This document shows, in pieces, positions 1 to 64,000 of a stretch of DNA of 64,000 bases. The position numbers and the translations under genes were made by a program. The stretch covers positions 25,255 through 89,254 of the forward strand of contig CAYJVR010000004.1 in the NCBI GenBank assembly GCA_964373715.1, read 5' to 3'. The stretch comes from an uncultured Planctomycetia bacterium (lineage in GTDB: Bacteria; Omnitrophota; Gorgyraeia; 1-14-0-20-64-10). The notes under the pieces were generated by a model. That model was not told where the DNA came from. It was given only the letters and a program-made list of their open reading frames with translations, and did no database searches. How positions within the stretch are numbered: position 1 is the first letter of the stretch; every line of letters begins with the position of its first letter.

Positions 1-3000
1 TGTCCTGAACCTTCGCCTCTTCGAGGCCGGCGGTGACGATCAGGAACGGCTCTTCGTACGGCCCGGTGGCCTTCAGCCACTGGCCGCTCCGGGGATCGCG
101 AACCTGCGTCGTGAGAACGTACTCGGCAATCCGGCTTGGCGCTGGAAATTCAGCGTAAAACAGGCGGGACCCTTCGGGAAGGACCGCGTAAAGGCGCATC
201 GGCACGTTCACCGGCTTGTCCGGCTCCTCAACCTGCCAGAAAGTGGTCTGCACCTCCGCCTCGCCGTTCGAAACGGATGAGGGCACAACCTCCGCCCAGA
301 CCTGCACCTTGTCGCCAGGAACCCGGATCACCTTCTGCCGGACGCCGTGCTCACTACCACGCAGAGGCCGCATCTTGAGGATTCTTGGCTCAACGGTCCT
401 TTCGAAAGTGGTCCGGGTCCTCTTGCCCTGAGGATCATTGATGACTTTCTGGACGCGCGCATTGGTCGCCTGCGCTATTTCTCCGGCGTTGGCCAGCAAA
501 GCCTCGACGGTGACCGGCTGCCGGTCACGCCACTTTTCGCCGAGCGCGTTGCCGGGAGGGGTGCTTCTAAAAGAGTTATCCAGCGCCATCCAATCCTGGT
601 ACATCACCAGCATGTGGTCCGCGGCGCTCCGAGTCAGCTTCATCAGCGAGGCGTCAAGAATCGCGGTGGCACGCGCTATCAGATTGCCTGCAGGGTACTG
701 AAACGAAGGGACTCTCAACTCTGCCCCAAGCACATGCTCCACCCGCTGAAGCTGTTCGCGGGTCGCACGGCTCTCCTGCTCCATCTCCAGGATATGGCCC
801 AACAACGTCGGTCCGTCATGGGTGCCGGTGAAGCCGTAGCTGTTTTCGGGATGCTCCAGAGTGCTCCAGAATCCGGGGTAGAAATTCGACATGCCGTACA
901 GCAGCAGGCGGATGCGCGGCAGCGCCAGTTCGTACCGGATCCTGGTGGCCGTGTCGAAAGCAGGGGCCCCTTCCGGGAAAGTCTCCGGGACAACCTCTCC
1001 CAAATGGTCAAACGTGACGATCTTCTGGAACTTTTGCATGAAGTCATGGCCCGGACCATCCACATACTGGGCATCGAGCATCCTCATAATCAGGTGAATC
1101 CAGATCTCGAGGTCTCCCCTGTCCCGGCCCTCGGGATCGGTCTTCATCAGGAATTCCCGCTCGAGTTTCTCCCTCGTGTTGGCGTCGGAAAGGGTCGGGG
1201 TTACCTGCTGCCATCCCCTTTGGGTCAGTGTGCCCATTCCGCGCAGGTCCGCGTAGGTCCCATCAAGAAGGATGAAACCAGTGGATTGGTACCTTGGCTC
1301 GTTCGGTCCCCAGACCAAGCGCCCCTGCTGGCGGATCACGGCGACAACCCCGTTGGCGAAAGAAGCCCGGTCGAAGAGAGGCTCATTAGGAGTCGGCGCG
1401 GCCGGCAGGGGGTAAAGCCTCTCGTCCATGATCGCCTGCCGTATCTTCTGCTCGAATTCCGCCCGGTTCTGGACCGGGGTTAAGGGAAAGGGTTCTCCCG
1501 GATATTTGGCGTCCCACGCGCTCTTCAACCGCTGGAACAGGTCCCTCAGCGGGATGTTGGGGTTGCCGCCGGTCCACTTGGCCACGTCGGTCGTAGCCGG
1601 GATCCGGAAATAGGTGCCGTAGCCGACCCAGTAGTCGGCCCGCACGTCGTCGAAAAGACCCGCGTACCGGCGGACACGGGCCATGTGGAGCGGATACCCC
1701 AGCCCCTTCTGCCCCGCCCAATCGTATGTCGGCGATCCGAAATCCTGGCCAACAACCGAATAGACGTCCACCGCCGCCCCCGACACGCCGTTGGCATCCG
1801 ACGCCTCCTGGAACATCCAGGCGGCGTCCCCATCCACGTAATGGGGCATGTCCCCCATGATGCGGATGCCCTTCTGATGGGCACGGTAAAGAAGGGCTTT
1901 CCACTGTTCATCCCAGACGAACTGGACGTACTCGTAGAATTGAACTTCGTCCGTGTGCTCCCGGCGCCATTTATCAATAGCCGCCGGATCCCGACGCTTA
2001 AGATCTTCATTCTTCCATTTCTTCCACCCCTCCCGCTCGGCGCCCGCGATTGTCATGAACGACGTGTAGCCGTTGAGCCAATAGGCTTCCTTTTCGCGAA
2101 ATTCATTGAAGGCCCGGGTCCTCGCCTCGTCTTTGTTCAGCACATTGTCCCGAAAATAGCGGTAGGCGGACCGGAGCACGTCCAGCTTGCCGCGCATCAC
2201 CGGTGGGTAGTCCACCTTCGGCTGGCCGCGCAACTTCGAGGCAGTGTTCGCAATGTAGGTATCGTACATCTGGCGCGCGTCGGCCGACGCCGTGACCTCC
2301 GAAACTCGCCGCAGCCCGATGAAGTTGATGTTGCCCGCAAACGCGGAGCGGGTGAGATACGGGGAGGGGTCCAGGTCGTCCAGGTCCCAGACCGGCATCA
2401 CGTACAGCTGCTGCATGCCCTGGCCGGCCATCCAGTCAATCAGTTTCTCGGTGGCGGGCATGTCCCCGATCCCTTCATCCTCTTCGGAGCGGACCGAGTA
2501 CATCGGCGTAATGTGCCCGACTTTCCGGGCTGCGATGCTTTGAGGATAAGCTTCCGTCGGCACGCCGATCTCCCTGGCAATCTGGAGCAGTTGTTCCACC
2601 TGGTCCGGAGAAACGATCGTCTTCAGCAGAGAACCCAAACTGTCAAAATAACGGCCGGAAGGACTGTTTGGCTGGTAAGCCCACCGGTAAGCGGCCCATT
2701 CAACCAGAAGTTCCCTGGCGAACTGGTCCACCTGGGCGGGGGTAGTCTGCGCGGCGGCAACGAGCGCGTTGAGGCGGGCCTTCAGCAGCGGCGGAACCGG
2801 GCCGAGCGTGCTAGTCTCCCCATCCAGTGTCAGCGTGTGATGAAGGACCAGATGGGCCTCCTCGCGCAATTCCTCGTCTGTGATGAGACTGATCGTTTTG
2901 CCGATCACCTCTTCCAATCCGGGAAGCGAGGGGGGCTTCCCGACCCGCGAAATACGGTCCAAAAGAACCGGATAGGGAAGGAAGGGTTCGGGTTGGGAAA

Positions 3001-3190
3001 CAGGATTCCCGGTCAATCGGCTTAACGTCCGGGTCAGCGGCCCCTTTCCGGAGACGAGCAGCGCATCCCGCAAATCGGCCGCCTGCTCCGGCGCCTCCGG
3101 CTGGCTGGGACGTAAAGCCCAGGCCTGAGGGGGCAGAAAAAGGGAGATTGTTAAGAAAAGTGCCGTCAATTGGGACAATAATCTTCTCAT
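1..3190 (-). CDS. GH77-like 4-alpha-glucanotransferase (amylomaltase) domain protein with N-terminal hydrophobic leader and extra N-terminal region; 3'-partial, C-terminus lies beyond the window start
   Basis: Reverse-strand frame is open from ATG (3190..3188) to position 1, and no stop-terminated minus ORF is listed here. Translation contains amylomaltase signature blocks: FREKEAYWLNGYTSFMTI, QWKALLYRAHQKGIRIMGDMPHYV (compare Thermus GIRIIGDMPIFV), DVRADYWVGYGTYFRIPA (compare VRIDHFRGFEAYWEIPA) and GFTGTHDGPT (compare YTGTHDNDT). N-terminus is MRRLLSQLTALFLTISLFLPPQAWALRP... with a GLEE motif near residue 95. The visible C-terminal end is ...TAGLEEAKVQD. Confidence 0.7.
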   Translation of the reverse strand, partial: MRRLLSQLTALFLTISLFLPPQAWALRPSQPEAPEQAADLRDALLVSGKGPLTRTLSRLTGNPVSQPEPFLPYPVLLDRISRVGKPPSLPGLEEVIGKTISLITDEELREEAHLVLHHTLTLDGETSTLGPVPPLLKARLNALVAAAQTTPAQVDQFARELLVEWAAYRWAYQPNSPSGRYFDSLGSLLKTIVSPDQVEQLLQIAREIGVPTEAYPQSIAARKVGHITPMYSVRSEEDEGIGDMPATEKLIDWMAGQGMQQLYVMPVWDLDDLDPSPYLTRSAFAGNINFIGLRRVSEVTASADARQMYDTYIANTASKLRGQPKVDYPPVMRGKLDVLRSAYRYFRDNVLNKDEARTRAFNEFREKEAYWLNGYTSFMTIAGAEREGWKKWKNEDLKRRDPAAIDKWRREHTDEVQFYEYVQFVWDEQWKALLYRAHQKGIRIMGDMPHYVDGDAAWMFQEASDANGVSGAAVDVYSVVGQDFGSPTYDWAGQKGLGYPLHMARVRRYAGLFDDVRADYWVGYGTYFRIPATTDVAKWTGGNPNIPLRDLFQRLKSAWDAKYPGEPFPLTPVQNRAEFEQKIRQAIMDERLYPLPAAPTPNEPLFDRASFANGVVAVIRQQGRLVWGPNEPRYQSTGFILLDGTYADLRGMGTLTQRGWQQVTPTLSDANTREKLEREFLMKTDPEGRDRGDLEIWIHLIMRMLDAQYVDGPGHDFMQKFQKIVTFDHLGEVVPETFPEGAPAFDTATRIRYELALPRIRLLLYGMSNFYPGFWSTLEHPENSYGFTGTHDGPTLLGHILEMEQESRATREQLQRVEHVLGAELRVPSFQYPAGNLIARATAILDASLMKLTRSAADHMLVMYQDWMALDNSFRSTPPGNALGEKWRDRQPVTVEALLANAGEIAQATNARVQKVINDPQGKRTRTTFERTVEPRILKMRPLRGSEHGVRQKVIRVPGDKVQVWAEVVPSSVSNGEAEVQTTFWQVEEPDKPVNVPMRLYAVLPEGSRLFYAEFPAPSRIAEYVLTTQVRDPRSGQWLKATGPYEEPFLIVTAGLEEAKVQD

Positions 3191-3696
3191 TTAATTAATG
3201 TTCCTGGGGTTGTTCGTTCTAGGCTTCTCGGATTGGAGTCTTGTTAATTATACCTGGTTTTAGATATTTGTTCAAGTCGCGCACAAAATTCTCTGTAACT
3301 TATTTAAATTAAATATCTTATGTATTTATAGTTTTGTGTTAATTAACGACTCTCCTCCTCCCGGAATCGCAAAATTATACCCTGCCTACCTTGATATTCC
3401 GGGCCGCCGTCAGGCATACTTGGGCTAGCAGTTCGGGATATCTGTATCCGTTAGCACATTCTCGATAAAGGCAAACCTCCGCCACAAGTCGTTGGCGGAC
3501 GCGCCAAGATGTGTGGCGCGCAGTGAAAGCTGGGGACGCAAAACCTCGGGCCCTCAAAGAAACGATGGAAAGGGCAGCCGGGTTACCGAAAGAGTGTTCA
3601 ATGGCTTTAAAGCCCGTTCAAAAGAAGCGGTATCGCCCGGTTTCCAAAGGGGAGATGCCGCTTTGCCGTTTTCTGCCCTTCCCCGGAGCAATCCAA

Positions 3697-4070
3697 TGAC
3701 GGCCTCGGCCTTGGCGGTCGCCCTCTTAAGCTTCATCGCCGTCTGTATGACCATCATGACTGTGCTTCTGCTGACGACCTACACAAGCATCCTGCGCGTG
3801 CTCCGGCAACTGCAGGAGATTCTGCCCACCTGCCAGAAGACCTTTCACGAGGCGCATCAGACCCTTCAACAGTCGAGGCAGATCCTCACCCGGGCCAACC
3901 GGGCCAGCGAAGAGGTCGAGCAGGTCGTCCATAAAACCTGCCGCATCGCTTCCGAGGCGGCGGATCAACTCCTCTTTTTTAAGAAGAAGGCGGCTTCTTT
4001 TATCAACCGCCTTGGAATCGGGAACGGAAATGGCAACGGGGCAGGACGCGCGTCTCGCCGTCATTATTGA
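3697..4070 (+). CDS. small membrane protein (one TM helix plus coiled-coil region), C-terminal GNGNGNG tail
   Basis: Listed ORF 3492..4070; its upstream part looks non-coding, so I take the internal start MTASALAVALLSFIAVCMTIMTVLLLT. Hydrophobic N-terminus followed by a Q/E-rich helical segment. Confidence 0.45.
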
Positions 4071-4099
4071 TGAATTGAATAATCCAGGAGGATTTCTCA

Positions 4100-4461
4100 T
4101 GGGAAAGAATAAAATCAAAAAAGCGGCTTCAAAAGGAGCAAAGCCCTCATCCCGCCGCAGAGAGTGGGTGAAAACAGCTGGCGTATTCGCCTTAGGGGCG
4201 GCTGCCGGGAGCGCCGTCGCCCTGTTGACCGCGCCCGCTTCGGGCAAAGTCACCCGCAAGCGGATCGGAATAACGATCCGCTCGCTCAAGAACGCCACGG
4301 GACGCCAGCTGAAGCAGGCGAAGAAGCTTCTCTCCCGGAAAGCCGACGTTCTCCGCGGCGCCGCTGCGGAAAAACTCGGCCACACGAGAGAGTGGTTGTC
4401 GGAGCGAATCGCGACCAACGGCAACGGGAAGCATTCCCGCCGGGTGGTCGCTCACTCCTAA
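4100..4461 (+). CDS. YtxH-like membrane protein
   Basis: ATG preceded by AGGAGG at about 4085..4090. TM helix followed by LLTAPASGKVTRKRIG, resembling the YtxH APxSGKExR motif. Ends ...ATNGNGKHSRRVVAHS. Confidence 0.5.
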
Positions 4462-4481
4462 TCTACACCGAGTTGTTCCAC

Positions 4482-4521
4482 AAAAACGGTAGCCGGAGAA
4501 AAGGCTGCCGTTTTTGTTTTT
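4482..4521. terminator. bidirectional rho-independent terminator between convergent genes
   Basis: aaaaa-ACGGTAGCC-ggagaaaa-GGCTGCCGT-ttttgttttt: a 9-bp stem (one G-U pair) flanked by an A-run and a T-run, located between the 4100..4461 (+) and 4554..6053 (-) stops. Confidence 0.6.
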
Positions 4522-4553
4522 AAAGGAAATCCATTCGGTCAGGGAACCGGCTG

Positions 4554-6053
4554 TTACAGCGCGAGCCGTTTCAAGAAATTCTTCGCGGGAGGGAACCCCG
4601 GGTCGATTTTGAGGGCCCGGTGGTAAGCCTCGGCTGCCTCTTCCCGTTTTCCCGATTTTTCGAGCACCATACCGAGCGCCGTGTGCGCTTTCGCCTTGAG
4701 GTTTTCCGGAGCCGACCGAACCGCTTCCCTGGCCTGCCCGGCCGCTTCCTCCAACCGTCCTTCATGATAGAGCGCGAAAACCAAGTTGAGCCGGGCCCGG
4801 CTGTTCCCGGGGCGGTGCATAACGGTGTGTTCCAGCACGGCGATCTCCGTGGCGTAAAGGGCATTCTGCCGGACCGTCAAAAATCCGAAACAGAGAACCG
4901 CCGCACCAAGAAGACCCGGCGCGGCGTATTTCCGGACGGCGGAGGACGGAACCCTCCGAAGCAGTTCCCATCCGGCCAGCACCGCCGCCGTGAGAACGGC
5001 GCACAGAGGCATGTACATCCGGAATTCCGCGGCAACCTCGGACGGGATCGGAACGAAACTGGAGGTGGGAGCCAGGATAAAAAAGAACCAGACGCCTAGC
5101 ATGCCGGCCGGCTTGTTTTTCAGCGTCAACCAGAGAGTGGCCGCCAGCCCGCACAGCACGATTGAGGCCGGGACGATCACCTCGGAGAGTGTCCTGGCAA
5201 TCGGCCAGTCAAAATAATCGATCACGAGAGGATCCGGCCAAAAAACCAGTCGGAGATAATGGAGGATCACCCCCGATTGGGTGAGCAGGTAATCCCACGC
5301 GGTCACGTCCGACAACAAGTTGAACCCGACTGACTTGCCCCGCGGACCGCTCGCCACGATGAAAATCATGATCCCTAAGGTAACGGCCAACCCGCGGTAA
5401 AAAGCGGGCCGGCGCCGGAGGGCTTCCCGCCATGACCCGCTGAAAAATGCCCTGTCATAGAGAAAGACGATGAGCGGGGCGGACACCATGACCTCCTTGC
5501 TGATCATACCGAGCGCGCAGGCAAGAACAGCGGCGGCCTCCCAACCGGGCGCTTTCCCCGACCTAAAAACCCGGAGTGAACAATAGAGGGTAGCCAGATA
5601 AAAAAATCCCATGAGGAGTTCCGAGCGGGCGGACAAATAGGTAACGGCACCGACCGTCAATGGGTGAACCACCCATAACAGCGAGACCGCGAAAGCCAGC
5701 ACGGAGGAAGTCGCGCCGTACCGCCGCTCAAGAGGAGAACTTTGGAAGATCTGCCTGAGAATAGCAAACAGCAGCAGCCCGCACAGCAGGTGGAGAATAA
5801 TGTTCAGAACATGGTACCCCGGCCCCTTGAGGCCGTGCAGCGCGTAATTCAGCGCGAAAGAGAACGCGACAGCGGGCCTTCCGGAAAGACCCCTCTCCGG
5901 CGGACAATCGAAAATAAAGGCCGGCGGCCAGAGATGGCGGACAGCCGGGTTATTGGCAATCGAAGCGAAATCGTCGAACACGAACACCCCGGACAGGCTA
6001 TTGAGGTAAACGGCACCGCCGACAGCGATAATAATCCAGGGGAAAATGCTCAC
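4554..6053 (-). CDS. TPR-repeat integral membrane protein, TMTC/DUF1736-like (putative GT-C type protein O-mannosyltransferase-like)
   Basis: 499 aa. N-terminal FVFDDFASIANNP motif typical of TMTC/DUF1736 proteins, multiple TM segments, C-terminal TPR repeats (...EEAAEAYHRALKIDPGF...). Confidence 0.6.
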   Translation of the reverse strand: MSIFPWIIIAVGGAVYLNSLSGVFVFDDFASIANNPAVRHLWPPAFIFDCPPERGLSGRPAVAFSFALNYALHGLKGPGYHVLNIILHLLCGLLLFAILRQIFQSSPLERRYGATSSVLAFAVSLLWVVHPLTVGAVTYLSARSELLMGFFYLATLYCSLRVFRSGKAPGWEAAAVLACALGMISKEVMVSAPLIVFLYDRAFFSGSWREALRRRPAFYRGLAVTLGIMIFIVASGPRGKSVGFNLLSDVTAWDYLLTQSGVILHYLRLVFWPDPLVIDYFDWPIARTLSEVIVPASIVLCGLAATLWLTLKNKPAGMLGVWFFFILAPTSSFVPIPSEVAAEFRMYMPLCAVLTAAVLAGWELLRRVPSSAVRKYAAPGLLGAAVLCFGFLTVRQNALYATEIAVLEHTVMHRPGNSRARLNLVFALYHEGRLEEAAGQAREAVRSAPENLKAKAHTALGMVLEKSGKREEAAEAYHRALKIDPGFPPAKNFLKRLAL

Positions 6054-6087
6054 GCGCCCATTCTAACAAAACAGGGCTGACGTCCTC

Positions 6088-6963
6088 TTAAAAAGTAACC
6101 CGGCCCCGCTTAGCCCTTAACTCGTTCATCCCTTTTTGTTGTTGCTTCATCTCTCTCTGGAGCTGCTTTATCTGCCCGTTCAACTGTTCAATGTAGATGT
6201 GAGCTTTCTCCAGCTCCTCCAATATCCCGCGCTGCGAAGCGGCAATATCCACGAACTCTTGCCCGGACTCGTCGAATTGAATCTGAGGAACCGCCCTCAG
6301 ATGGCTGCTCTCCCACATAAAGGCCGCATGCTCCTCAATCGACTCCAGAACATAACCGGGTTGAAACACATAGTCGGCATGGAGCACTCCTCCGCGCTGG
6401 TAAATCGGCCCGTTCACATCCAGCTTGGCAGAGGGATGCGGGTTGGTCGTTCCGATCCCAACGTTGCCGGTGCTTGCTTTAATGACCAGGAGATTGGCTC
6501 CATTGTTGTAAAAAGAAAAATCCTCGTTATTCCCCGCCTGACCGGTTCCAACAAGCCATTTATCAACTCCTGCCGTAGCGAACCTCACTAAGGCAACATC
6601 TGACGTACGATCCCTGCTGAGTCTCAACGAGACAGAATCCGGAGAGTCGATGATGAACGCCGGGTTCCCCCTCGAATGGGCCGCCTCAATAGCGAGCATT
6701 GCCGTCGGATTTGTCGTCCCGATCCCAATCTCTCCGGAGACCGCGAATCGGCCGTTTGGAAAGGATTCGCCATGATGTCTGTAAGACGCCCCGATGGTGC
6801 CCTTATTGGAGTGGAACCGGTTGAAATCTCCGTCGGTGGCAGCTGGGGCCGGGTAATAGGTAACGAGCTCCACCGTCTCTGCCCACGCAAAGCTCACCAA
6901 GACACTGAGAAACAGCGCGCCGCCTATTGCATGTATCTTCCAAATCCGTCCCGTGCAAGCCAT
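6088..6963 (-). CDS. secreted tail-fibre-like repeat protein (GIGTTNP repeats) with C-terminal coiled coil
   Basis: 291 aa. Signal peptide ...LSVLVSFAWA/ETVELVTYYPAPA. Repeats SGEIGIGTTNPTAMLAI and GNVGIGTTNPHPSAKLDV. C-terminus IEQLNGQIKQLQREMKQQQ is coiled-coil. N-terminus is paralogous to the 62695..64000 protein. Confidence 0.6.
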   Translation of the reverse strand: MACTGRIWKIHAIGGALFLSVLVSFAWAETVELVTYYPAPAATDGDFNRFHSNKGTIGASYRHHGESFPNGRFAVSGEIGIGTTNPTAMLAIEAAHSRGNPAFIIDSPDSVSLRLSRDRTSDVALVRFATAGVDKWLVGTGQAGNNEDFSFYNNGANLLVIKASTGNVGIGTTNPHPSAKLDVNGPIYQRGGVLHADYVFQPGYVLESIEEHAAFMWESSHLRAVPQIQFDESGQEFVDIAASQRGILEELEKAHIYIEQLNGQIKQLQREMKQQQKGMNELRAKRGRVTF

Positions 6964-7211
6964 TCTCTTTATCTAACCTATTCAAGTCCTTTCTTCATGT
7001 ATTTCTACTATCCAATATCTAAGTTTACTCGACCGAGAGATAAACTTAGCTCGGCGCCGCTAAAAAATCTCTTAGCCTCACACGGTGTCTTAACCGTAAA
7101 TGCCATTTTGATAAAAACAGTGCCGTGACCCCGAAGAGCCGACTGAATTCATCTAACCCGATCCGATTTGATTTACCCGCCGCCGAAAACCGGCAGTGGC
7201 CGAGTTTGAGT

Positions 7212-7418
7212 GTCATTGCGAGGAGGCCCAAAGGGCCGACGCGGCAATCTCATGCAAAATTTAATTACGGTTAGCCAGTTCGCGTGTTTGCCGGTTTGCC
7301 AGTTAACTCGAAAACTGGCTAACCCGCTAACCGGCCAACGCTCTGTTTCAAAATGAGCTGGCGCTCGTTGCTGAAGCTCCTCGCAATGACGATTTTTCCC
7401 TGTCATTACGAGGAGGCC
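7212..7418. repeat. MITE-like composite: 12-15 bp terminal inverted repeats (gtcattgcgagg / cctcgcaatgac) enclosing a dispersed-repeat copy, plus a third direct copy
   Basis: gtcattgcgaggaggcc at 7212..7228; exact reverse complement cctcgcaatgac at 7379..7390; direct copy gtcattacgaggaggcc at 7402..7418. Hairpin ggccc-aaa-gggcc at 7226..7238. Confidence 0.45.
7268..7348. repeat. dispersed intergenic repeat, copy A (GTTAGC/GTTTGC/GTTAAC word-rich element)
   Basis: cggttagccagtt...aacccgctaaccggccaacgctctgttt. Shares blocks and the 3' end (cccgctaaccgg...ccaacg-tct-tt) with 56910..57011, and in inverted orientation with 58070..58165. Confidence 0.5.
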
Positions 7419-7451
7419 AAAACTGTTTAACCAGAAATCTTTGTTTCATAC

Positions 7452-8978
7452 CTATACCCGCGTGGTTCTGTCCAAACTCCGGTACTGGACCGCCTCCGCC
7501 ACGTGTTCCGGGCCAATCTCCTGCGAGCCGGCCAAGTCGGCGATCGTGCGGGATATCTTCAGTACCTTGTCGTAGGCCCGGGCGGAAAGCCGGATGACCT
7601 GGATCGCGCGGCGGATGAGCTCCTTGCCGTCCGGATCCAGGCGGCAGTAACGTCTCGTCTGTTTGTGGTTCATCCGGGCGTTGCAGAAGAGGGGCCCCTC
7701 CTGTTTGAACCGCTCCCTCTGCCGCGCGCGGGCCTGCTCAATCCTGGCCCGGATGGCGCTGGAGGCCTCCCCCTGCTCCTCGGAGGTCAGCTCCGACATC
7801 GTCAAGGCCGGCACCTCGACATGGAGGTCAATCCGGTCCAGGATCGGCCCGGACACCTTGGCCCGGTATTTCTGGATCTGCGCCGGCATGCAGACGCAGG
7901 CACGTGCGGCATCCCCCAAGAAACCGCAGGGACACGGATTCATCGAGGCGACAAGCACAAACTGGGCCGGGAAGGTGAGTGTCCCCTGCGCGCGGGTGAT
8001 CGTGACAAACCCCTCTTCAAGCGGCTGTCTTAAAGACTCCAGAGAAGAGCGGCTGAATTCCGGCAATTCGTCCAGGAAAAGGACGCCGTGGTGGGCCAAA
8101 GAGATCTCCCCCGGTTTCGGGTTGGACCCTCCCCCCACGAGCCCGACGTCGGAAACGGTGTGGTGGGGAGACCGGAAAGGCCTGCGGTTAAGCAGGGGCC
8201 GCTCAGGGGAAAGCAGCCCCATCACGCTGTAGATCTGGGCCGTCTGGAGGGACTCTTGGAGGGAAAGCGGCGGCATGATGGTCGGGATTCTCCGGGCAAG
8301 CATCGTTTTGCCCGCGCCGGGCGGCCCAAGCAGAAGCAGGTTGTGCCCCCCGGCAGCGGCCACCTCAACAGCCCTTCTGGCTAGAGGCTGTCCTTTAATA
8401 TCGGAGAAATCCGCCCCGTCCTCCTCCGGCTCGTCGGAAAGCAGAAAGGGTGCCCCCTGCAATGCCATAATCTTCTCCTGCCCTCGGAGAAAAGCGATCG
8501 CCTGATGGAGGTGCTCCAGAGGATAAACAGTCGCCGAAGAGACCATGGCCGCTTCCGGCGCGTTGGCGGCCGGCACAAGAAACCTCCTGTTTTTCAAACC
8601 GAGTGTTATAGGAAGGATCCCGGGCACCGGCCTGATCGTTCCATCCAGCGCCAGTTCCCCTACAATCACCGTGCCGTCAAGGGCCGCCTGGTCCAACTGG
8701 TTCGAAGCGGCTAAAAGCCCCAAAGCAATCGGCAGATCGAAGGCGGAACCTTCCTTCTTCACATCGGCCGGAGCCAAATTAACGGTGATCCGGCTCTGCG
8801 GCCAGGCATACTGGGTATTTTTAATGGCCGAGCGGATCCTCTCTTTGGATTCCTTGACGGTGGCGTCCGGAAGCCCGACGATCGAAACGGAGGGTAAGCC
8901 GTCGCTCACATCCACCTCCACCGTCACCGGGACAGCGGAGAGTCCGACCACCGCGGCGGAATGCACTTTCGCAAGCAT
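7452..8978 (-). CDS. comM: YifB/ComM family Mg-chelatase-like AAA+ ATPase
   Basis: 508 aa. N-terminal Lon-like domain (MLAKVHSAAVVGLSAVPVTVEVDVSDGLPSVSIVGLPD), Walker A LLLGPPGAGKTMLARR, C-terminal Mg-chelatase region. Confidence 0.85.
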   Translation of the reverse strand: MLAKVHSAAVVGLSAVPVTVEVDVSDGLPSVSIVGLPDATVKESKERIRSAIKNTQYAWPQSRITVNLAPADVKKEGSAFDLPIALGLLAASNQLDQAALDGTVIVGELALDGTIRPVPGILPITLGLKNRRFLVPAANAPEAAMVSSATVYPLEHLHQAIAFLRGQEKIMALQGAPFLLSDEPEEDGADFSDIKGQPLARRAVEVAAAGGHNLLLLGPPGAGKTMLARRIPTIMPPLSLQESLQTAQIYSVMGLLSPERPLLNRRPFRSPHHTVSDVGLVGGGSNPKPGEISLAHHGVLFLDELPEFSRSSLESLRQPLEEGFVTITRAQGTLTFPAQFVLVASMNPCPCGFLGDAARACVCMPAQIQKYRAKVSGPILDRIDLHVEVPALTMSELTSEEQGEASSAIRARIEQARARQRERFKQEGPLFCNARMNHKQTRRYCRLDPDGKELIRRAIQVIRLSARAYDKVLKISRTIADLAGSQEIGPEHVAEAVQYRSLDRTTRV

Positions 8979-8986
8979 GCCGCCAC

Positions 8987-9526
8987 CTACTCCGGATGAA
9001 ACCCGATTCGCCGGCGCGGCCGCGTCGGCGGCGTCATCAGCTGCCGGATCGCATCAAAAACTATTTTGAATCGAGCGTCGTATTTCTGCTCCAAGGCCTC
9101 TAGCCTTCGGGCTAAATCTTTGTGAGCAGTAAGTATCTCTCGAAGCTTCACGAAGGCACGCATGATTGCGATGTTAACCAACACCGCCCGTTTGCTGTGG
9201 AGCACGCTGGAAAGCATGGCTATTCCCTCTTGGGTAAAGACGTAGGGGAGATGCCCTCCCAGGTGCTTCCTGGAAGGTATCGCATTTTGCGATACCACAA
9301 TTTCCACTTCGTTCTCCGTAAGCTGAAACATAAAATCTGCGGGGAACCGTTCGATGTTCCTTTTCACCTGCTCCCTCAATCGGATCGCTTTAACTCCGTA
9401 AAGCTCCGCCAGGTCGGAATCCAGCATTACCTTATGCCCCCGAATAAAGAGGATGCGGCACTGCACACGCTCCACTGCGGGATTCTTGTGACGAGGTCTG
9501 GTAGTCATTCGGCAGTTAGAATACAC
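8987..9526 (-). CDS. ORF6N (KilA-N-like) domain DNA-binding protein
   Basis: IRGHKVMLDSDLAELYGVKAIRLREQVKRNIERFPADFMFQLTENE is the classic ORF6N signature. The alternative start MTTRPRHK at 9508 is possible. Confidence 0.7.
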   Translation of the reverse strand: MYSNCRMTTRPRHKNPAVERVQCRILFIRGHKVMLDSDLAELYGVKAIRLREQVKRNIERFPADFMFQLTENEVEIVVSQNAIPSRKHLGGHLPYVFTQEGIAMLSSVLHSKRAVLVNIAIMRAFVKLREILTAHKDLARRLEALEQKYDARFKIVFDAIRQLMTPPTRPRRRIGFHPE

Positions 9527-9618
9527 AATCAGATTAAATAAATCAATAATTTATTTGTATATTATGCAATATACATAGAAAATAGAAGCGGGCTTCTTTC
9601 CTCGGAAATCCGTTTGTT

Positions 9619-12600
9619 TTACGCGAAGATGGCGAAGTAATCCTCGCCCTCGATCGTCACCCGCTCGATCGTTCCTCTTGTCAGATCGAGAATGAGGTTA
9701 ACGAGGGCGTCGGGCCGGGCCAGAAACGCCGCCAGCGCGGCCCGGTCAATAAGGTGATAAGTGCTTGGCGACAGGAACAGGGCGACCGGGTGGTTTTCGG
9801 GCAGGCGCACCCCCTGCCCGAAATCAGGATTGAGCGCTATCACCACCTGCTTCCCATCGGCAAAATCATCGGTGGCCTCCTCGAGGAGCGCATTGGCCTC
9901 ATCCGTGTTCTGCTCTGAAACAGCCAGCGTACGGCCGATTGGCCACCCTTCCGGCAAAATCGCCATTGCACCGGAAACGACCGACAAATGGGCGTAAAGA
10001 TCCACGGAGCCAGGCCTCAGTTGGGCGGGAACCGTCTTTGCGGGAACCAAAATCGCCTGCGTGTACCCTTCGGCCTGGGCCGCCGCGGCCAATTCCACGC
10101 CTCTCCTGCCCAGCTCTTCCAGCGTCAAAACCCGGACCCACGGCTCCTCCAGACCCCCGGTAAGGCCGGTAATCAATCCGGCCACAATCGGCAGTATCTG
10201 TTCGAGCCGGGCCGGAGCCGCCTGTTCGGTGGCAATCTGCAGATGCCCTTCTCCTGTAACACGGAACCGGACCCGCGCAAAAACCTGGACATCCGGAGCC
10301 ATGGCGATATTGTGATAAAACGGTGACCATTCCTGCGCAGGCGGCAAAACACGGATGAGCTCTGCCAGCGCCGGGCGGTTCCACCGTCCCGACTCCAGCA
10401 CGGCAACCAAATGACCCTCCATGAATCTCCTCTGCGGCTTGGCGATAATGAACCCTCCCTCATCCACCACCTGGGCCGGTTGGGACCGGTTCCAGCTCTC
10501 AGGCCTTACCATGTCGCTGCGCCCAAGCCGGATGCCCCGCGTCGGATCCATGAATAGGGGAACTACGGACTGTTCATTCCCGTTGAGAAATTCCATGGTG
10601 TTCGGGGCATCGGCCCGAATGACCGAATCCTCCACCGTCTCCATAATTTCCTGGAACAGAGGCTGACCGGACTGCTCAAGCGGGGTCGGAGTCCGGGAGT
10701 TCTGGAATTCATCCTGCTCTCCGCCAAAGGCCGCGAAATTTTCCTGGGGGGCAAAACGGATATTGGCCGCAACCGCGCCGAGCATCTGAACCGTCTCCGC
10801 TTCCGCCTGGTCCCTCAGGCTGGGACGCACGCGGACCCCGGTCCGGCCGGCAATCTCCGCGCGTATGGCTTCGCCCGCCGTTCCGGAGCGAAGCCTTTCC
10901 CGGCGGGCTTCGAGCCGGCCTATCAGCGCGCCGGCTCGCTGGCCGACCAGCGGCAAATCATTCTGTTCCGTAAATTCCAAAAGAGGCAGAGCCACACCGA
11001 TGGAATCCATATCGTCGGCTAAAAGTTCCAGTCCCCGCACCGCCGCCTCCCGGACACTCACAGACGGTTCACCCCATACGTCGTCCGCGGTCCGGCCGGA
11101 AGGGTTCTGCCTCGTCATCAGCTCTCCGAAAAGATTTATAATCTGATTCCTCAGCGCCCTGTTCTCCCCGTAATCCAGCCTCGCCAGTCCCTCCACGGCC
11201 CGGGCGCGCGCGTTCAGCGGGCCCCTTTCTTCCAGCGTCAGCCAGCGTACAAAATAAGCCGCCAGCTCGCCCGCCGCGGCCGGAAACTTTTCCACGTAGA
11301 CCTCCGGGTTCGAGTAGGGCCACCGGCTGATCTCCACCGCGTCCCTGTCGGCCAAACGGCGGATAACAATATCGTTGAACGAAGCGAAATGCCCCGGCCC
11401 GTCACGAAGAGAGGTCTCCCGGCCGAGCACCTGCCCGTTTTCGGAAGAAACCTCCTCTACGAGGACCTCCCACCCCCTTTCAAGAGAGGGCACAGAAAGA
11501 CGGACGAACGTGCCGGGATTTCCCCGGTTGACAATCCGCAGCCCCATTCCCCATCTGGCCAAAAGCTCGAGAGGAACCACCACCGGGTTATCTGCCCGGA
11601 AAAAGAGTCTCTGCTCGAATTGGTCCCTCAGCTGCAGAGAAACGACATCCTTCGTGCTGCGGACCATCTCCTCGTAGAGGGTTTCTTCCAACCCGGCCGG
11701 GGGAATATCCAGCATGCTGATTACATTCGTGGCCCGCCCGACGGCCAGCTTGCCACCGTTCGGGCTGAAGGCCAAACTGAGGATCGAGTGGGGTCCCTTC
11801 ACCGTCCCCCGCGCTTCGCCCGCGTAGACATCCCAGAGATTCAAAACCCCGTCTCTTCCTCCGGTCGCCAGGAGATTCCCATCCGGGTTAAAAGCCAAAG
11901 CCAGGATCTCCTTGCCCGCCTTGTGCTGAAACTCATTCACAAAGAGGCCGGCCCTGTTCCACACACGGACAAATCCTTTGCTGTCGCCCGAGACAACCAG
12001 GGATCCGTCCGGGCTGAAGAGAACCACTGTGACGCCCCCTGCGTGTCCCCTTAAAACACGGAATCTTGTCGCCTCTTCGGAGAACCGATCGCTGACATCC
12101 CGCAGTTCGACGGTCCCCCTGCTTGTCCCGATCAAAGCGATGTTCCCGTCCGGGCTGTAGGCAACGCTTAATGGGAGGCCCTCCTCCGGCTTAAAACGTT
12201 TCACGATCCCCTCCCTGCCGGCATAATCAGCAGCCGCTTCCGGAGCCAGATTTTGGATGAGGGCCTCTTTCCTCAACCCGCCGACCAAAAGGAATTTCCG
12301 GTCCGGAGAAAAAGCGGTGCTGCCCGGATAGGGGGGGGTCTCCGGAAAGAGCGACGACCTGAATTCGATCCGCCCGATCGGATAGGCGTGGAACCAATCA
12401 TGCCGGACAGCGCTGGTGGAGTTGACCGACAGAACGGCCGACCCGGTGGAGGAAAATGCGACCTTTAAAACTCCTGCTTGCTGAATCAGTTTGCCATGGC
12501 CGCCCCTCGTCTCCCAGCTCCAAATCCGGACGGTTCCGTCATCGCTTGCGGAAACAAGCGTCTTACTCTTCGGCGCGGCGTTGAACGCGAGGCTTGTGAC

Positions 12601-13956
12601 CGCTCCGCGGTGGCCGGTGAAACCCTGTTTATTAAATTGATCCTCAACGGGAACTTTTTCTTCAAGCCCTCCCGCGAAATACGGGGCCATCTGCTGGATC
12701 TGCCAGAGAGGGTAAGCCGGGTCATCCAGCTTCATGACCTGGGCCAAGTTTCCGGCTATCTGGTTGAACCGCCCCGACAAGTTTGTGAATCTTATCTCGT
12801 TGCTGACCGGAACATTCGGAATAGCCGCCCGGATGATTTGGCCGGCCAGCTGAGCTCCGACTGCGGCGAGATTCCCTTCGGCGGCAAGCTGCTGCTGTTT
12901 CCGGGAACGGTCCACGGAGCGGGCGGCTTGAAGAAGGGCGTCCGGGACAGGTTCCGAAACAGCGGCCAGGGTTTGGGCCAACGCAGAGGCCAAAGCCTCT
13001 TCACTGAGAACCGGCGGAATTACCGCCGCAGAAAGCCGTTGGCTGTCTTGATACCAGATCAGAAGTTGCGCGTACTTCACCAAAGCAGCGTCCGTCAAAC
13101 GATACGGCCCCGGAGCGGCAAATAGGGAAAAAGCCGCCAGCCGGTGAACCGGCGTTTCTTTCTGCATCAACCGCGCCAATCGCTCTTCATCCCCGCTTTC
13201 GGAAAAATCTCTCGCCTGGTCAATGAATTCGGCAAGCTGGGTTTCGACAGGCTCGATCCGCACAAGACCTCCGAGCCGCAGACCTTCTCCGACGATCTGC
13301 AATACCTCAAGAATGCCGATCTCCTCATCCCGTACGCGGGTTGGATCGTCATTGTCCTGGAGCGGCACCATATTCACCGCTGTCTGCTCGTTGATCCCCC
13401 CCAGCCCGGCGCCCGCCAACGTGGAGCTGGCCTGAAAAGAGAGCCTCATCTGCGCCGCCAACCAGGCCTGCAGCAGAAGAAAATTTGCCCTGCCCTGGTC
13501 CAAAGGGCTGTCGCTCCCGGAAGAGGCTGTCATCACACGCCGGGAAGCCACGGGAAAACGGAAGTGTCCATTAAGAAAGAGGGCCAATTGAAGCGCCGTG
13601 GCGGTATTTAAACTGTATCGCTCTTCCAGTAAATTCACAACACGCTGAATCTGGAAAGGCTCGTCATTGGCCGGCACGCCATCCCCCGGGGTCCTTTCCT
13701 CTACTTCTTCCAACCCGGCCCCTAACCCGGCCAAGACTCCCCGGTCAAACCCCGCGACCCCGGCAAGTTTGTTTAACGTACCCTCTAATTTGGTGGCGCT
13801 TCGGCCGGTGAGCGCTTGCTCAAGGCCGGCAAGAACATCGGGAACTTCAGCGGGGGTTTCGTTTCGGAGCGCAACTGCGTGGCCAGGCAAGCTGAGCACC
13901 GCAGTCAAAAGCAGGGCTATCGTTTGTGTAAAAAACGCGTGTGGTCTCATGGTCAA
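9619..13956 (-). CDS. 1445-aa protein with N-terminal hydrophobic leader, WD40 beta-propeller repeats and a conserved about 190-aa C-terminal module shared with the adjacent 2365-aa protein
   Basis: N-terminus MTMRPHAFFTQTIALLLTAVLSLPGHAVALRNE. WD40-like repeats (SASDDGTVRIWSWE, VSGDSKGFVRVWN, LATGGRDGVLNLWDV, AYSPDGNIALIGTSRGTV). C-terminus ...GGLEEPWVRVLTLEELGRRGVELAAAAQAEGYTQAILVP...LILDLTRGTIERVTIEGEDYFAIFA. Confidence 0.75.
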   Translation of the reverse strand: MTMRPHAFFTQTIALLLTAVLSLPGHAVALRNETPAEVPDVLAGLEQALTGRSATKLEGTLNKLAGVAGFDRGVLAGLGAGLEEVEERTPGDGVPANDEPFQIQRVVNLLEERYSLNTATALQLALFLNGHFRFPVASRRVMTASSGSDSPLDQGRANFLLLQAWLAAQMRLSFQASSTLAGAGLGGINEQTAVNMVPLQDNDDPTRVRDEEIGILEVLQIVGEGLRLGGLVRIEPVETQLAEFIDQARDFSESGDEERLARLMQKETPVHRLAAFSLFAAPGPYRLTDAALVKYAQLLIWYQDSQRLSAAVIPPVLSEEALASALAQTLAAVSEPVPDALLQAARSVDRSRKQQQLAAEGNLAAVGAQLAGQIIRAAIPNVPVSNEIRFTNLSGRFNQIAGNLAQVMKLDDPAYPLWQIQQMAPYFAGGLEEKVPVEDQFNKQGFTGHRGAVTSLAFNAAPKSKTLVSASDDGTVRIWSWETRGGHGKLIQQAGVLKVAFSSTGSAVLSVNSTSAVRHDWFHAYPIGRIEFRSSLFPETPPYPGSTAFSPDRKFLLVGGLRKEALIQNLAPEAAADYAGREGIVKRFKPEEGLPLSVAYSPDGNIALIGTSRGTVELRDVSDRFSEEATRFRVLRGHAGGVTVVLFSPDGSLVVSGDSKGFVRVWNRAGLFVNEFQHKAGKEILALAFNPDGNLLATGGRDGVLNLWDVYAGEARGTVKGPHSILSLAFSPNGGKLAVGRATNVISMLDIPPAGLEETLYEEMVRSTKDVVSLQLRDQFEQRLFFRADNPVVVPLELLARWGMGLRIVNRGNPGTFVRLSVPSLERGWEVLVEEVSSENGQVLGRETSLRDGPGHFASFNDIVIRRLADRDAVEISRWPYSNPEVYVEKFPAAAGELAAYFVRWLTLEERGPLNARARAVEGLARLDYGENRALRNQIINLFGELMTRQNPSGRTADDVWGEPSVSVREAAVRGLELLADDMDSIGVALPLLEFTEQNDLPLVGQRAGALIGRLEARRERLRSGTAGEAIRAEIAGRTGVRVRPSLRDQAEAETVQMLGAVAANIRFAPQENFAAFGGEQDEFQNSRTPTPLEQSGQPLFQEIMETVEDSVIRADAPNTMEFLNGNEQSVVPLFMDPTRGIRLGRSDMVRPESWNRSQPAQVVDEGGFIIAKPQRRFMEGHLVAVLESGRWNRPALAELIRVLPPAQEWSPFYHNIAMAPDVQVFARVRFRVTGEGHLQIATEQAAPARLEQILPIVAGLITGLTGGLEEPWVRVLTLEELGRRGVELAAAAQAEGYTQAILVPAKTVPAQLRPGSVDLYAHLSVVSGAMAILPEGWPIGRTLAVSEQNTDEANALLEEATDDFADGKQVVIALNPDFGQGVRLPENHPVALFLSPSTYHLIDRAALAAFLARPDALVNLILDLTRGTIERVTIEGEDYFAIFA

Positions 13957-14048
13957 TTTAATGCCTACACCATGAAGGTTACCTGAGACCGTGGAGGAAA
14001 AGAAGAGGGGCTAGGCTTGTATCACGTTAACCACCAAATAGTTAGTGG

Positions 14049-17000
14049 TTATGCAAAGATAGCAAAATAATCTTCCCCGTCGATCGTCACCCGTTCGATC
14101 GTCCCGCGAGTCAAATCGAGGATCAGATTTCTTAAAATCTGCGGTTGAGAAAGGAACGCTGCTAAAATCGTCCGGTCAATAAGATGATACGTCTTTTCTG
14201 ACAGGAGGAGCGCGACGGGATGGTTCTGCGGCAGCTGCAGGCCGGACTTTAAATCGGGGTCCAGCGCGATGACAACCTGCCGGCCCCTGGTAAATTCGTC
14301 GGTGGCTTTTCGCAGCAGATCATTTCCGGCAGAGGGATCGTTCTCCGGAATGGCAAGGATCTGTCCGATCCCCCACCCATCGGGCAGAATAGCCATCGCG
14401 GCGGAAGAAACGGAAGGCTGCGCGTAAAGATCCAATGTGGCCGATTCCATCCTGCTTAATACAGCTCCCACCGGAACCAAAACAGCTTGCGTGTATCCTT
14501 GAGCCCCAGCCTCTGCGGCCAATTCCACACCTTTCCTGCCCATCTTTTCAAGCGTCCAAACCCGGGCAGTGCTCTTTTCTTCCAAACCGGCTTTCGAAAA
14601 GGCATCCCGGATCTGAGCCGCTACCTCTTGGATGGACCCCCCCTGGACGGAAACCGGCAAACGAAAGATTATTTCGGAACCCTGCGCGCGCTCAACCGCT
14701 TGAATCGCGGGAGCTTCCCCCGCAGCGGTGTACAGATAACGGATCCTCCCCCCATCCGGCCCGGCCGTTTCCACCGTCAAGGAGCCGCCCGGGATATCCA
14801 TCACCGCTAGGTAGCTGGCGGAGAGGCCAATGCCCGCCTCCCCTTCGTCAAAACCGGTTTTTCGGGTCGATCCCGCCACTCGGACTGCGGTGTCGACCGG
14901 GATTTTCCACGGACCCGGGTTTTCATCCCGATAAGTCACGACGAGGGAACCGGTGGTTTTCCCCTCAGCGGAGACCACTCGCTCGATAGAAAACCGGAGC
15001 GCAGCCGACGGATGGCTTTCTTCCGGCACGTGTTCCAAAAGATTCTTCCCGAGCTCCTGAACCAAAAACATCAGCAGGGTTCCGCTCGTCCGGTTCTGCT
15101 CGTCATACGGCAGTCCCAGCACGGCAGCCGTCTCTGCCGCCAGCCGATTGACCGCCCGTTGGAAGAGTCCCGGATCGCTCAACTGGGCCGTCACTTCCCC
15201 AAGAACGGCGGTCTCCGGCTTCTCTTCCAAACCGGCGGGAATTCCCTTTAACCTGGAGAGGCTGAAGCTCGGTGTATCCGGTCCCCATCCGATAAGAATC
15301 ATTTTCCCTTCTTCAGTCCACCGGATGTTCAGGTCCAAAGTTTCCATGCGCACGAACTCGGAGAAACGGGGCGGCGGCCTCTGGGAACCGACGATCGTGA
15401 TCTTCTGGCCGGGCGCTGCGGAAAATCCTTCGGTCCGGACTTTGAAAAACTGTTCGTCCGGGACAACGATCTGGTCTTTGCCCGAAGGGATGACAAAAAA
15501 CCGTTGTTTGCCCGCCGCGGCGTTCACCTCGAGCAGGAACGTTGATCCGTCCCCCGCCGCCGGAACGGAAACGGGCGACACCTGCTGTTTGGAATCGGCG
15601 ATCTCCAGCGCCAGCACCTCGAACGAAACCCTCTCCATCTCCGCCAAACGGGCCACCCGGAAACGGGGCGTATCCGGACCCCAGGCGAACACCAGGCCGT
15701 TGTCCGGATCGTACCGGAAATTCATGTCGAGGGCTTCGATCCGGGCGGTTTTCGCGCCGACAGGCGGAGGCCGCCGGGGAAAACGGACCGGCATGACCCC
15801 GCCCCCTTCGAACCGGAAACCCTCCCGGGAAACTGTGATGTCGTCCTCGTCCAAAAGAACCGTATTGAGCCGGTCGTTGGCGCCGGTGAAGAAATATTTT
15901 TTGCCGGCCGGCGTATCGACCTCCACGAGAAAGATGTCGCCGGGCCTGACGTGGGGAACGATGACCGGCGAGATCTTCTGCGTCGAATCGGCCAATTCCA
16001 CGCCGAAAATCTCAAAAACTTTTTCATCGGGCTTTTCCGGCCTGCCGATCCCGAGTTCCGCCCGCACTTGCCGAACGAGACTGTCCCGCCGATAACGAAG
16101 CTCGAACGCTTGGCTCAAGACGGCAAGCGCCTCGGCCCCCCGCGCGTCGCTTATGGAAAGCAGAGCGTCGGCCCGCAGGGTCTCCAAGAGGATCATTTGT
16201 TGATAAGCCTCGTACCGGACCAGCCGGTCGGGGTTTTGCAAGGCGGTCTCGAAGGCCTTCTTCAATTCCTCATAAGAGCGCATGGCGGCTTCGTAAACCG
16301 GATCCGGAGACGAAGCCCGGGAGGGGTCGGGCTTGGGGGCGTCGCCGATCCGGACGCTCAGCCGGCGGGCGATCTGCCCTTCGGTAAAGTAGGCAAAACC
16401 GGCGGTTTTCTGAACGATCTGGGCCGAACCCGCCGGTGTCTCCGGAAGCAGACCCTGCCAATAAAGCTGCGCCCGTTCTTCCATAGCGCGGGTCAGATCG
16501 TTATAAAGGAACATCTCCGGCAAAGATCCGGCTTTCCGGATCTCTTCGATGGCGCGCTGGATCCGAATCTCCTTTATGCCCAGCAGAAAGACCGGCCCGC
16601 GCCGTTCCCAGCCGGGAGCCCATTGACCCGAGGGATGGATCTCCGCTTCGATCTGCTTTAAAACCACATCGATCAGGATCGACGGAGATTCTTCCCAGAC
16701 GGAAAGGAACGCCCGGATTGACTGGCCGGTCTCATCGCCGCAAATCCCTTCCAAAACAGCCGCCCGGGCTTGCCGAAGAGGAGGCGTATCGGCCAGGAAA
16801 ATGCCCCGGAGAAACCCCTGGACCTCCGGAGTATCGGAGAGCCAGAGCAGCGAACGGGTCAGAGAAACCCTCTGCTGGGCCGAGAAAGCCGGTGCCTGTT
16901 CAACAAGAAGATTCATCCTCTGGGCCGAATTGTTTTCCGGATCGAACAAACGGTTCAGGAGATTCCGCACCGCCGGGTCAATCTCCTCCGTACCTGCGCC

Positions 17001-20000
17001 GGCATTGTTTGGTTTATTTTCCGGCGGTTTCTCCGGATCGGCCGGAGGCTTTTCCGCGGCGATCTGCTGATCAATCGCCTGTTCGAGAAAAGCCATAAAA
17101 TCTTCTCCCTCGGCCTCGGCCGGAACAGCCGCCTTCTTTAACTCATCTTCCAATCCCAAAATAGCCGCAGCTCCACGCGGCTCTTCCTGGGACTCTTCAG
17201 AAACGGGTCCCTTCTGAACGGTCACCGGCAATCGAAACCGGAAAACCGATCCTGTCGTACCGGCGGCTCCCGCTTCCGCCTGGCTCACACTGCGCACCAA
17301 CTCGAGCACGCCGCTGCGCTTGGTCAATTCATTGCTCAAAGAGGACAGCCCGTATCCGGTCCCCTGCGTTCCGGCCGTTTCCGGCCGATCGAGCCGCTGA
17401 CCGTGTTGGAACAGCACCTCCTCGCGGCTTTTTTCCTCCCCCGCCACAGTGATCTTTGCAGGGATGCCGATGCCGTTGTCCTCGACGGTCACCTCCACCG
17501 TCCGATCCGCCGGAGAATAGACCGCCGTGACGGCAACCTCCAGCGCCTTATCTTGCCTCCGGTACTTCGAGGTGTTCTCCAAAAGCTCCACGAGAGTGGA
17601 GCGGATGAGCCTGGATTCCTCCGGGCTGACATACAGCACGCCCCCTCCTTGCGTCCACTGCAAACTGTCATAGCGGAGGGTAAACTGCCCCGCCCGGGAT
17701 TCGATCTCTTCCCGAAGAATAGATCCGACGTCAACGTGAATCTGTTCGGCAGGCTGCGAAATTTTTCCCAGGTCAACTTCGATTGTCGCGCCGATGTCGG
17801 CCAAAAATTGGTTCGCCTCCTGGACCACCCGGTCGACTCGGTCGGCCAGCTTCCGAACGTCTGCGGCAATTTCCTGGTCGCTTTCCTTCTCGGCAATCGC
17901 TCTGAGTTGGGACGCGAACTCCCTAACCCCCTTAAACCGGGCAATGAAGGTCTGCAGTTGCGGGATGAATTTCTGATTTTCATCGTCCCATTCCTCAACA
18001 GCGGCGATAGCGGAGGAGGCCAAAGCCTCCCAAGCGGCGAGAATTCTTTGCGCCTCCGGATTATCCTTCAATCCGGGATCATCCAAGTGGCGCCGGTAGA
18101 GGGCGCGAACCTCTTCCGGATCGAGATCGCGCACAGCCTCTAAAAAATCCAAAGAAACGCTGTGAAAAAGCTTGTCGAAAACCTCCAGGTTCTGCAGCGA
18201 GGGAGCTTTACGGGCCTGCGCGGGAGGCTCCTTTTTCACCGGCCTCTTTCCCGCCAGGCGCATCACAACCCGCGCTTCCTCGGCCCGCTCAATAATAAAC
18301 CGTTGGACCTCCTGCGCAAGAACGTACAGAACACCGGCCTCCGATTCAAAATCCATGGAAAAAAGCTCGGCCGACGCCGACACGCCGGCGAGTCTGTTCT
18401 TCAAGTCGTGGAGGATTCCGGTGATTCTTTGCCCTTCCTTTTCCAGGTTCATGGCATTCCGATATAACCGGTAATTCCGGACGTTCTGCCGCGCAAAGAG
18501 AGCCGCATTGCCGACGGTCTGCAGAATCCGGAGAACCTGCAGCCGGTAAGCTTCCGTTTCCGCTTCCGACTGTCCCGGGAATAAGGGTGCTCCGCTCTTC
18601 CAGTTATTCACCATGAGCAGCCCCCAGGGCCGGTGGTCAGCATCTCGAAGAACAACGTAGTAGACCGAGCGGACATTGTCGAGATTCCCGCCGGCGTATG
18701 TCTGCGCGTCTTTGGCCAAAAGCGTCTGATCAACGAAATCTGCCTTCTGCCTGTCCTCTACATAAAGATCATCCACACCGCTCTCAAGAGCCTTTTTCTT
18801 TTCATGAGTGGCGGGCGACCAAGAGGCGGCCGCCGACATTCCTTCCAGCGCCCTGATTTCGCTCAGGATTTGAAATTCGTTCGGCTTTTCCGATTGCCGG
18901 ACAAGATAGAGGACCGCGCCGCTGTACCCTAAAACCTCCCGGGCCGACCGGACGAACGGCTGCTCCACCGCGGTCTCATCCTGTGCGGCAAAAAAATCGT
19001 TCATGACACCCAGCAAGGACCCGAGTAAATCCGACGGCATAGATGTAGATATCGCTCCGCCAGGCGGCTTCGTCTCTTCCTCCATACCGGCTGTTTGAGG
19101 CGGCGGACCCTGGGGGGCTTCCAGCCGTTCCCGCAGCATTTCGACAACCTGGTCGTGGTAGCTGCGGACACCCGCATGAACCTGCAGCCTGCGGGCCTGC
19201 TCCAGGGCTTGGGCCACTTGCCGTTCCGAAGGACGGGATTCGCGCCACCAGCGGCGCACCTCGTCTCGCGTGTCGGTCGGGAAGATCTCCCGAATTCGCT
19301 TTTCCGCGGTCCGTTCGGCGGCATGGACCAGGATCGCCGGGATAAGCTCCATCGCGAGGGTATTCGGGTCCAACTCCCCCTTCTCATACCCTTCCTCGAT
19401 GACCCGCCGGACAGCCGTGACGGCTCTGCGCCGCGAAGAGAGGATCGCGTCCCGGGCCCGTTCGAATAATGCCGGAGAATCGGTGATCTCCCGAGCCATC
19501 TGCAGGTGCATCCTCTCTTCATGGATTAATGCGGGGGTAATCTGCCGGGCGTCCTCCCCATAAAGCTCCGACGCCCGGATCAGCACCACCCCCTGCGCAT
19601 CGATCGCCGCCTCGATCAGGTGGTCCAACTCGTATACCCCGTCGAGACCCAGGTACTGGCCCGCCGGAATACTCTCGAGCCGCCACCTTTTGCCGGTGGG
19701 ACTGCTGTCGAAATTCGAAACCGCATTGGGAAGCACCGCCATTCCCGCCGCCCGATCATCGGCTGATGAAGCGGTATCCAACAGGGAGAAGAGGGCATCG
19801 GCGACGACATAGATCGGGACATCAAGCGTCCCGGCAGAAACCTCCCGGAGCATCGGCTCCTGCTCCTCAAGACCGGCGCTGGCGGTTACCTCGAGCATCC
19901 GCTCGATCAACCCGGAAAAATCGCGCAGCGACAGCATCGTGGGGACCGGCTGCGGATTATTCCCTGTCTCGATGTCGGTCAGCAAAGCCGTCGCGCTGAC

Positions 20001-21146
20001 CGTCTGCGTGTTGTTGGTCCGCAGATAAGCGGCGAGCGCCGAAACCAGATCCGGCAGAGCCCGATGAGCCTCCAATGCCGTCGGATGAGCCAAGTAAGCG
20101 TTCTGGAGCTGGGCATCCAGCGGGATTCCCCTTTCCCCCATAATCACATAGAGAAAATCGTCGGCGGAAATCCCGGAACCGATCATCCCCAGCAGAGGAG
20201 CCTGATTCGTCAGGAACTCCTGGAGCGCGGCCGGGATCGCAGAGGCTGGATCCTCGTCGTCATCCTGGATCCTTTTCCGGAGACTCTTGCTGAGGAACCG
20301 GAGCTGAACGCGGAGCGTTTCGGGGCTTTCTTCAAACCCCGCGTTGCCGCGGCGGATCTTTTCGAGGATCATTTCCCCCACCTCGCCCCGGACCTCTCCG
20401 GCGTGCGCGAGGCATTCCCGTTCGAACCGGTCAATCGCCTGCTTCCCAAGCCTCGAATCAATCCTCACCAGCGCGGAGGCAACGCCGGTCAGCGCGTACG
20501 TGCTCCAGGCCAAGTGGGCGTCCAAAAGGGCGTCCCGTCTTTTCACCGAACGCTTGAACGTCTTCTCGCGCGCCTTGAGAGTCTCGATGCTCAGCACCGC
20601 CTGCAGCGCGGCAACGACTCTGTCTTTCTGCGGGACTTTTGCTCCAAGAGCTCCGAGAACCAGCGCGGCTCCGCGCGGATTTTTCCAGTTCGAGTGATCA
20701 TTCAACCGCTCCAAAAGGAAATCTATGGCCCCGTCTGAATCATTGGCGACAATCTTTCTCAGCGCACCGCGGGCTTCGTCCAGATACTCGACATCCAGCG
20801 ACAGGTTCTGAAAAACATCCGTCAGAACCGGCAGACCCTGGACCCCTTTGGCAACCAGCTTGCCGGCCGCCGCCTGCCGGGCCACAGCATCCTCGGTCAT
20901 GAAATCAATCCAGGCCGGTTCCTTCTCTTCCAACCCGGCAGAGGGGACCACCGTTCCCACAAGCCCCGTTATCCTGTCGGTTAAAACCCGGGTATTCACG
21001 GAAGTCAGCGCACGTTTAAGCTCCTGCTCGACATTTCCCTCGGCAGCCTCCTGCGGTTTCAAGGCATAGGCAGGGTTGGGCAACGCTAGCGCAAGCGATA
21101 GCAAAAGCCCTAAAATTCTATATAGAGGAAACGGTTGTAATCTCAT
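14049..21146 (-). CDS. 2365-aa multidomain protein: hydrophobic leader, helical region, GAF-like domain, histidine-kinase core (HisKA H-box plus HATPase_c), two tandem beta-rich repeats of about 190 aa, a degenerate second HATPase-like segment, and the shared C-terminal module
   Basis: H-box ITGILHDLKNRLAGVS. HATPase N-box LVELLENTSKY, G1 VEDNGIGIP and G2 GTGYGLS. Tandem repeat FE[IV]..[VL]E[IL]ADS.Q.[IV]SPV.VP...G..FL.EV...AGK..FF...GWGPDTP.F. Second degenerate ATPase-like block LVQELGKNLLEH...GEAGIGLSASYLAVMDIPGGSLTVET. C-terminus ...LILDLTRGTIERVTIDGEDYFAIFA. Confidence 0.75.
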   Translation of the reverse strand: MRLQPFPLYRILGLLLSLALALPNPAYALKPQEAAEGNVEQELKRALTSVNTRVLTDRITGLVGTVVPSAGLEEKEPAWIDFMTEDAVARQAAAGKLVAKGVQGLPVLTDVFQNLSLDVEYLDEARGALRKIVANDSDGAIDFLLERLNDHSNWKNPRGAALVLGALGAKVPQKDRVVAALQAVLSIETLKAREKTFKRSVKRRDALLDAHLAWSTYALTGVASALVRIDSRLGKQAIDRFERECLAHAGEVRGEVGEMILEKIRRGNAGFEESPETLRVQLRFLSKSLRKRIQDDDEDPASAIPAALQEFLTNQAPLLGMIGSGISADDFLYVIMGERGIPLDAQLQNAYLAHPTALEAHRALPDLVSALAAYLRTNNTQTVSATALLTDIETGNNPQPVPTMLSLRDFSGLIERMLEVTASAGLEEQEPMLREVSAGTLDVPIYVVADALFSLLDTASSADDRAAGMAVLPNAVSNFDSSPTGKRWRLESIPAGQYLGLDGVYELDHLIEAAIDAQGVVLIRASELYGEDARQITPALIHEERMHLQMAREITDSPALFERARDAILSSRRRAVTAVRRVIEEGYEKGELDPNTLAMELIPAILVHAAERTAEKRIREIFPTDTRDEVRRWWRESRPSERQVAQALEQARRLQVHAGVRSYHDQVVEMLRERLEAPQGPPPQTAGMEEETKPPGGAISTSMPSDLLGSLLGVMNDFFAAQDETAVEQPFVRSAREVLGYSGAVLYLVRQSEKPNEFQILSEIRALEGMSAAASWSPATHEKKKALESGVDDLYVEDRQKADFVDQTLLAKDAQTYAGGNLDNVRSVYYVVLRDADHRPWGLLMVNNWKSGAPLFPGQSEAETEAYRLQVLRILQTVGNAALFARQNVRNYRLYRNAMNLEKEGQRITGILHDLKNRLAGVSASAELFSMDFESEAGVLYVLAQEVQRFIIERAEEARVVMRLAGKRPVKKEPPAQARKAPSLQNLEVFDKLFHSVSLDFLEAVRDLDPEEVRALYRRHLDDPGLKDNPEAQRILAAWEALASSAIAAVEEWDDENQKFIPQLQTFIARFKGVREFASQLRAIAEKESDQEIAADVRKLADRVDRVVQEANQFLADIGATIEVDLGKISQPAEQIHVDVGSILREEIESRAGQFTLRYDSLQWTQGGGVLYVSPEESRLIRSTLVELLENTSKYRRQDKALEVAVTAVYSPADRTVEVTVEDNGIGIPAKITVAGEEKSREEVLFQHGQRLDRPETAGTQGTGYGLSSLSNELTKRSGVLELVRSVSQAEAGAAGTTGSVFRFRLPVTVQKGPVSEESQEEPRGAAAILGLEDELKKAAVPAEAEGEDFMAFLEQAIDQQIAAEKPPADPEKPPENKPNNAGAGTEEIDPAVRNLLNRLFDPENNSAQRMNLLVEQAPAFSAQQRVSLTRSLLWLSDTPEVQGFLRGIFLADTPPLRQARAAVLEGICGDETGQSIRAFLSVWEESPSILIDVVLKQIEAEIHPSGQWAPGWERRGPVFLLGIKEIRIQRAIEEIRKAGSLPEMFLYNDLTRAMEERAQLYWQGLLPETPAGSAQIVQKTAGFAYFTEGQIARRLSVRIGDAPKPDPSRASSPDPVYEAAMRSYEELKKAFETALQNPDRLVRYEAYQQMILLETLRADALLSISDARGAEALAVLSQAFELRYRRDSLVRQVRAELGIGRPEKPDEKVFEIFGVELADSTQKISPVIVPHVRPGDIFLVEVDTPAGKKYFFTGANDRLNTVLLDEDDITVSREGFRFEGGGVMPVRFPRRPPPVGAKTARIEALDMNFRYDPDNGLVFAWGPDTPRFRVARLAEMERVSFEVLALEIADSKQQVSPVSVPAAGDGSTFLLEVNAAAGKQRFFVIPSGKDQIVVPDEQFFKVRTEGFSAAPGQKITIVGSQRPPPRFSEFVRMETLDLNIRWTEEGKMILIGWGPDTPSFSLSRLKGIPAGLEEKPETAVLGEVTAQLSDPGLFQRAVNRLAAETAAVLGLPYDEQNRTSGTLLMFLVQELGKNLLEHVPEESHPSAALRFSIERVVSAEGKTTGSLVVTYRDENPGPWKIPVDTAVRVAGSTRKTGFDEGEAGIGLSASYLAVMDIPGGSLTVETAGPDGGRIRYLYTAAGEAPAIQAVERAQGSEIIFRLPVSVQGGSIQEVAAQIRDAFSKAGLEEKSTARVWTLEKMGRKGVELAAEAGAQGYTQAVLVPVGAVLSRMESATLDLYAQPSVSSAAMAILPDGWGIGQILAIPENDPSAGNDLLRKATDEFTRGRQVVIALDPDLKSGLQLPQNHPVALLLSEKTYHLIDRTILAAFLSQPQILRNLILDLTRGTIERVTIDGEDYFAIFA

Positions 21147-21216
21147 CTTTTTTAACGACAGTGGTTACGAAAGGTTAACTGGATATAAGTTTACCCTGCA
21201 TAATGGTTTATTTCAA

Positions 21217-21248
21217 ATGTAAATATAGCTTTATATGTATATTTACAT
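21217..21248. promoter_or_regulatory. perfect 11-bp inverted repeat (ATGTAAATATA-N10-TATATTTACAT) in a divergent promoter region; candidate operator
   Basis: Lies in AT-rich DNA about 70 nt from the start codons of both the 14049..21146 (-) and 21317..22120 (+) genes. A near-palindrome gcagccgtcggttgc sits at 21266..21280. Confidence 0.4.
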
Positions 21249-21316
21249 TCGTCGCAAAGAGGCTTGCAGCCGTCGGTTGCGTGTGCGACACTAATAAAAT
21301 TATGTAGGTTGCTCTC

Positions 21317-22120
21317 ATGTATCCGATAAAAACTAAAAAAACTCTGATGACGCACTTCCTGATCATCCTGCTTATGAGCGGCTGCTCCACAAGCTATAAC
21401 GTCGCCACCGACAGGACCGAATCCCTTGTCCTGAGCCCGGAAAAAGAGTTCCAACTCGGCGAAGCCGCTGCGAAACGGATAGAAGAGGAGTTTGATCTTA
21501 TCCGAGATCCTGCACTCTTGGAACGGCTGGACCGGGTGGGAGAAAAAATAGCGGCTGCTTCCGACAGAACGGATGTCATCTACCGGTTCAACATCGTGGA
21601 CATAAAAGAGAACGGCGTCAGCCAACCCAACGCGTTCGCGCTACCCGGAGGTCCCGTTTATGTGACGGTAGGCCTGCTGGACTTGCTGAAAACGGACGAC
21701 CAGCTCGCCGCGGTATTGGGCCACGAGATCGGCCATGTGGTGGCGCGGCACGCCGCCAAAAGGCTTCAAGGGGCCATCGGCCTCCAACTGCTGCAGGCTT
21801 TAGCCATAGGCAGCGGCTCAACGAAAACTGTCAGACAGAGACAGAACCTGGAGTTGGCTTTAGTTTCCCTGTTGTCTGAGTATTCCCAACAGGATGAGTT
21901 GGAAGCCGATCGGCTGAGTGTGCGGTATCTCAAAAGAGCCGGCTACAACCCGAACGCTGCCCTTGAAGCCCTCACGGCTCTCCGTGAGCATCTTCACAAG
22001 CAGCCTGCCCGGCGATTTTCTTATTTCCGGACCCATCCCTATTTCACCGATCGGCTTCGTATTGTCCGGCAGGAAGCGACCGGGCAGATCGGTTTCGACG
22101 ACTACGTCAACACCCGGTAA
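21317..22120 (+). CDS. M48 family zinc metallopeptidase, lipoprotein
   Basis: HExxH motif LGHEIGHVVARHA. N-terminal lipobox ILLMSGCS. Resembles YcaL/BepA-type periplasmic M48 peptidases. Confidence 0.8.
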   Translation: MYPIKTKKTLMTHFLIILLMSGCSTSYNVATDRTESLVLSPEKEFQLGEAAAKRIEEEFDLIRDPALLERLDRVGEKIAAASDRTDVIYRFNIVDIKENGVSQPNAFALPGGPVYVTVGLLDLLKTDDQLAAVLGHEIGHVVARHAAKRLQGAIGLQLLQALAIGSGSTKTVRQRQNLELALVSLLSEYSQQDELEADRLSVRYLKRAGYNPNAALEALTALREHLHKQPARRFSYFRTHPYFTDRLRIVRQEATGQIGFDDYVNTR

Positions 22121-22170
22121 CAATAGCCCGGTGAATCTCAGTAAGCAAGCCCAAATGGTATAATCGTTTA

Positions 22171-23121
22171 ATGGTTAAAAAAGTTCTCTTGTTTCTGCTC
22201 AGAGCAATCGTCACCCTCCTGGCATTCTGGCTGATCTTCCGGAAGGTTGATTTCTCCACGTTCCAACAAACGATTCTGCAAGCTAAACCCATTTGGCTTC
22301 TGACAAGTCTCGCACTCTTCATTCTGACGCAGTTAGGCTGCATCATCCGGTGGCATCTTCTGGCGCCGAAACACCCTCAACTCACCTTCCCGTTTCTCGC
22401 CAATTCGTACCTTGTGGGGATGTTCTTTAGCGCTTTCCTGCCGACAACGGTGGGGGGAGATGTCATGCGCAGCTACGATCTGATCAAGGCGACGGGACAA
22501 TGGCGAGAACCGCTGGCGTCGGTTCTGATGGATCGGCTGGTCGGAATCACCGGATTGATGATTCTCGCTTTGATTGCCTGGATCTCTTTCCCTCCGGTGC
22601 GGCAGGATCAGGTGATGAATCTCGGCATTTTGTGGCTCTGCGGCATTGTCGTAGCAGCCCTTTGCGTGCTGGCCTCCCGAAGACTGTTGAATGCCACTCT
22701 AAAACCGTTCAGCAAAATCGGCTTGGGACAGCTTCAAAGCCATGCAAAGCAGTTTCAAGAAACTTTGTTGACCTATCTGCGCCGGCCGAACATCCTTATG
22801 GGGGCCCTGGGACTGGCTCTGGCAAACCAAATGTTGGGTGTCATCTCCACCGTGGCGGCCATGAAAGCGCTGAATTTGGAAATACCGGTGTTGTACCTGT
22901 TCATCATCATCCCAATCGTCTCGATGGTTTCGCAGCTGCCGATCTCTCTTAACGGGTGGGGCATTCGGGAAGGAACCACGGTCTTTTTGTTCCACCAGGT
23001 CGGAATTGAACCCGCGATGGGTCTTTCGCTGGCTTTGGTCGGAGCGATGATGCAGTTGTTGCCCGGAATTATCGGCGGGTTTTTGTTTCTAGCGAGACAG
23101 CTCCGAAAGAAACCGGGGTAG
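22171..23121 (+). CDS. flippase-like / lysylphosphatidylglycerol-synthase TM-domain family (UPF0104) membrane protein
   Basis: 316 aa, about 8 predicted TM helices, conserved GGDVMRSYDL-type motif. Confidence 0.55.
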   Translation: MVKKVLLFLLRAIVTLLAFWLIFRKVDFSTFQQTILQAKPIWLLTSLALFILTQLGCIIRWHLLAPKHPQLTFPFLANSYLVGMFFSAFLPTTVGGDVMRSYDLIKATGQWREPLASVLMDRLVGITGLMILALIAWISFPPVRQDQVMNLGILWLCGIVVAALCVLASRRLLNATLKPFSKIGLGQLQSHAKQFQETLLTYLRRPNILMGALGLALANQMLGVISTVAAMKALNLEIPVLYLFIIIPIVSMVSQLPISLNGWGIREGTTVFLFHQVGIEPAMGLSLALVGAMMQLLPGIIGGFLFLARQLRKKPG

Positions 23122-24448
23122 AGCCCTTTCCCAGAAGACGGAGCGCTTCGGCAACCATAAAAAGGGAGCCGGATACCAGGATAAGATCGTCCGAATCCGC
23201 TTCGGATTGAGCCCGTTTGAGCGCCTCCTCAACTGACTCATAAACAGCCGGTTCACTCTTTCCTTCCTCTCTCAAAATCTCCGTTATCTTTTCAGGAGAT
23301 TCGGCCCGCGAAACAGCCGCCCGGGTGACGAGAATCTTCCAATCGGTACGGCTTAAGAGACCGCAAATTCCGGCGAGATCCTTTCCTCTGGAGATTCCGA
23401 GAATCAGCCAAACCTTTTTCTCCGGGAAAATCTCTGTGATGGTCTGACGCAGAACTTTGAAGGAGGCGGCATTGTGCGCTCCATCTAAAAGGATAGGCGG
23501 CCGGCCCTGGACCAGCTGGCAACGGCCGGGCCAAACAACCTCCCGAAGCCCGCGGCATACAACCGTTGTCTCGCATGCACGCCTCTGCCGGGACCACAAC
23601 TCCACCGCACGGACAGCCGTGATGGCGTTTCCAGCCTGGTGACGGCCTAAAAGAGGAACCTCGACTTCCGGATAATCCCCCACGGGTGTCCGGAAGGAAA
23701 ACCGGGTCCCATCCGCGCCTGTTTCAAGACGGGAAACGAGAACCTCCTCCTCTGTCCTGTGCAGCGGGGCACTCCGCGCAGCGGCAACCGCGGAAAAAAC
23801 CGCATCCGCCTCCGGCGGCTGCGGAGCAAGAACCACAGGAACCTTTTCTTTAATGATCCCCGCTTTTTCCAGCGAAATCGCCTCGACCGTATTCCCGAGC
23901 TGCTCCATGTGGTCCAAGCTGACGGGGGTAATTACCGTTACTTCAGGCAGGAGCACATTCGTTGAATCAAGCCTGCCGCCAAGACCGACTTCCACCACAA
24001 CCACATCCACTCCCGCCTCTTGGAAATAAAAAAAAGCCGCGGCTGTCAGGAGATCAAAATACGTCATCTCAGGGACAACAACCGGACGAATCCTGGTGAA
24101 CACCGAGGCAAAATCTTTTTGGGTGATCGGCTCTCCATTCACTTGAATCCTCTCACAGATCGAAAACAGATGCGGCGACGTGTAAAGCCCGGTCCGGACT
24201 CCGGCCGCCTTGAGAATCGAGGCGATAAACGCGCAGGTGGACCCCTTCCCTTTTGTACCGGCGACGTGAATCGCAGGATAACGCCGATGGGGATCTCCAA
24301 GCGCACTCAGTAAGCGGGCGATCCGGTCAAGAGACAAATCCATGGAATAATTCTGCGGCAGGGTTTTTTCGTAATTGACGAAGGAATCGAGATAGTCGAG
24401 CATCTCTTTATAAGTCATAGAAGGCTCCAACCAGAAGGCATTCTGCAA
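23069..24448 (-). CDS. folC: bifunctional folylpolyglutamate synthase / dihydrofolate synthase
   Basis: Mur-ligase P-loop VAGTKGKGST, family-typical length of 459 aa. The 3' end overlaps the convergent 22171..23121 gene by about 50 nt. Confidence 0.8.
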   Translation of the reverse strand: MQNAFWLEPSMTYKEMLDYLDSFVNYEKTLPQNYSMDLSLDRIARLLSALGDPHRRYPAIHVAGTKGKGSTCAFIASILKAAGVRTGLYTSPHLFSICERIQVNGEPITQKDFASVFTRIRPVVVPEMTYFDLLTAAAFFYFQEAGVDVVVVEVGLGGRLDSTNVLLPEVTVITPVSLDHMEQLGNTVEAISLEKAGIIKEKVPVVLAPQPPEADAVFSAVAAARSAPLHRTEEEVLVSRLETGADGTRFSFRTPVGDYPEVEVPLLGRHQAGNAITAVRAVELWSRQRRACETTVVCRGLREVVWPGRCQLVQGRPPILLDGAHNAASFKVLRQTITEIFPEKKVWLILGISRGKDLAGICGLLSRTDWKILVTRAAVSRAESPEKITEILREEGKSEPAVYESVEEALKRAQSEADSDDLILVSGSLFMVAEALRLLGKGSTPVSFGAVSLETKTRR

Positions 24449-24466
24449 CGACAGAACCTGCCATAA

Positions 24467-26044
24467 CTAATGTCTGAAGTGACGTTCTCCGGTGAGCAAC
24501 ATCGGAATCTTCGCTTTTTCGGCGATTTTGATCACCTCCGGATCCTGCACCGAACCTCCCGGCTGAACAATCGCCTTAACACCGGCTTTTACGGCGAACT
24601 GAGGCCCATCCGGTTTCGGAAAGAAACCATCGCTGGCTAAAACAGCTCCCTTGGAACGGGCTCCGGCTTTCTTTAAAGCAATCTTTACGCTGTCCACACG
24701 ACTCATCTGTCCGGCTCCGATACCGACAACCTGCTCATCCTTCACGAGAACAATCGCGTTCGACCGGACAAACCTCGAGACTGTCCAGGCAAAAGCCAGA
24801 TCTCGCCGTTGGGCTGCCGTCGGTTTCACACGGGTCGCTGTGCGCCACTGAGAAGGTTTGACAATCATCCTGTCCGGCTGCTGAACGAGAAGGCCGCTTG
24901 TCACCTGCTTGATGTCCAAACACCCGGAGGGAGGCCGAGTCGAAGAGAGCGGCGCTTCAATCAACCGAAGGTTTTTCTTTCTCTTAAGGATATTGAGCGC
25001 TTCCGCCGAGTAGCCCGGAGCCACGACGCACTCCATAAAACCAGCCTTAATAATCGCCTTGGCGGCCGCTTTATCCACCGTCCGGTTTAAGCCCACAATA
25101 CCGCCGAAGGCAGAAAGAGAATCCCCGGCAAATGCCCGTTCAAAAGCCTTGGCCAATGTCGGAGCACAGGCAGCACCGCACGGATTGGTGTGTTTGATCA
25201 CCGTCGCGGCCGGTTTTTCAAAAGCGGCGGCCACCTCCAAAGCAGCACTCAAATCCAACAGATTGTTGAACGACAGCTCTTTCCCGTGGAGCTGCTTCAA
25301 ATTCCCGCAGCCGTTTGAACCGCTTGCCGCGGAAGGCCACTGGTACCAGCTTCCTCGCTGGTGAGGATTCTCCCCATAGCGGAGGATCTGCCTCCTTGAA
25401 ACGGCTAAAACAAGATGGTCCGGCCACCGCGAATCCCCTTTGGCGTGGCGCGAGAGTCCCTGGCAGATCACGCTGTCATAGTAAGCAGTCTCCGAAAAAG
25501 CGACAACGGCCAGCTTCAGTCGAGTTTCTTCCGACAGGCACCCCCCTTGGCGCCGCAACTCCTCTAGAACCGCCGGATACTGGGAAGGGCACGAAATGAC
25601 ACCGACCGACTCGAAATTCTTAGCGGCGGAACGGATAAGGGCAACCCCTCCAATATCGATTTGTTCGATCAGCTCACGCAGCTTCACCCCTTTCTGCCGC
25701 GTTGTCTCTTCGAACGGGTAAAGATTCACAATGACAAGGTCTATCAGCTTCAGCCCGAGCCTCTTGACCTGTTGAAGATGCCCTTTGTCATGGCGCTTGG
25801 CCAAGATTCCGCCGTGCACTTTAGGGTGAAGCGTCTTGACGCGGCCTGCTAAAATTTCGGGAAACCCCGTAAAATCAGATATCTCCTGGACCGGTATTCC
25901 CCCTTCCTGCAAAAGTTTCGCCGTTCCTCCGGTTGAGATGACCTGAATCCCCATCTCTCTCAAACCGCGGATAAACGGAACAAGATCTCTCTTATCCGAC
26001 ACCGAAACAAGCGCCCTTTTTATTTGGACTCTCTTGGGGCTCAT
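24467..26044 (-). CDS. purH: bifunctional AICAR transformylase / IMP cyclohydrolase
   Basis: 525 aa. N-terminal MGS-like domain ALVSVSDKRDLVPFIRGLREMGIQVISTGGTAKLL and C-terminal AICARFT domain. Confidence 0.9.
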   Translation of the reverse strand: MSPKRVQIKRALVSVSDKRDLVPFIRGLREMGIQVISTGGTAKLLQEGGIPVQEISDFTGFPEILAGRVKTLHPKVHGGILAKRHDKGHLQQVKRLGLKLIDLVIVNLYPFEETTRQKGVKLRELIEQIDIGGVALIRSAAKNFESVGVISCPSQYPAVLEELRRQGGCLSEETRLKLAVVAFSETAYYDSVICQGLSRHAKGDSRWPDHLVLAVSRRQILRYGENPHQRGSWYQWPSAASGSNGCGNLKQLHGKELSFNNLLDLSAALEVAAAFEKPAATVIKHTNPCGAACAPTLAKAFERAFAGDSLSAFGGIVGLNRTVDKAAAKAIIKAGFMECVVAPGYSAEALNILKRKKNLRLIEAPLSSTRPPSGCLDIKQVTSGLLVQQPDRMIVKPSQWRTATRVKPTAAQRRDLAFAWTVSRFVRSNAIVLVKDEQVVGIGAGQMSRVDSVKIALKKAGARSKGAVLASDGFFPKPDGPQFAVKAGVKAIVQPGGSVQDPEVIKIAEKAKIPMLLTGERHFRH

Positions 26045-26685
26045 TTTCTTTTGGATCCCTTCTGTTTCGCCTGCGACTGAAGGATTTTTTTCGCTTCAGG
26101 AGTGGCTATGAACTCCAACCCGATTTTCGCCTTGCGCCGGACGTTCGAATCCGGATCATTCAAGAAGGGGGCAATTACAGGAACCGCTTTCTCAGGCTCA
26201 AGAACCTTGCAAACCGCCTCGATAACAAAACCCCGGACGACTGCTTTCGGATCATTGAGCCTCTCCACAAGGAAGGAAGCGGCCTTTCCTGAGGCTTTCC
26301 CGAATTTGCCGAGCGTCTCCGCAGTCTTGAGCCGGATAAGATATTCTTCGTCTTTTAAGAGAAAAATCAAGATAGCCACCGCCTCTTCGGACGGAACGCC
26401 AATCTCCCCGAGAGCGTCAATACTGTTTTGCCGGACGCGCGAATCTTTGTCTTTCAGAGCTTTCACAAGCAAAGGAACGGCCTCTTTCGCGTCAGGGCCA
26501 AGCCTGGTGAGAGAAACCGCGGCCTCGCGCCTGAGCTCAACATCGGATGACTGCAGATCCTGCACAGCCTCTTTAACCTTCTGCGCATTTTCAGGTTTCT
26601 TCTCATCCGCCCACAAGAAGCCGGGCCGGAAAACAACCAGAGAAAAAAAGAAAACAATGGCCGAGAAACTAACGAATCGTCGCAT
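26041..26685 (-). CDS. secreted HEAT / PBS-lyase-like repeat protein
   Basis: N-terminal signal peptide, then repeated ...VR..A..ALG.IG... HEAT-like units. ATGA overlap with purH. Confidence 0.6.
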   Translation of the reverse strand: MRRFVSFSAIVFFFSLVVFRPGFLWADEKKPENAQKVKEAVQDLQSSDVELRREAAVSLTRLGPDAKEAVPLLVKALKDKDSRVRQNSIDALGEIGVPSEEAVAILIFLLKDEEYLIRLKTAETLGKFGKASGKAASFLVERLNDPKAVVRGFVIEAVCKVLEPEKAVPVIAPFLNDPDSNVRRKAKIGLEFIATPEAKKILQSQAKQKGSKRK

Positions 26686-27427
26686 TCTTCCCCCTCAGTT
26701 TTGACATTAACCGGCGGGTGACGGGACCAGGCACAATCTCCCCAATCCGGCGGCCGTCCACCTCACGGATAGGGAGAAGCCTCATCAAAACGTTGGTAAG
26801 AAAAGCCTCATCCGCGTTAAACAGGTCATGGCGCGTTACCGGAACCTCTTTCACCGGGATCTTCAGACGCCGGGCCGCCTGAAGGACCTTCTTTCTCGTG
26901 ATCCCTTCCAAAACGCCGACCCATGCCGGCGGCGTAAAAAGCGTTCCCTCTTTCACAAAAAAGAAGTTGGAAACCGTCCCCTCGGTAAGGAGACCGTGGG
27001 AACCAAGCCGAAGGACATCAAACGCCTCTCCCCCCTCGCAGCGGGCAAGAATGCTGGAAAGCCTTTCCGAATGTTTCGACAGAGACCGCGCCGTTTCCCC
27101 GGACGGCCAGCGAGTCGGAACTGTCCTGAGCCGGACCCCCCACTTCTGAAGCGCAGGCGTGTAACGGGTCCGCGCAGAAGCGTGCAAAACCGTTCTTCTC
27201 TCGCCGTACCGGTTGACCGTAACACGAACATAACCGCTGCCGATCCGCCGGGCCTCTCTGCGGATTTCGGCCGCCAAATTATCTTGTCCGTAAAAATCAA
27301 CGGCCAACGCATGAAGAGATTCGTTGATCCGTTGAATATGTTCCCTCAGATTCACCGGCCGGCCGTTTTCCACCCGGATCGTTTCAAAACAACCGGAGGA
27401 ATCAAACAGCTCAGGAACTGGACGCAT
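26669..27427 (-). CDS. pabC: class IV aminotransferase fold protein, probable aminodeoxychorismate lyase
   Basis: 252 aa with fold-type IV PLP-enzyme features (...EAFLTNVLMRLLPIREVDG...). Overlaps pabB by 17 nt. Confidence 0.65.
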   Translation of the reverse strand: MRPVPELFDSSGCFETIRVENGRPVNLREHIQRINESLHALAVDFYGQDNLAAEIRREARRIGSGYVRVTVNRYGERRTVLHASARTRYTPALQKWGVRLRTVPTRWPSGETARSLSKHSERLSSILARCEGGEAFDVLRLGSHGLLTEGTVSNFFFVKEGTLFTPPAWVGVLEGITRKKVLQAARRLKIPVKEVPVTRHDLFNADEAFLTNVLMRLLPIREVDGRRIGEIVPGPVTRRLMSKLRGKNATIR

Positions 27428-28904
27428 GCGCTACAAGCTCCCACGCAGGAGAAGAGTTGCTTCGAAAAGCATCCATGAGAGCTTGGGCTTTATGAACCGT
27501 TTCATCATACTCCCTGGAAGGGTCCGAATCGGCCACGATTCCGGCGCCGGCCTGGACATAGACCGTCTCATTGACCGCCAGGCCGGTGCGTATAAGCAGG
27601 TTCAAATCGCTGTCGCCCGTATAGCTGATGTAACCCAAAGAACCTGTGTAAAGCTGGCGACGAACCGGCTCTAGGGAATCGATGACCTTCAAGCACGCAA
27701 TCTTCGGGCATCCGGTAATTGTCCCGCCCGGGAACGCGGCGGCGATAAGATCCACCGGCCGGACACCGGGACGCAAAAAACCCTTCACGTTCGAAACAAT
27801 ATGGATAACGTGGGAAAACTCCTCCAGCACCATCAGTTCATCCACCCGAACCGAACCGGCTCGGCAGACACGGCCGAGGTCGTTCCTCTCGAGGTCCACC
27901 AACATCAGATGCTCCGCCCGTTCCTTCTCGTTTAAAATCAACTCTTGGCGCAAGCGGGCCGTTTCAACGGCAGTTTTGCCCTTTGGCCGCGTTCCCGCAA
28001 TCGGCCTGGTTTCCACTTCTCCCGCCGAAACCCTTAAAAACCGCTCCGGGGAGGCTGAGATGACCTGCAAAAAACCAAGATCGGCGTAACAGGCGAAGGG
28101 AGAGGGGTTGATTTCTGTCAAACGGCGGTAGAACTCCCAAGGGCTCTGCGTTAACGGCATCGAGAAACGCTGGGAAAGGTTCGCCTGGTAGATCTCTCCA
28201 TCGGCAATGAACTCTTTAGCGCGGCGCACCATCGCCTCGAAATCGGCCCGCGTGTGGGTGCTGGAAAAAGACACGGGGCGGAGGGCAAGAGACGGGGGAC
28301 GTTCATTTTGCACGGAACGAGTGATCCTCTTGAGGAGTGCCTCTGCCCGGCCGGCCGCTTGATCATACGCTTGCGCCGGATTCCTGCCCGCGTCAGCGAG
28401 AACAATCACCCAGAGCTGTTTCTTTAGATGGTCTAAAAGCACCGATTCGTCACAGAAAAGGAATCCTATATCCGGCAACCCCAGATCATCCTGCGCTTTT
28501 GAGGCAAGCGGTTCAATGGTGCGGTACGCGTCAAACCCGAAGAAACCAATCGCCCCACCGACGAAGGGGGGAAACCCGGGGATTTTGGCTGCCGGTTTCG
28601 CGTCCAGCATCTGCTGTAAAAGCTCCAGCGGGTTGCCGGTCATCTGTTCGGTTCCCTTTTGGCCGACCAGCGTGATCCGGTCTCCTTTAGCAGTAAGAAA
28701 TAAGGCCGGCTCCCCCACCATCAGGCTGTACCGGCCGGTGACCGGATGAAATCGGGCCGATTCCAGAAGGACAGCCGGGGATTTCCACGCAGCGGCCGCG
28801 AAAAAATCCTGCGGCGAGGCTTCCAGAGAAAGCTTCGCCGCCACGGGGATCCACCGATGGGTCAAGGCTAATTCAAGAAATTTCCAACGGGAAGGTGTGA
28901 ACAC
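27411..28904 (-). CDS. pabB: aminodeoxychorismate synthase component I (chorismate-binding enzyme, TrpE/PabB family)
   Basis: 497 aa. Chorismate-binding C-terminal domain motifs (GAIGFFGFD, RGxYTGSLGYIS, PGGTITGCPK). Adjacency to pabC and folC supports a folate role over a tryptophan role. Confidence 0.75.
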   Translation of the reverse strand: MFTPSRWKFLELALTHRWIPVAAKLSLEASPQDFFAAAAWKSPAVLLESARFHPVTGRYSLMVGEPALFLTAKGDRITLVGQKGTEQMTGNPLELLQQMLDAKPAAKIPGFPPFVGGAIGFFGFDAYRTIEPLASKAQDDLGLPDIGFLFCDESVLLDHLKKQLWVIVLADAGRNPAQAYDQAAGRAEALLKRITRSVQNERPPSLALRPVSFSSTHTRADFEAMVRRAKEFIADGEIYQANLSQRFSMPLTQSPWEFYRRLTEINPSPFACYADLGFLQVISASPERFLRVSAGEVETRPIAGTRPKGKTAVETARLRQELILNEKERAEHLMLVDLERNDLGRVCRAGSVRVDELMVLEEFSHVIHIVSNVKGFLRPGVRPVDLIAAAFPGGTITGCPKIACLKVIDSLEPVRRQLYTGSLGYISYTGDSDLNLLIRTGLAVNETVYVQAGAGIVADSDPSREYDETVHKAQALMDAFRSNSSPAWELVAHASSS

Positions 28905-28921
28905 AAAGACTATTTTATCAC

Positions 28922-28971
28922 GCGGCGGTGTCGTTAGAAAATGGAAGCGGCCTTAAACTGGATCTCCAGCC
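28922..28971 (-). terminator. rho-independent terminator downstream of kamA (minus strand)
   Basis: 11-bp perfect stem aagcggcctta / taaggccgctt with a 16-nt loop. On the minus strand it is followed by ccattttct. Confidence 0.5.
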
Positions 28972-28996
28972 TAAGGCCGCTTTACTTACAAGTTAC

Positions 28997-29056
28997 GACC
29001 GCCGAGGGACCGCGAAGCGGTCCGAGGAAGTAGTTGAGCGTTCCTTACGCTCAGAC
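28997..29056. repeat. about 60-nt structured stem-loop element, copy 1 (abuts kamA stop codon)
   Basis: gaccgccgagg-GGACCGC-gaa-GCGGTCC-g-AGGAA-gtagttgagcg-TTCCT-tacgctcagac: two hairpins. About 85% identical to 33457..33517. Confidence 0.5.
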
Positions 29057-30285
29057 TACGGGATATAATCCTGGAACCCATGGAAACCGTTTCCGCTGCC
29101 ATTCCCGTTGCCGTTAAACTTGATGCGATTCTTTAACGCGACCGGCTGGCCCGCGGGAACCAGTTCGAGCTCCCCCAATTCCGTCTCATAGTAGGTGTAC
29201 TCTTCCCCTTTGAAGTTCCGGAGCCGGATTACACCGTTCTCATAGGAAAGGACGTAGCTGGGAGCCACGGGAATTTTGCCTCCACCGCCTGGGCCGTCAA
29301 TCACGTAGGTCGGCACCGCATAGCCGGTCGTGTGACCGCGCAAGGCCTCCATGATTTTGATCCCGGTGGATACCGAGGTGCGGAAATGACTGATCCCCTG
29401 CGCAGGGTCGCACTGGTAGATGTAATACGGCCGCACCCGGACTTTCAGAAGCTCATGCATCAGCTTCCTCATCACCTGCGGATCGTCGTTCACCCCTTTT
29501 AACAGCACCGTCTGGGACCCGAGAGGAACACCGCTTTCGGAAAGCATGTCCATTGCCTGCTTCAAGCGGGGCGTAACCTCCTTGGGATGGCAGAAATGCA
29601 AGCTCATCCAGATCGGCTTGTTCTTCTTTAAAACCGCGCAGTACTCTTCGGTAACCCGCTGTGGCATCGTAACCGGGGTGCGGCTTCCTATCCGGATGAA
29701 CTCAATATGGTCAATCTTGCGCAGTTCGGCCAAAATCCGGTCCAACCGGACATCCGTCATCATCAGGGGATCCCCTCCGGAGATGAGGACATCCCGCACC
29801 TCTTTGTGCTCCCTCAAATACTGAAAAGCCGGCTCATAGCTGTTCATCAACCCGTTGTTGACGCCGACCAGCCGCCGCCGGGTACAGTGCCTGCAGTACA
29901 TAGCGCACTGTTCGGTGACCAAGAAAAGGACCCGGTCCGGATACCGGTGAACCAGCCCCTTGACCGGCATATCTCCATCCTCACCGCAAGGATCCCGCAT
30001 ATCATGCGGCCCGATTTCGAACTCGACCGATGTCGGAACAGCCTGCTTGCGGATCGGGCAGTTCGGATCCTTCGGGTCCATCAGGGAGGCCCAGTACGGC
30101 GGTATCGCCATCACAAGCCGGCCCTCTTTTCTTGCAACCGCTTCCTCCTCTTCCGGCGTCATCTCGATAATCTGCCTGAGCTGGTCTGCCGTGTAGATAC
30201 GGTTCCGCAACTGCCACTGCCAATCATCCCACTCCTCGGGTGTCACACTCTTCCAGAGCGGTATACGGCGGTAACTGTCGTCCAA
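29056..30285 (-). CDS. kamA: KamA-family radical SAM lysine 2,3-aminomutase
   Basis: 409 aa. CxxxCxxC radical-SAM motif CAMYCRHCTRRR and full-length KamA architecture. C-terminal tail NGNGNGSGNGFHGF. Confidence 0.8.
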   Translation of the reverse strand: MDDSYRRIPLWKSVTPEEWDDWQWQLRNRIYTADQLRQIIEMTPEEEEAVARKEGRLVMAIPPYWASLMDPKDPNCPIRKQAVPTSVEFEIGPHDMRDPCGEDGDMPVKGLVHRYPDRVLFLVTEQCAMYCRHCTRRRLVGVNNGLMNSYEPAFQYLREHKEVRDVLISGGDPLMMTDVRLDRILAELRKIDHIEFIRIGSRTPVTMPQRVTEEYCAVLKKNKPIWMSLHFCHPKEVTPRLKQAMDMLSESGVPLGSQTVLLKGVNDDPQVMRKLMHELLKVRVRPYYIYQCDPAQGISHFRTSVSTGIKIMEALRGHTTGYAVPTYVIDGPGGGGKIPVAPSYVLSYENGVIRLRNFKGEEYTYYETELGELELVPAGQPVALKNRIKFNGNGNGSGNGFHGFQDYIP

Positions 30286-30297
30286 GGTCTTCCTCCT

Positions 30298-31497
30298 TCA
30301 GATCGTCTTCCCGAGCTTTTTCCCATCGGACACAGCCGCGGGATTGCTCGAAGGCCCCGCCTCCTTCTCCATCGGGTCAGGGAGTACCCGATACGCTGGA
30401 GCTTGGGAGACCGGGTTGTTCGTTTTGAATGATGGTATGGATAAAACGGCGCCTAGCTCCGGAGACGGAGAGGACGCCGGCAAGCTCTTGTCGGATGGTT
30501 TATTCAAACGCACAACCGCAAGTTGTATGATCCGGCTGATGAGAGTCGCGTACGGAATGCCTGCCGCCTTGGTCATCATCGGGATGTTCGATTCTTCAGG
30601 ATCCAGCCCGGGCAGCGTGTTGACCTCAAGAACGTAAGGTATCCCTTCCTGGCTCAACCGGATGTCCACGCGTGAGAAATCGCGGCAACCCAAGGAAAAC
30701 GCCGCTTTCTTGGCCACCGTTCCAACCGCTTCGGCAGTGGACAAACTCAGCCGGGCCGGGCACCAGAATTTCGGGTCCAGGTGCATCTCCTTGTTTCCCT
30801 GGTATTCTTTCACCTTCCAAGAGTAGAACGATTCCCCCGCTGGCGCGCATGGGCTAAAATCAATCTCAAGAATAGGGAGCACCTCTTCCCCGAGCAATCC
30901 GACCGTCAGCTCGACCCCCTCGATAAATTCCTCGACCAGCACCTCCTGGCCGTAATCAGTGAAAACCCTTTGAATCTGTGCCCGGAGAGCCGCCTCGGAA
31001 CGAACAACGCTGCTCGTGAGTATTCCCTTACCGGAACCTTCCCTGTTTGGTTTGACAATCAGAGGGAACTGAAGCCGGCTGTCCAACGGTTCATCCAAAT
31101 GCGTGAAAACCTGGAAATTCGGCGTCGGTATGCCGACCGACCGGAAGATATATTTAGAACGGGCTTTGTCCAGAGACAAGGCCAGCGCGAGAACTCCGGA
31201 TCCGGTATATGGGATCTCCAGAAGCTCCAGCAGAGCCGGAACGCGCGCCTCACGGGCTTCACCGGAAAACCCCTCCGAGATATTGAACACGAGATCGACC
31301 GGGTTCTCAGCCAGCCAAAGAGGAAGCTTGCTATCCGCCTCAACCGGGAAAACCTTATGCCCCGCCAACTCGATCGCCTGAGTGATGTACCCAACCGTTT
31401 TCGGGCTGTCGCACTCGGAGTAGTAGTCAGCCGGCCTGCCTGCTTCCTTCACCAGAGGTTTCAAGTTATGGACCAGTGCCACACGCAAACTTTTCAT
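30298..31497 (-). CDS. D-alanine--D-alanine ligase family ATP-grasp enzyme with low-complexity C-terminal extension
   Basis: 399 aa. Ddl-like N-terminal (VALVHNLKP...), central and ATP-grasp domains (EEFIEGVELTVGLLGEEVLPILEIDF..., VDIRLSQEGIPYVLEVNTLPGL). Pro/Ser-rich tail of about 80 aa. Confidence 0.7.
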   Translation of the reverse strand: MKSLRVALVHNLKPLVKEAGRPADYYSECDSPKTVGYITQAIELAGHKVFPVEADSKLPLWLAENPVDLVFNISEGFSGEAREARVPALLELLEIPYTGSGVLALALSLDKARSKYIFRSVGIPTPNFQVFTHLDEPLDSRLQFPLIVKPNREGSGKGILTSSVVRSEAALRAQIQRVFTDYGQEVLVEEFIEGVELTVGLLGEEVLPILEIDFSPCAPAGESFYSWKVKEYQGNKEMHLDPKFWCPARLSLSTAEAVGTVAKKAAFSLGCRDFSRVDIRLSQEGIPYVLEVNTLPGLDPEESNIPMMTKAAGIPYATLISRIIQLAVVRLNKPSDKSLPASSPSPELGAVLSIPSFKTNNPVSQAPAYRVLPDPMEKEAGPSSNPAAVSDGKKLGKTI

Positions 31498-32519
31498 TTT
31501 GCCCGTGCGTTCACTTTCTGTTGGAATTGGGCGGTTGCCTGCTGAAACCCCAGACGCTTGACCGCCGCCTCGATGATTCGGCCGATCATCTGGGGATAGG
31601 TAATGCCAAGACGGTTACAAATGACCTGGAACACGTCCTCGGTGGAAAGGGACGGCAAAGGATTGATCTCCAGCACGTAGACGGAGCCTTCTCTGTCGAT
31701 CCGGAAATCAACCCGCCCAAGGTCAACGCAGTCCACCGCCCGGTAAACCCGGATGGCCAATTCCTGAAGTTTTTTCTCAACCCCCGCGTCAATCCGGGCC
31801 GGACAGATGTACCCTGCCCCCGAGGCAATTCTCGAAAAGGTGTAAAAAAGATCTCCCAAATCCGTCCGTCCGTCTATCGAGATCTGGACCACCGGCAGGG
31901 CTTCGGGCGGGTCATTGCCGACAACCGGCACGGTGAACTCCGTCCCTTGGATGAATTCCTCCACCAGAGCCGGCTCGCGATAAGTGGTCATGAGCCATTG
32001 CGTTTGCGCGCGGAGCTCTTCGACGTTGTGGACGACGGATTTATCGGAAATCCCCTTGCTGGAACCTTCAAAACGGGGCTTGACGATCAGCGGGAAGGAA
32101 ATATCCGGCGGAAGCTGCTGGCCGGGGTCATGGACTTCAAAGAAACGGGGCGTCGGGATCCCTTCTCCGAGGAAAATTCTCTTGGCCATCACCTTGTCCA
32201 GCGTCAGAGCCTGGGTGAGGCCGTCCGATCCGACGTAGGGAATACCTTTCATCTCAAGAAGGATCGGAACCTGCGACTCCCGGTTCCTTCCGCGGAGACC
32301 TTCGGCGACGTTGAAAACCAGGTCCACCCTAACATCATCGAGCTTCTTCAACAGCTGTTCGGCGCTGCCCAGGCGAACCACGGTGTGGCCGAGCGAGGCG
32401 ATCGCGTTTTCGATCACTTCGATGGTTGAAGGGTGGTCAAATTCGGCATTGGCATCCGGGGGATCTCCAACCTTGAAGACATACTCCGTCTTCAAATCAT
32501 AGGTCATCCCGATGATCAT
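31494..32519 (-). CDS. D-alanine--D-alanine ligase family ATP-grasp enzyme (second, divergent paralog)
   Basis: 341 aa. Same domain order (EEFIQGTEFTVPVVGNDPPEALPVVQISIDG..., VDFRIDREGSVYVLEINPLPSL). ATGA overlap with the downstream paralog. Confidence 0.7.
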   Translation of the reverse strand: MIIGMTYDLKTEYVFKVGDPPDANAEFDHPSTIEVIENAIASLGHTVVRLGSAEQLLKKLDDVRVDLVFNVAEGLRGRNRESQVPILLEMKGIPYVGSDGLTQALTLDKVMAKRIFLGEGIPTPRFFEVHDPGQQLPPDISFPLIVKPRFEGSSKGISDKSVVHNVEELRAQTQWLMTTYREPALVEEFIQGTEFTVPVVGNDPPEALPVVQISIDGRTDLGDLFYTFSRIASGAGYICPARIDAGVEKKLQELAIRVYRAVDCVDLGRVDFRIDREGSVYVLEINPLPSLSTEDVFQVICNRLGITYPQMIGRIIEAAVKRLGFQQATAQFQQKVNARAK

Positions 32520-32820
32520 CGCGTCCCCCGGCGAACAAAAAGAGGAGCTCCCTCACACAGGTCGCCCCCCTTCAAACGTGCGATTGTATTCAATTGTGAG
32601 GGTCTGACTACCTCCTCTTCACTTTATCCGAAAACTTAGTGATCGGTCTGCTGATCAAACTCTTGCACCCCAGGCCGAACATCAAAGCAAAACCAATTCA
32701 TCGAAAAGATATTCTTAAGAAAAAATAACATGAGTGTCTGACGTTGTCAAGTTCGAACGAAGAAAAATTTATTCCCGCCGACGGAAATGATTACAATAGG
32801 AACTTCGAGAAGGAGGTTCT

Positions 32821-33447
32821 ATGGCAACTTTAATACTGGTCAGGCATGGACAGTCTCAATGGAATTTAGAGAACAAATTCACCGGGTGGGTGGATGTTCC
32901 GTTGACCGATAGCGGGCGCGCAGAGGCGCGGCGGGCGGGAGAACTCGTCAAACCGCTGGGCATCACATTCGACGTCGCTTACACATCGGTCCTCGTTCGG
33001 GCGAACGAAACCCTCTCCATCATCCTCGAGGTCCTCGGGCAGGAAAATATACCGGTGATCAAAGACAAAGCGCTTAACGAACGGCATTACGGAAAACTGC
33101 AGGGTCTCAATAAAGAAGAAACAGTCAAGAAGTACGGCGAGGAGCAGGTTAAAATCTGGCGGCGAAGCTACGACGTGGCCCCTCCCGAGGGTGAATCGCT
33201 CAAAGACACGGCCGCCCGGACCCTTCCCTATTTCGAATCGCGCATCCTGCCTGACCTTAAAACCGGCAAGAATGTGCTCATCGCCGCGCACGGAAATTCG
33301 CTCCGCTCCATCGTGATGGACCTGGATAAGCTCACGAAAGAACAGGTGCTCGCGCTGGAGCTGGGGACCGGCGTCCCGGTCCGCTACGAGATCAATCCTG
33401 ATGGATCTGTAAAATCAAAACAGATCCTCTCTCCCGCCATTCGTTAG
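32821..33447 (+). CDS. gpmA: 2,3-bisphosphoglycerate-dependent phosphoglycerate mutase
   Basis: [24 protein letters not shown] catalytic-His motif. 208 aa. RBS GGAGG upstream. Confidence 0.9.
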
Positions 33448-34540
33448 ATACTCGGTGACCGTCGAGGGGCCGCGGAGCGGCCCGAGGAAATGGTTGGGCG
33501 TTCCTTACGCCCAGACCATGAAGTCGAAGCAGATTCTCGCGCCGACCGCGGCACAATAACCTGATTCACCCCTTCTCTGCCCAGTTTCCTCGAATAGTGG
33601 AAGAGGTACTGCTGGGCCCAGCCGCAGTAAGGACCGAAATGCTTCCGGGCGAACTCGCGTATCTTTCTATCCGGCACCTTCCTGTTCCGGAAATACCAGC
33701 GCCGCATGCACCGCGCGATCCAGACATCCACCGGGAAGGCCGATTCCCGTCCGTAGCCGAAGAGCATCACGCATTCCGCCACCTTCTGGCCGATCCCGGG
33801 GATCTCCATCAGCGCTTCCCGCAGCGCGTCATCTTCCAGTCCCTTTAACTTTTCCGGATCGATCCGGCCTGAGGCATGCATCCGGGCCGCCGCCTTCAGG
33901 TAGGGCGCCCTGTAGCCAAGCCCGCACGCCCGCAGCTCATTCTCGGATACACCAGCCAATCTCTCAGCCGTCGGAAAGCGAGGAGTGGTGTTGGGCGGGA
34001 GATCGCGGGTGACGCCTGCGGAGATGCCCTTTCTAGCCGCGCGCAGTTCCGCAGACCCTTCTCTCTTGTTTAGTGGGGTCGAGGACTGTCTGAGCACGGC
34101 GAAAGGGCGCTCTGCAAGCGGCAGGACCCGCGACCGGTTCTCCATAACGCTCGGCGAGGCAGTTCAGCATGCCGGTCAAGCGAACGATGTTGTTGTAGGC
34201 CGAGAGGATGAAGCTGGCCGTGCACTCCCACGACTCCTGCCGGATCAGCCGAAGCCCCCAGTGGGAGCGGCAGGCTTCATGGATGATCGGATCGACATCT
34301 ATTTGAGCGGCGAGCGCCGGCAGATCGACGTCGAGAGAAAAAAAGCGGCTGATCGCCTCTGGGGACGCCCCATTGAAAAAGATCTGCCCGCCGCTCTGGG
34401 AAATCCGCACGCGGGAACCGGTGAGCCAGCCCTCGAACCATCCGGGCTGGGATTGAGACCACCTGAAGACCTGGCCGGAAAACAAAGTCGCCTGCAGGTC
34501 AAAATCCCTGCAGGCGATTGTTTGAAATTCCGTTCGAACG
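33444..34540 (-). pseudogene. ogg: 8-oxoguanine DNA glycosylase (OGG family, HhH-GPD) with an apparent frameshift between the N-terminal and HhH-GPD domains
   Basis: OGG N-terminal domain (ATLFSGQVFRWSQ...LAERYGEPV) is in one frame, ending at the stop at 34033. The HhH-GPD part (FPTAERLAGVSENELRACGLGYRAPY...LMEIPGIGQKVAECVMLFGYG...FPVDVW) is in another frame, 33444..34145. No ATG exists for the N-terminal part downstream of the dcd stop; a TTG start is possible. The start coordinate is approximate. Confidence 0.5.
33457..33517. repeat. about 60-nt structured stem-loop element, copy 2 (between convergent gpmA and ogg stops)
   Basis: gaccgtcgagg-GGGCCGC-gga-GCGGCCC-g-AGGAA-atggttgggcg-TTCCT-tacgcccagac. 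Stem 1 differs from copy 1 by two compensatory changes (A to G and T to C) that preserve pairing. Confidence 0.5.
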
Positions 34541-34555
34541 GTGAGCCCTCTTTTA

Positions 34556-35182
34556 CTAGGCGTTGTGGATCTTCGGCAGAACGATCGACTGCTGTTTCTG
34601 GTACTTCCCCTTCCGGTCGCCGTAGGAGACTTCGCAGGGCTCCTCCGAAGCAAAAAACAGCACCTGAGCGATTCCCTCGTTGGCGTACACCTTCGCCGGC
34701 AACGGGGTCGTGTTGGAGATCTCCAGCACCGCGAACCCTTCCCACTCCGGCTCAAACGGGGTGACGTTGACGATCAGGCCGCACCGGGCGTAGGTCGACT
34801 TGCCCATCGTCACGGTCAGCACATTGCGCGGGATACGGAAATACTCCACCGTCCTGGCCAGCGCGAAAGAGTTCGGCGGGATGATGCAGTGAGGCCCCTT
34901 CATGGAGACGAACGACTTCTCATCGAACGCCTTCGGGTCCACCACCGTGTTCCACACATCGGTGAAAACCTTGAACTCATCGGCTAAGCGGATGTCGTAG
35001 CCCATCGAAGAGAGCCCCCAGGAAATCACTCCCTTGGAATTCAGATGGTCAGAAAACGGCTCGATCATGCCGTACTTCTGGACATACTCCTTGATCTCCT
35101 TGTCGATCAGAAGCTTGCTCTTCAACGTCAAACGCGAAGCGGGCTGTTTCTCTGCCGATTTGTGACTCGCCAGGGTAGGCAT
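34556..35182 (-). CDS. dcd: dCTP deaminase
   Basis: 208 aa with dCTP deaminase / dUTPase-fold motifs ([40 protein letters not shown]). The N-terminal about 25 aa may be an over-extension. Confidence 0.8.
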
Positions 35183-35194
35183 TAAAATTCCTCC

Positions 35195-35377
35195 TTACTC
35201 TTCTTTCTTTTCAGGGGTGGATTGCGGTTTCGGCTTGTTATACGCCTTCATCTGTTCCTTTTTTGAAAAACAATCCGGGCAGTTGTAAACCGGTTTGGCG
35301 GCCACTTTGTTGTAATCCACATAGATCACCACACGGCTGACTTCCGGAACCTCTTTATGGCACGTATCGCACTTCAT
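35195..35377 (-). CDS. small zinc-ribbon protein
   Basis: 60 aa with CDTCHK...CPDC (two CxxC pairs) and a Lys-rich C-terminus. Confidence 0.4.
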   Translation of the reverse strand: MKCDTCHKEVPEVSRVVIYVDYNKVAAKPVYNCPDCFSKKEQMKAYNKPKPQSTPEKKEE

Positions 35378-35414
35378 CCCGCCACCCCGCTACTTTTTCG
35401 ACCAAGTGGTGGGA

Positions 35415-35861
35415 TCATTTGAGCAGCTGGGCAACAAGTTGGTTGACCTGCTTGCCGTCGGCCCGGCCTTTGACTTTCGGCAGAACTACCTTCATTATCT
35501 GGCCGACCGCGGAGGGGCCGCTGGCCCCCAGCTCCTTTATCGCTTCCTGGATAATCGCCCTTAACTCCTCCTCCGGCATCGCCGGCGGAAGGTAAGCCTG
35601 AAGGATCTGCGCCTCTTTCTTCTCTTTGTCGGCAAGATCGTTCCGTCCGGCCTTGGTGTAGGCATCCACCGATTCCTGCCTTTGTTTCATCAGCTTCTGC
35701 ACAACCTCCAGCATCTCCCCATCCTCCAGGAGATCTTTGCCCTTTTGAATCGCAGCATTGGAGGAGGCGGCCTTGAGCATCCTCAAGACCGACGTCCTTA
35801 ATTCATCCCTCGCTTTCATCGAGGCCTTCAACTCATTATTGATTTTTTCTGCAAGCGTCAT
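35415..35861 (-). CDS. yqeY: GatB/YqeY domain protein
   Basis: Starts MTLAEKINNELKASMKARDELRTSVLRMLKAA, a typical YqeY N-terminus. ATGA overlap with the tatC stop. The listed longer ORF 35415..36209 is an upstream over-extension that overlaps tatC. Confidence 0.8.
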   Translation of the reverse strand: MTLAEKINNELKASMKARDELRTSVLRMLKAASSNAAIQKGKDLLEDGEMLEVVQKLMKQRQESVDAYTKAGRNDLADKEKKEAQILQAYLPPAMPEEELRAIIQEAIKELGASGPSAVGQIMKVVLPKVKGRADGKQVNQLVAQLLK

Positions 35862-36610
35862 TTTCTTCCCACCAGGAAAGCAAGACCGACCGATATAAGA
35901 TACAGGAACCCCATCGGCAGCGCTAATAACATCTGCGTTGCCACATCCGGCGTCGGGGTCAAAACCGCAGCCAGAACGAAAATCCCAAGAACCGCGAACC
36001 TCCACTGCTTCAGCAGTGTCGCCGGCCTGACGATCCCGGCCCGCGCTAGAACCAGAATTGCGATTGGCATCTGAAAGAAAAGCCCGCAGCCGACCAACAA
36101 CCAGCCGGCGAACCCCAAGTAACTTCCGACGGTGATCATCGGAACCATATTCTCGGAGCTGAATCCGAGCAGGAACTTCAACCCCACCGGCAGGAGAAAC
36201 CGCCAGCAAAACCAGCCGCCGATGAAGAACAGCCCGACGCTGGCCGGTATCAGAAAAACAAACCTGCGCCGCTCATGCGGAAACAGTGCCGGCTGCAGGA
36301 ATCCCCATGCCTCTGCCGACAAAAAAGGGGAGGCTAAAGCCGTGCCGGCAATAACGGCGACCTTCAGGTACGCCAAAAACGGCTCGATCGGGCTTAAGAA
36401 AACAACGCTGCCGACCGGCTGGATAAACCAGGCCAATAAATCCTTGGCGAAATAAAACCCGACCGCCGTACCCACTCCAACCCAGAGGAAACAGCGCAGG
36501 AAACGCCACCGGAGCTCTTCGAGATGAGCGAGAAGCGGGCGCTTGCCTTCGTCCGGCAAGGGTACTGGACCCAGTATCTGCTGGGGTTCAATTGTCGGAC
36601 TTTCCGTCAT
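35858..36610 (-). CDS. tatC: twin-arginine translocase subunit TatC
   Basis: 6-TM TatC signature (LAHLEELRWRFLRCF..., FAVLGIFVLAAVLTPTPD). The start is taken at MTESPTIEP and overlaps the tatA 3' end. Confidence 0.8.
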   Translation of the reverse strand: MTESPTIEPQQILGPVPLPDEGKRPLLAHLEELRWRFLRCFLWVGVGTAVGFYFAKDLLAWFIQPVGSVVFLSPIEPFLAYLKVAVIAGTALASPFLSAEAWGFLQPALFPHERRRFVFLIPASVGLFFIGGWFCWRFLLPVGLKFLLGFSSENMVPMITVGSYLGFAGWLLVGCGLFFQMPIAILVLARAGIVRPATLLKQWRFAVLGIFVLAAVLTPTPDVATQMLLALPMGFLYLISVGLAFLVGRK

Positions 36611-36740
36611 CCTTGAGAGTGTTCTTGAACTCTTTAACGGCCTTGCCCAGCTGCTTGGCAATATCAGGCAAACGCCCGGCTCCGAAAAGAAGCAGGCAGA
36701 TGAATAAAATCAGGATGAGTTCCGGCCAACCGATATTCAT
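36588..36740 (-). CDS. tatA: twin-arginine translocase subunit TatA/E
   Basis: 50 aa: MNIGWPELILILFICLLLFGAGRLPDIAKQLGKAVKEFKNTLKDDGKSDN. Conserved FG hinge and amphipathic helix. Below the 60-aa ORF-track cutoff, so I translated it by hand. Confidence 0.75.
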   Translation of the reverse strand: MNIGWPELILILFICLLLFGAGRLPDIAKQLGKAVKEFKNTLKDDGKSDN

Positions 36741-36768
36741 AGTTTACTCCTTGAGAGTCTCCCTCACC

Positions 36769-38013
36769 CTACTGCTGAGGAGCCACGACTATCTGTCCCT
36801 CTTTTTTAGTGCCCAGGTCTGGGTTAAGTGTGTAGAGGTATTCCACAATAGCGTCAATCTCTTCCTCCGGGATCTTTCCTTTCCAGGAGGGCATCCACAG
36901 GGGAGGCGACATGCCGCCCGAATCGGCCCGGGCCGGATAGCGTCCCACCTGAATTACCGTCTTCATCTCCTCCTTGGTGAATCCGGCCGACACGTAGACC
37001 AAAGAGGGGACTTCCTCTCCGGGGAACATGTTCTTGTTCCGGACGCCTCCGCGCCCTTCCAAACCGTGGCAGGCGGTGCATCCGTACGACTTGAACGCGG
37101 CCTTCCCCTGCTCCGCTTTCGAGGCGTACACCTTCTTCTCCTCTTTGTGCGACGGGGCAGGCACCCGGTACTTAGCAGGGATCGGGTGGTGTTCGTCCTC
37201 CTTGGCCGCCGCAAAACTCAGAACCAGCGCGGTTAGCGCCCGGTTCTGCTCTTCGGTGAATTCGTAGTTGGGCATTGCCGACTCCGGAATGCCGACAGCT
37301 TTATCTTCGGGAACAATCCGCTGGGGATCCTTAAAATGGTCATAGATCCAGTTCGCCACGGTGTGGGCCCCGTGCACGTTCCGGAAATCTAATTCATCCA
37401 GCGCCTTCTTCCCCGTATCGGAAAGTTCTGGACCGATCTGGTTGCCGACGCCGTTCAGAGCGTGACAGCCAATACATCCCTTCGTATCAAAAAGGATCTT
37501 CGCCTCCGCAAGCTTCTCCGCCCCCTTGAGTTCGAAAACGTTGTCGTGGCAAACAGAGCAGTTGGAAACAACCAAATCTTTGTCGAGAAGGGGCTCCTCC
37601 CAGTGCTTGACGCGGCCGTGAGCCGCCTCTTTTGTGGTGGCCATTCCCTGCCCCTCATGGCAGACAGTACAGCCGATCTCCCTGAACGGGTGGGCTGCGA
37701 GGAAACCGGGAATACCCAAGTCCGGATGGCTCCTGAACGGCTGGGGCTGATCCGCCAACTTGGGATTATCAATCCCCGCATGGCAGGTGATGCACCGGTC
37801 GGTCTTATGGAATTGGGGCAGATAGATTTGCTCAACCTTGAGCGGCATCTTCGCGCGGGTCGGGTCGCCAGTCACCTGGGCAAGCCGGCGGTAATATTCC
37901 TTCTGAACGGGCATCCACTCCGGGGTCGACTCCTGCCAAATCAGGTAGCCGGCCATGAACCCCAGCGAAAAACCGGAGAGGATGAACAGCTTATTCCAGA
38001 CCGATCTCTTCAT
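36769..38013 (-). CDS. membrane-anchored pentaheme c-type cytochrome (bc-complex cytochrome c subunit)
   Basis: Five CxxCH motifs (CITCH, CTVCH, CSVCH, CIGCH, CTACH), N-terminal TM anchor, adjacent to cytochrome b. Confidence 0.8.
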   Translation of the reverse strand: MKRSVWNKLFILSGFSLGFMAGYLIWQESTPEWMPVQKEYYRRLAQVTGDPTRAKMPLKVEQIYLPQFHKTDRCITCHAGIDNPKLADQPQPFRSHPDLGIPGFLAAHPFREIGCTVCHEGQGMATTKEAAHGRVKHWEEPLLDKDLVVSNCSVCHDNVFELKGAEKLAEAKILFDTKGCIGCHALNGVGNQIGPELSDTGKKALDELDFRNVHGAHTVANWIYDHFKDPQRIVPEDKAVGIPESAMPNYEFTEEQNRALTALVLSFAAAKEDEHHPIPAKYRVPAPSHKEEKKVYASKAEQGKAAFKSYGCTACHGLEGRGGVRNKNMFPGEEVPSLVYVSAGFTKEEMKTVIQVGRYPARADSGGMSPPLWMPSWKGKIPEEEIDAIVEYLYTLNPDLGTKKEGQIVVAPQQ

Positions 38014-38018
38014 CAGGT

Positions 38019-39581
38019 TTACAGGTTCAGGTTAAAGTCCGGGAAGGAAATGATGTATTTGATATTGAAGAAGTTCCTCAGCACAATCTTCACTGGGACG
38101 AAAAACATCAGCAAAACCAGCGACATGACAACGACATACTTAATGGGGCCGAGTTTTTTGTAGAAATCTTTGAAGCAGAGTTTGGGCAGCAGCATCCCTA
38201 TGCCGCCGTAGCCCAGAACCAGCGCAAGCCCCGCCCAGTTCGGCATATTGTGCATCGCCCCAGCTTTTGAAATCCGGTGATAATCCCACGCCTGCCAAGG
38301 CATGTACATTTCCCATCCGGGGCCGCGCATGTAATAGCCGATGAAAATCAGCGCAAACCAAAAAACGATTCCAAAGGTGAACATGCTCACGGCAAACTTC
38401 CGGTTCTTGAAATTGTAGTAGCCGATGCCGGTCGGATTGATATCAATGTACGGGATCGCCATGAGACCGACCAGGATAACCGTCGGCAAAACCACGCCGG
38501 CCATCCAGGGATCGAAATAAACCAGCAGCTCCTGCAGTCCCACGAAATACCAGGGGGCCTTGGAGGGATTCGGCGTCTTGTTCGGGTTGGCCAATCCCTC
38601 CAGCGGGGCATGGGCCAGGATCGACCACAGCGTTAAAACGGCCGTCAGCACGAGCGCGCCGACAAACTCCTTCGAAACCAGCGCCGGCCAGGTGAAGACC
38701 TTTTTTTGGAGTTCCTCCGGGTGGGCCTTCAGCCATGCTTCGGGGAGAACGCCCTTCTTTTTTTCCTCTTTTGGAGGCAAAGGAATAGCGGAGAATTCAT
38801 CCTTGCGAACGCGCCAAAGGTGGACCGACACGAAGACGAGAAAGATCAAAGGGAGAAAAACGCAATGGAGCACGTAGAACCGGAGCAGCCCCGACTGCCC
38901 GACAATCTTGGATCCCAGCAGGATAAAGCGGGCGTCCATATCGGGCCCCACGATTGCAAAGGGGCCTTCGGAACCCAGCAACGGAGTGGCCGCGGCCATG
39001 TTGGTTCCCACAGTCACGGCCCAAATCGCCAGTTGATCCCACGGAAGCAGGTAGCCGGTGAATGAAAGGAGGAAGGTGATGAGCAGCAGGATGACACCCA
39101 CCACCCAGTTGTATTCGCGCGGAGGCTTGTAGGCCGAGCGGTAAAAGACCGACGCCATGTGAAGCATCACAAACAGAACCATGACGTGGGCCGACCACCG
39201 GTGGATGTTCCTCAAGAACGGGCCGAACGGCACCGCATAGCGCAGATCCTTCATATCCCAGTAGGCGTGTTCGATCGTCGGCCGGTAATAGAACATGAGG
39301 AAGACACCGGTGACAGTCAGCAGGATGAACAGATAAAAGCTTAACCCCCCCAGACCCCAGGTATAGCGGAACTTCAAGGCGGCCGGCCGCGTCTTCACCG
39401 GATGCAGGTGAAGAAAAACATTGGAAAGAACCATCAGCGCCCGGTTCCGCGGCGTGTCCTGATATCCGTGACGGAAGATGGACTTCCATATCTTGGATTG
39501 CCGGACGGTCCGGGCAATCGTGTTAAACAAGGGTTCCTTCTTCTCAGGTGATGCTGGGGATTCTGTCTTTTCGTCGGCCAT
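38019..39581 (-). CDS. cytochrome b (fused N- and C-terminal domains) of a cytochrome bc complex
   Basis: 520 aa. Cytochrome b/b6 motifs (heme-ligand His pairs within TM helices, PEW-like region [10 protein letters not shown]). Confidence 0.85.
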
Positions 39582-39596
39582 TGTGTGTGTGTCGCC

Positions 39597-40238
39597 TTAC
39601 ACGTTCACTTTGAGATAAAAATCCGGTTTCTTCCAGTCCTTAGGGTTCTTAAGCCGCGTGCCGGTGTCCACCAAGATCTGCCCGTCGTCGGCCAAGACCA
39701 CCTTGCACCGCTCCAACGGCCGGGGGGCCGGCCCTTCGAAGTTGATGCCGGTCCTCCGGAAACCTGACCCATGGCATGGACACTTGAACTTTCTCTGTCC
39801 CTCGAGCCAATTCGGCGTGCACCCCAAGTGAGTGCATCGCGCGAAGATGACGTAGATCGCGGCTCCCTCCGCTACACTGTCCCGGCAGACCCATATCCGG
39901 TATTTCTTCTTCAACCGCTCGGTCACCTCTCCCGGAAGGTATTCGTCCGGCTTTCCGATTTTAAAGGTGGACGGCGGATCATAGGTAATCTGCGGGATGA
40001 AGAACCTCAAAATGGCCAGAACTGAGGCACCGAGTCCGGCCAGCACAGCACCCCAGGCCGCCAGAGAAAGAAATTCCCGTCGGGTGAACCAGAGGTTCGG
40101 GACTTTGGTCTCATCCACCTCAATCTGGTGAATGGATTTCGCCGGCCCCTTAGGAACAGCGGGGGCGAGGGGTTTCGCGGCGGCCATCGGAGGCGTCTGC
40201 GCCGGCGTTGCCGGCTGGGGTGTTCCCTCAACGCTCAT
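39597..40238 (-). CDS. Rieske [2Fe-2S] protein with twin-arginine signal
   Basis: Box I CTHLGC and box II CPCHGSGF. N-terminal TRREFLSLAAWGAVLAG is a Tat signal, consistent with nearby tatAC. Confidence 0.85.
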   Translation of the reverse strand: MSVEGTPQPATPAQTPPMAAAKPLAPAVPKGPAKSIHQIEVDETKVPNLWFTRREFLSLAAWGAVLAGLGASVLAILRFFIPQITYDPPSTFKIGKPDEYLPGEVTERLKKKYRIWVCRDSVAEGAAIYVIFARCTHLGCTPNWLEGQRKFKCPCHGSGFRRTGINFEGPAPRPLERCKVVLADDGQILVDTGTRLKNPKDWKKPDFYLKVNV

Positions 40239-41336
40239 TTATGAAGCGACCTCTTTATAAATAGGCTCATCTTCCTGAAACCGGATGTCTTGGGGCTGGT
40301 CTTTTCTGCTGAACCGGCTCAGGAAATCGGCCATCTGTTCTTCAATGATTCGGGTGCAAGCGTCCGCTTCTTTCAGACGCAACCTAAGATTCGCAGAGGC
40401 AATCCCTTCCAGGTCATCAATATCGTAAAGATAAACGTTTTCCAACTGCCCCGCACGGGGGTCTACATTGCGGGGAACGGATATATCGATGAAGAAAAGC
40501 GGCCTCTGCCGCCGGACGGCCATCACTCGGCGCACCTGCTCGGAGCTCAGCAGATACCTGTCGGAAGCGGTCGAGCAGATCACGATGTCCGCTTTCGCCA
40601 GAAACTGCTCCAAGCTGGAGAGAGGAACCGCCTGCCCTCCGACGGCGCGGGCCAACACGGCGGCTGATTCAACCGTCCTGTTGGCAATGATGATGGAGGA
40701 AACCCCCTGCTCCTTTAAGCAGGTGAGCGTCGATTCCGCCATCTGGCCCGCCCCTAAATTCAAAATTGTTTTTGTTTTGAAATCGAGGAATATCCTGCGG
40801 GCCAGCTCAACAGCGACCGAGCTGATGGAGACGGCCCCCTGGCCGATCCGGGTCTTTGAACGGGCCTCTTTGCCGATCCGAATCGCGGTCTGGAAAAAGC
40901 GGTGGAAGACGGATCCCACGGTCCCGTGCGAAACCGCCTGCGTGTAAGCATCCCGGACCTGGCCGAGAATCTCCGATTCCCCGACAACCATTGAATCCAA
41001 ACCGGCGGCCACCCGGAAGAGGTGCCGGACTGAATTCGGCTGCCGGTACGAATAGAAATTGCTCTCGAAATCTTTCAGGTTCACTCGATGGAAACGGGAG
41101 AGAAAACCGCGCAGTTCCTCTTCGATCCCATTCTCCCGCGGCAGGAGCGTGTACAGCTCAACTCTGTTGCAGGTGGACAGGATCACGCATTCGGGAATTC
41201 CCACCTCCTCCCGAATAGCGTTTAACGCGACCGGGATCCGATCTTCCTGAAACGCCAGCCTTTCGCGAAACTCCACAGGGGCTGTGCGGTGATTTAAACC
41301 GAGTACGCCGATGTCCATTTTCCCCAGTAGACCCAC
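40239..41336 (-). CDS. hemA: glutamyl-tRNA reductase
   Basis: Active-site region VILSTCNRVELY, NADP-binding GAGQMAE. The true start is probably MDIGVLGLNHRTAPVE at 41318. Confidence 0.85.
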   Translation of the reverse strand: MGLLGKMDIGVLGLNHRTAPVEFRERLAFQEDRIPVALNAIREEVGIPECVILSTCNRVELYTLLPRENGIEEELRGFLSRFHRVNLKDFESNFYSYRQPNSVRHLFRVAAGLDSMVVGESEILGQVRDAYTQAVSHGTVGSVFHRFFQTAIRIGKEARSKTRIGQGAVSISSVAVELARRIFLDFKTKTILNLGAGQMAESTLTCLKEQGVSSIIIANRTVESAAVLARAVGGQAVPLSSLEQFLAKADIVICSTASDRYLLSSEQVRRVMAVRRQRPLFFIDISVPRNVDPRAGQLENVYLYDIDDLEGIASANLRLRLKEADACTRIIEEQMADFLSRFSRKDQPQDIRFQEDEPIYKEVAS

Positions 41337-41411
41337 ATTTATAGTCCGATCAAAAAGAACTTAGATGCGACATGCGCGCAACAAAGCAGATCAGCCTTTT
41401 TCATCGGACAC

Positions 41412-41855
41412 TCAAAAGAAGACGTGTTTGCCGCCGACAAGGTAGTTCACGCCGATGAAAGTAAACATGACCAGCAAAAAACTCACGACCGACATCAGCA
41501 CCACCCGCCGGCCCTTCAATCCAACAGTGGCGCGCAGAACAAGAACGGCCGCGTAAGCCAGCCAGGTAAACCCGCTGGAAACTTCTTTCGGATCCCAGGT
41601 CCAGAAGGCCCCCCAATTCTCCCTCGCGAGGAAAACCCCCTTCAAGATGCCGAAGCTGAAAAGGCTGAACCCGATCACAACAGCCCAGAAATTCACACGA
41701 TCCAGAAGATCAAGAGGAATGGTCGGCATAGCGAGAATCCGCGCATCTTTGCGCTTAAGACGGCCCTCCTGAACAAGAAACGCGACACCGGTCAAGACCG
41801 CCAGAAAAAAAGCGGCGTAACTGGCAAAGATAACTCCGGCATGCAAACCGATCAC
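41412..41855 (-). CDS. short CcsA/HemX-like cytochrome c assembly family membrane protein (WWD motif)
   Basis: WGAFWTWDPKE tryptophan-rich heme-handling motif. 147 aa with 4 TM helices. Sits between sirC and hemA, as hemX does in hemAXCDBL-type operons. Confidence 0.6.
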   Translation of the reverse strand: MIGLHAGVIFASYAAFFLAVLTGVAFLVQEGRLKRKDARILAMPTIPLDLLDRVNFWAVVIGFSLFSFGILKGVFLARENWGAFWTWDPKEVSSGFTWLAYAAVLVLRATVGLKGRRVVLMSVVSFLLVMFTFIGVNYLVGGKHVFF

Positions 41856-41946
41856 CCCACCACCCCATCACTCTTCCCACCACGTGATGGAACCGCCTGC
41901 TTATCCGCTGAAAACATCTGCTTTCTCAGCTTTCTTTGTGGTGGGG

Positions 41947-42534
41947 TCACTTTAGCGCATTCTCCACAACCTTCATGTAGGCCTTTAAAGCCGTCTCAAA
42001 AAGCTCTTTTCGCCGCCGGAAACCCGGCACCTTACTTTTTACGGCCTCACGAACACTCACCATCTTCTTCAGTAGAGGGTCGAATTCAGGGCCGTACCGG
42101 TTTCCGATGTCCCGCCGTATCCATTTTGCCAGAGCCGGGCTCACCCCGCCGGTTGAAACGGCCAGCACCAGTTTTCCCCTGCGCACCACAGAGGGAAAAA
42201 TAAAAGAGCACAGGTCCGGCTGATCCACAACGTTGATCCAGACTCTTTTGCGCCGAGCGATCCTGGAGGCCAGCTTATTCACCTGCTGGTCGTCCGTGGC
42301 GGCGACTGCCAACTGGGCTCCCCGCATATCGGACGCTTTAAAGCGCTTTTTGTGCCACCGGATTTTCCCCTGCCGGGCCAGCCGCATGAGCTCGCCGACA
42401 GCTTCAGGACTTACTACCCGGACTTGAGCCCCGCATGAAAGCAGTGCTTTTACCTTGCGGCAGGCAATCTCCCCGCCCCCGATTACCAAGCAAGGACGGC
42501 CTTTTAACTCCAGAAAGATCGGGTAATACCGCAC
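41947..42534 (-). CDS. sirC: siroheme synthase N-terminal domain protein (precorrin-2 dehydrogenase / sirohydrochlorin ferrochelatase)
   Basis: MRYYPIFLELKGRPCLVIGGGEIACRKVKALLSCGAQVRVVSPE Rossmann motif typical of CysG-N/Met8/SirC. 195 aa. Confidence 0.75.
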   Translation of the reverse strand: MRYYPIFLELKGRPCLVIGGGEIACRKVKALLSCGAQVRVVSPEAVGELMRLARQGKIRWHKKRFKASDMRGAQLAVAATDDQQVNKLASRIARRKRVWINVVDQPDLCSFIFPSVVRRGKLVLAVSTGGVSPALAKWIRRDIGNRYGPEFDPLLKKMVSVREAVKSKVPGFRRRKELFETALKAYMKVVENALK

Positions 42535-42590
42535 AATACGATTGCCTATAAGAGGCCTATTATCCAGGATTTAAAGCGCAAAGACAAGTA

Positions 42591-43619
42591 TCAGTAAATC
42601 TGCAAAAGATAGTCGGTAAGCCCGAGCAGACTCTGCTTATGCGGGCTTGAAGGAAAAGGAGCGACCGAACTTCTTGCTTTAGCCAAATATTGGTTTGCCA
42701 CCCGGTTGCAGTAGGCCTGAACACCGTGGTCCACGGCCTGTTCCTTCAGAAACTGCATCTGCTCTTGAGCCTGGGCGGTGGACCGGTAACCGTTTCCGTT
42801 GAACCATTGGGTCAATTTCCGGCGAAGTTTCGGCTTGGCGACATCCCTGAGATAAAGCAGCGGCAGCGTCAGCTGGCCCAGAGCCAGATCGGTCCCGAGC
42901 GATTTGCCCATCACCTCCTGATCGCCGATCAGGTCCTGGGTATCGTCCAAGATTTGAAAGGCAATCCCGAAACTCAGGCCAAAGTTTCCTAAACGCTTCG
43001 CTTCAGTCGGGGTCGCTCCGGTGAGGAGCGCGCCTGATTCGGCGGCCGCCCCCATCAGCGAGGCGGTCTTCCACTCGATGATCTTCAGGTAGGACGCTCT
43101 GGAAAGAGAGTAATCGTACTGGTGGTGGATCTGGGCAACCTCCCCTTCGCAGACGGTGCGGGCGGTGTCGGACATCAATTGGAGAACCTTCTGGTTATTC
43201 AGCTCGCTCAAGAGGCAGAAAGCCTTCGAATAAAGGTAATCCCCCGATAAAACGGAGAGGGTATCGCCCCACTTGGCATTGAGCGTGGAGAGCCCCCGGC
43301 GTAAAGTCGCGCCGTCAATCACGTCATCATGGAGTAGCGTGGCGGTGTGGATCATCTCCACCGAGCTGGCCAGTTTGACGGCCTGGGAAACGTAGGAGGA
43401 GGAACCGTTCTTTTTTCTGCGGCCGTGAGCCGCCGTATTCGCCCCCAAAAGCGCGAGGGCCGGGCGGAGTCGTTTTCCAGGCATTAAGGAAACATGGCGG
43501 GTCAAATCCGCCATCAAGCTATCGCGGAAACGTTCCTTGGAAGAGAGTTCCTTGACGAGAAGGGATTCAACTGCTTGCAGTTGCGACAGGATCGGCCGAT
43601 AGATCTCGTGAAGAGACAC
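42591..43619 (-). CDS. polyprenyl diphosphate synthase (hepta/octaprenyl type)
   Basis: First DDxxD (LLHDDVIDG) and second DDxxD (FQILDDTQD) aspartate-rich motifs. 342 aa. Confidence 0.8.
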   Translation of the reverse strand: MSLHEIYRPILSQLQAVESLLVKELSSKERFRDSLMADLTRHVSLMPGKRLRPALALLGANTAAHGRRKKNGSSSYVSQAVKLASSVEMIHTATLLHDDVIDGATLRRGLSTLNAKWGDTLSVLSGDYLYSKAFCLLSELNNQKVLQLMSDTARTVCEGEVAQIHHQYDYSLSRASYLKIIEWKTASLMGAAAESGALLTGATPTEAKRLGNFGLSFGIAFQILDDTQDLIGDQEVMGKSLGTDLALGQLTLPLLYLRDVAKPKLRRKLTQWFNGNGYRSTAQAQEQMQFLKEQAVDHGVQAYCNRVANQYLAKARSSVAPFPSSPHKQSLLGLTDYLLQIY

Positions 43620-43631
43620 CCCACCACCTAC

Positions 43632-44789
43632 CTATCCGCCACAGGCGGACGCTGATTCCGCAGTCACTTTAACATCGAAACCCAACCTTTCAAACTGATG
43701 AGAGGTGGTGGGGACATCAAACACCTGTAAGAGTTCGTATTTGGTATTCCGCTGGACAGGCACTCGGCCCGCGTCCCGGATGAGGCGGAGGGCCTCTTCT
43801 TTATCCACCCGGTAAACGACCCCGGTGGCCCCGACAACCACTTCGTCCACCAGTATCCCGCCGAAATCGTTGGCGCCGAAACCCAACGCCAGCTGGCACA
43901 TCTTCGGGCCTTCGGTGACCCACCCTGCTTGAATACTCAGGATGTTGTCCAGCACGAGACGGGAGATCGCGATAATCCGAAGATATTCCGCCCCGCCGGA
44001 TGGGGGGGTATTCAAAACGGTATGCCCCCGCTGGAAAGACCAGGGGATGAAGGCGCGGAACCCGGCGGTCTCATCCTGCAGTTCGCGCAGACGGATGAGA
44101 TGCTCAATCCTCTCCGCTTTCGTCTCCACCATACCGTAGGTCATCGTGCAGGTGGTCTTTAACCCGGCCTGGTGAGCTACCCTGTGGATCTCGAACCAGC
44201 CGGCCGCCGAAAGTTTTTTCGGGGAAACAGCCTGTCTCACCCGCTCGACCAGGATTTCCGCCCCGCCGCCAGGCATTGAATCTAGCCCGGCCGTTTTAAG
44301 GGCTTCGAAAACCTCCCGGTAGCTTTTTCCGGAGGCTTTCGCTATCGTGTCGATCTCGGGGGCTGAAAAGGAATGGATGTCCACGTGGGGATATTTTGCC
44401 CGGACCGCCCGAACCATCTGCTCGTAGAAAGAAAGCGGGATCGACGGATCCAGCCCGCCCTGGAGCAAAACCTGGGTCCCGCCGATCGAGACAAGCTCGC
44501 CGACCCGCCGAAGGATCTCGTCGATCGGTAGAATGTACGATTCCGGATGGCCGGGTTTCCGGTAAAACGCGCAGAAAGAGCAGTCGGCCACGCAGGCATT
44601 TGTGTAGTTGATATTCCGGTCCACTACAAAGGTGCCTAGGTTGGCCGGATGAAGCTGTCGGCGGACATCGTCCGCGGCCCGTCCCAGAGAGGGCAAATCG
44701 GCCTCTTCGTAGAGGAACAGCGCCTCCTCCTGGCTGAGCCGGTTACCCGACAACACCCCTTCGAGAAGCTCCTTCACACGGCTCTTCAT
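43632..44789 (-). CDS. MqnC/MqnE-family radical SAM enzyme (futalosine pathway)
   Basis: CxxxCxxC motif (ACVADCSFCAFYR), 385 aa, adjacent to mqnA. I cannot distinguish MqnC from MqnE by eye. Confidence 0.7.
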   Translation of the reverse strand: MKSRVKELLEGVLSGNRLSQEEALFLYEEADLPSLGRAADDVRRQLHPANLGTFVVDRNINYTNACVADCSFCAFYRKPGHPESYILPIDEILRRVGELVSIGGTQVLLQGGLDPSIPLSFYEQMVRAVRAKYPHVDIHSFSAPEIDTIAKASGKSYREVFEALKTAGLDSMPGGGAEILVERVRQAVSPKKLSAAGWFEIHRVAHQAGLKTTCTMTYGMVETKAERIEHLIRLRELQDETAGFRAFIPWSFQRGHTVLNTPPSGGAEYLRIIAISRLVLDNILSIQAGWVTEGPKMCQLALGFGANDFGGILVDEVVVGATGVVYRVDKEEALRLIRDAGRVPVQRNTKYELLQVFDVPTTSHQFERLGFDVKVTAESASACGG

Positions 44790-45763
44790 GAAACGGCTAC
44801 TTGCCCTTCAACAAGCGCGTTGATCGTTTCCTGGCGCAGACGCTTCGCGGTCCCCTTGGGAAGCTCTCCTATCGCCTCTGCCTCTTTCGCGAACCGGACC
44901 AGACCTTCCCAGGCGGTCCTATCCATTCCGTAGGAAATTGCCTGAAGATACCTCCTCAGAAAATTTGCTTCAAACGGAAAGATCTTCCGCATGCCGGCGA
45001 TCAGCTCATTCTGATGCTCTTTGCCCCAGGAACAGGACAATTCCAGGGCCATCCGCAAATCTTCGACGGAGGAGGGCCTCTCCTCCGCCATCTGGCGCCG
45101 GATCACCCAGAGCGCGTAGACCATCGGCTGGTCCGTCCACTCGTTCCAGGCTTCCCCAAGGTCCCACCACTGCAGGCCGCTGTCGGACTGGCTCGCTTCA
45201 AGTGCCTCATCCCCAATCAGCAGCGCGGCCGGGTATTCTTCAAGGATCTCTGGATACCTCAGGTCGGTTACTTCAAAACCAATCTTCAGCTGTTTCCGCG
45301 CCGCCAAAATTTTCAGGAGAACAGGTGTGGTCGCCCCCTGGTTGCTGACACCGATGGTGCGCCCCTTAAGCGTCGTCAGCGGCTGCCGGCTGACCACCAA
45401 AACACTATGTACATCGCTATCGGAACGAATGCACAGACCGGGTACCGGGACAAGTTCCTCCTGGTGGCACAGGTACATCATCACGGAGACGGCGCTGGCA
45501 TCCAGCTCGCCGATCAGCAGGCGGCGGTTCAAGTCGGCCGGCGTGCTGGAGATCAGCTGTACCGGAGCAGGAATAATCCCCTTGCGCAAAGCGTAGGTGA
45601 CCGGCCAGGAATTGAGGAACTGGATATCTCCTAGCCGGATGTCCTCCTGCCCTGACTTCTTTGTTCTATGTCCGTTTCTGTAAACCGGTTTGATCGGCAC
45701 GTTCTCTCTGTCCTTAGTTGAGGCTCGGCAGACGCCGTTCGCCGTTGGTGTAAAGGCTGTCAA
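44786..45763 (-). CDS. mqnA: MqnA/MqnD-family protein (chorismate dehydratase-like)
   Basis: IRLGDIQFLNSWPVTYAL N-terminal motif (compare RLGxISYLN) and periplasmic-binding-protein-like fold length. The start may be later than annotated, since the first about 17 codons overlap the upstream gene. Confidence 0.65.
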   Translation of the reverse strand: MTAFTPTANGVCRASTKDRENVPIKPVYRNGHRTKKSGQEDIRLGDIQFLNSWPVTYALRKGIIPAPVQLISSTPADLNRRLLIGELDASAVSVMMYLCHQEELVPVPGLCIRSDSDVHSVLVVSRQPLTTLKGRTIGVSNQGATTPVLLKILAARKQLKIGFEVTDLRYPEILEEYPAALLIGDEALEASQSDSGLQWWDLGEAWNEWTDQPMVYALWVIRRQMAEERPSSVEDLRMALELSCSWGKEHQNELIAGMRKIFPFEANFLRRYLQAISYGMDRTAWEGLVRFAKEAEAIGELPKGTAKRLRQETINALVEGQVAVS

Positions 45764-46817
45764 TCAGCTTCGGGGTCCGCCCGGCCTCGGTAATCAAAGA
45801 GGTCAATTCATCCACGCTGGGGGCGTCGAAATGGTTCGCTCCGGCTGCCTTAACGATCCGCTCCTCCATATTGGTGGAGCCGACATCATCCACGCCGAAA
45901 TCCAGAGCCACCTGGATCATTTTGGTCCCCACATAGGTCCACAGCAGTTTGATGTGCGGCACGTTGTCGAGCATCAACCGGGAGATCGCGTAGACCTTCA
46001 GGTCCTCAAAACCGGTTGTCGGCGGAATGTCAGGGAACGCTGTTCCTTCGGCATGATAGCTCAGGGGGACGAACGCCTGGACGCCGCCGGTCTCATCCTG
46101 CAACTGCCGGATGGCCACCATATGGTCGATCCGCTCTTCGAGCGTCTCCACATGGCCGTAAAGCATCGTGGCGTTGGTCGGGATCCCGCTGCGGTGGGCC
46201 TGTTTCTGCACCTCCACCCAGCGCTCGCCGGAAATCTTTTCGGGGCAGATGATCTGGCGCACCCTCTTGGCCAGGATCTCGGCTCCCCCACCCGGCATGC
46301 AGTCCATACCGGCCGCCCTTAACCGCTCAAACACCTCGTCCACCGAAAGCCTGTAGAGCTTGGAAAAGAAATCTATCTCGACCGAGGTAAAGGCCTTGAC
46401 GGTCGCTTCCGGAACGATCTTTTTGAGCGCCCGGAACATCTCTTCGTAGTAATCGAATTTTAAGCGGGGATTCAATCCGCCCGTGATGTGGAATTCCTTC
46501 ACCCCCAGCTTGCCGGCAATCTCCGCCTTCTTGGAGATATCTTCCAACGAAAAAGTGTAGGCCTCCTTGTGGTCCAGCGGGCGGTAAAAAGCGCACAGCC
46601 CGCAGGAAAGGACGCACGCATTGGAATAATTCAGGTGGAGCGTATGGGTATAGTAGGTGGTGTCCCCATGCATCCGCTCCCGGACGATGTTGGCCAGCTC
46701 TCCGAGAGTAAACAGGTCGGCATCGAAAAGACGGACCCCCTCTTCCCGGCTCAGACGTTTTCCGGCTTGAACCTTTTCGGCGATACCGGAATAACCGGCG
46801 CTAGTCGTTAAAAACAT
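45714..46817 (-). CDS. MqnE/MqnC-family radical SAM enzyme (second paralog)
   Basis: CxxxCxxC motif (ACVLSCGLCAFYR). 367 aa, about 35% identical to 43632..44789. Confidence 0.7.
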   Translation of the reverse strand: MFLTTSAGYSGIAEKVQAGKRLSREEGVRLFDADLFTLGELANIVRERMHGDTTYYTHTLHLNYSNACVLSCGLCAFYRPLDHKEAYTFSLEDISKKAEIAGKLGVKEFHITGGLNPRLKFDYYEEMFRALKKIVPEATVKAFTSVEIDFFSKLYRLSVDEVFERLRAAGMDCMPGGGAEILAKRVRQIICPEKISGERWVEVQKQAHRSGIPTNATMLYGHVETLEERIDHMVAIRQLQDETGGVQAFVPLSYHAEGTAFPDIPPTTGFEDLKVYAISRLMLDNVPHIKLLWTYVGTKMIQVALDFGVDDVGSTNMEERIVKAAGANHFDAPSVDELTSLITEAGRTPKLIDSLYTNGERRLPSLN

Positions 46818-47394
46818 TTTCCATCACCGGAAGACCGGTCCATCTTTTACTCAAGCTATGCGGAATTTTCATCAAATCCAACACCCGGGCAACGACAAAA
46901 TCGACCAGATCATCAATTGTTTTTGGGGCGTGATAAAAGCCGGGATTCGCCGGCACCATGTGAACGCCGGCCTGCGAGAGAGTGAGCATGTTCTGCAGCG
47001 TAATCTGGGAGAGCGGGGTCTCCCGGGGCACGACAATCAAAGGCCGCCGCTCCTTCAAACTCACCTCCGCCGCCCGGTGGATCAGGTTGGAGGATATCCC
47101 GTGGGCGACCGATCCCAGAGTTCCGGTGGAACAGGGGATGATCACCATTCCGGAGGTCGGAAAAGAGCCGCTCGCCAAAGGAGAGGCCAAATCCCGGACA
47201 TCTTCCTCTCTGTAGCCGGTGGTCCCAAGATAATCCTTGAGGTCTCCGGAACCGAGCTCCACGCCCAGCACCTGGCGGCCAGCGGGGCTCACCACGACGT
47301 AAGGTTCCAGATCCTTCTCGATCAAAACCCGAAGAAGCCTGACGGCGTAAAGGGAACCGGAAGCGCCGGTTATGGCAACGATTGGATGATTCAT
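46801..47394 (-). CDS. ubiX: UbiX-family flavin prenyltransferase
   Basis: MNHPIVAITGASGSLYAVRLLRVL N-terminus. The listed longer ORF 46801..47619 is an over-extension. ATGA overlap with the ubiA-like stop. Confidence 0.8.
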   Translation of the reverse strand: MNHPIVAITGASGSLYAVRLLRVLIEKDLEPYVVVSPAGRQVLGVELGSGDLKDYLGTTGYREEDVRDLASPLASGSFPTSGMVIIPCSTGTLGSVAHGISSNLIHRAAEVSLKERRPLIVVPRETPLSQITLQNMLTLSQAGVHMVPANPGFYHAPKTIDDLVDFVVARVLDLMKIPHSLSKRWTGLPVMENVFND

Positions 47395-48257
47395 GTTCCC
47401 GCTTTGAGTCCTATCCATGTAAAGAGGAAAAAACTGACGCTGATCCACCCGTTGACGGTGAAAAAGGCCTTGTTGATCCGATCCAAGCGGCTCGGGCCCA
47501 CCAACTGGTGCTCGTAAAAAAGGAGCCCAGCCACGATGGCTAAACCCACCCAAAACCAAAGTCCCTGCCCTGCCTGAAAACCGAACCGACTGAAGCAGAG
47601 AACGGTCGCGATATGGCACAGGCGGGAGGCGGTAAGGGCCCCGTGGAGCCCAAAACGCTGTGGAATTGAATATACGCCGTGCCGGCGATCAAAGTCAAGG
47701 TCTAACAGGGCGTAAAGAATGTCGAAACCGGCCACCCAGAACAAAACACCGAAAAAGAGGGGCAGGACGGCCGGATCCCATCTGCCGGTCACCGCCAGCC
47801 AGCCCCCTACCGGCGCAGATCCCAGCACCATCCCCAGGCCGAAATGGCAGGCCCACGTGAACCGCTTCAGGCAAGGATAGACAGCCAGCAGAAAAACGGC
47901 GACGGGGGACAGTTTGAAGCAGAGAGGATTAAGGCGACCGGCGGCCAACAAAAGGACAAACGCTCCGGCAACAGCGATCAGAAAAAGAACGGGCCCTTTG
48001 ACTCGCCCGGTGGATGTCGGCCAATTCAGAGTTCGGGGATTCAGCCGGTCGATTGACCGGTCAAGTAACCGGTTGATCGACATCCCGGCGGTCCGGGCTC
48101 CCACCATTGCCAACGTCACCCAGCCGACAGTGCCCCATGCCGGAGATCCTCCAGCCGCCACCCAAAGTCCCACGTAAGCAAACGGCAGCGCAAAGATCGT
48201 GTGTTCAAGCTTTAAAGCTTCAACAATGTCCGAAATCTTCGCCATCAGTCCTGCCAA
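47391..48257 (-). CDS. UbiA-family aromatic prenyltransferase (MqnP / menaquinone-type)
   Basis: 288 aa polytopic membrane protein with UbiA Asp-rich motifs (NRLLDRSIDRLNPRT, YALLDLDFDRRHG). Confidence 0.75.
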   Translation of the reverse strand: MAGLMAKISDIVEALKLEHTIFALPFAYVGLWVAAGGSPAWGTVGWVTLAMVGARTAGMSINRLLDRSIDRLNPRTLNWPTSTGRVKGPVLFLIAVAGAFVLLLAAGRLNPLCFKLSPVAVFLLAVYPCLKRFTWACHFGLGMVLGSAPVGGWLAVTGRWDPAVLPLFFGVLFWVAGFDILYALLDLDFDRRHGVYSIPQRFGLHGALTASRLCHIATVLCFSRFGFQAGQGLWFWVGLAIVAGLLFYEHQLVGPSRLDRINKAFFTVNGWISVSFFLFTWIGLKAGT

Positions 48258-48667
48258 ATCCGGTCACGGGGAGCTAAAAAGAATCCGATTCCCGCGGCCG
48301 CTATCAAACCAAAAAACAGGTAAAAAGCGATCGCAAACCACATCCTCGTGTCCGCGGCTCCGATCGAGAACTTGATAAAACCCTGGACAACCGCGTATAA
48401 ACAAATCAGGAGCTGAACGGCAAGAAGCAGAACACTAAATACCCTGCCCACCGGCCAAACCGTCAGGACAAGAATCCCCGCGACGGCCATCAGAACGCCG
48501 TAAATCAGGACCGGGATAAAAACCATAGCACCAAACCCGCTCACCAGCTTATAGCCGCTGAACAGGTCCCCTAACCCGAGAAAGATACCCGGCGCGATGC
48601 ACAAAATACCCCACAACAACTCCATGAGCCCGGCTGTCTGGTCTTTATCTTTTCGGGAGGGTTCCAT
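48245..48667 (-). CDS. small integral membrane protein, unknown function
   Basis: 140 aa, 4 predicted TM helices, no recognisable motif. Located between ubiD and ubiA. Confidence 0.4.
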   Translation of the reverse strand: MEPSRKDKDQTAGLMELLWGILCIAPGIFLGLGDLFSGYKLVSGFGAMVFIPVLIYGVLMAVAGILVLTVWPVGRVFSVLLLAVQLLICLYAVVQGFIKFSIGAADTRMWFAIAFYLFFGLIAAAGIGFFLAPRDRIWQD

Positions 48668-48685
48668 ATTCAGCGGCGGTAAAAC

Positions 48686-50125
48686 CTATAAACCGTATTC
48701 CGCCCAGCGGCGGGAGACCTTCTCCCGGATTTCCGGACTCATCTCAATCACATCCGGCCACGGCCTGGGATGCCCCTCTTCCGGCATTTTGCGAGTCGCG
48801 TCGATCCCCATCTTGGAGCCGTAGTTCCACTCGGCGGAAGCGTGATTCAGCGTGTCCACCGGACCTTCCACGAAGAAACAATCCCTCTTGGGGTCAATGT
48901 TCATGAAGGAAAGCCAAACCACTTCGCTGAGATTGTGGACGTCGACCCAGTCATCCACCACGATCACGACTTTGGTGAACATCGCCTGGCCCAGGCCCCA
49001 CAGGGCGTGGGCCACCTTGCGGGCCTGGCCCGGATATTTCTTCCGGATCGAGACGATCACCGCGTTGTTGAAGATCCCCTCCGCAGGAAAATTCATGTCG
49101 ATGATCTCCGGGACCATCTTTTGGATCAGCGGCAGGAAAACCCTCTCGGTGGTCTTCCCGAGCCAGAGGTCTTCCATCGGGGGCTTGCCCACAATCGTGG
49201 TCAGATAGACCGGATTGCGCCGATGGGTGATCGCCGTCACCCGCATCACCGGATATGGTTCGGCCAGCGAATAATAGCCGGTGTGGTCGCCGAACGGCCC
49301 CTCCTCCCGGCGCGGCCCCACCTCCACCTCCCCCTCGATCACAATCTCCGCATGGGCCGGCACCTCCAGGTTCACTGTCACCGCCTTGACCAGCTCCACC
49401 GGTTCTTTCCGGAGAAACCCGGCAAACAGATATTCGTCGATCTCCGGAGGAAGCGGCGCGCTGGAGACATAGACGCTTGCCGGATCGCCGCCGATGGCGA
49501 TAGCGACCGGCATCTTCTCCCCTCTCACGTAGCCGCGCCAGTGGTCGGCCCCGTCCTTATGAAGCTGCCAGTGCATCCCGAGCGTCCGGTCATCGAAAAC
49601 CTGAAGACGGTAGAGCCCGACGTTGCGGCGGCCGGTTTGCTTGCTGCGGGTGACCGTGGCGCCGAGCGTGATGTATTTTCCGGCGTCGAGAGGCCAGCAT
49701 TTCAGGATCGGCAATAGCGATAAGGACAAGTTATCCCTGATCACGACCTCTTGGCAGGGGGCCTTCAAGACCATCTTCGGCGGGAATTGGGCCATCTCGG
49801 CCAGCTTCGGCAGAAGCGAAAGTTTTTCCAGCAGGCCTGTGGGATTCGGGATCTCCATCAGCTTCTCGATCCGGGCCGGGATCTCGTTCAGGTCGTTGAC
49901 GCCAAGGGCCAGTTGCATACGCCTTTTCGTGCCGAACAGGTTGATCGCCAGCGGAATCGAGGAGCCGTTCACCTTCTCGAAAAGGAGGGCCGGCCCTTCC
50001 TTCTTGATCAACCGATCGGCGATCTCGGTGATCTCCAGCTCCGGGTCAACCGGCGCCTTGATCCTTTTGAGTTCTCCCCTTTTCTCCAGCTCCGCGATGA
50101 ATTCCTGCAGGTTCTTAAAAGCCAT
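48686..50125 (-). CDS. ubiD: UbiD-family (prFMN-dependent) decarboxylase
   Basis: 479 aa, UbiD-typical architecture and motifs (...IAIGGDP..., ...EGPFGDHTGYY...). Confidence 0.85.
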   Translation of the reverse strand: MAFKNLQEFIAELEKRGELKRIKAPVDPELEITEIADRLIKKEGPALLFEKVNGSSIPLAINLFGTKRRMQLALGVNDLNEIPARIEKLMEIPNPTGLLEKLSLLPKLAEMAQFPPKMVLKAPCQEVVIRDNLSLSLLPILKCWPLDAGKYITLGATVTRSKQTGRRNVGLYRLQVFDDRTLGMHWQLHKDGADHWRGYVRGEKMPVAIAIGGDPASVYVSSAPLPPEIDEYLFAGFLRKEPVELVKAVTVNLEVPAHAEIVIEGEVEVGPRREEGPFGDHTGYYSLAEPYPVMRVTAITHRRNPVYLTTIVGKPPMEDLWLGKTTERVFLPLIQKMVPEIIDMNFPAEGIFNNAVIVSIRKKYPGQARKVAHALWGLGQAMFTKVVIVVDDWVDVHNLSEVVWLSFMNIDPKRDCFFVEGPVDTLNHASAEWNYGSKMGIDATRKMPEEGHPRPWPDVIEMSPEIREKVSRRWAEYGL

Positions 50126-50958
50126 CAGCCTTTGACTCCCGTATAAAGGACCACGATGTTCCCGTTGAACGATTCCGCGCGCGCCTGGGCAAAACCGGCC
50201 CTCTTAAGCCGTTCAAGGACACCCTCCGGCGGCATAAAGCGGAGGATCGAACGCCGAAGATAGGTGAACGGCCAGAAACTGCCGGTCGTCAGGAACCCGG
50301 CCGACGGCAGGCCGGCGGTCAGCCATAGCCAATGCCCTATCCTCAGAAAAAGATTTTTCGGACGGCCGAACTCAAGAAGGCCGATCCGTCCTCCCGGCTT
50401 CAAAACGCGGTGCAGTTCCAGGAAAGTCTGCTCCAGGTCGGTCACGTTGCGCAGAGCAAAGCCGATCGTCGCCGCGTCGAAACTGCCGTCTTCAAACGGA
50501 AGGGCCTCCGCCCTCCCCTGAATAAGCCGGACATGCCACCGGGCAGCCGGGACCCGCTCAAATTTCCGCCCGGCATACTTAAGCATATCGCCCGAAACGT
50601 CGCAGGCCGCCACCAGCCCCAATGGAGCAAGCGTCTCGGCCTGAAGGCAGGCAAGGTCCCCGGTTCCGCTGGCCAGGTCGAGCACCCGCATGCTCGGCTT
50701 CAGCTGCAGGCTCCGGACTGCGCTGCGCCGCCATCCCTGGTCCATCCCGAAACTGGAAAGTTTGTTGAACAGGTCGTACTGGGGGGAGATTTTGTCGAAC
50801 AATCCCCGGATGAAGCTGTCCTTATTTCTTCCGGCGGCCGGGCTGTTTGGTGAGGAGGAGGACCCCTTTGGCGTCATCAAAGCAGACCTGATAGCGTCTG
50901 AAGAAATCCCTTCGTCCAAGGAGGTTAAACGCGACATCGAAATCCCGAGGTACTCCAA
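50125..50958 (-). CDS. ubiE: demethylmenaquinone / ubiquinone C-methyltransferase
   Basis: FDKISPQYDLFNKLSSFGMDQGWRR is the UbiE/MenG signature. SAM motif VLDLASGTGD. The start is probably internal (MTPKG...). TGATG overlap with ubiD. Confidence 0.8.
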   Translation of the reverse strand: MEYLGISMSRLTSLDEGISSDAIRSALMTPKGSSSSPNSPAAGRNKDSFIRGLFDKISPQYDLFNKLSSFGMDQGWRRSAVRSLQLKPSMRVLDLASGTGDLACLQAETLAPLGLVAACDVSGDMLKYAGRKFERVPAARWHVRLIQGRAEALPFEDGSFDAATIGFALRNVTDLEQTFLELHRVLKPGGRIGLLEFGRPKNLFLRIGHWLWLTAGLPSAGFLTTGSFWPFTYLRRSILRFMPPEGVLERLKRAGFAQARAESFNGNIVVLYTGVKG

Positions 50959-51235
50959 AGGTGACCGAAAGCCGTTCTTTGCCTATTTTCACCCAGAGCC
51001 TGTGCAGGGTGATCCTCTGGGTCCTTCCGCCGCTGGTGGTGACAGGCAGCCCGCGCGCCTTGATCTTCAAGAGGCCGAGGCGCCGGGCATCAACGACGGT
51101 TAAAACGCTGTAGGCGGCGCCTGAGTCGACGTAGGCCCATACCCTCTTCCACCGGTGGCCGCCCAGCACCTTGATGGAGATAATGGGAGCTGCGCCTCCC
51201 ATGTAATGCCTGTAGGGTAACCGGATTATGGGCAA
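50822..51235 (-). CDS. retropepsin-like (clan AA) aspartic protease domain protein
   Basis: 137 aa with YVDSGAAYSVL (D-S/T-G-A catalytic motif). Overlaps the 5' region of the ubiE ORF in another frame. Confidence 0.45.
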   Translation of the reverse strand: MPIIRLPYRHYMGGAAPIISIKVLGGHRWKRVWAYVDSGAAYSVLTVVDARRLGLLKIKARGLPVTTSGGRTQRITLHRLWVKIGKERLSVTFGVPRDFDVAFNLLGRRDFFRRYQVCFDDAKGVLLLTKQPGRRKK

Positions 51236-51287
51236 TTTTGTTCTAAAACTCTAACCGGCTCACGATACCACAGCCCGGAAAGCCGGG

Positions 51288-53405
51288 TCAATGGCCCGTG
51301 GTTTTGCCGATCGCGGCGAGGGTCTCCCGGCAGAGAAACCGGATCTCCTCTTGATTGATTGCCAACGGCGGAATAATCACGATCACATTGCCCAGAGGAC
51401 GCAGGAGGATCCCGCGGGTCCGCAGGACTTGGCAAACCCGGATGCTAGCCTTCTTCTCAAGCGGGTACGGGGCCGCCGTTTTCTTGTCGGCCACCAGCTC
51501 AATGCCGGCCATTAATCCCCTCTGCCGGACCTCGCCGACGTGCGGATGGCTCTCAAATGCTTTCAACTCCCACGCCAGCGCCCGAATCTTTGGCTGGAGG
51601 TTCTTCAGCACTTTCTCCCGCCTGAAGATCTTCAGGCTCTCCAGCGCCACAGCGCAGGCCAGCGGATTTCCAGTATAGCTGTGGCCGTGGAAAAAGGTCC
51701 GGGAGGAGGCGTAAGGCCCGAGGAACCCTTTGTAAACTTTTTCGGTTGTGAGCGTCGCCGCCAGCGGAAGATATCCACCGCTAATCCCCTTCGCCACGCA
51801 CAGAAAATCAGGCCGGACATTCTCCTGTTCGCAGGCTAACATCGTACCGGTCCGGCCGAAGCCGACCGCCACTTCGTCTGCAATCAGAAAGATGCCGTAT
51901 TTCCGGCAGAGCCTCCCGACCTCCTTAAGCCACCCCTTGGGCTGAACGATCATGCCGGAGGCCCCCTGCACCAACGGCTCCACCACGAGGCCGGCCGCCT
52001 CCCTATGGTGCTTTCTCATCACCTTCTCAAGCGCCCTCAATGAATCAGCGCCGCTGACTCCCCGATACGGGTACGGGGCCGGCACCTTGAACCCTTTAAA
52101 AAGCAGAGGCCCGTAAACCTGATGGAAAAGATCGATCCCTCCAACCGAGACCGAACCAACTGTATCTCCGTGATAGGCGTTGACGAAATGGATGAACTTC
52201 TTCCGGCGGGGCTGTCCGTTCTGCTGGCAGTATTGGAAGGCCATTTTCAGCGCGATCTCCACCGCAGTGGAGCCGCTGTCGGAATAAAAAACTCGCTTTA
52301 AGTTTTGAGGAGCAACTTTGAGCAGCTCGTCAGCCAGTTCAATGGAAGGAATATTGCCGGCCCCCAGAAGTGTGGAATGAGCAACCTTCTCAAGCTGTTC
52401 ACGTAGGGCTCTGTCTAAATCCGGATGCCGGTGCCCGTGCAGGTTCACCCAGAGGGAGGACACTCCGTCCAGATATTTATTTCCCCGCGTATCGCGCAGA
52501 TAAACCCCTTGCGCCGATTCCACAATAAGAGGTTCACCCTGTTCCCACTCCTGCATCTGGGTAAAAGGGTGCCAGACCGTTTTCCGGTCAATCCGGGAGA
52601 GGCGCTTCGCCTCCGGCAACGGCAGGCGTTCCTCTTTCTTTTTCAACCGGCTGAGGATCTCCTCTACCTCGATAAAGGAGGCCGCCGTCGAAGGGGACGG
52701 TTTCGCCATTTGGGGAACAATCCCCAGGATCGGGATATCCCCGAGCCGGCGGATCACGTCGGGATTGGTCCTCTCCGAAAGGGACGGCGTGGCCGACCGG
52801 CCGTTTAATACAACACCGATGACGTTCAATCCCTCGGAACGGGCCGCCTTCAGCGTCAGTAAAGTATGGTTGATCGTCCCCAGCCCCGCCCGGGCGACGA
52901 TGAGGATCGGCAGGTCGAGACGCCTCGCCAAATCCGCCACTGTGCTCTTTTTATCGAGCGGAACGAGAAGCCCGCCGATCCCTTCCACGAGAACGATCTC
53001 ATGTTTTCGGGCAAGCATATCGAACGATTGTTTAATTCGATCCAGCGAGATTTCTTTGATTGCCCTCACCCTGTTCCCTCCCCCGTCTCGGGAGAGGGTG
53101 GGGGTGAGGGTAAGGGCAACAAGCGGGGCGACCGGCGGCTCGAACCGGTACGGAGAGACCAGTTCGTGCGGATCAGCAACGCCGGAGGAAGCAGTTAAAA
53201 CGCGGGCGTCTTCCGAGACCAGCAATCCGTTTTCCTTAAGACAGCCTGTCGCCACCGGCTTCATCACACCGACATCCATTCCTCGGCGCCGGAAGGCGGC
53301 GGCAAGCGCCGCCGTGACGAACGTCTTGCCTACCTCGGTATCGGTCCCTGTGATGAAAAGACCGGGGCACGGAACAGGGGGCGCGGGGCGAGAAAAGCGA
53401 GGCAT
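51288..53405 (-). CDS. bioDA: BioD-BioA fusion: dethiobiotin synthetase plus adenosylmethionine-8-amino-7-oxononanoate aminotransferase
   Basis: N-terminal ITGTDTEVGKTFVTAAL (BioD P-loop). C-terminal class-III aminotransferase with PLP lysine region FLIADEVAVGFGRTGTMLACEQENVRPDFLCVAKGISGGYLP. Confidence 0.85.
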   Translation of the reverse strand: MPRFSRPAPPVPCPGLFITGTDTEVGKTFVTAALAAAFRRRGMDVGVMKPVATGCLKENGLLVSEDARVLTASSGVADPHELVSPYRFEPPVAPLVALTLTPTLSRDGGGNRVRAIKEISLDRIKQSFDMLARKHEIVLVEGIGGLLVPLDKKSTVADLARRLDLPILIVARAGLGTINHTLLTLKAARSEGLNVIGVVLNGRSATPSLSERTNPDVIRRLGDIPILGIVPQMAKPSPSTAASFIEVEEILSRLKKKEERLPLPEAKRLSRIDRKTVWHPFTQMQEWEQGEPLIVESAQGVYLRDTRGNKYLDGVSSLWVNLHGHRHPDLDRALREQLEKVAHSTLLGAGNIPSIELADELLKVAPQNLKRVFYSDSGSTAVEIALKMAFQYCQQNGQPRRKKFIHFVNAYHGDTVGSVSVGGIDLFHQVYGPLLFKGFKVPAPYPYRGVSGADSLRALEKVMRKHHREAAGLVVEPLVQGASGMIVQPKGWLKEVGRLCRKYGIFLIADEVAVGFGRTGTMLACEQENVRPDFLCVAKGISGGYLPLAATLTTEKVYKGFLGPYASSRTFFHGHSYTGNPLACAVALESLKIFRREKVLKNLQPKIRALAWELKAFESHPHVGEVRQRGLMAGIELVADKKTAAPYPLEKKASIRVCQVLRTRGILLRPLGNVIVIIPPLAINQEEIRFLCRETLAAIGKTTGH

Positions 53406-53413
53406 GCGGCCGG

Positions 53414-54835
53414 CTAAGCGTTTGCCGTTCTTAAAGGGGGTTTGCCTGAAACGGTGAATTCCGTCGGCGGAACAACACCGATGAAATCGTCGCTGGAAGC
53501 GCCCCGCATAATGGCCGAGGCGATAACTCCGGTGGCGGCAGTGGTCACAGAGTTCAAAGTAGAAAAGATCGCCGGGATATTCGCGCTCGCGTAGGGCGCG
53601 GCGGAAGGCCCGTAGAGCCTCTGGAGCGTCACCGTATGCCCGTACAGGTCATCCGCCCTGGCCTGCAAAGAGGCCCGCTCCGCCGGATCGGAAAAGGACG
53701 CGGCCATCTCTCTCATGAAAAGGACGAGGCCGTAAGCGGCCTCCAGTTGAAAGATCAACTCCAGCTTGCCTCTGTGCTGCGGCGGGACATCCACAAACGG
53801 GTCCTGGAAAGTGGCCTGGAAATAATAAACCCCCTCGATCTTGCCGTCCGGCGAGAAACCGTTTGGGGCGTCCTCTATATGGGCAAACGGCGTGCGGGTG
53901 AGAAATTTCTCTTGAACGAACTTCAGCGACGAGCGGACCATGTCTGTGTCGTAAGGAACGTAAATGTGGGCCGCCCAGGTGTTGTTATCCACCGCGATGC
54001 TGGGATTCCCGTCCGTGCCCAAATAGAACTTCCCTCGGCCGTCCATCGCCGAAACGAAATGGTCCTTCTGCCAGAAAGCCCGCTGTATCCCCCGCATCAG
54101 CAAATCATGGCGGTGGATCAGCTCCTCCATGAATTTCGTCTCCTGCGGGGTGAAACGCTTGGCAGCGCGGAAAGCGAGCCTTAAAGTCCCGGCGATGTCA
54201 GCGTTATGCTCCAAGATGATGTGTTCGTATTGCTCGTTGGCCCGGTCTTGATAAACCTTATAGCCCATCTGGTTGCTGCCCCGGCCCAAATCGTCCGGGT
54301 TATGCAGACCGGCGCGGAACAAACCGCAGCGGGGATCGCCGGGATCGGTGACCTGCTGGCTGAAAAGGAAGGTCTGAACAGCCCGGTTTATCCAGGAGAG
54401 GGCTGAGGTGTCGCCTGAGGCCAAAATGAACGAGTAGATCGCGTTCAGGCACCAGGAGTTGGCGCCCGTCGGGCCGCGGGGGTCAATGAAAGAATCTTCC
54501 CTGGTGTTATAGGAGAAATGCCAAAGACCTTTATAGCCCTTCGATTCCTCCTGAAGGGCCAGCTGCATCGCCCGCCCCACCTGATAGCCGGCCTGGCGGA
54601 TCCGGCCGGCTTTAATATCGGCATAGATGCTTAAAGCGACGTCGTAGATCCAGAGCCGACCGAACCGGGCGACAAACTTGGAGTCCGGATGATTCGGGTC
54701 GTCTTTATAACTGTACCTCAAACCCTGGAAATCAAAACCGACCTGGTCATTCACGCTCGGCTGTAAAATTCGCTGCCGGTCGAGAAAAACCAGGCCTTCC
54801 TTTAAGTGCATGGCGCTGAGTTCAGCGAGTGTCAT
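53414..54835 (-). CDS. hypothetical protein, possibly (alpha/alpha)6 six-hairpin glycosidase-like, embedded in bio operon
   Basis: 473 aa, no confident motif. Translationally coupled (ATGA) to the bioF stop and 9 nt from the bioDA start. Confidence 0.45.
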   Translation of the reverse strand: MTLAELSAMHLKEGLVFLDRQRILQPSVNDQVGFDFQGLRYSYKDDPNHPDSKFVARFGRLWIYDVALSIYADIKAGRIRQAGYQVGRAMQLALQEESKGYKGLWHFSYNTREDSFIDPRGPTGANSWCLNAIYSFILASGDTSALSWINRAVQTFLFSQQVTDPGDPRCGLFRAGLHNPDDLGRGSNQMGYKVYQDRANEQYEHIILEHNADIAGTLRLAFRAAKRFTPQETKFMEELIHRHDLLMRGIQRAFWQKDHFVSAMDGRGKFYLGTDGNPSIAVDNNTWAAHIYVPYDTDMVRSSLKFVQEKFLTRTPFAHIEDAPNGFSPDGKIEGVYYFQATFQDPFVDVPPQHRGKLELIFQLEAAYGLVLFMREMAASFSDPAERASLQARADDLYGHTVTLQRLYGPSAAPYASANIPAIFSTLNSVTTAATGVIASAIMRGASSDDFIGVVPPTEFTVSGKPPLRTANA

Positions 54836-56073
54836 GTGTGCGGCAACCCTACGTTTTGAGAACCCGCGGCCGGAGCCTTTTCAAGACAGACTCTTATTGT
54901 CTCATCTTTAGACAGCTTTTTAAAGATATCTAAAGCTACCTTAATATCCGCCTCTTCATGAAGCGCCGTCAGACTCGTCCGTATGCGGCACGCACCGGCC
55001 GGCACCGTCGGAGGCCGGATGCCTGGCGCATAGACGCCGGCCTCTAAAAGGAGGCGGGCCATCCGCATCGTCCCGTTATTATCCCCGGTCCACACGGGAA
55101 CGATCTGGCTCTCGGCCGACATCAACCGGTAGCCGGCCTCCCGAAGGCCCGCCACCCAGATCCGGACGTTCCTAAAAAGGTTCTCGCGCAGAGAAGGCTC
55201 CTGCTCCAGAACAGCCAGCCCTTCCAGAGCGGCGGCAAGAGATGCTGGCGAGGAAGCGGTCGTGTAAATGAAGGAGCGGGCCTTGTTTTTCAGGTAATCG
55301 ATCACCACCTTCGGCCCGGCTACAAAACCCCCCACAGACCCCAGGGCCTTGGACAATGTCCCCATCTGGAGGATCTCCTCGGTGGAGATCCCAAAATGCT
55401 CCAGAGATCCCCTTCCGGCGGCGCCCAAAACCCCTGTGCCGTGCGCATCATCCACCAAAAGCCAGGCCCCGGTTCGGCGCGCCACCTCAGCAATATTGGG
55501 CAAAGGAGCGATATCTCCATCCATGGAGAAAACCCCTTCGGTCACGACAAGCACACGCCGGTAGCGCCCGATCCTGCTCTTCAGCGCTTCGCCGAGCCGC
55601 TCCGCGTCGAGATGGGGATAGACGCGGAAAGAGGCCCCGCTCAACCGGCAGGCATCCACGAGGGAGGCGTGGTTCAGATGGTCGCCGATCACAAGGTCTC
55701 CGGGACCAACCAAAGCGGTGATGATCCCGAGGTTCGCCATGTAGCCGGTCGGGAAAACCAGCGCCGCCTCCGCTTGCTTAAAAGCGGCGAGCTTTTCCTC
55801 CAACCGTGCGTGGAGAGAGAGTGTTCCCCCAATTAAACGAGCGGAACCGGATCCGGCGCCGAATTCATCGCACCCCTTTTTCGCAGCGGCAATGACCCGC
55901 GGGTGCAGGTGCAGGCCGAGATAGCCGTTGGAAGCCATATGGATGAGCCAGCGGCCGTCCACGCGAATCCGCCCGCCCCGGACCTCCTCGACCTCACTGC
56001 AGGAGCGGTAAAGGTTTTGTTCCCGCAAATTATCTAATTCTTCTTGTAGCACGCTGAATGGCATCATCTTCAA
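54832..56073 (-). CDS. bioF: 8-amino-7-oxononanoate synthase (class II aminotransferase)
   Basis: 413 aa. PLP-lysine region GTLSKALGSVGGFVAG. Resembles BioF/KBL. Confidence 0.8.
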   Translation of the reverse strand: MKMMPFSVLQEELDNLREQNLYRSCSEVEEVRGGRIRVDGRWLIHMASNGYLGLHLHPRVIAAAKKGCDEFGAGSGSARLIGGTLSLHARLEEKLAAFKQAEAALVFPTGYMANLGIITALVGPGDLVIGDHLNHASLVDACRLSGASFRVYPHLDAERLGEALKSRIGRYRRVLVVTEGVFSMDGDIAPLPNIAEVARRTGAWLLVDDAHGTGVLGAAGRGSLEHFGISTEEILQMGTLSKALGSVGGFVAGPKVVIDYLKNKARSFIYTTASSPASLAAALEGLAVLEQEPSLRENLFRNVRIWVAGLREAGYRLMSAESQIVPVWTGDNNGTMRMARLLLEAGVYAPGIRPPTVPAGACRIRTSLTALHEEADIKVALDIFKKLSKDETIRVCLEKAPAAGSQNVGLPHT

Positions 56074-56077
56074 CCCT

Positions 56078-56160
56078 GGGGCATGAGGCTAGAAAAGAGG
56101 CGCGGGGCATGAGACGGGGGAAAAGTCTTTGAAATTCTTTTCCCCCATGCCCCATGTCTC
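56078..56160. promoter_or_regulatory. nested inverted-repeat stem-loop between fabG-like and bioF
   Basis: ggggcatgag ... ggggcatgag-ac-GGGGGAAAAG-tctttgaaatt-CTTTTCCCCC-atgcccc: a 10-bp perfect inner stem with an extended outer stem. No T-run follows. Confidence 0.35.
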
Positions 56161-56171
56161 TTGCCCCGGTT

Positions 56172-56897
56172 TTAAATACGGCTGTCTAACTGAAATACCT
56201 GGCCGGTCACGTTTGTGCACAGATCGGAAAGCAGCCAAACGATGAACGAGGAGGCCGTTTCAACCGAAGAGATCGTCCCGAGAGCCGATTCGCTTTTTGC
56301 CCGCTCCCACGCCTCTTGTGGAATTTTCCGGGTCATCCGGGAATCCACGAAGCCGGGGCAAACAACGTTGGCCGTCACGCCGAAGCGGCCCGCCTCTTTC
56401 GCAACCGACTTCATGTAGCCGATGACGCCGGCCTTCGCGGCGCTGTAATTGGGCTGGCCCAACCGGCCGATAACCCCGGAGAGGGACCCAATCGCGATGA
56501 GTTTCCCTCGCCCTTTTTCCCGCATCACAGGCAGGACCGCCTGCGTCACGGCAAACAGGCTGTTCAGATGGACCGCGATCACCTCATCCCATTCCTGGTC
56601 GGTGATTTTAGCCGCCGTCCGGTCCCGCGTGTTCCCCGCCGAATAAACCAGGCCGTCCAGATGGCCGGCCTGCGCGAGAACGGCCGAGACCAGGTTTCTC
56701 GCCTGCGCCCGGTCGGACAAATCGCTTTTGACCATGAAGACCCCCTGCGACTGAAGCTGCTGGGCCTCCTCCTCAGACTGGAAATAGGAACCGGCCACCC
56801 AGGCCCCGGAATGCAGAGCCTCTTCGGCGACAGCTCGGCCGACGGCGCCGCTGGCGCCGGTAACAAGGATTTTCTTCCCTTCGAGAGAGATATTCAT
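56172..56897 (-). CDS. short-chain dehydrogenase/reductase, FabG-like 3-oxoacyl-ACP reductase
   Basis: TGASGAVG Rossmann motif. Catalytic YSAAK (Y-x3-K). Confidence 0.8.
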   Translation of the reverse strand: MNISLEGKKILVTGASGAVGRAVAEEALHSGAWVAGSYFQSEEEAQQLQSQGVFMVKSDLSDRAQARNLVSAVLAQAGHLDGLVYSAGNTRDRTAAKITDQEWDEVIAVHLNSLFAVTQAVLPVMREKGRGKLIAIGSLSGVIGRLGQPNYSAAKAGVIGYMKSVAKEAGRFGVTANVVCPGFVDSRMTRKIPQEAWERAKSESALGTISSVETASSFIVWLLSDLCTNVTGQVFQLDSRI

Positions 56898-56909
56898 GGG
56901 GAGTAAAAA

Positions 56910-57011
56910 CCGTTAGCCAGTTAACCGGTTTGTCCGTTAAACCCGCTAACTCGCAAACAGGCAAACCCGCTAACCGGATAACCCGCTAACTCGCCAACCG
57001 GCCAACGATCT
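56910..57011. repeat. dispersed intergenic repeat, copy B (abuts bioB stop)
   Basis: ccgttagccagttaaccggtttgtccgttaaacccgctaactcgcaaacaggcaaacccgctaaccgg...ccaacgatcttt. Confidence 0.5.
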
Positions 57012-57986
57012 TTAAACGGCGAAACCTAAATCCTGGAGCATCCGCACATCATTCGCCGGCTGCCGACCGGATGTCGTGAGGTACCCGCCGATGATCAGAG
57101 AATTGGCGCCCGCCAAAAAGGCCAGCGACTGGAAATCCCGCAGATTGACCTCCCGGCCTCCGCCCAACTCTAGTTTCGATTTTGGAAGAATAAAACGGAA
57201 TACGGCAATCGTCTTGATCACCTCAAGAGGATCGGGCGGTGTGGTGCCCGCGAGAGGCGTCCCTGGCCGCGGGTTAAGGACGTTGATCGGGGCGCACTCC
57301 ACCTCGAACTCGGCCAGCTCGAAAGCAAGCCGGATACGTTCTTCGCGGGACTCCCCAAGCCCGAGTATCCCGCCGCTGCAGATCTCCAGCCCCTGTTTCT
57401 TGAGCTGTTTGAGCGTGTTCAGCCGGTCCTGGTAGGTGTGAGTGGTGCAGATGTTCGGGAAATTCGATTCGGCGGTCTCGAGGTTATGGTTGTAGCGGGT
57501 CATGCCGGCCGCCTTCAACTGCGAGAGCTGTTCGTCGGTGACGAACCCGAGCGAGCACTCCGGGACCAGACCCGTCTCCTCCTTCACGCGCCGCACCGCT
57601 TCGCAGAGGACCGGCAGGTCCTTGTCGGAGAGGCCACGGGTCGCAGTGACGATGCAGAACCTCTTGGCGCCGAACTCCTTGGCCTGCTTGGCCCGGGCGA
57701 CAATCTGGTCCGGGTCCATCAGCGGGTAGGTGGTAACGCCGGTATTGTGGTGGCCCGACTGGGAGCAGAAGCCGCAGTTTTCGGCGCACTGCCCCGATTT
57801 CGCGTTGACGAGCGCGCAGAGGTCCACGTCGTTGCCTGTGAACTTCTCCCGGATGCGGGTCGCGTGGGAAGCGAGCTCCAAGACTTCAGGCCAGGTGTCG
57901 AACTCGATGAATCTCTTGGCCTCTTCAAAGGTGATTTCCCCGCCTTCTAAAACACGATCCGCCGCCTGTTTGATCTCGCTGGACAT
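57012..57986 (-). CDS. bioB: biotin synthase
   Basis: CAENCGFCSQS radical-SAM motif. The start is taken at MSSEIKQ with AAGGAG 6 nt upstream. The listed ORF extends to 58043. Confidence 0.9.
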   Translation of the reverse strand: MSSEIKQAADRVLEGGEITFEEAKRFIEFDTWPEVLELASHATRIREKFTGNDVDLCALVNAKSGQCAENCGFCSQSGHHNTGVTTYPLMDPDQIVARAKQAKEFGAKRFCIVTATRGLSDKDLPVLCEAVRRVKEETGLVPECSLGFVTDEQLSQLKAAGMTRYNHNLETAESNFPNICTTHTYQDRLNTLKQLKKQGLEICSGGILGLGESREERIRLAFELAEFEVECAPINVLNPRPGTPLAGTTPPDPLEVIKTIAVFRFILPKSKLELGGGREVNLRDFQSLAFLAGANSLIIGGYLTTSGRQPANDVRMLQDLGFAV

Positions 57987-58037
57987 GCGATTCTCCTTAA
58001 GGTTTACCCACTCTTTTATCAGGCCGGCGGGGTGAAA

Positions 58038-58067
58038 TGTCAACCGATTTCATCGATTAGGTTGACC
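58038..58067. promoter_or_regulatory. BirA-type operator (TGTCAACC-N14-GGTTGACC) upstream of bioB
   Basis: 7-bp perfect inverted arms with a 14-nt spacer, about 50 nt upstream of the bioB start. Matches the TGTnAACC-N14-GGTTnACA bioO architecture. Confidence 0.5.
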
Positions 58068-58069
58068 AT

Positions 58070-58165
58070 GGAAAATCGTTGACGGGTTAGCGAGTTTTCC
58101 AGTTTGCGAGTTGGTGGGTTTAACAGGCAAACAGACTAACCGACTAACTGGCAAACGATTTACCG
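58070..58165. repeat. dispersed intergenic repeat, copy C (inverted relative to copy B; overlaps stop of 58160..59584)
   Basis: The reverse complement reads tcgtttgccagttagtcggttagtctgtttgcctgttaaacccaccaactcgcaaactgg...cgctaacccgtcaacgattttcc, aligning block-by-block with copy B. Confidence 0.5.
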
Positions 58166-59584
58166 CAGCATCCAAACAGCAATGAGGCCACCGCGGCGGG
58201 AGACATTGACGACCGATTCCCCGGAGGAGCGCCCCAGCACCGCCAGCCCGTCCCGGGAGGCGGCAAAACCGGTGACCGCGTAGAACGGCGTGAGGCGTAT
58301 CTCTCCATCCCGAGAAACCACGGGGAATAGCTCGGACCGGACCGGGACCGCCAGCTGAATCACATACGTGAACGGCTTTTTGAATGCCTTGCCGAGCCCC
58401 TGTTCCCAGTTGGTCTGGGAAACCTGGTGCCCGAAAATCACCCCCTGCCCCCCGTACTCCCGGTTCGGCTTTAAAACGAGCGTCTGGCGGTTCTTCCGGC
58501 AGAAAACCGCGAGATCCACGGTCCTTCCTTTCGGGTCGGTCGTTTTGCGCGCCCACAAAAGGCGTGTCCACAAAACATGGGACCTGAACAGGCGCCGTTG
58601 TTTCAGCGAAAAACGGGAAGCAAAAACAGGGCTGGTTAAAAGTTCCCATGCCGATTTATGGTCGAATTCACCGGCGATCGAAGAAACAACCTGGTTCCGT
58701 ATGAAGGCCTCCCGGACGGCTTGAAATGCCTCGGAGTTTTTCCGGAGATGGCCCATCGCCAGCATCTCGGTGATCTCGGTGTCCCGGTAAAGAATATCCA
58801 CCGGCAAGCCCTTCACGGTGATCTCCCCGCGGCGGATCCGAATCTCGGAGGGATCGGCGGTCAGCGCCGACACTCCAAACCGCTTGAAATAAGGGATGAG
58901 CGAACGGAATTCATCGGTGCCGCCCGGCTCGGACTGGTCTTCGATGAAAGCGAGCCTTTTGAACCGGCGGCCGATCGCCTTTGCGTGCCGGCTGAAAACC
59001 CCGAATAGAATCCTCCGGATGTCATCCGGAGGAACAAACTTTAGATGCGGCACCTTCTTCTTCAGAAACGGGAGGACCCACTCCCCGGTCAGATGGTAAG
59101 CCGCCGGTATGTAGTGAACTCCTCCTATTCCGACCGAATTCGGCTCCAAAAACCAGAAATTCGTTTTCCAGTCGGGCACCGCGAAGGTGGCTGTGGCGTC
59201 GAGCCGGTCCATCACAGCCTGCGGTTTCTGAATACGTTTTCTGTTGGCCGCCATGAGCCACTCGTGCTCTTCCGGATCGAGCGGGACAATCTGGCGGACC
59301 TTGGGGTCGGCCAGATACATCGGCATCACCTGGCAGAGGGCGCTTTTAAGCAGCAGGCAAGCCTTATGAAAGAAAGCCCTCTGCCCTTTGTCTACAAGCC
59401 AGGGGCGCAACTGGACGTCAATCAGACGGACCTCCCCTTTCTCGTTGTGCATCGTCATCCCATGCTTCACGAAAACGGGGTATTTCCGGGAGAGAAGGGC
59501 CTTTACCTCCTGGCGGGACATGGAGAGAAAGGCGGCGTTGATCTGCTCCATGGCCTTCTCTGGTGTGACATTCATGGCCGACAT
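58160..59584 (-). CDS. hypothetical 474-aa protein (possibly circularly-permuted ATP-grasp / glutathionylspermidine-synthetase-like; weak)
   Basis: Long ORF with coding-like composition and no motif I can assign confidently. It is the first gene of the long minus-strand array and is divergent from tldD. Confidence 0.45.
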   Translation of the reverse strand: MSAMNVTPEKAMEQINAAFLSMSRQEVKALLSRKYPVFVKHGMTMHNEKGEVRLIDVQLRPWLVDKGQRAFFHKACLLLKSALCQVMPMYLADPKVRQIVPLDPEEHEWLMAANRKRIQKPQAVMDRLDATATFAVPDWKTNFWFLEPNSVGIGGVHYIPAAYHLTGEWVLPFLKKKVPHLKFVPPDDIRRILFGVFSRHAKAIGRRFKRLAFIEDQSEPGGTDEFRSLIPYFKRFGVSALTADPSEIRIRRGEITVKGLPVDILYRDTEITEMLAMGHLRKNSEAFQAVREAFIRNQVVSSIAGEFDHKSAWELLTSPVFASRFSLKQRRLFRSHVLWTRLLWARKTTDPKGRTVDLAVFCRKNRQTLVLKPNREYGGQGVIFGHQVSQTNWEQGLGKAFKKPFTYVIQLAVPVRSELFPVVSRDGEIRLTPFYAVTGFAASRDGLAVLGRSSGESVVNVSRRGGLIAVWMLR

Positions 59585-59794
59585 TATATCAAACCAGCAT
59601 ATTTCTCAATCAACAGCTGGGCACGGGTCCTGCCACCTTTGGGCCCCTCCGCCGTCCGTCCTCGTCCGCTATAAAAGCGTGGCGGACTCCGGGCGCGGCG
59701 GCGAAGGCCTACCCACCGGTGTCACCCGTGCCCCCTCCGTCGCTATGTACTAGGTTGACAGGGAGAGGGAAAAGACTTAGCTTAAAGCCTTCCC

Positions 59795-61249
59795 ATGAGA
59801 AAGAGCCTTCGGGACCTCCTGGAGCAAACCGTCAAGCTCCTCAAGCGCCGCGGGGTGGACTACGCCGACCTGCGGTGGGTGGAACAGCTCCACGAAGAGG
59901 TGGTCGTGCAGAACATGCACCTTCAGCATGTCAGCACCTCCTCGTCGGAGGGGGTCTCCATTCGGGTTCTTTACAAGGGATTCTGGGGATACGCCTCCTC
60001 CAGCCGGGTGGACGCGCAGGGTTTGAAAAACACCGCGGAGCAGGCGATCGAGATGGCCAAAGCGATCGCGATCGGCTCCCACGCGAAAGTCTCGCTGCGC
60101 CCGATTGAATCGGTTCGGGCCTCCTATAAATCCCCTCTCGAGGTGGACCCCTTCCAGGTAGAATTGCAGAAGAAAATCGACTACCTGATGTGGGCAAACC
60201 ACGTCCTCAAAGACCACGACAACATCAAAACCGCCACCTCGACCCTCGAATTTTTCCAGACAAAGAAGCTATTCTGCTCGACCGAAGGATCCCTGATCGA
60301 ACAACAGATTACCGAATCAGGCGGATTCCTGGAATCCACCGCCATTCTGAACGGGGAGGTGCAGAAACGCTCTTACCCAAGCGCGAATTCCCCGTCGCTC
60401 GGGCAGGCCGGCTACGAGTACGTCAAGGCACTGGACTTTGTAGGCCAAGCGGCCCGCCTGAGGCGAGAAGCGGTCAGCCTTTTAAGAGCCAAAGAATGCC
60501 CCGCCGGCGCAACGACGGTCATCCTGATGCCGGACCAACTGATCCTTCAGCTTCATGAATCCTGCGGGCATCCCGCCGAATTGGACCGGGCAATGGGAAT
60601 GGAGTTGTCATTCGCGGGAGGGTCGTTCCTCACACCGGACCTTCTGGGCTCCTACCGGTACGGCTCGAAACTGGTCAACGTCACCGCAGACGCCGCCTTG
60701 CCTCTGGGCTGCGGCTCCTTCGCCTATGACGACGAAGGGGTGCAGGCCCAGAGGGTTCCGATCATCCGTGAAGGGATCTTCGTCGGCTACTTGAGTTCCC
60801 GCGAAACCGCGGCCCGGATCAACCGGACCTCCACCGGCGCCATGCGGGCCGAGGGGTGGAATTCCGTGCCAATCGTCCGGATGACCAATGTGAACCTTGA
60901 ACCGGGCATCGGCACCCTGCAGGACCTGATCCGGGACACCAAAAAAGGGATCCTGCTGGCAACCAACAAGAGCTGGTCCATCGACGACCGGCGCCTGAAT
61001 TTCCAGTTCGGCACGGAGATCGGATGGGAGATCGCCAACGGACGGGTCGGCCAAGTCCTCAAGAGCCCTGTCTACACCGGGATCACCCCGGAATTCTGGG
61101 GGTCGTGCAGCGGCATCGCCGGCAAGTGGGAATGGCAGCTTTACGGCGTGCCCAACTGCGGCAAGGGGGAACCAATCCAGGTCATGCATGTTGGGCACGG
61201 CGCTTCTCCGGCCCGGTTCGAAAAAATCCAGGTGGGACATTCCCGGTGA
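59795..61249 (+). CDS. tldD: TldD-family metallopeptidase
   Basis: 484 aa. HESCGHPAELD (TldD HExxxH zinc motif) and a Gly-rich C-terminal region. Confidence 0.85.
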   Translation: MRKSLRDLLEQTVKLLKRRGVDYADLRWVEQLHEEVVVQNMHLQHVSTSSSEGVSIRVLYKGFWGYASSSRVDAQGLKNTAEQAIEMAKAIAIGSHAKVSLRPIESVRASYKSPLEVDPFQVELQKKIDYLMWANHVLKDHDNIKTATSTLEFFQTKKLFCSTEGSLIEQQITESGGFLESTAILNGEVQKRSYPSANSPSLGQAGYEYVKALDFVGQAARLRREAVSLLRAKECPAGATTVILMPDQLILQLHESCGHPAELDRAMGMELSFAGGSFLTPDLLGSYRYGSKLVNVTADAALPLGCGSFAYDDEGVQAQRVPIIREGIFVGYLSSRETAARINRTSTGAMRAEGWNSVPIVRMTNVNLEPGIGTLQDLIRDTKKGILLATNKSWSIDDRRLNFQFGTEIGWEIANGRVGQVLKSPVYTGITPEFWGSCSGIAGKWEWQLYGVPNCGKGEPIQVMHVGHGASPARFEKIQVGHSR

Positions 61250-61255
61250 TAAGCC

Positions 61256-62611
61256 ATGCTGCTCGGTGAATCCAGGATCTTAACAGCCCTGCAAAAAGCG
61301 GCCAAGTCTTCCGCGGCCGATAACACCCTGATCGCCGCCCAGCGCAGCAGCCGGAAAACACTCCGTTTCTCGGGTGGGCAAATCCATCAGAATTTCCAAG
61401 AGGAAGAGATCACGGTCTGGGTTAAGGTGGCCTGCGGCGGGCGGCTGGGAGTTTCCAGCACCTGTTCTCTCCGCCACGAAGCGATCCTCCAAGCGGTACG
61501 GTCCGCCATGACGATCGCTCAAGCTTCTTCGAAAGGGCCAATTCCCTCTTTCCATACAGGACAAACGCAGGGGCCGGCCGCCGTGCCCGAAACCCACTTC
61601 GCTTCGACGGCCCACTTCACCCTCACCCAAGCAGTCGATCTGATCCGCTCGCTGGATGCCTGGTTCTTGAAGAAAACGGTCGGGCTGGCCGGCTCCTTTG
61701 TGTTCGGAGAAGATGAAATGGCCGTCGCCGGCTCGAAAGGCCTCGCACAATACCGGCCGTTCACGATCGCCGGCCTGCGCCTGGTCCCGACCAGCGGAAA
61801 ATCATCCGGGTTCGCTTCTCAGACTGTCCGGAACTTAAGTCTGCTCAACACGGAGGTTCTGGCGGAACGAGCGTGGGAATTCTGCCGGCTCAACAAAAAC
61901 CCCCGTTCGATTCCGACCGGGAAATATGACGTCCTGCTGGAGCCGGAAGCGGTCGCAGAATTGCTGGAATGGCTCAGCTACATCGGCTTCGGGGCCAAAC
62001 AGATGACGGAAAGGACCAGCTTCATGGCCGGCCGCATGGGAGAAAAAATCATGAGTCGGTCCGTCGCTATCGCGGACGACGGCCTTGACCCGGACGGGCT
62101 GGTGGTCCCGTTCGACTACGAAGGAACGCCAAAACAGCGGGTCATCCTGATTGACAACGGAACCGCTTCAAACATCGTCTACGACAGCCATTACGGAAAA
62201 CTCCAGAAGAAACCCTCGACCGGGCACGCCCTCGCCTATGATGAAGCCGAAGGACCGACCGCCTGCAACCTCTTCATGGCGCCCGGGCAAACCCCTTACA
62301 AAGAGCTGCTCGGCCGCATGGGCCGGGGCCTATGGATATCCCGTTTCCATTACGTCAGCGGCCTTCTCAAAACGCACGAAGCCCTGATGACTGGCCTGAC
62401 CCGCGATGGAACTTTCCTGATCAAAAACGGGAGGGTATCAGCGGCAGTGAAAAATCTCCGGTTCACCCAATCGGTGCTGGAGGCCTTCTCCCGGATCGCG
62501 GCGGTTTCACGGGAGCGCCGGATGATCGCCGATCCGGGTCACGGGCTTTCGGCGGTCGTGGCCCCCGCACTGTTGATCAAGGGCTTCTCCTTCACGGGAC
62601 AAACGAAGTAA
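61256..62611 (+). CDS. pmbA: TldE/PmbA-family peptidase partner
   Basis: 451 aa. TldD/PmbA fold without a canonical HExxxH. Lies 7 nt after tldD, as in tldD/tldE pairs. Confidence 0.8.
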   Translation: MLLGESRILTALQKAAKSSAADNTLIAAQRSSRKTLRFSGGQIHQNFQEEEITVWVKVACGGRLGVSSTCSLRHEAILQAVRSAMTIAQASSKGPIPSFHTGQTQGPAAVPETHFASTAHFTLTQAVDLIRSLDAWFLKKTVGLAGSFVFGEDEMAVAGSKGLAQYRPFTIAGLRLVPTSGKSSGFASQTVRNLSLLNTEVLAERAWEFCRLNKNPRSIPTGKYDVLLEPEAVAELLEWLSYIGFGAKQMTERTSFMAGRMGEKIMSRSVAIADDGLDPDGLVVPFDYEGTPKQRVILIDNGTASNIVYDSHYGKLQKKPSTGHALAYDEAEGPTACNLFMAPGQTPYKELLGRMGRGLWISRFHYVSGLLKTHEALMTGLTRDGTFLIKNGRVSAAVKNLRFTQSVLEAFSRIAAVSRERRMIADPGHGLSAVVAPALLIKGFSFTGQTK

Positions 62612-62694
62612 CCCTTCCCATTCTCTTTTTAGTATAATCGGTGCTTGGGTTATTAACTCCGAAATCGAAGGCAAAAGGAGGCGTTTACCTCTTC

Positions 62695-64000
62695 ATGAAG
62701 AAGCGGTTGTGGCAAACACACGCACTCGGCATCCTCCTGCTGGGTAACGTAATGGCTTATTTTGCCTGGGCTGATACCTCGGAATTTGTCACTTATTACC
62801 CAACTGCCACAAGCACCACTTTTGACCGGGCGCATGCCAACCGGATGACGATCGGAACCCCTTACCAGCCGTCCACTGTTCCGACCACCCTCGTTCCGGA
62901 CGGAACTCTCCTCGTATCCGGAAAAATAGGCCTCGGAACCACCGCTCCGGCAACGGCAAAAATGGTCGTTGTCGGTTTCGTCACGGACGCCAACAACAAC
63001 AACATCGTCAGCCGGTTCGAAAGCGGCCAGACGAATTCCACCCTCCAGGTCGCCGGCACCACCGGATCCGCCTTCTTCGGAACGGACACCCAGGGAGATG
63101 TCTTCTTGGGCTCCTACACACCCGGACGCAATCTGCGGCTGCTTATTGCGGGAGGCCCAGAGCCGATGAGGATCACCGCCTCCGGCAACGTCGGCGTCGG
63201 AACGACGGGACCAAGTACAAATTTGCACGTTAAAGGAACAACGGACGTGGCGACGCTCCAAGCCTCCAATGTAGCTGGGGCTAAATTTCTTAGTTTTGAT
63301 TATGCCGATGGCGGCACGTCTGATTATGGTAATTTTCAAATACAACCAAGTACATTGGTCTTACAGGCAGGCAACTTTAACGGCAAGCTTCAGCTCACGC
63401 CGTACAATGGCGGCATTTACAACAGCAATTTAGGGCTAATTGTAAATCCCTCCGGCAACGTCGGCATTGGAACAGCATCCCCCTCCTACCCGTTGGCTGT
63501 ACGGTCGAGCAGCACAAATGCCGTCTATGGAAATACGTCGGCGTCCGGTGCCTACGGCGGCTACTTTGAAGGAAATACAAACGGAGTCCTGGGCAGCGCT
63601 TCCACCTACGGAGTGGTCGGCTACGCTTCCTCCTCCGGCGGCATCGCCTCCTACGCCTACAACACCGGCGCGGGCAGTTATGGAGGCCTTGGTTGGAGCA
63701 GTGTAGGCGTGTATGGACACGGTGCATCGAACTGGTCCGGCATTTTTGCTGGGGATTATTACGGCGCCTACGGCTACGGCTATTATTACGGCCTGTACGG
63801 CCAAAACGCCTACTATTGGACCCCCGCCGTCTTCGCTTACAATGGCGGCTCCGGTTATTGGGCTTACATCGGTTATGGATATTACGGCATGTACACAAAC
63901 GGCTATGTCACGGCAGCGGCGTTCACCTACTATTCCTCTCTCGACCGTAAAAAAGACATCTCCGTCCTCTCTCCGGCTGAGGAATTGTCAATGCTTCAAA
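62695..64000 (+). CDS. secreted tail-fibre-like repeat protein with Gly/Tyr-rich region and start of a peptidase S74 (intramolecular chaperone) type C-terminal domain; 3'-partial
   Basis: Signal peptide ...GNVMAYFAWA/DTSEFVTYYPTAT, paralogous to 6088..6963. Repeats SGKIGLGTTAPATAKM, SGNVGVGTTGPSTNLHV and SGNVGIGTASPSYPLAV. GY-rich segment. The end ...SSLDRKKDISVLSPAEEL resembles the SDxRxKxNI start of the S74 chaperone domain. The frame stays open to the window end. Confidence 0.65.
   Translation, partial: MKKRLWQTHALGILLLGNVMAYFAWADTSEFVTYYPTATSTTFDRAHANRMTIGTPYQPSTVPTTLVPDGTLLVSGKIGLGTTAPATAKMVVVGFVTDANNNNIVSRFESGQTNSTLQVAGTTGSAFFGTDTQGDVFLGSYTPGRNLRLLIAGGPEPMRITASGNVGVGTTGPSTNLHVKGTTDVATLQASNVAGAKFLSFDYADGGTSDYGNFQIQPSTLVLQAGNFNGKLQLTPYNGGIYNSNLGLIVNPSGNVGIGTASPSYPLAVRSSSTNAVYGNTSASGAYGGYFEGNTNGVLGSASTYGVVGYASSSGGIASYAYNTGAGSYGGLGWSSVGVYGHGASNWSGIFAGDYYGAYGYGYYYGLYGQNAYYWTPAVFAYNGGSGYWAYIGYGYYGMYTNGYVTAAAFTYYSSLDRKKDISVLSPAEELSMLQ

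Follow-up and report, generated by a model that had tools for sequence, protein, structure and literature searches.

The locus raises the question of why three large proteins with unrelated cores begin and end alike. In the window, by which we mean the whole stretch of 64,000 nucleotides that was analyzed, a GH77 glucanotransferase, a WD40 protein and a histidine-kinase-like protein had been described from their letters (the sequence-only reading) as bracketed by a common leader and a common C-terminal module, and a targeting, anchoring or assembly system had been suggested. Omnitrophota are uncultured and widespread, and their very long proteins, which carry signal peptides and are full of “cytoplasmic” domains, are an open puzzle. 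Signal peptides are commonly combined with regulatory or metabolic domains in long Omnitrophota proteins (bioRxiv 10.64898/2026.06.07.730766). In the giant proteins of the phylum C39 and S8 peptidase domains have been reported, and these were proposed to cut each protein into several products, at points that the published work leaves open.

Domain content and shared ends

The three open reading frames were recovered on the minus strand where the sequence-only reading had placed them (Table 1). The GH77 label is borne out with a score of 241 bits compared to a gathering cut-off of 25 for PF02446, and the whole domain lies within a single GLEE-bounded segment. The WD40 label also proved correct, by both WD40 and beta-propeller models of Pfam. 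As to the label “GAF/histidine kinase”, HATPase_c was matched and an H-box-like segment is visible by eye, its HDLKNRL approximately 260 residues upstream of HATPase_c, but neither GAF nor HisKA had a Pfam match at E <= 0.01. The two unannotated tandem domains of this protein, each of about 127 residues, are 39% identical to each other (E 5e-31), and its second GHKL-like module is homologous to a module in the family member P0004, which has a PP2C domain too.

Table 1. Features of the three proteins in the window, in order of position.
Feature	Protein	Position	Strand	Basis
GLEE motif TAGLEE (17-28) and following residues; ORF continues past window edge	GH77	1..28	-	sequence
GH77 4-alpha-glucanotransferase domain, residues 229-891	GH77	518..2506	-	Pfam PF02446, E 2.8e-71; NCBIfam malQ-type models
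GLEE junction motif PGLEE, residues 91-94	GH77	2909..2920	-	motif scan
Leader/propeptide, signal peptide to first GLEE	GH77	2921..3115	-	leader alignment
Predicted Sec signal peptide MRRLLSQLTALFLTISLFLPPQAWA, then LR	GH77	3116..3190	-	sequence; n/h/c regions, A-x-A before L-R
C-terminal module (178 aa), GGLEE start, ...GEDYFAIFA-stop end	WD40	9622..10155	-	alignment; in A3
GLEE junction motif PAGLEE, directly after propeller	WD40	11683..11694	-	motif scan
WD40 beta-propeller, motif on each side	WD40	11704..12648	-	Pfam WD40 and beta-propeller models
GLEE junction motif AGGLEE, directly before propeller	WD40	12658..12669	-	motif scan
GLEE junction motif GAGLEE	WD40	13705..13716	-	motif scan; kept in L001
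Leader/propeptide, degenerate first motif AGLEQAL	WD40	13717..13869	-	leader alignment
Predicted signal peptide MRPHAFFTQTIALLLTAVLSLPGHAVA, then LR	WD40	13870..13950	-	sequence; kept in L001 ortholog
C-terminal module (179 aa), AGLEE start, ...GEDYFAIFA-stop end	kinase-like	14052..14588	-	alignment; AF2 model
Second GHKL-like module, residues 1976-2186	kinase-like	14589..15221	-	segment clustering
GLEE junction motif PAGLEE	kinase-like	15222..15233	-	motif scan
Tandem pair of unannotated ~127-aa domains, residues 1708-1834 and 1838-1966	kinase-like	15249..16025	-	
Junction motif variant GAGTEE	kinase-like	16983..16994	-	sequence
HATPase_c (GHKL ATPase) domain, residues 1179-1309	kinase-like	17220..17612	-	Pfam PF02518, E 3.8e-15
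H-box-like ILHDLKNRLAG	kinase-like	18384-18416	-	by eye
Junction motif variant TAGMEE	kinase-like	19077..19088	-	motif scan
GLEE junction motif SAGLEE	kinase-like	19863..19874	-	motif scan
Junction motif variant NAGFEE	kinase-like	20328..20339	-	motif scan
GLEE junction motif SAGLEE	kinase-like	20925..20936	-	motif scan
Leader/propeptide, degenerate first motif GNVEQELKRAL	kinase-like	20937..21062	-	leader alignment
Predicted signal peptide MRLQPFPLYRILGLLLSLALALPNPAYA, then LK	kinase-like	21063..21146	-	sequence

All three N-termini can be aligned, as had been claimed, and show Sec-like n/h/c regions: a basic n-region, a hydrophobic core of 10-15 residues and, as the c-region, LPxxAxA with L(R/K) after it. 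The first GLEE occurs at residue 91 (GH77), 79 (WD40) and 71 (kinase-like), within the expected range of about 65 to 95. When the window was translated in six frames, the pattern P..[AV].A[LF][RK] was found five times, compared to a mean of 1.8 matches in shuffled sequence; three of the five are exactly the N-termini of these proteins. Every family member with a complete N-terminus carries the same leader. A regular expression matched 29 leaders, two of them doubtful, and approximately 27 genuine complete leaders, including those of the window, fit Sec criteria by inspection, with 10-residue hydropathy maxima of about 1.9-3.0. There is one hydrophobic segment per protein, and neither a conserved twin arginine (Tat) nor a lipobox cysteine at the end of the h-region is present in the family leaders.

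The end of the signal peptide is unusually fixed across the family, with LPxPA(F/Y/W)A before and L(R/K) after the predicted cleavage site. Much of the leader looks like a common Sec signal peptide; what sets it apart is the constant c-region, the L-R that follows and a short propeptide. A basic residue at position +2 past the signal-peptidase site is unfavorable for Sec export in E. coli. Given the conserved basic residue at this position, the cell may treat the leader otherwise than a usual Sec signal.

A common C-terminal module of about 190 residues had been proposed for the two complete proteins, and their C-termini are indeed 64% identical over 179 residues (E 4e-80). In the GH77 protein the residues after TAGLEE at the window edge (GLEEAKVQD is visible) may represent the start of this module. 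With an alignment of 46 sequences (A3) the AF2 model of the module from the kinase-like protein reached a pLDDT of 95.1 and a pTM of 0.89; it was used instead of an alignment of three sequences, which gave a pLDDT of 47. The model has a three-layer alpha/beta fold of approximately 180 residues, and the junction motif lies before strand 1 in the stretch of lowest confidence (first 10 residues, mean pLDDT 74). The most conserved part of the domain is the surface-forming terminal hairpin LDLTxG...V.I.G.DYFAIFA; family C-termini end in this beta-hairpin as ...GxDYFAIFA or ...YYALDIAA.

The profile and structure check that the sequence-only reading had called for thus gave a confident alpha/beta model and no known domain. 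No significant match of the module was found in the PDB (by sequence or fold), Pfam and NCBIfam (E <= 0.01), PADLOC or PHROGs, and the leader had no match in these five collections either. A defence-system or phage origin of the module was rejected, as PADLOC and PHROGs were without match. The 46-sequence alignment contains no invariant polar residue in the domain, and the His, Asp and Ser/Thr of the LYAH, ALD and LDLTxGS motifs are substituted in 15-20% of the members. A catalytic domain (autoprotease, HAD-like or receiver-like) was ruled out because the polar residues are not invariant and the fold matches are generic; the alignment predicts a non-catalytic domain.

Family, cargo and gene neighborhoods

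The C-terminal module of the kinase-like protein served as the query of an exhaustive profile search, in which 1.84 billion representative proteins gave 61 matches, 58 of them genuine (clusters at 50% identity). In 58 out of 58 members the module lies at most 14 residues from the C-terminus. Together with the recurrent leader this upholds the view of the bracketing modules as the signature of a whole family and not of a local duplication. Other searches gave fewer sequences. A word-index homolog search with the module returned P0001 alone, and the same kind of search returned no GH77 ortholog; collection scans with the three-sequence alignment had no match, and with a subset of nine sequences two genome loci and three metagenome loci were found. 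Organism names were obtained for two loci only, both from Candidatus Omnitrophota MAGs, and the family has so far been met in groundwater genomes of Candidatus Omnitrophota. It is rare and undescribed and, judged by these named sources, lineage-restricted.

The cores between the shared ends were said to be unrelated, and this extends to the family, where the cargo is highly diverse. We scanned 22 members one by one with Pfam, the three proteins of the window and 19 others. Their cargo is mostly of cytoplasmic type (GHKL ATPase, GGDEF, PP2C, GNAT, PfkB, ACP, WD40, GH77), and much of the recognizable part consists of ATP-, GTP- or acetyl-CoA-dependent domains. KDPG aldolase, receiver and Trypsin_2 domains, as well as HEAT and TPR repeats, occur too, and segment clustering revealed some modules common to several members.

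A co-occurring partner gene, for which a search had been suggested, did not emerge: in 10 non-redundant related loci (L001-L004, L008-L011 and L013 among them) there is neither a conserved partner gene of any kind nor a co-occurring protease or transporter, and the neighbors are housekeeping genes.

In the window, the gene for an M48 lipoprotein protease (21317-22120) adjoins the gene of the kinase-like protein. It does not stand beside family genes in the other loci and is therefore only a weak candidate for the processing enzyme. The Trypsin_2 module of the protein in L002 would be a further candidate protease.

The junction motif

Of the motif [ATSG]-G-[LMF]-E-E, 12 copies lie in the three proteins, and all six frames of the 64 kb contain just one other; GTEE is a further variant found in the kinase-like protein. 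GLEE had been treated as a single landmark, but it stands at the junctions of all modules. Across the family G[LM]EE was observed 130 times in 41,941 residues compared to 2.4 times expected, a 53-fold enrichment over composition, and the density amounts to 3.0 motifs per 1000 residues in family ORFs versus 0.05 in other ORFs of the same loci. The residue before G[LM]EE is A, T, S or G in approximately 98% of the 130 copies. In the sequence logo the conservation is confined to P-A-A-G-L-E-E with variable residues on both sides, and the junction consensus of the family reads [P][AS][ATSG]-G-[LM]-E-E. While A-A is conserved in only 35-60% of the copies, G-L-E-E is essentially invariant.

The position of the motif follows the domain borders. 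No Pfam domain match straddles a motif, the WD40 propeller lies between two motifs, and GNAT, PP2C, PfkB, KDPG aldolase, receiver, ACP, GGDEF and Trypsin_2 domains are each located within one segment. Proteins contain one to six motifs, and in most members the C-terminal domain comes straight after a motif of canonical or variant form; the canonical form is absent from a few, e.g. P0010 and the L010 protein. In one subfamily GLEE is also found inside the folded C-terminal domain, as ANAGLEEA, and sequence alone can therefore not specify cleavage.

The codons vary among the motif copies (GGA TTG GAA GAG, GGC CTC GAA GAG, GGT CTG GAG GAG and others), so it is the peptide that is under selection; that the junctions are repeats or recombination sites of the DNA itself was ruled out for the same reason. 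The pentapeptide is essentially invariant among members that have C-terminal domains of only 25-40% identity and unrelated cargo. We regard AGLEE as a junction motif as the most informative feature of the family. Literature searches for an AGLEE or GLEE motif gave nothing relevant.

Comparison with known systems

Since neither end matches known models, PDB sequences or folds, the exclusion of T9SS CTD, PEP-CTERM, LPXTG and dockerin made in the sequence-only reading holds. Profiles, fold and sequence rule out these signals as well as autotransporter, Tat and lipobox signals. The family C-termini have neither the terminal transmembrane helix nor the basic tail of the PEP-CTERM/exosortase, LPXTG/sortase and GlyGly-CTERM layouts. 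An autotransporter beta-barrel has at least 250 residues, whereas the domain has 180, is alpha/beta and is without a Pfam match.

Cargo of the T9SS (Por_Secre_tail, TIGR04183) resembles the family in its N-terminal Sec signal, its great diversity and the conserved, folded domain with which it ends. The T9SS CTD follows a linker and is cleaved after sorting, and lineage-specific rules for the cleavage site of the signal peptide exist. However, the T9SS CTD is an Ig-like beta-sandwich of about 80-100 residues compared to the three-layer alpha/beta module of 180 residues in the family, which does not match the T9SS CTD profile (Pfam, NCBIfam, E <= 0.01). In T9SS cargo no junction motif recurs, and its lineage is Bacteroidota while the named lineage of the family is Omnitrophota. 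The 64-kb window contains none of the machinery genes PorK/L/M/N, Sov and PorU/V.

MARTX toxins, like the family, combine several unrelated effector modules in one polypeptide with cytoplasmic-type enzymes as cargo. Processing sites lie between the MARTX modules, which are set free inside the target cell, whereas a cleavage at AGLEE would be our interpretation. MARTX toxins follow type I secretion without a Sec signal and have glycine-rich repeats as well as an internal cysteine protease domain with cleavage after Leu; no Pfam domains of this type (cysteine protease, glycine-rich repeats) were found in the 22 family members, and the complete members all possess the Sec-type leader.

Substrates of double-glycine/C39 systems have a small residue followed by Gly at -2/-1 of the site, with the cut next to it, and the family motif shares this [ATSG]-G in approximately 98% of 130 copies. 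Yet double-glycine leaders are without the hydrophobic Sec-type core of the family leaders, and what mainly defines the family motif is the L-E-E after Gly, for which the double-glycine consensus has no counterpart. The scans of family members and loci gave no match to a C39 domain. The periplasmic protease LapG releases the large exported protein LapA at the site (T/A/P)-A-A-(G/V). PAAG, the upstream half of the family motif, resembles this di-alanine site, which we take to be a lead; LapA differs in that it leaves the cell by type I secretion and has only one site, while the family motif is repeated and its A-A is 35-60% conserved.

In cellulosomes the dockerin-cohesin pair places a common terminal module on many catalytic cargos, and this likeness suggests an assembly on a shared partner. 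The fold differs from that of the family, whose cargo is not mainly carbohydrate-active and in which no dockerin or cohesin model was matched (Pfam, NCBIfam).

Possible function

The explanation we favor, although we give it somewhat less than an even chance, is that the proteins are exported, polyprotein-like carriers of cargo that are processed at AGLEE and sorted by means of their C-terminal domain. Each protein is built from four types of parts: the family-specific Sec-type signal peptide, a short propeptide that usually comprises the first GLEE(L)xxAL and ends at a second AG(L/M)EE, between one and six cargo modules that are unrelated, and, at the C-terminus, the alpha/beta domain of about 180 residues. 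After export by Sec, the C-terminal domain could represent a common handle for a sorting, secretion or attachment machinery, comparable to the T9SS CTD. AGLEE would be recognized by a dedicated endopeptidase that takes off both the propeptide and the C-terminal domain and cuts the cargo modules apart, leading to a polyprotein-style processing. Against this cleavage and sorting one must hold that no protease or transporter was found among the neighbors examined and that a few members are without the canonical motif. To our knowledge, an alpha/beta C-terminal sorting domain is without precedent. The suggested targeting, anchoring or assembly system stands with regard to its family-wide bracketing signature, while its function is something we infer, and no partner gene was found beside it in the related loci.

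The most speculative step concerns the final destination, which may be the cytoplasm of another cell, given the cytoplasmic-type ATP-, GTP- and acetyl-CoA-dependent cargo. Traits of predators or parasites have been proposed for Omnitrophota (PMC10066038), and such a destination would fit this lifestyle.

A multivalent assembly is an unlikely alternative. AGLEE would then be a short linear docking motif and not a cut site, bound by the C-terminal domain of other family members or by a separate receptor, and the proteins would form an extracytoplasmic mesh or scaffold similar to a cellulosome or a condensate. In favor of it are the single C-terminal domain and the one to six motifs in exposed linkers per protein, the predicted non-catalytic nature of the domain and its conserved, surface-forming terminal hairpin, and the scaffolding repeats (WD40, HEAT, TPR) among the cargo. 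Some members, however, have one motif or none, and catalytic cargo with a need for ATP or acetyl-CoA would be out of place in a mesh outside the cell.

We consider it more doubtful still that the family arose by ordinary paralog expansion through domain shuffling, with AGLEE as an inherited linker at recombination joints, the C-terminal domain as a structural or oligomerization domain and no dedicated machinery. The rarity of the family, the restriction of its named organisms to one candidate phylum, the neighborhoods without conserved partner genes and the modules common to several members agree with shuffling. Neutral linkers, however, behave differently from a pentapeptide that remains nearly invariant, with varied codons and 53-fold enrichment over composition, next to diverged C-terminal domains and unrelated cargo, and the c-region of the signal peptide is fixed as well, along with the residues at +1 and +2.

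That the N-terminal hydrophobic segment is an uncleaved anchor, tethering signaling scaffolds to the cytoplasmic membrane while domain and motifs regulate inside the cell, is improbable: the cargo is dominated by cytoplasmic-type signaling domains (HATPase, GGDEF, PP2C, receiver, GNAT) and among long Omnitrophota proteins no class is larger than that of membrane-anchored proteins with a cytoplasmic bulk (bioRxiv 10.64898/2026.06.07.730766), but a basic n-region before the hydrophobic core predicts, by the positive-inside rule, an N-in/C-out orientation with the bulk outside the cytoplasm, the helix-breaking prolines of the c-region and the small residues at -3 and -1 are typical of cleaved signals, and each protein has only one hydrophobic segment.

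Returning to export and processing, a further-reaching version, which we consider unlikely, regards AGLEE as a cleavage code. Together with the signal peptide and the C-terminal domain it would define a new, Omnitrophota-specific route of polyprotein processing and sorting by which bacteria that may be predators export cytoplasmic-type effector modules in strings, cut them and deliver them, perhaps into prey. The same code may mark the cleavage points of the giant proteins of the phylum. Should processing indeed occur at the motif and the domain direct sorting, a new class of sorting signals beyond the CTERM and CTD systems would be defined. A rule for dividing such multi-domain proteins into functional units would also follow, as would a sequence signature by which the exported proteins or effectors of an uncultured phylum could be listed.

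With its junction motif, its fixed signal-peptide end and its new C-terminal domain the family is a compact and testable handle on the cleavage question. The C-terminal domain is common to cargo as different as a beta-propeller and a kinase, and to an amylomaltase likewise if the GH77 protein continues into it. Even if its function turns out to be another one, the domain, which the Pfam and NCBIfam models do not cover, merits a family entry of its own.

C-terminal domain and extent of the family

The WD40 and the kinase-like gene are neighbours on the same strand, with the GH77 gene about 6.4 kb further on (see table). The final 179 residues of the WD40 and the kinase-like protein are 64% identical (E 4e-80), which bears out the common C-terminal module that the sequence-only reading had described on both complete proteins. 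The last residues of the GH77 protein in the window are GLEEAKVQD, which may begin the same module. Pfam recovered the GH77 domain (E 2.8e-71) and the WD40 propeller, as these two proteins had been labelled; in the third, labelled GAF/histidine kinase, it found a HATPase_c domain and neither GAF nor HisKA.

A search for further module-bearing proteins with a tabulation of their cargo, as had been proposed, was run exhaustively with a profile of the module against 1.84 billion representative proteins. Of the 61 matches found (43 with E ≤ 1e-10), three are repeat-protein false positives; the 58 genuine ones carry diverse cargo, and in all 58 the module ends at most 14 residues from the C-terminus. 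No GH77-bearing relative occurs among the family matches, and the GH77 ortholog search was also empty. Both related loci whose record names an organism are Candidatus Omnitrophota groundwater MAGs, which makes this phylum the probable source of the window too.

The profile and structure checks suggested for the module were likewise carried out. An AlphaFold model from a 46-sequence alignment (pLDDT 95.1, pTM 0.89) predicts an alpha/beta domain with a terminal beta-hairpin, in which AGLEE precedes strand 1 within the stretch of lowest confidence (first 10 residues, mean pLDDT 74). The profile matched nothing in PDB sequences, Pfam, NCBIfam, PADLOC or PHROGs. Conservation is strongest in the C-terminal LDLTxG(S/T)...V.I.G.DYFAIFA, and the alignment contains no invariant polar residue; for this reason, and given the negative profile searches, we take the domain to serve recognition or structure and not catalysis. 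A subfamily of five related proteins (P0028, P0036, P0037, P0044, P0054) lacks the N-terminal third, has ...ELPxPxSxxSLRxAA in place of the terminal hairpin and carries GLEE (ANAGLEEA) in the part of the alignment that corresponds to the long helix.

Junction motif

The three proteins contain 12 copies of G[LMF]EE, and the remainder of the 64 kb, translated in six frames, has a single one; the kinase-like protein has an extra GTEE variant. None of the motifs lies within a Pfam domain match of the three proteins. The WD40 propeller matches (approximately residues 437-751) are flanked by motifs at residues 428 and 753, the numbering being offset by about two residues as the Pfam run used an upstream TTG start, while the GH77 domain lies in the motif-bounded segment 91-1055 and HATPase_c in segment 687-1385.

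Within the 41,941 residues of the family members G[LM]EE was seen 130 times, compared to 2.4 expected from composition, and approximately 98% of the copies have A, T, S or G immediately before it. The logo is [P]-[AS]-[ATSG]-G-[LM]-E-E, with flanks that show no conservation. Over some 190 kb of related loci every motif-rich ORF is a family member; family ORFs have 3.0 motifs per 1000 aa and all other ORFs 0.05, a comparison that is partly circular, ORFs with at least two motifs having been counted as family. The motif is placed in exposed linkers before every module, the C-terminal domain included. Its Gly is invariant and preceded by a small residue, and a small-x-small pattern followed by Leu, Phe or Met is common to the motif and the predicted signal-peptidase site. 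Linker position, invariant Gly and small-x-small pattern fit a protease site, without proving one.

The best-supported reading, to which we give somewhat less than an even chance, joins three elements. The proteins would leave the cytoplasm via Sec; the C-terminal domain would be a common handle for a putative sorting, secretion or attachment step; and AGLEE would be recognised by a dedicated endopeptidase that takes off the propeptide as well as the C-terminal domain and splits the cargo modules apart. We infer export, cleavage, sorting and destination, next to the architecture, statistics, fold and lack of homologs that the analysis shows. The motif could instead serve docking in a multivalent assembly, which we consider unlikely. 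Still less likely is a linker that was simply inherited and has no dedicated machinery behind it: the pentapeptide is invariant, with varied codons, across members only 25-40% identical. Codons also differ from copy to copy, so selection acts on the peptide. In an approximately 90% identical ortholog from MAG GCA_023248015.1 the motifs are kept and neighbouring residues vary.

Leader sequence

The N-termini of all three window proteins can be aligned, and the homologous leaders noticed earlier are thus confirmed. They open with a basic stretch, continue with a hydrophobic core 10-15 residues long and have a c-region LPxxAxA before L-R or L-K. The pattern P..[AV].A[LF][RK] has five matches in the six-frame translation of the window, three of which are exactly these N-termini. 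The same leader, LPxPA(F/Y/W)A|(L/F)(R/K), is found on about 27 complete N-termini of the family, usually followed within 3-12 residues by GLEE(L)xxAL and 15-40 residues on by a second AG(L/M)EE. Leaderless members resemble truncated gene calls; one of them, P0015, is a truncated form of the leader-bearing protein of related locus L003.

Judged by its residues, the leader has the shape and orientation of a cleaved Sec signal, so that most of each protein should exit the cytoplasm. An uncleaved membrane anchor is improbable, as basic residues precede the hydrophobic core and the c-region holds prolines and small residues.

In all family leaders the residue at +2 from the predicted signal-peptidase cleavage position is basic (L-R, L-K or F-R), which Sec substrates of model bacteria do not usually show. 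The signal peptide of a 291-aa protein of the window is an ordinary one (FAWA|ET, lacking L-R), so the L-R rule is not general among the secreted proteins of this genome. The protein also shows weak PHROGs phage tail-fibre matches (E 1e-6) and, by eye, an apparent C-terminal coiled coil.

Cargo

The recognized cargo comprises GHKL ATPases, GGDEF, PP2C, GNAT, receiver, PfkB kinase, KDPG aldolase, GH77 and trypsin-like protease, as well as an ACP-like domain, an RNA polymerase alpha-CTD-like repeat, WD40, HEAT and TPR. The majority of family modules have no Pfam match. Few modules recur besides the C-terminal domain, namely WD40 (four members) and a GHKL-like module (residues 1972-2186 of the kinase-like protein, and related protein P0004). 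Much of the cargo requires ATP, GTP or acetyl-CoA, which is at odds with the predicted export; long Omnitrophota proteins have been reported to pose this paradox too (bioRxiv 10.64898/2026.06.07.730766).

The GHKL-like module is a second such ATPase module in the kinase-like protein. P0004 additionally bears a PP2C phosphatase, a pairing that resembles a partner-switching kinase/phosphatase set inside what would be exported proteins. The kinase-like protein further contains two unannotated domains in tandem, each roughly 127 aa long, at residues 1708-1834 and 1838-1966; they share 39% identity (E 5e-31) and lie directly before a GLEE junction. A family member of Candidatus Omnitrophota nzgw286 has a Trypsin_2 serine-protease module as first cargo (residues 128-316), and this family-encoded protease could be the enzyme acting on the junctions.

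Relation to known systems

We class the family with secreted modular proteins that end in a sorting domain. It is alike in logic to T9SS cargo (signal peptide and CTD on diverse cargo) and to MARTX toxins (strings of effector modules with processing sites between them, cleavage being presumed in the family), and fails the defining tests of both. It also fails those of PEP-CTERM, LPXTG, autotransporters, dockerins, Tat signals and lipoprotein signals; the earlier exclusion of a T9SS CTD, PEP-CTERM, LPXTG and dockerin holds. The small residue-Gly ahead of the presumed cut is reminiscent of double-glycine/C39 processing, and PAAG, the upstream half of the motif, is similar to the LapG site. No mention of the motif was found in the literature searched, nor any curated model covering the leader or the C-terminal domain. 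A new processing and sorting pathway is the more radical reading, and a doubtful one. In the giant proteins of Omnitrophota, West-Roberts et al. described C39 and S8 peptidase domains; they suggested cleavage of these proteins into several products, with cleavage points stated as unknown.

Genomic context

The surroundings of the family genes are housekeeping (ruvABC and spoIID, queA-tgt-secDF, der-plsY-gpsA, complex I, ribosomal protein S15). No neighbour recurs across the related loci examined, and the conserved co-occurring gene looked for on the earlier suggestion did not emerge among these neighbours. The M48 lipoprotein encoded beside the kinase-like gene is a possible extracytoplasmic processing enzyme; its gene was not found next to family genes in other related loci.

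Coordinates of features in the window and in related loci
Feature	Position	Strand	Remark
GH77 protein	1-3190	-	leaves window at C-terminal side
Basic +2 residue	3110-3115		GH77 protein leader
291-aa protein	6088-6963	-	signal peptide FAWA|ET
ORF6N-domain and Mg-chelatase/ComM-like genes	7452-9526	-	downstream of WD40 gene
WD40 protein	9619-13956	-	
Basic +2 residue	13864-13869		WD40 protein leader
Kinase-like protein (P0002)	14049-21146	-	
Second GHKL module	14589-15221	-	directly N-terminal to C-terminal domain
Tandem ~127-aa domains	15249-16025	-	
Basic +2 residue	21057-21062		kinase-like protein leader
M48 (HExxH) lipoprotein metalloprotease, 267 aa	21317-22120	+	signal LLMSGC; divergent from kinase-like gene
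Respiratory and biosynthetic genes	26041-61249		
Swapped gene pair, L001	4446-6493		
Trypsin_2-bearing member, L002	1907-5521		

The respiratory and biosynthetic region encodes a Rieske/cytochrome b (bc-type) complex with multihaem cytochrome c, the futalosine menaquinone pathway, UbiA/D/E/X-type enzymes, biotin synthesis and TldD/PmbA, so the organism seems able to respire and to carry out biosynthesis itself, and does not seem strongly reduced. The MAG contig of L001 is closely related to the window, except that the order of the ORF6N-domain and Mg-chelatase/ComM-like genes is swapped.

Follow-up and report, generated by a model that had tools for sequence, protein, structure and literature searches.

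Three copies of a hairpin-forming, noncoding intergenic repeat, 80 to 105 nt in length, are present in a Candidatus Omnitrophota MAG within the 64-kb window analyzed (the whole stretch of 64,000 nucleotides). Each element consists of two inverted arms with 4 to 9 tandem 8-bp modules per arm, the modules conforming to GTT-n-R-C-S-n (GTT-n-G/A-C-C/G-n; GTTnGCSn). A run of modules is followed by modules of the same type on the opposite strand, which gives a long imperfect palindrome in which the GTT-type array lies 5' and the AAC-type array 3', whichever strand is read. The element ends, CGTTGRCC and GGCWAACG, are inverted copies of one unit. The GTT and the C-C/G of the unit are conserved, positions 4 and 8 are free, and most units read GTTAGC or GTTTGC. 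The three copies, designated A, B, and C, share a 28-nt core, both ends, and the order of their modules, and they are of common origin. In our assessment the chances are about even that they represent a lineage-specific, noncoding, nonautonomous palindromic repeat, similar to REP/REPIN elements or MITEs, that has been copied into short spacers.

The two-unit pattern GTTWRCNNGTTWRC, with one mismatch allowed, had 25 matches in the window versus 1.6 expected from shuffled sequences, and 24 of the 25 fall inside copy A, B, or C. The two-ended pattern CGTTGRCSGGTT-N45-75-AACTGGCWAAC matches exactly A (- strand), B (- strand), and C (+ strand), with 0.00 matches expected, which confirms the mutual inversion of B and C noticed in the preliminary description. 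At each of the three sites, Tandem Repeats Finder gave a period of 8. A search with an nhmmer model of A, B, and C retrieved just these three places in the 64 kb, and no further copy was found in 3.7 kb of the same genome beyond the window. The 28-nt core AACTCGNAAACNGGNNAACNCGCTAACC is matched by all three copies, with 5 of the 28 positions variable as read off the sequences, and the modules whose order is kept are nonidentical. Pairwise identities between the copies are 76 to 80% in matching orientation and 65 to 74% when one copy is reversed, with self-complementarity of 66 to 72%. Alignment thus bore out the proposal of a dispersed intergenic family with conserved block order, and the three copies were located where they had been described, with refined limits. 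This level of identity implies that the insertions are old or that the free positions turn over fast.

Copy A (7262 to 7348, - strand) contains five GTTnRCnn units on the + strand (7270 to 7307) and five on the - strand (7302 to 7339), and its arms meet at a palindromic GTTAAC (7302 to 7307). It lies within a 490-nt spacer, rich in repeats, that is downstream of comM/yifB (7452 to 8978), which it adjoins, and upstream of a 291-amino-acid (aa) ORF (6088 to 6963), distant from every biotin gene; in relatives, the sequence that follows comM has been rearranged. In copy B (56906 to 57011, - strand), the + strand bears four units and the - strand nine, with an internal unit duplication. The copy occupies the spacer between bioB (57012 to 57986, - strand), which encodes radical SAM and BATS domains, and the FabG-like SDR gene of the bio operon (56172 to 56897, - strand), directly abutting the bioB stop codon (57012 to 57014) and ending 8 nt before the SDR start codon ATG (56895 to 56897). 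Copy C (58073 to 58159, + strand), inverted relative to A and B, occupies the gap between the stop codon of a 474-aa ORF (TAA, 58160 to 58162) and a BirA operator, and the A-rich edge of the copy takes in this upstream TAA; B and C bracket bioB. Each of the three copies follows a stop codon on the transcribed strand, and at B and C an A-run on one flank and a T-run on the other prolong the palindrome. The sequences of B and C are identical across independent assemblies from five sequencing runs, which indicates that they are not assembly artifacts.

The gene order 474-aa gene, bioB, SDR gene, bioF is kept in relatives without the elements. The bioB-to-SDR spacer is 7 to 8 nt in L130, L132, L133, and L136 versus 114 nt here, and upstream of bioB, L132 and L133 have an 85-nt spacer versus 173 nt here, a difference corresponding to the length of copy C. 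In the closest relative (GCA_023248015.1), the copy C site carries two copies of a different repeat. B and C are thus polymorphic for presence and absence at orthologous sites, and an nhmmer search of 152 kb of relatives gave no match with an E value of <0.1. Comparison of filled and empty sites revealed no evident target-site duplication at B and C, and no transposase domain or RAYT gene was detected in the scanned ORFs of the window. Because relatives lacking the elements keep both the gene order and the short spacers, B and C are, as judged from sequence comparison, separate insertions flanking an ancestral bioB, in agreement with their insertion-like appearance noted earlier, and not parts of a composite carrying bioB. 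The preliminary description had also considered such a composite. In that case, B and C would be transposon ends that brought bioB and its operator to the locus. The inverted pair bracketing the gene and operator would fit this reading, but bioB, the operator, and the flanking genes stand in the same order in all examined relatives without elements; synteny rules the composite out, and its probability is practically nil.

The BirA-type operator (TGGTCAACC-N13-CGGTTGACA; 58038 to 58068, - strand) is conserved upstream of bioB. It reads GTCAAC-N16-GTTGAC here and TTGTCAAC-N16-GTTGACAA in most relatives, including relatives without the repeat. The known bioO consists of one inverted repeat in the bio promoter whose GTnAAC-type half-sites are separated by about 16 bp. 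At this locus, the BirA half-site GGTTGACA agrees with the GTTnRC pattern of the modules. The operator is nevertheless a site distinct from the repeat, beside copy C, and copy A has no connection with biotin genes, so that a reading of the arrays as multiplied BirA boxes was rejected and a link with BirA was not supported.

Similar elements with GTTnGCCn modules also occur in other environmental bacteria; 14 metagenome elements of the same build are located in tight spacers between codirectional genes, in both orientations, and the metagenome members inspected by eye lack consistent T-runs. The head-to-head arrangement of arrays is strongly preferred. The loci L141 and L142 have a near-identical nonrepetitive loop with different flanks and gene contexts. 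In L152 and L008, the elements occupying an orthologous site have their modules in different orders, which indicates that modules also turn over in place. The phage matches of the polarity test, traced in annotated phages, yielded only a neighboring RuvC-like gene. The 28-nt core was absent from JGI metagenome contigs and viral contigs. A broad four-unit pattern matched at least 120 loci on genome contigs of many phyla. Most of the matches listed turned out to be simple direct 8-mer arrays, as the pattern by its design selects them; in the flanks, period 8 was no more frequent than period 7 or 9, and the orientation relative to genes is mixed, which indicates that these matches do not form one coherent class. 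Bacterial spacers often contain tandem 8-mers of many kinds. Literature searches on repeat strings and octamer repeats yielded nothing relevant beyond the REPIN background. Membership of the Omnitrophota copies in a class of modular hairpin elements that spans phyla, with GTTnGCCn-type modules serving as recognition sites for a new type of transposase of nonautonomous elements or a filament-forming nucleic acid-binding factor, is a speculative extension that we consider unlikely, although it would explain both why the motif is better conserved than pairing and why the GTT array is almost always 5' of the AAC array.

Three other explanations of the arrays were weighed against the preferred reading of a copied palindromic repeat. 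The copies can form long hairpins, with fold z-scores of -2.9 to -4.6. On the transcribed (-) strand, copy B folds with -52.4 kcal/mol (z-score, -4.4) and runs into UUUUU; the hairpin of copy C is followed by AUUUU, the stems before both tracts being long, branched, and wobble-rich. Together with the A-run and T-run flanks of B and C and the location of all three copies after stop codons on the transcribed strand, these features would suit selected RNA elements, that is, bidirectional intrinsic terminators or hairpins stabilizing transcript 3' ends after genes. However, a scan for consensus terminators reported none at A, B, or C, and no Rfam family matched at the gathering threshold, the only matches being to microRNAs at chance level (E values of 0.1 to 4). 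RNAalifold analysis of 10 family members gave no covariation support (covariation term, +1.6; 1 of 22 pairs compensatory), in a test that is uninformative because the paired columns are nearly invariant. In addition, copy B separates bioB from the SDR gene, bioF, and bioDA, which in relatives are separated by 7 to 8 nt, and no sigma-70-like promoter was found after it, so that a strong terminator at this intraoperonic position would cut off biotin synthesis. The missing T-runs of the metagenome members and the occurrence of elements in both orientations relative to genes also speak against this explanation, to which we assign a low probability. The free unit positions 4 and 8 are still paired in 59 to 66% of units, and conservation tracks the GTT/GCC motif more than pairing. 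A plain hairpin parasite leaves this conservation of motif over pairing unexplained.

The arrays may instead be double-stranded DNA sites at which a protein binds cooperatively along the 8-bp repeats, as do MetJ, ParG, and omega, with a regulatory or architectural role perhaps related to BirA. The conserved GTT and C-C/G of each unit beside free positions 4 and 8, the better preservation of motif than of pairing, the preferred head-to-head arrangement, the resemblance of the BirA half-site to GTTnRC, and the 8-bp period of the sites bound by MetJ, ParG, and omega are all consistent with such a role. It is weakened by the relatives, which run the same operon without arrays, by copy A, which is not near a biotin gene, and by copy B, which sits inside the operon immediately after a stop codon and not in a promoter. 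Moreover, the units are mostly GTTAGC or GTTTGC versus GTTGAC in the operator, the 64-kb window yielded no candidate for the binding protein, and the module order common to the three copies points to copying and not to independent evolution of operators; we consider a regulatory or architectural array of this kind improbable. The arrays might also have expanded locally, through slippage of a simple repeat of 8 nt within a palindrome, without being copies of one element. Such growth would account for the unit numbers that vary between copies, the internal duplication in B, the altered module order between L152 and L008, and the general abundance of tandem 8-mers in bacterial spacers, but not readily for three loci with a common core, common ends, and the same order of nonidentical modules, or for the shared nonrepetitive loop of L141 and L142 in different gene contexts. 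The units are also imperfect and therefore poor substrates for slippage, and we regard this origin as very unlikely.

The elements share features with several known systems. REP and REPIN elements are mobilized by RAYT transposases (PMC3337134). Like them, the elements described here are short, noncoding, and extragenic, form a long hairpin from two inverted arms, are dispersed in spacers, often right after stop codons and within operons, and are lineage specific and polymorphic between relatives. In contrast, their arms are tandem arrays of 8-bp modules, whereas a REP is a single imperfect palindrome; their ends carry no GTAG/GGAG head, and no RAYT gene was seen within the 64-kb window. A REP family has many dispersed extragenic copies in one genome, and its cognate RAYT (Y1 transposase) gene is flanked by the repeats; here, three copies were counted in the 64 kb. 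Bacterial MITEs such as Correia, RUP, and Nezha are noncoding intergenic elements of <300 bp with inverted ends and insertion polymorphism. The elements resemble them in their small size (79 to 104 nt between the matched ends), lack of coding capacity, terminal inverted repeats, insertion polymorphism, and intergenic location but differ in that the entire element body is an inverted repeat and no target-site duplication was detected. The repeat has no known parent insertion sequence element.

In the eukaryotic hAT elements Ac/Ds, subterminal 6-bp transposase-binding motifs extend over about 200 bp and have opposite orientations at the two ends. The many short motifs in opposite orientation at the ends of the present elements are similar by analogy only, and we know of no bacterial example of Ac/Ds-type subterminal repeats. 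The ribbon-helix-helix proteins MetJ (at met boxes), omega, and ParG cooperatively read contiguous 7- to 8-bp units in direct or inverted orientation. The contiguous units with period 8 described here are comparable, but the arrays of these proteins lie in promoters or plasmid centromeres, whereas A and B follow stop codons as dispersed insertions; no cognate ribbon-helix-helix protein was found in the 64-kb window. The STRR sequences of heterocystous cyanobacteria are heptanucleotide (7-nt) tandem repeats in direct arrays only. They share with the present elements the short tandem units, the intergenic location, and the dispersal in one lineage but have a 7-nt period and no palindromic two-arm build, in contrast to the 8-nt period and two arms here. 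Integron attC sites are 57- to 141-bp imperfect palindromes located after ORFs, with GTT...AAC-type boxes, but in attC the inverse core (RYYYAAC) is 5' and the core (GTTRRRY) is 3', and the polarity here is the opposite. An identity with attC was rejected on account of this reversed polarity and of the neighbors, which are syntenic housekeeping or core genes and not cassettes.

For the copied palindromic repeat, a mechanism can be proposed in which the modules would be recognition sites of a trans-acting protein, either a transposase or another nucleic acid-binding protein, that mobilizes the hairpin, and selection would retain only the insertions that fall into spacers. Once transcribed, an element would form an imperfect hairpin that may insulate or stabilize the end of the upstream transcript, which would be that of the 474-aa gene for copy C and that of comM for copy A. 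Copy B, which splits the operon, would still have to permit transcriptional read-through. Hairpin insertions interrupt three successive junctions of the biotin operon, where the corresponding genes in relatives are 0 to 8 nt apart. This separation of the biotin genes should alter expression of the operon, and the elements may also act at the RNA level. The flanks of bioB represent neither a mobile bioB cassette nor extra BirA sites. The modular build, the head-to-head polarity, and the conservation of motif over pairing point to a possible protein partner, and the last of these features fits the protein-binding array suggested in the preliminary description. If the interpretation as a copied repeat is true, a differently built family would be added to the REP, REPIN, and MITE repeats of bacterial spacers, in a host phylum, Omnitrophota, that has few cultured members.

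Three copies of a palindromic repeat, A (7262 to 7348, minus strand), B (56906 to 57011, minus strand), and C (58073 to 58159, plus strand), were delimited in the window, and their flanking genes are all on the minus strand. Each copy consists of a plus-strand array of 8-nt GTT-n-R-C-n-n units followed directly by a minus-strand array and is therefore a long imperfect palindrome, with 5 + 5 units in A, whose arms are joined at a palindromic GTTAAC, 4 + 9 units in B, and approximately 5 + 5 units in C. Tandem Repeats Finder gave a period of 8 at all copies. A two-unit pattern allowing one mismatch gave 25 matches versus 1.6 expected, 24 of which fell within the copies, and a repeat finder recovered 8-nt register shifts inside the copies and a 71-nt inverted match between B and C with 79% complementarity. 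The copies share both ends and a 28-nt core, AACTCGNAAACNGGNNAACNCGCTAACC, with 5 of the 28 positions variable between them. The two-ended pattern CGTTGRCSGGTT-N45-75-AACTGGCWAAC matched exactly A (minus), B (minus), and C (plus) in the window, with 0.00 matches expected, and B and C were identical across contigs independently assembled from five sequencing runs. The repeat family proposed in the preliminary description was borne out; with their shared core and ends, A, B, and C are more than arrays of similar words and are of common descent. Their pairwise identity is 76% to 80% in matching orientation and 65% to 74% reversed, and their self-complementarity is 66% to 72%. An nhmmer profile built from the three copies detected nothing further in the window.

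Taken together, 23 units of the window and 77 of the metagenome give the unit logo G-T-T-n-G/A-C-C/G-n, with positions 4 and 8 free; position 7, which was not set by the detector, is C in 68 of the 77 metagenome units. The hexamer core GTT[A/G][A/G]C is palindromic with G-T wobble, and GTTAAC is perfectly so. All copies have hairpin potential and fold better than shuffled controls, with -35.6 kcal/mol (z -4.0) for A, -52.4 kcal/mol (z -4.4) for B, and -30.2 kcal/mol (z -2.9) for C on the transcribed strand and -37.6 kcal/mol (z -4.6) for C on the opposite strand. When 16 elements were folded, positions 1 to 3 of the unit were paired in 88% to 90% of units and positions 4 and 8 in 59% to 66%, compared with a rough chance expectation of ~38% assuming uniform base use, which indicates that the arms are true inverted copies. 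The unit motif is kept more strictly than the pairing.

The window is a housekeeping region with menaquinone, haem, cytochrome bc, purH, and biotin genes, and no transposase domain was found among the ORFs scanned. Homologues of BioB, ComM, and a FabG-like protein (SDR) carry the source name Candidatus Omnitrophica. The minus-strand order is a 474-aa gene, C, the BirA operator (58038 to 58068), bioB, B, the SDR gene, a 98-nt hairpin, bioF, a 473-aa gene, and bioD-bioA. The junctions were compared with contigs of related Omnitrophota having the same gene order. In the window, 114 nt separate bioB from the SDR gene. Four relatives (L130, L132, L133, and L136) have 7 to 8 nt there, L158 has 54 nt whose sequence is unrelated, and L134 has 78 nt containing a different palindrome. 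The spacer upstream of bioB is 173 nt in the window, versus 85 nt holding only the operator in L132 and L133, and the excess equals the length of C. In the closest relative, GCA_023248015.1 (contig L126, 9036 to 9160), the C site is occupied by two tandem copies of another repeat, 60 nt long, which is also present in the window at 28997 to 29056 and 33457 to 33516. The operator, GTCAAC-N16-GTTGAC in the window and TTGTCAAC-N16-GTTGACAA in most relatives, is kept in all relatives compared. These junctions indicate that bioB and its operator are ancestral at the locus, that B and C are separate insertions on either side, and that the spacers here have been colonised repeatedly by different small palindromes. 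The family is absent from relatives, in which the profile gave no match with an E value below 0.1 in 152 kb, where about seven copies were expected at the window density. The 28-nt core was also absent from JGI metagenome and viral contigs. The A site has no comparison in relatives, where the sequence following comM has been rearranged.

Each 60-nt repeat forms two small stem-loops, and the spacer lengths of a related ENA contig, judged from lengths, are consistent with one copy per bioB flank. The left BirA half-site (58061 to 58068) is TGGTCAAC in the window, TTGTCAAC in L126, L134, and L135/L136, TCGTCAAC in L132, and TTGTTAAC in L130. The 98-nt SDR-bioF spacer is filled by an unrelated strong hairpin (56074 to 56171; -47.4 kcal/mol, z -3.9) with no second copy in the window; this junction ranges from an overlap to 6 nt in L130, L132, L135, and L136, whereas L134 has 44 nt. 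Together with B and C, this makes hairpin insertions at three consecutive junctions. The SDR start codon is ATG in the window (56895 to 56897), L158, and L134, which have long bioB-SDR spacers, and TTG or GTG in relatives with 7 to 8 nt (L130, L132, and L136); the ATG may compensate for lost translational coupling. The 473-aa gene (53414 to 54835, minus) and the 474-aa gene (58160 to 59584, minus) keep their positions in most Omnitrophota relatives examined, the former being present in all and the latter variable in size, with an extra gene before bioB in L130. Neither matched Pfam or NCBIfam or, at a significant level, PDB, and with the SDR they may belong to an undescribed route to pimelate or a biotin precursor.

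The 490-nt spacer that contains A, downstream of comM/yifB, also holds three copies of another repeat, GTCATTRCGAGGAGG, around A (7212 to 7226, 7376 to 7390, and 7402 to 7416); the last two pair as a 16-bp hairpin, and L135 and L139 have isolated matches as well. In the window (region compared, 7452 to 9526), an ORF6N-domain gene lies upstream of comM, whereas in GCA_023248015.1 (L138, 5966 to 6830) it directly follows comM, overlapping its end, and precedes a second stretch encoding the ComM C terminus, so the gene looks mobile. Elsewhere, the window contains a c-di-GMP-I riboswitch aptamer (3460 to 3590, plus; RF01051, 49.1 bits versus a gathering score of 35), and giant ORFs of 1,445 aa (WD40) and 2,365 aa (HATPase_c) share stretches of ~80% DNA identity within their last ~500 nt (9619 to 10135 and 14049 to 14565, constant offset of 4,430 nt).

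Similarly built elements are dispersed in other organisms. The two-ended pattern matched 17 loci in JGI metagenome contigs, 14 of which are hairpin arrays of GTTnGCCn units (contig G+C content, 44% to 64%); these occupy tight spacers, chiefly those separating co-directional genes, in either orientation relative to the genes. A nearly identical AT-rich loop occurs in both L141 and L142, whose flanks and gene contexts differ, which shows dispersal of such elements by copying in another organism. L152 shares synteny with a named MAG (L008), which has an element at the orthologous site; the two differ in module order and right arm, so modules also turn over in place. Among the named genome contigs listed, weaker profile matches came from KSB1, Desulfobacterales, Saprospiraceae, and Omnitrophota. 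Nine Bacteroidales loci (L009, L020, L025, L032, L048, L084, L113, L115, and L118) carry hairpins of GTTGACRA octamers, often adjoining arrays of other octamers, CTGCACTC and CTGAACTC, and with no Rfam match; in L025, L084, and L118 at least, the hairpin precedes a start codon by 10 to 25 nt. In IMG/VR (L161 to L177), 15 phage-like contigs (G+C content, 59% to 66%) have a gene for a RuvC-like resolvase preceded by a conserved array of three GTTGGCAA and two TTGCCAAC.

Hairpin-type 8-mer arrays have their GTT-type arm on the 5' side and their AAC-type arm on the 3' side far more often than the reverse, with 12 clear cases versus 2 among the matches listed for genome loci (L006 to L125) and 19 versus 0 in viral contigs, with patterns matched for information content. 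Because a single phage family accounts for 15 of the 19 viral loci and related Bacteroidales for many of the genome cases, independent families number only ~10 versus 2. The bias is suggestive.

That B and C bracket bioB as a composite transposon, as first suggested, is contradicted by the synteny of relatives without the elements and has practically no probability left. Growth in place by slippage is quite unlikely. Selected terminator or stabiliser hairpins are improbable. RNAalifold on ten members gave a 22-pair consensus hairpin with nearly all pairs invariant, a covariation term of +1.6, and one pair with a compensatory change, which does not positively support selection on an RNA structure, and no Rfam family matched. 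In addition, B separates genes that are 7 to 8 nt apart in relatives, and scans found no sigma-70-like promoter after B and no canonical terminator at A, B, or C, so a strong terminator role for B is unlikely. An array bound by a cooperative protein also seems doubtful; by analogy only, the 8-bp modular arms recall the operator arrays of MetJ, omega, and ParG and, without implying membership, the subterminal repeats of Ac/Ds.

The best-supported reading, in which we put about even confidence, is that A, B, and C are a lineage-specific palindromic repeat, non-autonomous and of the same kind as REP/REPIN elements or MITEs. Their overall behaviour matches that of REPINs (PMC3337134) and MITEs; the GTAG head of REP/REPIN elements is absent, no target-site duplication of the MITE type was found for the inserted copies relative to the related genomes, and the 64-kb window showed no partner gene. 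Unlike A, B, and C, integron attC sites have the opposite polarity. As such a repeat, the element would be mobilised by a trans-acting protein reading the 8-bp modules, only insertions into spacers would survive, and hairpins at transcript ends would be an RNA-level side effect.

Follow-up and report, generated by a model that had tools for sequence, protein, structure and literature searches.

The window, which here means the whole 64,000-nucleotide stretch of DNA analysed, contains a gene for a 2365-aa protein (gene A, 14049–21146, stop codon at 14049–14051), as read from the ORF list and its translation. This and all other features below lie on the reverse strand. The protein starts with a Sec-like leader, ends with a conserved C-terminal domain (hereafter the tail domain), and carries in between a histidine-kinase module and other cargo, separated by the pentapeptide AGLEE or a variant of it. 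The NCBI call of gene A (P0001) is 14 codons shorter, but the ATG at 21146 is supported by the alignment of aa 1–74 with a syntenic homologue from residue 1. A sigma-70-like promoter is suggested by a consensus match ~40 nt upstream of the start (21188–21216).

Downstream of gene A, after the gap of 92 nt that the original prediction had given, lies gene B (9619–13956), which encodes a 1445-aa protein with a leader of the same kind and has an orthologue at locus L001 with 87% identity. The gap contains no terminator-like site, and co-transcription of the two genes is plausible from the sequence. Gene B carries a WD40 propeller (aa 437–751), four [AG]GLEE motifs (aa 80–84, 429–433, 754–758, and 1267–1271) and a tail domain (9622–10143). 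Against the PADLOC models, gene B gave a generic WD/HEAT-ARM match only. The tails of genes A and B are 63% identical over 180 aa, confirming the shared C-terminal module. Gene B had been called a paralog of gene A, which is true of the leader and the C-terminal domain and of no other part. A third gene, gene C (1–3190), runs off the left end of the window and encodes at least 1063 aa, among them a leader, GH77 amylomaltase-like cargo, and the motifs PGLEE at aa 91 and AGLEE at aa 1055.

A relative, L005, has a syntenic locus with flanking genes that are 51–69% identical. Gene C shares 74% identity along 1049 aa with a GH77+GT5 protein of L005. At the position of gene A, L005 has a 2031-aa protein that aligns with gene A in aa 1–74 only (43% identity), and at the position of gene B it has a PP2C protein that shares only the tail with the window gene. 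The kinase-scaffold pair proposed for genes A and B is thus not conserved. The C-terminal part of the 2031-aa protein was considered as a divergent tail domain; it was undetected by the HMM and is not claimed as one.

Could gene A be an artefact, that is, a chimeric assembly, a pseudogene, or a chance ORF? We give this next to no credence. No sign speaks positively for it, though a word-indexed search of 5.8 billion proteins with full-length gene A returned, among the matches listed, only itself (P0001). On the other hand, the frame is open without break across 7.1 kb, and the identical protein is recorded on two contigs (NCBI and Logan). The synteny described above and a leader, motifs, and tail shared with many independent metagenomic proteins also speak against an artefact.

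The modules and kinase region of gene A

Five motifs divide gene A, namely AGLEE at aa 70–74 (20925–20939) and 424–428 (19863–19877), AGMEE at aa 686–690 (19077–19091), and AGLEE at aa 1971–1975 (15222–15236) and 2186–2190 (14577–14591), of which the last adjoins the tail domain (aa 2191–2365, 14052–14576, ending in DYFAIFA). They delimit four stretches of cargo, which are two helical modules, a histidine-kinase module, and a degenerate GHKL module. Module 1 (aa 75–421, 19884–20924) is helical and weakly HEAT-like (Pfam HEAT_2, E 0.086, sub-threshold), and gene A aa 320–430 are 32% identical to P0005 residues 773–878. Module 2 (aa 429–683, 19098–19862) has a Pfam match to TetR_C below threshold only. 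Except for the degenerate GHKL module, the cargo modules have no relatives among ~60 sampled family members, nor did the word-indexed search of 5.8 billion proteins give any for the cargo modules among the matches listed.

Module 3 (aa 691–1968, 15243–19076) was delineated with Pfam, alignments, and an AF2 model. Because the model of the kinase region, built without an alignment, has a pLDDT of 41.7, its secondary structure alone was taken, and cautiously. The order is an N-terminal region, an H-box helical hairpin, ~160 aa of extra helices, the catalytic (CA) domain, a Pro/acidic linker, a helical region, and two beta-rich units. A GAF-like reading of aa 691–905, made by eye, was unsupported by Pfam or by a PDB sequence search.

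The CA domain (aa 1179–1309, 17220–17612) is a clear HATPase_c (PF02518, 56.7 bits, E 3.8e-15, cut-off 26.4). When it is aligned to Thermotoga maritima HK853 (2c2a, 3dge), all boxes are intact as in HK853, that is, N (ELLENTSKY, aa 1187), G1 (DNGIGIP, 1223), F (LFQHGQRLD, 1245), and G2 (GTGYGLS, 1262). The complete HATPase_c of the original prediction is therefore upheld, with the F box in addition.

The H-box is less certain. HDLKNRL is read in the sequence at aa 913–919 (18390–18410), making His913 a candidate phospho-acceptor. The low-confidence secondary structure puts it in a long helix with another helix after it, an arrangement like that of HK853. The HisKA assignment made earlier holds for the motif itself, but the Pfam HisKA match over aa 908–949 is sub-threshold (13.4 bits, E 0.08, cut-off 26.9), and His913 is 278 residues away from the N-box Asn, compared with ~120 in HK853. 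The ~160 residues that gene A has in excess of HK853 between the H-box hairpin and the CA domain include a basic linker and a second helical hairpin. According to the low-confidence AF2 secondary structure (pLDDT 41.7), this hairpin, which adjoins the CA domain, has no His.

These features could be explained by a conventional sensor or hybrid histidine kinase whose two-component partner is encoded elsewhere. We regard this explanation as very improbable, despite the H-box-like HDLKNRL and the intact HATPase_c. HisKA-type sensor kinases have a transmembrane or periplasmic sensor, whereas gene A has none, and a hydrophobicity scan found no second TM candidate, in agreement with the earlier claim that a TM sensor module is lacking. 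The earlier claim that there is no receiver nearby also stands: Pfam gave no Response_reg match in genes A or B, and a six-frame search of the 64 kb by phmmer with four REC probes gave nothing REC-like at E ≤ 1. The weak HisKA match and its distance from the N box count against a conventional kinase too. Finally, the kinase occupies only ~420 of the 2365 residues, embedded in a leader-AGLEE-tail architecture whose other members carry unrelated cargo.

After the kinase, two beta-rich units follow in tandem, 131 and 130 aa long (aa 1710–1840 and 1841–1970, 15237–16019). Two such units had been predicted, but as ~190 aa long and ~45% identical; a global alignment gives 38% identity (49 identities in 129 columns). 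Aligned locally they score 232, where shuffled sequences average 28 (sd 4.7; z = 43). The 130-aa unit has no Pfam match and no relatives among the ~60 sampled family members.

Module 4 (aa 1976–2183, 14598–15221) is the second, degenerate HATPase-like block that had been noticed before. HATPase_c matches aa 2024–2165 with 18.7 bits (E 0.0024), under the Pfam cut-off of 26.4. The block keeps an N-box-like ELGKNLLEH and a G2-like GIGLS, and its G1 is degenerate (DENPGPW). Together with the tail (residues 1982–2365) it is 39.5% identical to P0004 residues 851–1235.

Leader, motif, and tail domain of a protein family

Genes A, B, and C belong to an undescribed and rare "beads-on-a-string" family, the leader-AGLEE-tail proteins. 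Each protein has a leader, variable cargo bordered by AGLEE motifs, and a C-terminal domain. The family was revealed by an exhaustive HMMER search, which gave ~57 clusters among 1.84 billion representative proteins. Word-indexed searches with the tail domain and with a 40-sequence profile gave only one to two proteins among the matches listed. A scan of genome contigs with an 8-sequence alignment gave two loci, both from Candidatus Omnitrophota, and a metagenome scan gave three family loci. As far as these two named contigs show, the family is traced to Candidatus Omnitrophota only, and by these homologues the window would belong to the same lineage. The family's cargo comes from domain families whose usual place of work is the cytoplasm and includes histidine kinase, WD40, PP2C, GNAT, GGDEF, REC, PfkB, KDPG aldolase, and GH77, and further Ser/Thr kinase and ACP-like domains. 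The genes sit among housekeeping genes rather than in islands. No protease or secretion gene consistently adjoins them, the contigs being too short or the neighbours being unrelated housekeeping genes.

The leader of gene A, aa 1–28 (21063–21146), is MRLQPFPLYRILGLLLSLALALPNPAYA, followed by LK. A rule-based check resolves it into an n-region MRLQPFPLYR with a charge of +2, an h-region ILGLLLSLALAL, and a c-region PNPAYA before the L, so that the positive n-region, the h-region of ~7–15 residues, and the small residues at −3 and −1 expected for Sec and SPase I are all present. In a 19-residue Kyte-Doolittle scan, aa 11–29 alone exceed ~1.6 (1.73; the next segment reaches 1.51) and there are no further TM candidates, which bears out the claim that the leader is the sole hydrophobic segment.

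The family criterion for the leader was a hydrophobic core and then PxPA[F/Y/L]A followed by [L/F][R/K]. In a logo of 36 proteins, Pro is at −6 and −4, Ala at −3, [FYL] at −2, and Ala at −1, followed by Leu at +1 and Arg or Lys at +2, and the LALALPNPAYA of gene A with its following LK fits this logo. The n-region charge is mostly +1 to +4, the uncharged stretch is 13–19 residues, small residues occupy −3 and −1, and the next stretch has a net charge of zero or below in most members. The leader is family-specific, as the leaders of other exported proteins in the window are of the ordinary kind, without PxPAFA followed by LR. Judged from these sequence features, the leader is probably a signal for export via Sec. 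With positive charge ahead of the hydrophobic core and acidic residues behind it, the positive-inside rule places the C-terminal bulk outside. The original prediction favoured either an anchor or an unusual compartment or complex. The second suggestion may hold. The first finds no support in the leader, whose positive n-region, 13–19 uncharged residues, prolines at −6 and −4, and A-x-A followed by acidic residues make up the pattern of a cleavable Sec signal with most of the protein outside.

The motif is far more frequent than chance would have it. In 59 family proteins GLEE occurs 120 times against 2.3 expected. Nine permutations of its letters are at expectation (1–4 each), and LEEG alone is raised (27). 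The sole variation is L/M, while G and both E residues never change. The three ORFs of the window contain 11 in-frame copies of the motif (five in gene A, four in gene B, and at least two in gene C), and all six frames have one more elsewhere. In ~150 kb of related loci, it clusters in leader-bearing ORFs, with single copies elsewhere. The codons differ at synonymous sites, from which it follows that the constraint acts on the protein; a DNA-level repeat or recombination site is ruled out for the same reason.

The motif also keeps strictly to borders. As [A/S/T]G[L/M]EE within a Pro/Ala-rich linker, it is present at each module border including the one before the tail. None of 12 cases checked by hand was inside a Pfam domain envelope, and in gene B the WD40 propeller is bracketed by motifs no more than four residues away on either side. 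In an AF2 model, the 10-residue block with the motif before the tail has a mean pLDDT of 64, compared with 94 for the tail domain. Our search of the literature on the motif found nothing relevant.

The tail domain, ~180 aa long, was defined as an alpha/beta domain ending in [F/Y]A[I/V/L]FA or YALDIAA. The gene A tail matches the family profile with E 7.5e-101. In all genuine hits the match is C-terminal, on proteins of ~200 to >2000 aa. Neither Pfam nor NCBIfam has a model of the domain, and no solved fold comes close to it. The PADLOC defence-system models match neither gene A nor the tail domain. By comparison of the AF2 model, the fold is a generic three-layer alpha/beta, of a kind often used for binding, and no likeness to known sorting domains was found. 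The alignment has no conserved Cys and no invariant polar residue, and because of the latter the tail does not look like an enzyme. A protease was considered for the tail and found no support, there being no invariant polar residue and no fold match to proteases.

Every family protein combines a single tail domain with several motifs, as might be expected if the tail of one member bound AGLEE on others without cleavage. The family would then build a self-assembling network outside the cell or in its envelope, in the manner of a cellulosome. The absence of catalytic-looking conserved residues in the tail and its frequently binding-type fold are in keeping with such a network, and dockerin-type giant proteins have been reported in Omnitrophota (10.1101/2023.11.21.568195). 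However, the AGLEE adjoining the tail is undocked in the AF2 model (pLDDT 64), and the need of the cargo for cytoplasmic cofactors, discussed below, persists outside the cell. We consider the network quite unlikely.

Proposed export and processing of the cargo

The explanation we prefer, held at about even confidence, is that these proteins are exported, that AGLEE acts in their processing or docking, and that the kinase is one cargo among others. The leader would take the chain through Sec and be cut between A and L. The tail domain would then sort, anchor, or assemble the protein outside the cytoplasm. A dedicated factor would use AGLEE, either for docking or for endoproteolytic cleavage that frees the modules. 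AGLEE may be a processing site, which we hold somewhat short of even confidence, while a docking site appears doubtful. It could instead be a structural linker cap. The kinase module would be cargo rather than the sensor of a conventional two-component pathway, and it might find ATP in the cell envelope, in another cell, or in an unusual compartment.

A difficulty is that all identified cargo needs cytoplasmic cofactors, such as ATP, acetyl-CoA, GTP, and ADP-glucose. The original prediction had raised this paradox for an ATP-dependent kinase behind a leader. The paradox holds, and for the whole family, with GNAT, PP2C, PfkB, GGDEF, and others. It is real and has already been noted for giant proteins of Omnitrophota. 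The intact CA boxes and the housekeeping-like conservation of gene C argue for activity where the cofactors exist. The preferred explanation is also weakened by the lack of a consistently adjoining protease or secretion gene and by the tail's unlikeness to known sorting domains.

If the leader were uncleaved or not fully translocating, these enzymes could remain in the cytoplasm or at the inner face of the membrane as a tethered multi-enzyme complex, in which AGLEE linkers and the tail would bring signalling and metabolic modules together. The kinase would use cytoplasmic ATP and possibly act with the WD40 protein. The original prediction leaned towards much the same reading. We find it somewhat unlikely, although cytoplasmic cofactors are needed by all the recognisable cargo, the CA domain keeps its boxes, and the conservation of gene C (74%) is like that of a housekeeping gene. 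The location of the family genes among housekeeping genes and the lack of a terminator-like site between genes A and B point the same way, and ~46% of long Omnitrophota proteins were read as membrane-anchored with cytoplasmic domains (10.64898/2026.06.07.730766). Against a cytoplasmic complex, the polarity of the leader puts the bulk outside, its prolines at −6 and −4 and its A-x-A at −3 to −1 mark a cleavable signal rather than an anchor, and there is no second TM segment to return the chain inside. In addition, the pairing of genes A and B is not kept in the syntenic relative.

Returning to export, a more specific version is that AGLEE is a dedicated post-export processing code, at which the modules are separated or passed on, and the tail routes the modules to another cell or to an ATP-containing extracytoplasmic compartment. 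We think this unlikely. If true, prey or host would receive as effectors the modules for the histidine kinase, PP2C, GNAT, Ser/Thr kinase, and sugar metabolism.

The motif is short, nearly invariant, constrained at the protein level, and placed exactly at module borders. With the leader and a confidently folded, unmatched tail, it provides candidate processing sites and a candidate sorting signal. It lets family proteins be split into modules for structure prediction and defines peptides recognisable in metaproteomes. What had appeared to be a secreted histidine kinase is recast as interchangeable cargo, for which localisation and processing come before the question of a partner.

Comparison with known systems

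The gingipains of Porphyromonas (RgpA/Kgp, type IX secretion) have a Sec signal and a C-terminal sorting domain that is later removed. Their precursors are cut at short specific sites, at Arg/Lys and by gingipains themselves, and the modules remain associated on the surface. The present family likewise has an N-terminal Sec-like leader and a conserved C-terminal domain. However, the CTD of type IX secretion is a beta-sandwich of ~80–100 aa, whereas the tail here is a 180-aa alpha/beta domain and so does not qualify as such a CTD. The cargo also differs, being cytoplasmic-type signalling and metabolic enzymes.

In MARTX toxins, unrelated effector modules are joined in one chain and swapped between strains, and, once inside a target cell where the cofactors are present, they are cut free at short linker sites that contain Leu. 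The present family resembles them in having several unrelated modules in one chain. MARTX toxins depend on type I secretion with a C-terminal signal, long glycine-rich repeats, and their own cysteine protease domain, whereas no such cysteine protease or RTX match was found in genes A or B (Pfam, NCBIfam, and PADLOC).

In the cellulosome, many enzymes share one small module and Pro-rich linkers and form a multi-enzyme surface complex. By analogy, the likeness of the family suggests such a complex here as well. The domains are not homologous to cohesin and dockerin, the common elements here being a pentapeptide and an alpha/beta tail.

Omnitrophota are widespread and uncultivated, and possibly predatory or host-dependent. 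A close comparison is with their giant proteins ("Archaeovorins", West-Roberts et al. 2023, 10.1101/2023.11.21.568195), which, going by the named contigs, are from the same phylum. Long Omnitrophota proteins join signal peptides or TM helices with HATPase_c, GNAT, starch synthase, REC, and GGDEF (10.1101/2023.11.21.568195; 10.64898/2026.06.07.730766). The repertoire of the giants, including HATPase_c, HEAT, GNAT, GGDEF, REC, and starch synthase, recurs in the present family, a sizeable fraction of the giants has an N-terminal signal peptide, and cytoplasmic-type enzymes are predicted outside in both. The differences are in size (0.2–2.4 kaa here, 10–150 kaa in the giants), in the many TM helices of the giants, whereas the family has no internal ones and gene A has one hydrophobic segment, and in C39 and S8 peptidase domains, which are absent from the family. 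Text searches of the two preprints for a punctuating motif, a linker, or a polyprotein gave nothing (10.1101/2023.11.21.568195; 10.64898/2026.06.07.730766). Cleavage into smaller products is suspected for the giants too, in one of these preprints, which states that the cleavage points lack information. If the processing code considered above were real, AGLEE might mark such points in the 10–150 kaa giant proteins of the phylum.

Gene A and its kinase core

Gene A is open over 14049..21146 on the minus strand and encodes the 2365-aa product originally claimed for it. Residues 1–74 are 43% identical to a syntenic 2031-aa protein of a relative, in an alignment starting from residue 1, which favours the ATG at 21146 as start codon. 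The NCBI call (P0001) is 2351 aa, 14 codons shorter; by omitting 21105..21146 (minus strand), it loses the leader's positively charged n-region. As had been described, the sole hydrophobic segment is N-terminal, at aa 11–29, scoring 1.73 in a Kyte-Doolittle scan with a runner-up at 1.51.

The only Pfam domain found on the whole protein is the expected HATPase_c (aa 1179–1309, 56.7 bits), in which the N, G1, F and G2 boxes can be aligned to those of HK853, a sensor histidine kinase of Thermotoga maritima. The proposed H-box is present as HDLKNRL at aa 913–919, but HisKA remains sub-threshold in Pfam (13.4 bits, E 0.08). His913 is separated from the N-box Asn by 278 residues, compared with ~120 in HK853. 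The secondary structure of an AF2 model with a pLDDT of 41.7, to be taken as an indication at most, would put a basic linker between the two, together with another helical hairpin that lacks His.

The tandem units are real (z = 43), although they measure 131 and 130 aa with 38% identity rather than the ~190 aa and 45% first reported. A second ATPase-like block does lie at aa 2024–2165, below the Pfam cut-off at 18.7 bits and with a degenerate G1 box, and a search of all frames of the 64-kb window found no REC-like sequence, in keeping with the receiver absence noted before. The original prediction was largely correct as an observation, with corrections to the size and identity of the repeats and to the strength of the H-box, and its interpretation is partly supported. 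Because there is neither a receiver nor a sensor topology, the H-box spacing is atypical and the kinase is interchangeable cargo, a conventional two-component role is unlikely; this is not an ordinary sensor kinase. For the cargo modules of gene A other than the degenerate GHKL block, relatives were found neither among the sampled family members nor in a word-indexed database search.

A pentapeptide motif at module borders

A striking pentapeptide that the original prediction had missed, [AG]G[LM]EE, punctuates three proteins of the window. It occurs five times in gene A, four times in gene B (the WD40 protein directly downstream, 9619..13956, minus strand) and twice in the gene C ORF, with one further match in the six frames of the window outside these genes. 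Synonymous codon sites of the motif vary, which places the constraint at the protein level. Motifs bracket the WD40 propeller of gene B with no more than 4 residues to spare on each side, flank the degenerate GHKL block of gene A, and in both genes come last directly before the C-terminal module of 180 aa. That this module is shared, as had been proposed, is confirmed by 63% identity between the two copies.

On another contig (L001), gene B is represented by an orthologue of 87% identity. Its ORF is listed from the TTG at 13956 (13950..13956, minus strand); the ATG two codons downstream, giving MRPHAFF..., is the more likely start. Gene C, a third family member, runs on the minus strand from the ATG at 3190 past the left end of the window, for at least 1063 aa, and consists of a leader, PGLEE, a GH77 amylomaltase-like domain and AGLEE. 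The plus-strand ORFs overlapping it (347..1483 and 1685..3025) are probably spurious.

Across 59 family proteins, GLEE was observed 120 times against 2.3 expected. Among control permutations of its letters, nine were at expectation and only LEEG was raised, at 27. The extended motif reads P(−3) [A/S/T](−2) [A/T/G/S](−1) G [L/M] E E, and in none of the 12 Pfam envelopes checked did a motif fall inside. A text search of the library for the motif gave nothing relevant.

A rare family with fixed ends and changing cargo

A search of 1.84 billion representative proteins with a profile built on the C-terminal module matched 62 clusters, 44 of them at E ≤ 1e-10; three of the 62 were repeat-protein false positives. 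In all genuine matches the tail is C-terminal, in host proteins of ~200 to >2000 aa, and nearly all complete members carry a leader of the family type and several GLEE motifs. With ~57 clusters at 50% identity among the 1.84 billion representatives, this leader-AGLEE-tail family is very rare, and it is undescribed. No Pfam or NCBIfam model covers leader or tail, and PADLOC gave no match. The two family-bearing contigs among species-representative genomes both carry the name Candidatus Omnitrophota and come from groundwater MAGs. The assembly with the 87% identical gene B orthologue has an accession from the series to which one of the two belongs.

The recognised cargo comprises GGDEF, GNAT, PP2C, TPR, REC, KDPG aldolase, PfkB sugar kinase, Ser/Thr kinase, PP-binding domain, WD40, HATPase_c and GH77 (+GT5), all domain types that normally act in the cytoplasm.

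How readily cargo is replaced can be seen on L005, a syntenic 624-kb contig of a relative. There the order is PurH, FolC, MprF-TM, M48, the 2031-aa protein, a 1235-aa protein, further genes, ComM, SpoVG, further genes and a GH77+GT5 protein. The neighbours of gene A are housekeeping genes: ComM, ORF6N, an M48 lipoprotein, an MprF TM domain, FolC and PurH. Flanking genes are 51–69% identical between the contigs and gene C 74%, whereas gene A has only its leader in common with the 2031-aa protein. At the gene B position, the 1235-aa protein (P0004, L005:10001-13708) carries PP2C in place of WD40, and its degenerate GHKL block and tail are 39.5% identical to aa 1982–2365 of gene A (384 aa). Given this leader-only overlap and the swap in P0004 amid conserved flanks, the locus is a hot spot of cargo exchange, in which the leader is fixed and the tail is fixed at least in the second gene. 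The 2031-aa protein (L005:3922-10017) has five AGLEE and ends in ...HAVFA, 176 residues past the last one; the tail-domain HMM did not detect this C-terminal end, which could be a strongly diverged tail or one of another kind. The pairing of PP2C with GHKL in P0004 recalls partner switching of the RsbU/RsbW type.

ComM and gene B are separated by an ORF6N-domain gene (8987..9526, minus strand), which also stands beside ComM on L001 and is absent from the corresponding L005 stretch. ORF6N is an antirepressor-type domain frequent in phages. The rest of the window is given over to housekeeping, including genes for tryptophan, futalosine-menaquinone, biotin and haem synthesis; 26000..62700 contains anthranilate synthase, two D-Ala-D-Ala-ligase-like ATP-grasp genes, cytochromes b and c, GluTR, futalosine-pathway menaquinone genes, UbiD, biotin synthesis and a TldD/PmbA pair. 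With these biosynthesis and cytochrome genes, the organism is metabolically capable and not a minimal parasite.

Proposed export and processing, and related systems

In the leader logo, the hydrophobic core leads into P(−6) x P(−4) A(−3) [F/Y/L](−2) A(−1), then L/F(+1) R/K(+2). Other exported proteins of the window have ordinary leaders (a lipobox in the M48 protein, AWA before E in ORF 6088..6963), so the PxPAFA-LR leader is family-specific. Its n-h-c layout and agreement with the −3/−1 rule suggest a cleavable Sec signal, whose polarity would put the bulk of the protein outside; the post-leader stretch has a net charge of zero or below in most members, often with the first GLEE within it. 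A scaffold on the cytoplasmic face, one of the two main rivals, would solve the ATP problem but is contradicted by this polarity.

The tail domain was modelled by AF2 from a 40-sequence alignment with a pLDDT of 94.2 and a pTM of 0.89, and its fold is three-layer alpha/beta, extended by a beta-hairpin at the C-terminus. Its first 10-residue block, which holds AGLEE, has a mean pLDDT of 64 and thus behaves as a linker. As the alignment contains no invariant polar residue, the tail would fit a role in binding, sorting or assembly rather than that of an enzyme. The other main rival is a cellulosome-like network in which the tail would bind AGLEE.

The single most likely course is export followed by processing at AGLEE. 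The leader would export the protein and be cut between Ala and Leu-Arg, and the AGLEE sites would then serve for processing, possibly by cutting before Leu (between G and L-E-E). Both cuts would follow a small −1 and often a small −3 residue, which is suggestive only. The predicted mature N-termini are Leu-Arg, Phe-Arg or Leu-Lys in 36 of 36 leaders (including 21063..21146 and 13870..13956, both minus strand) and resemble a bacterial ClpS N-degron. Divergently upstream of gene A, here and on L005 alike, is an M48 metalloprotease (21317..22120, plus strand) whose leader, LMSGC, is of the lipoprotein type; the arrangement may reflect ordinary synteny or a functional connection with processing.

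Two analogies to this course are the gingipain-type polyproteins, with their C-terminal sorting domain, and the MARTX toxins, whose swappable modules are cut at Leu-containing linkers. The family yields candidate processing sites and a candidate sorting domain that can be tested directly. In long and giant proteins of Omnitrophota, signal peptides or TM helices occur together with HATPase_c, GNAT, starch synthase, REC, GGDEF and HEAT, and the resulting topology paradox is treated as open (10.1101/2023.11.21.568195; 10.64898/2026.06.07.730766). A text search of these two preprints for a punctuating motif, a linker or a polyprotein found no mention. Signal-peptide-bearing multi-enzyme proteins are already known from Omnitrophota, and the members of the present family are a much shorter, TM-free form of the same phenomenon.
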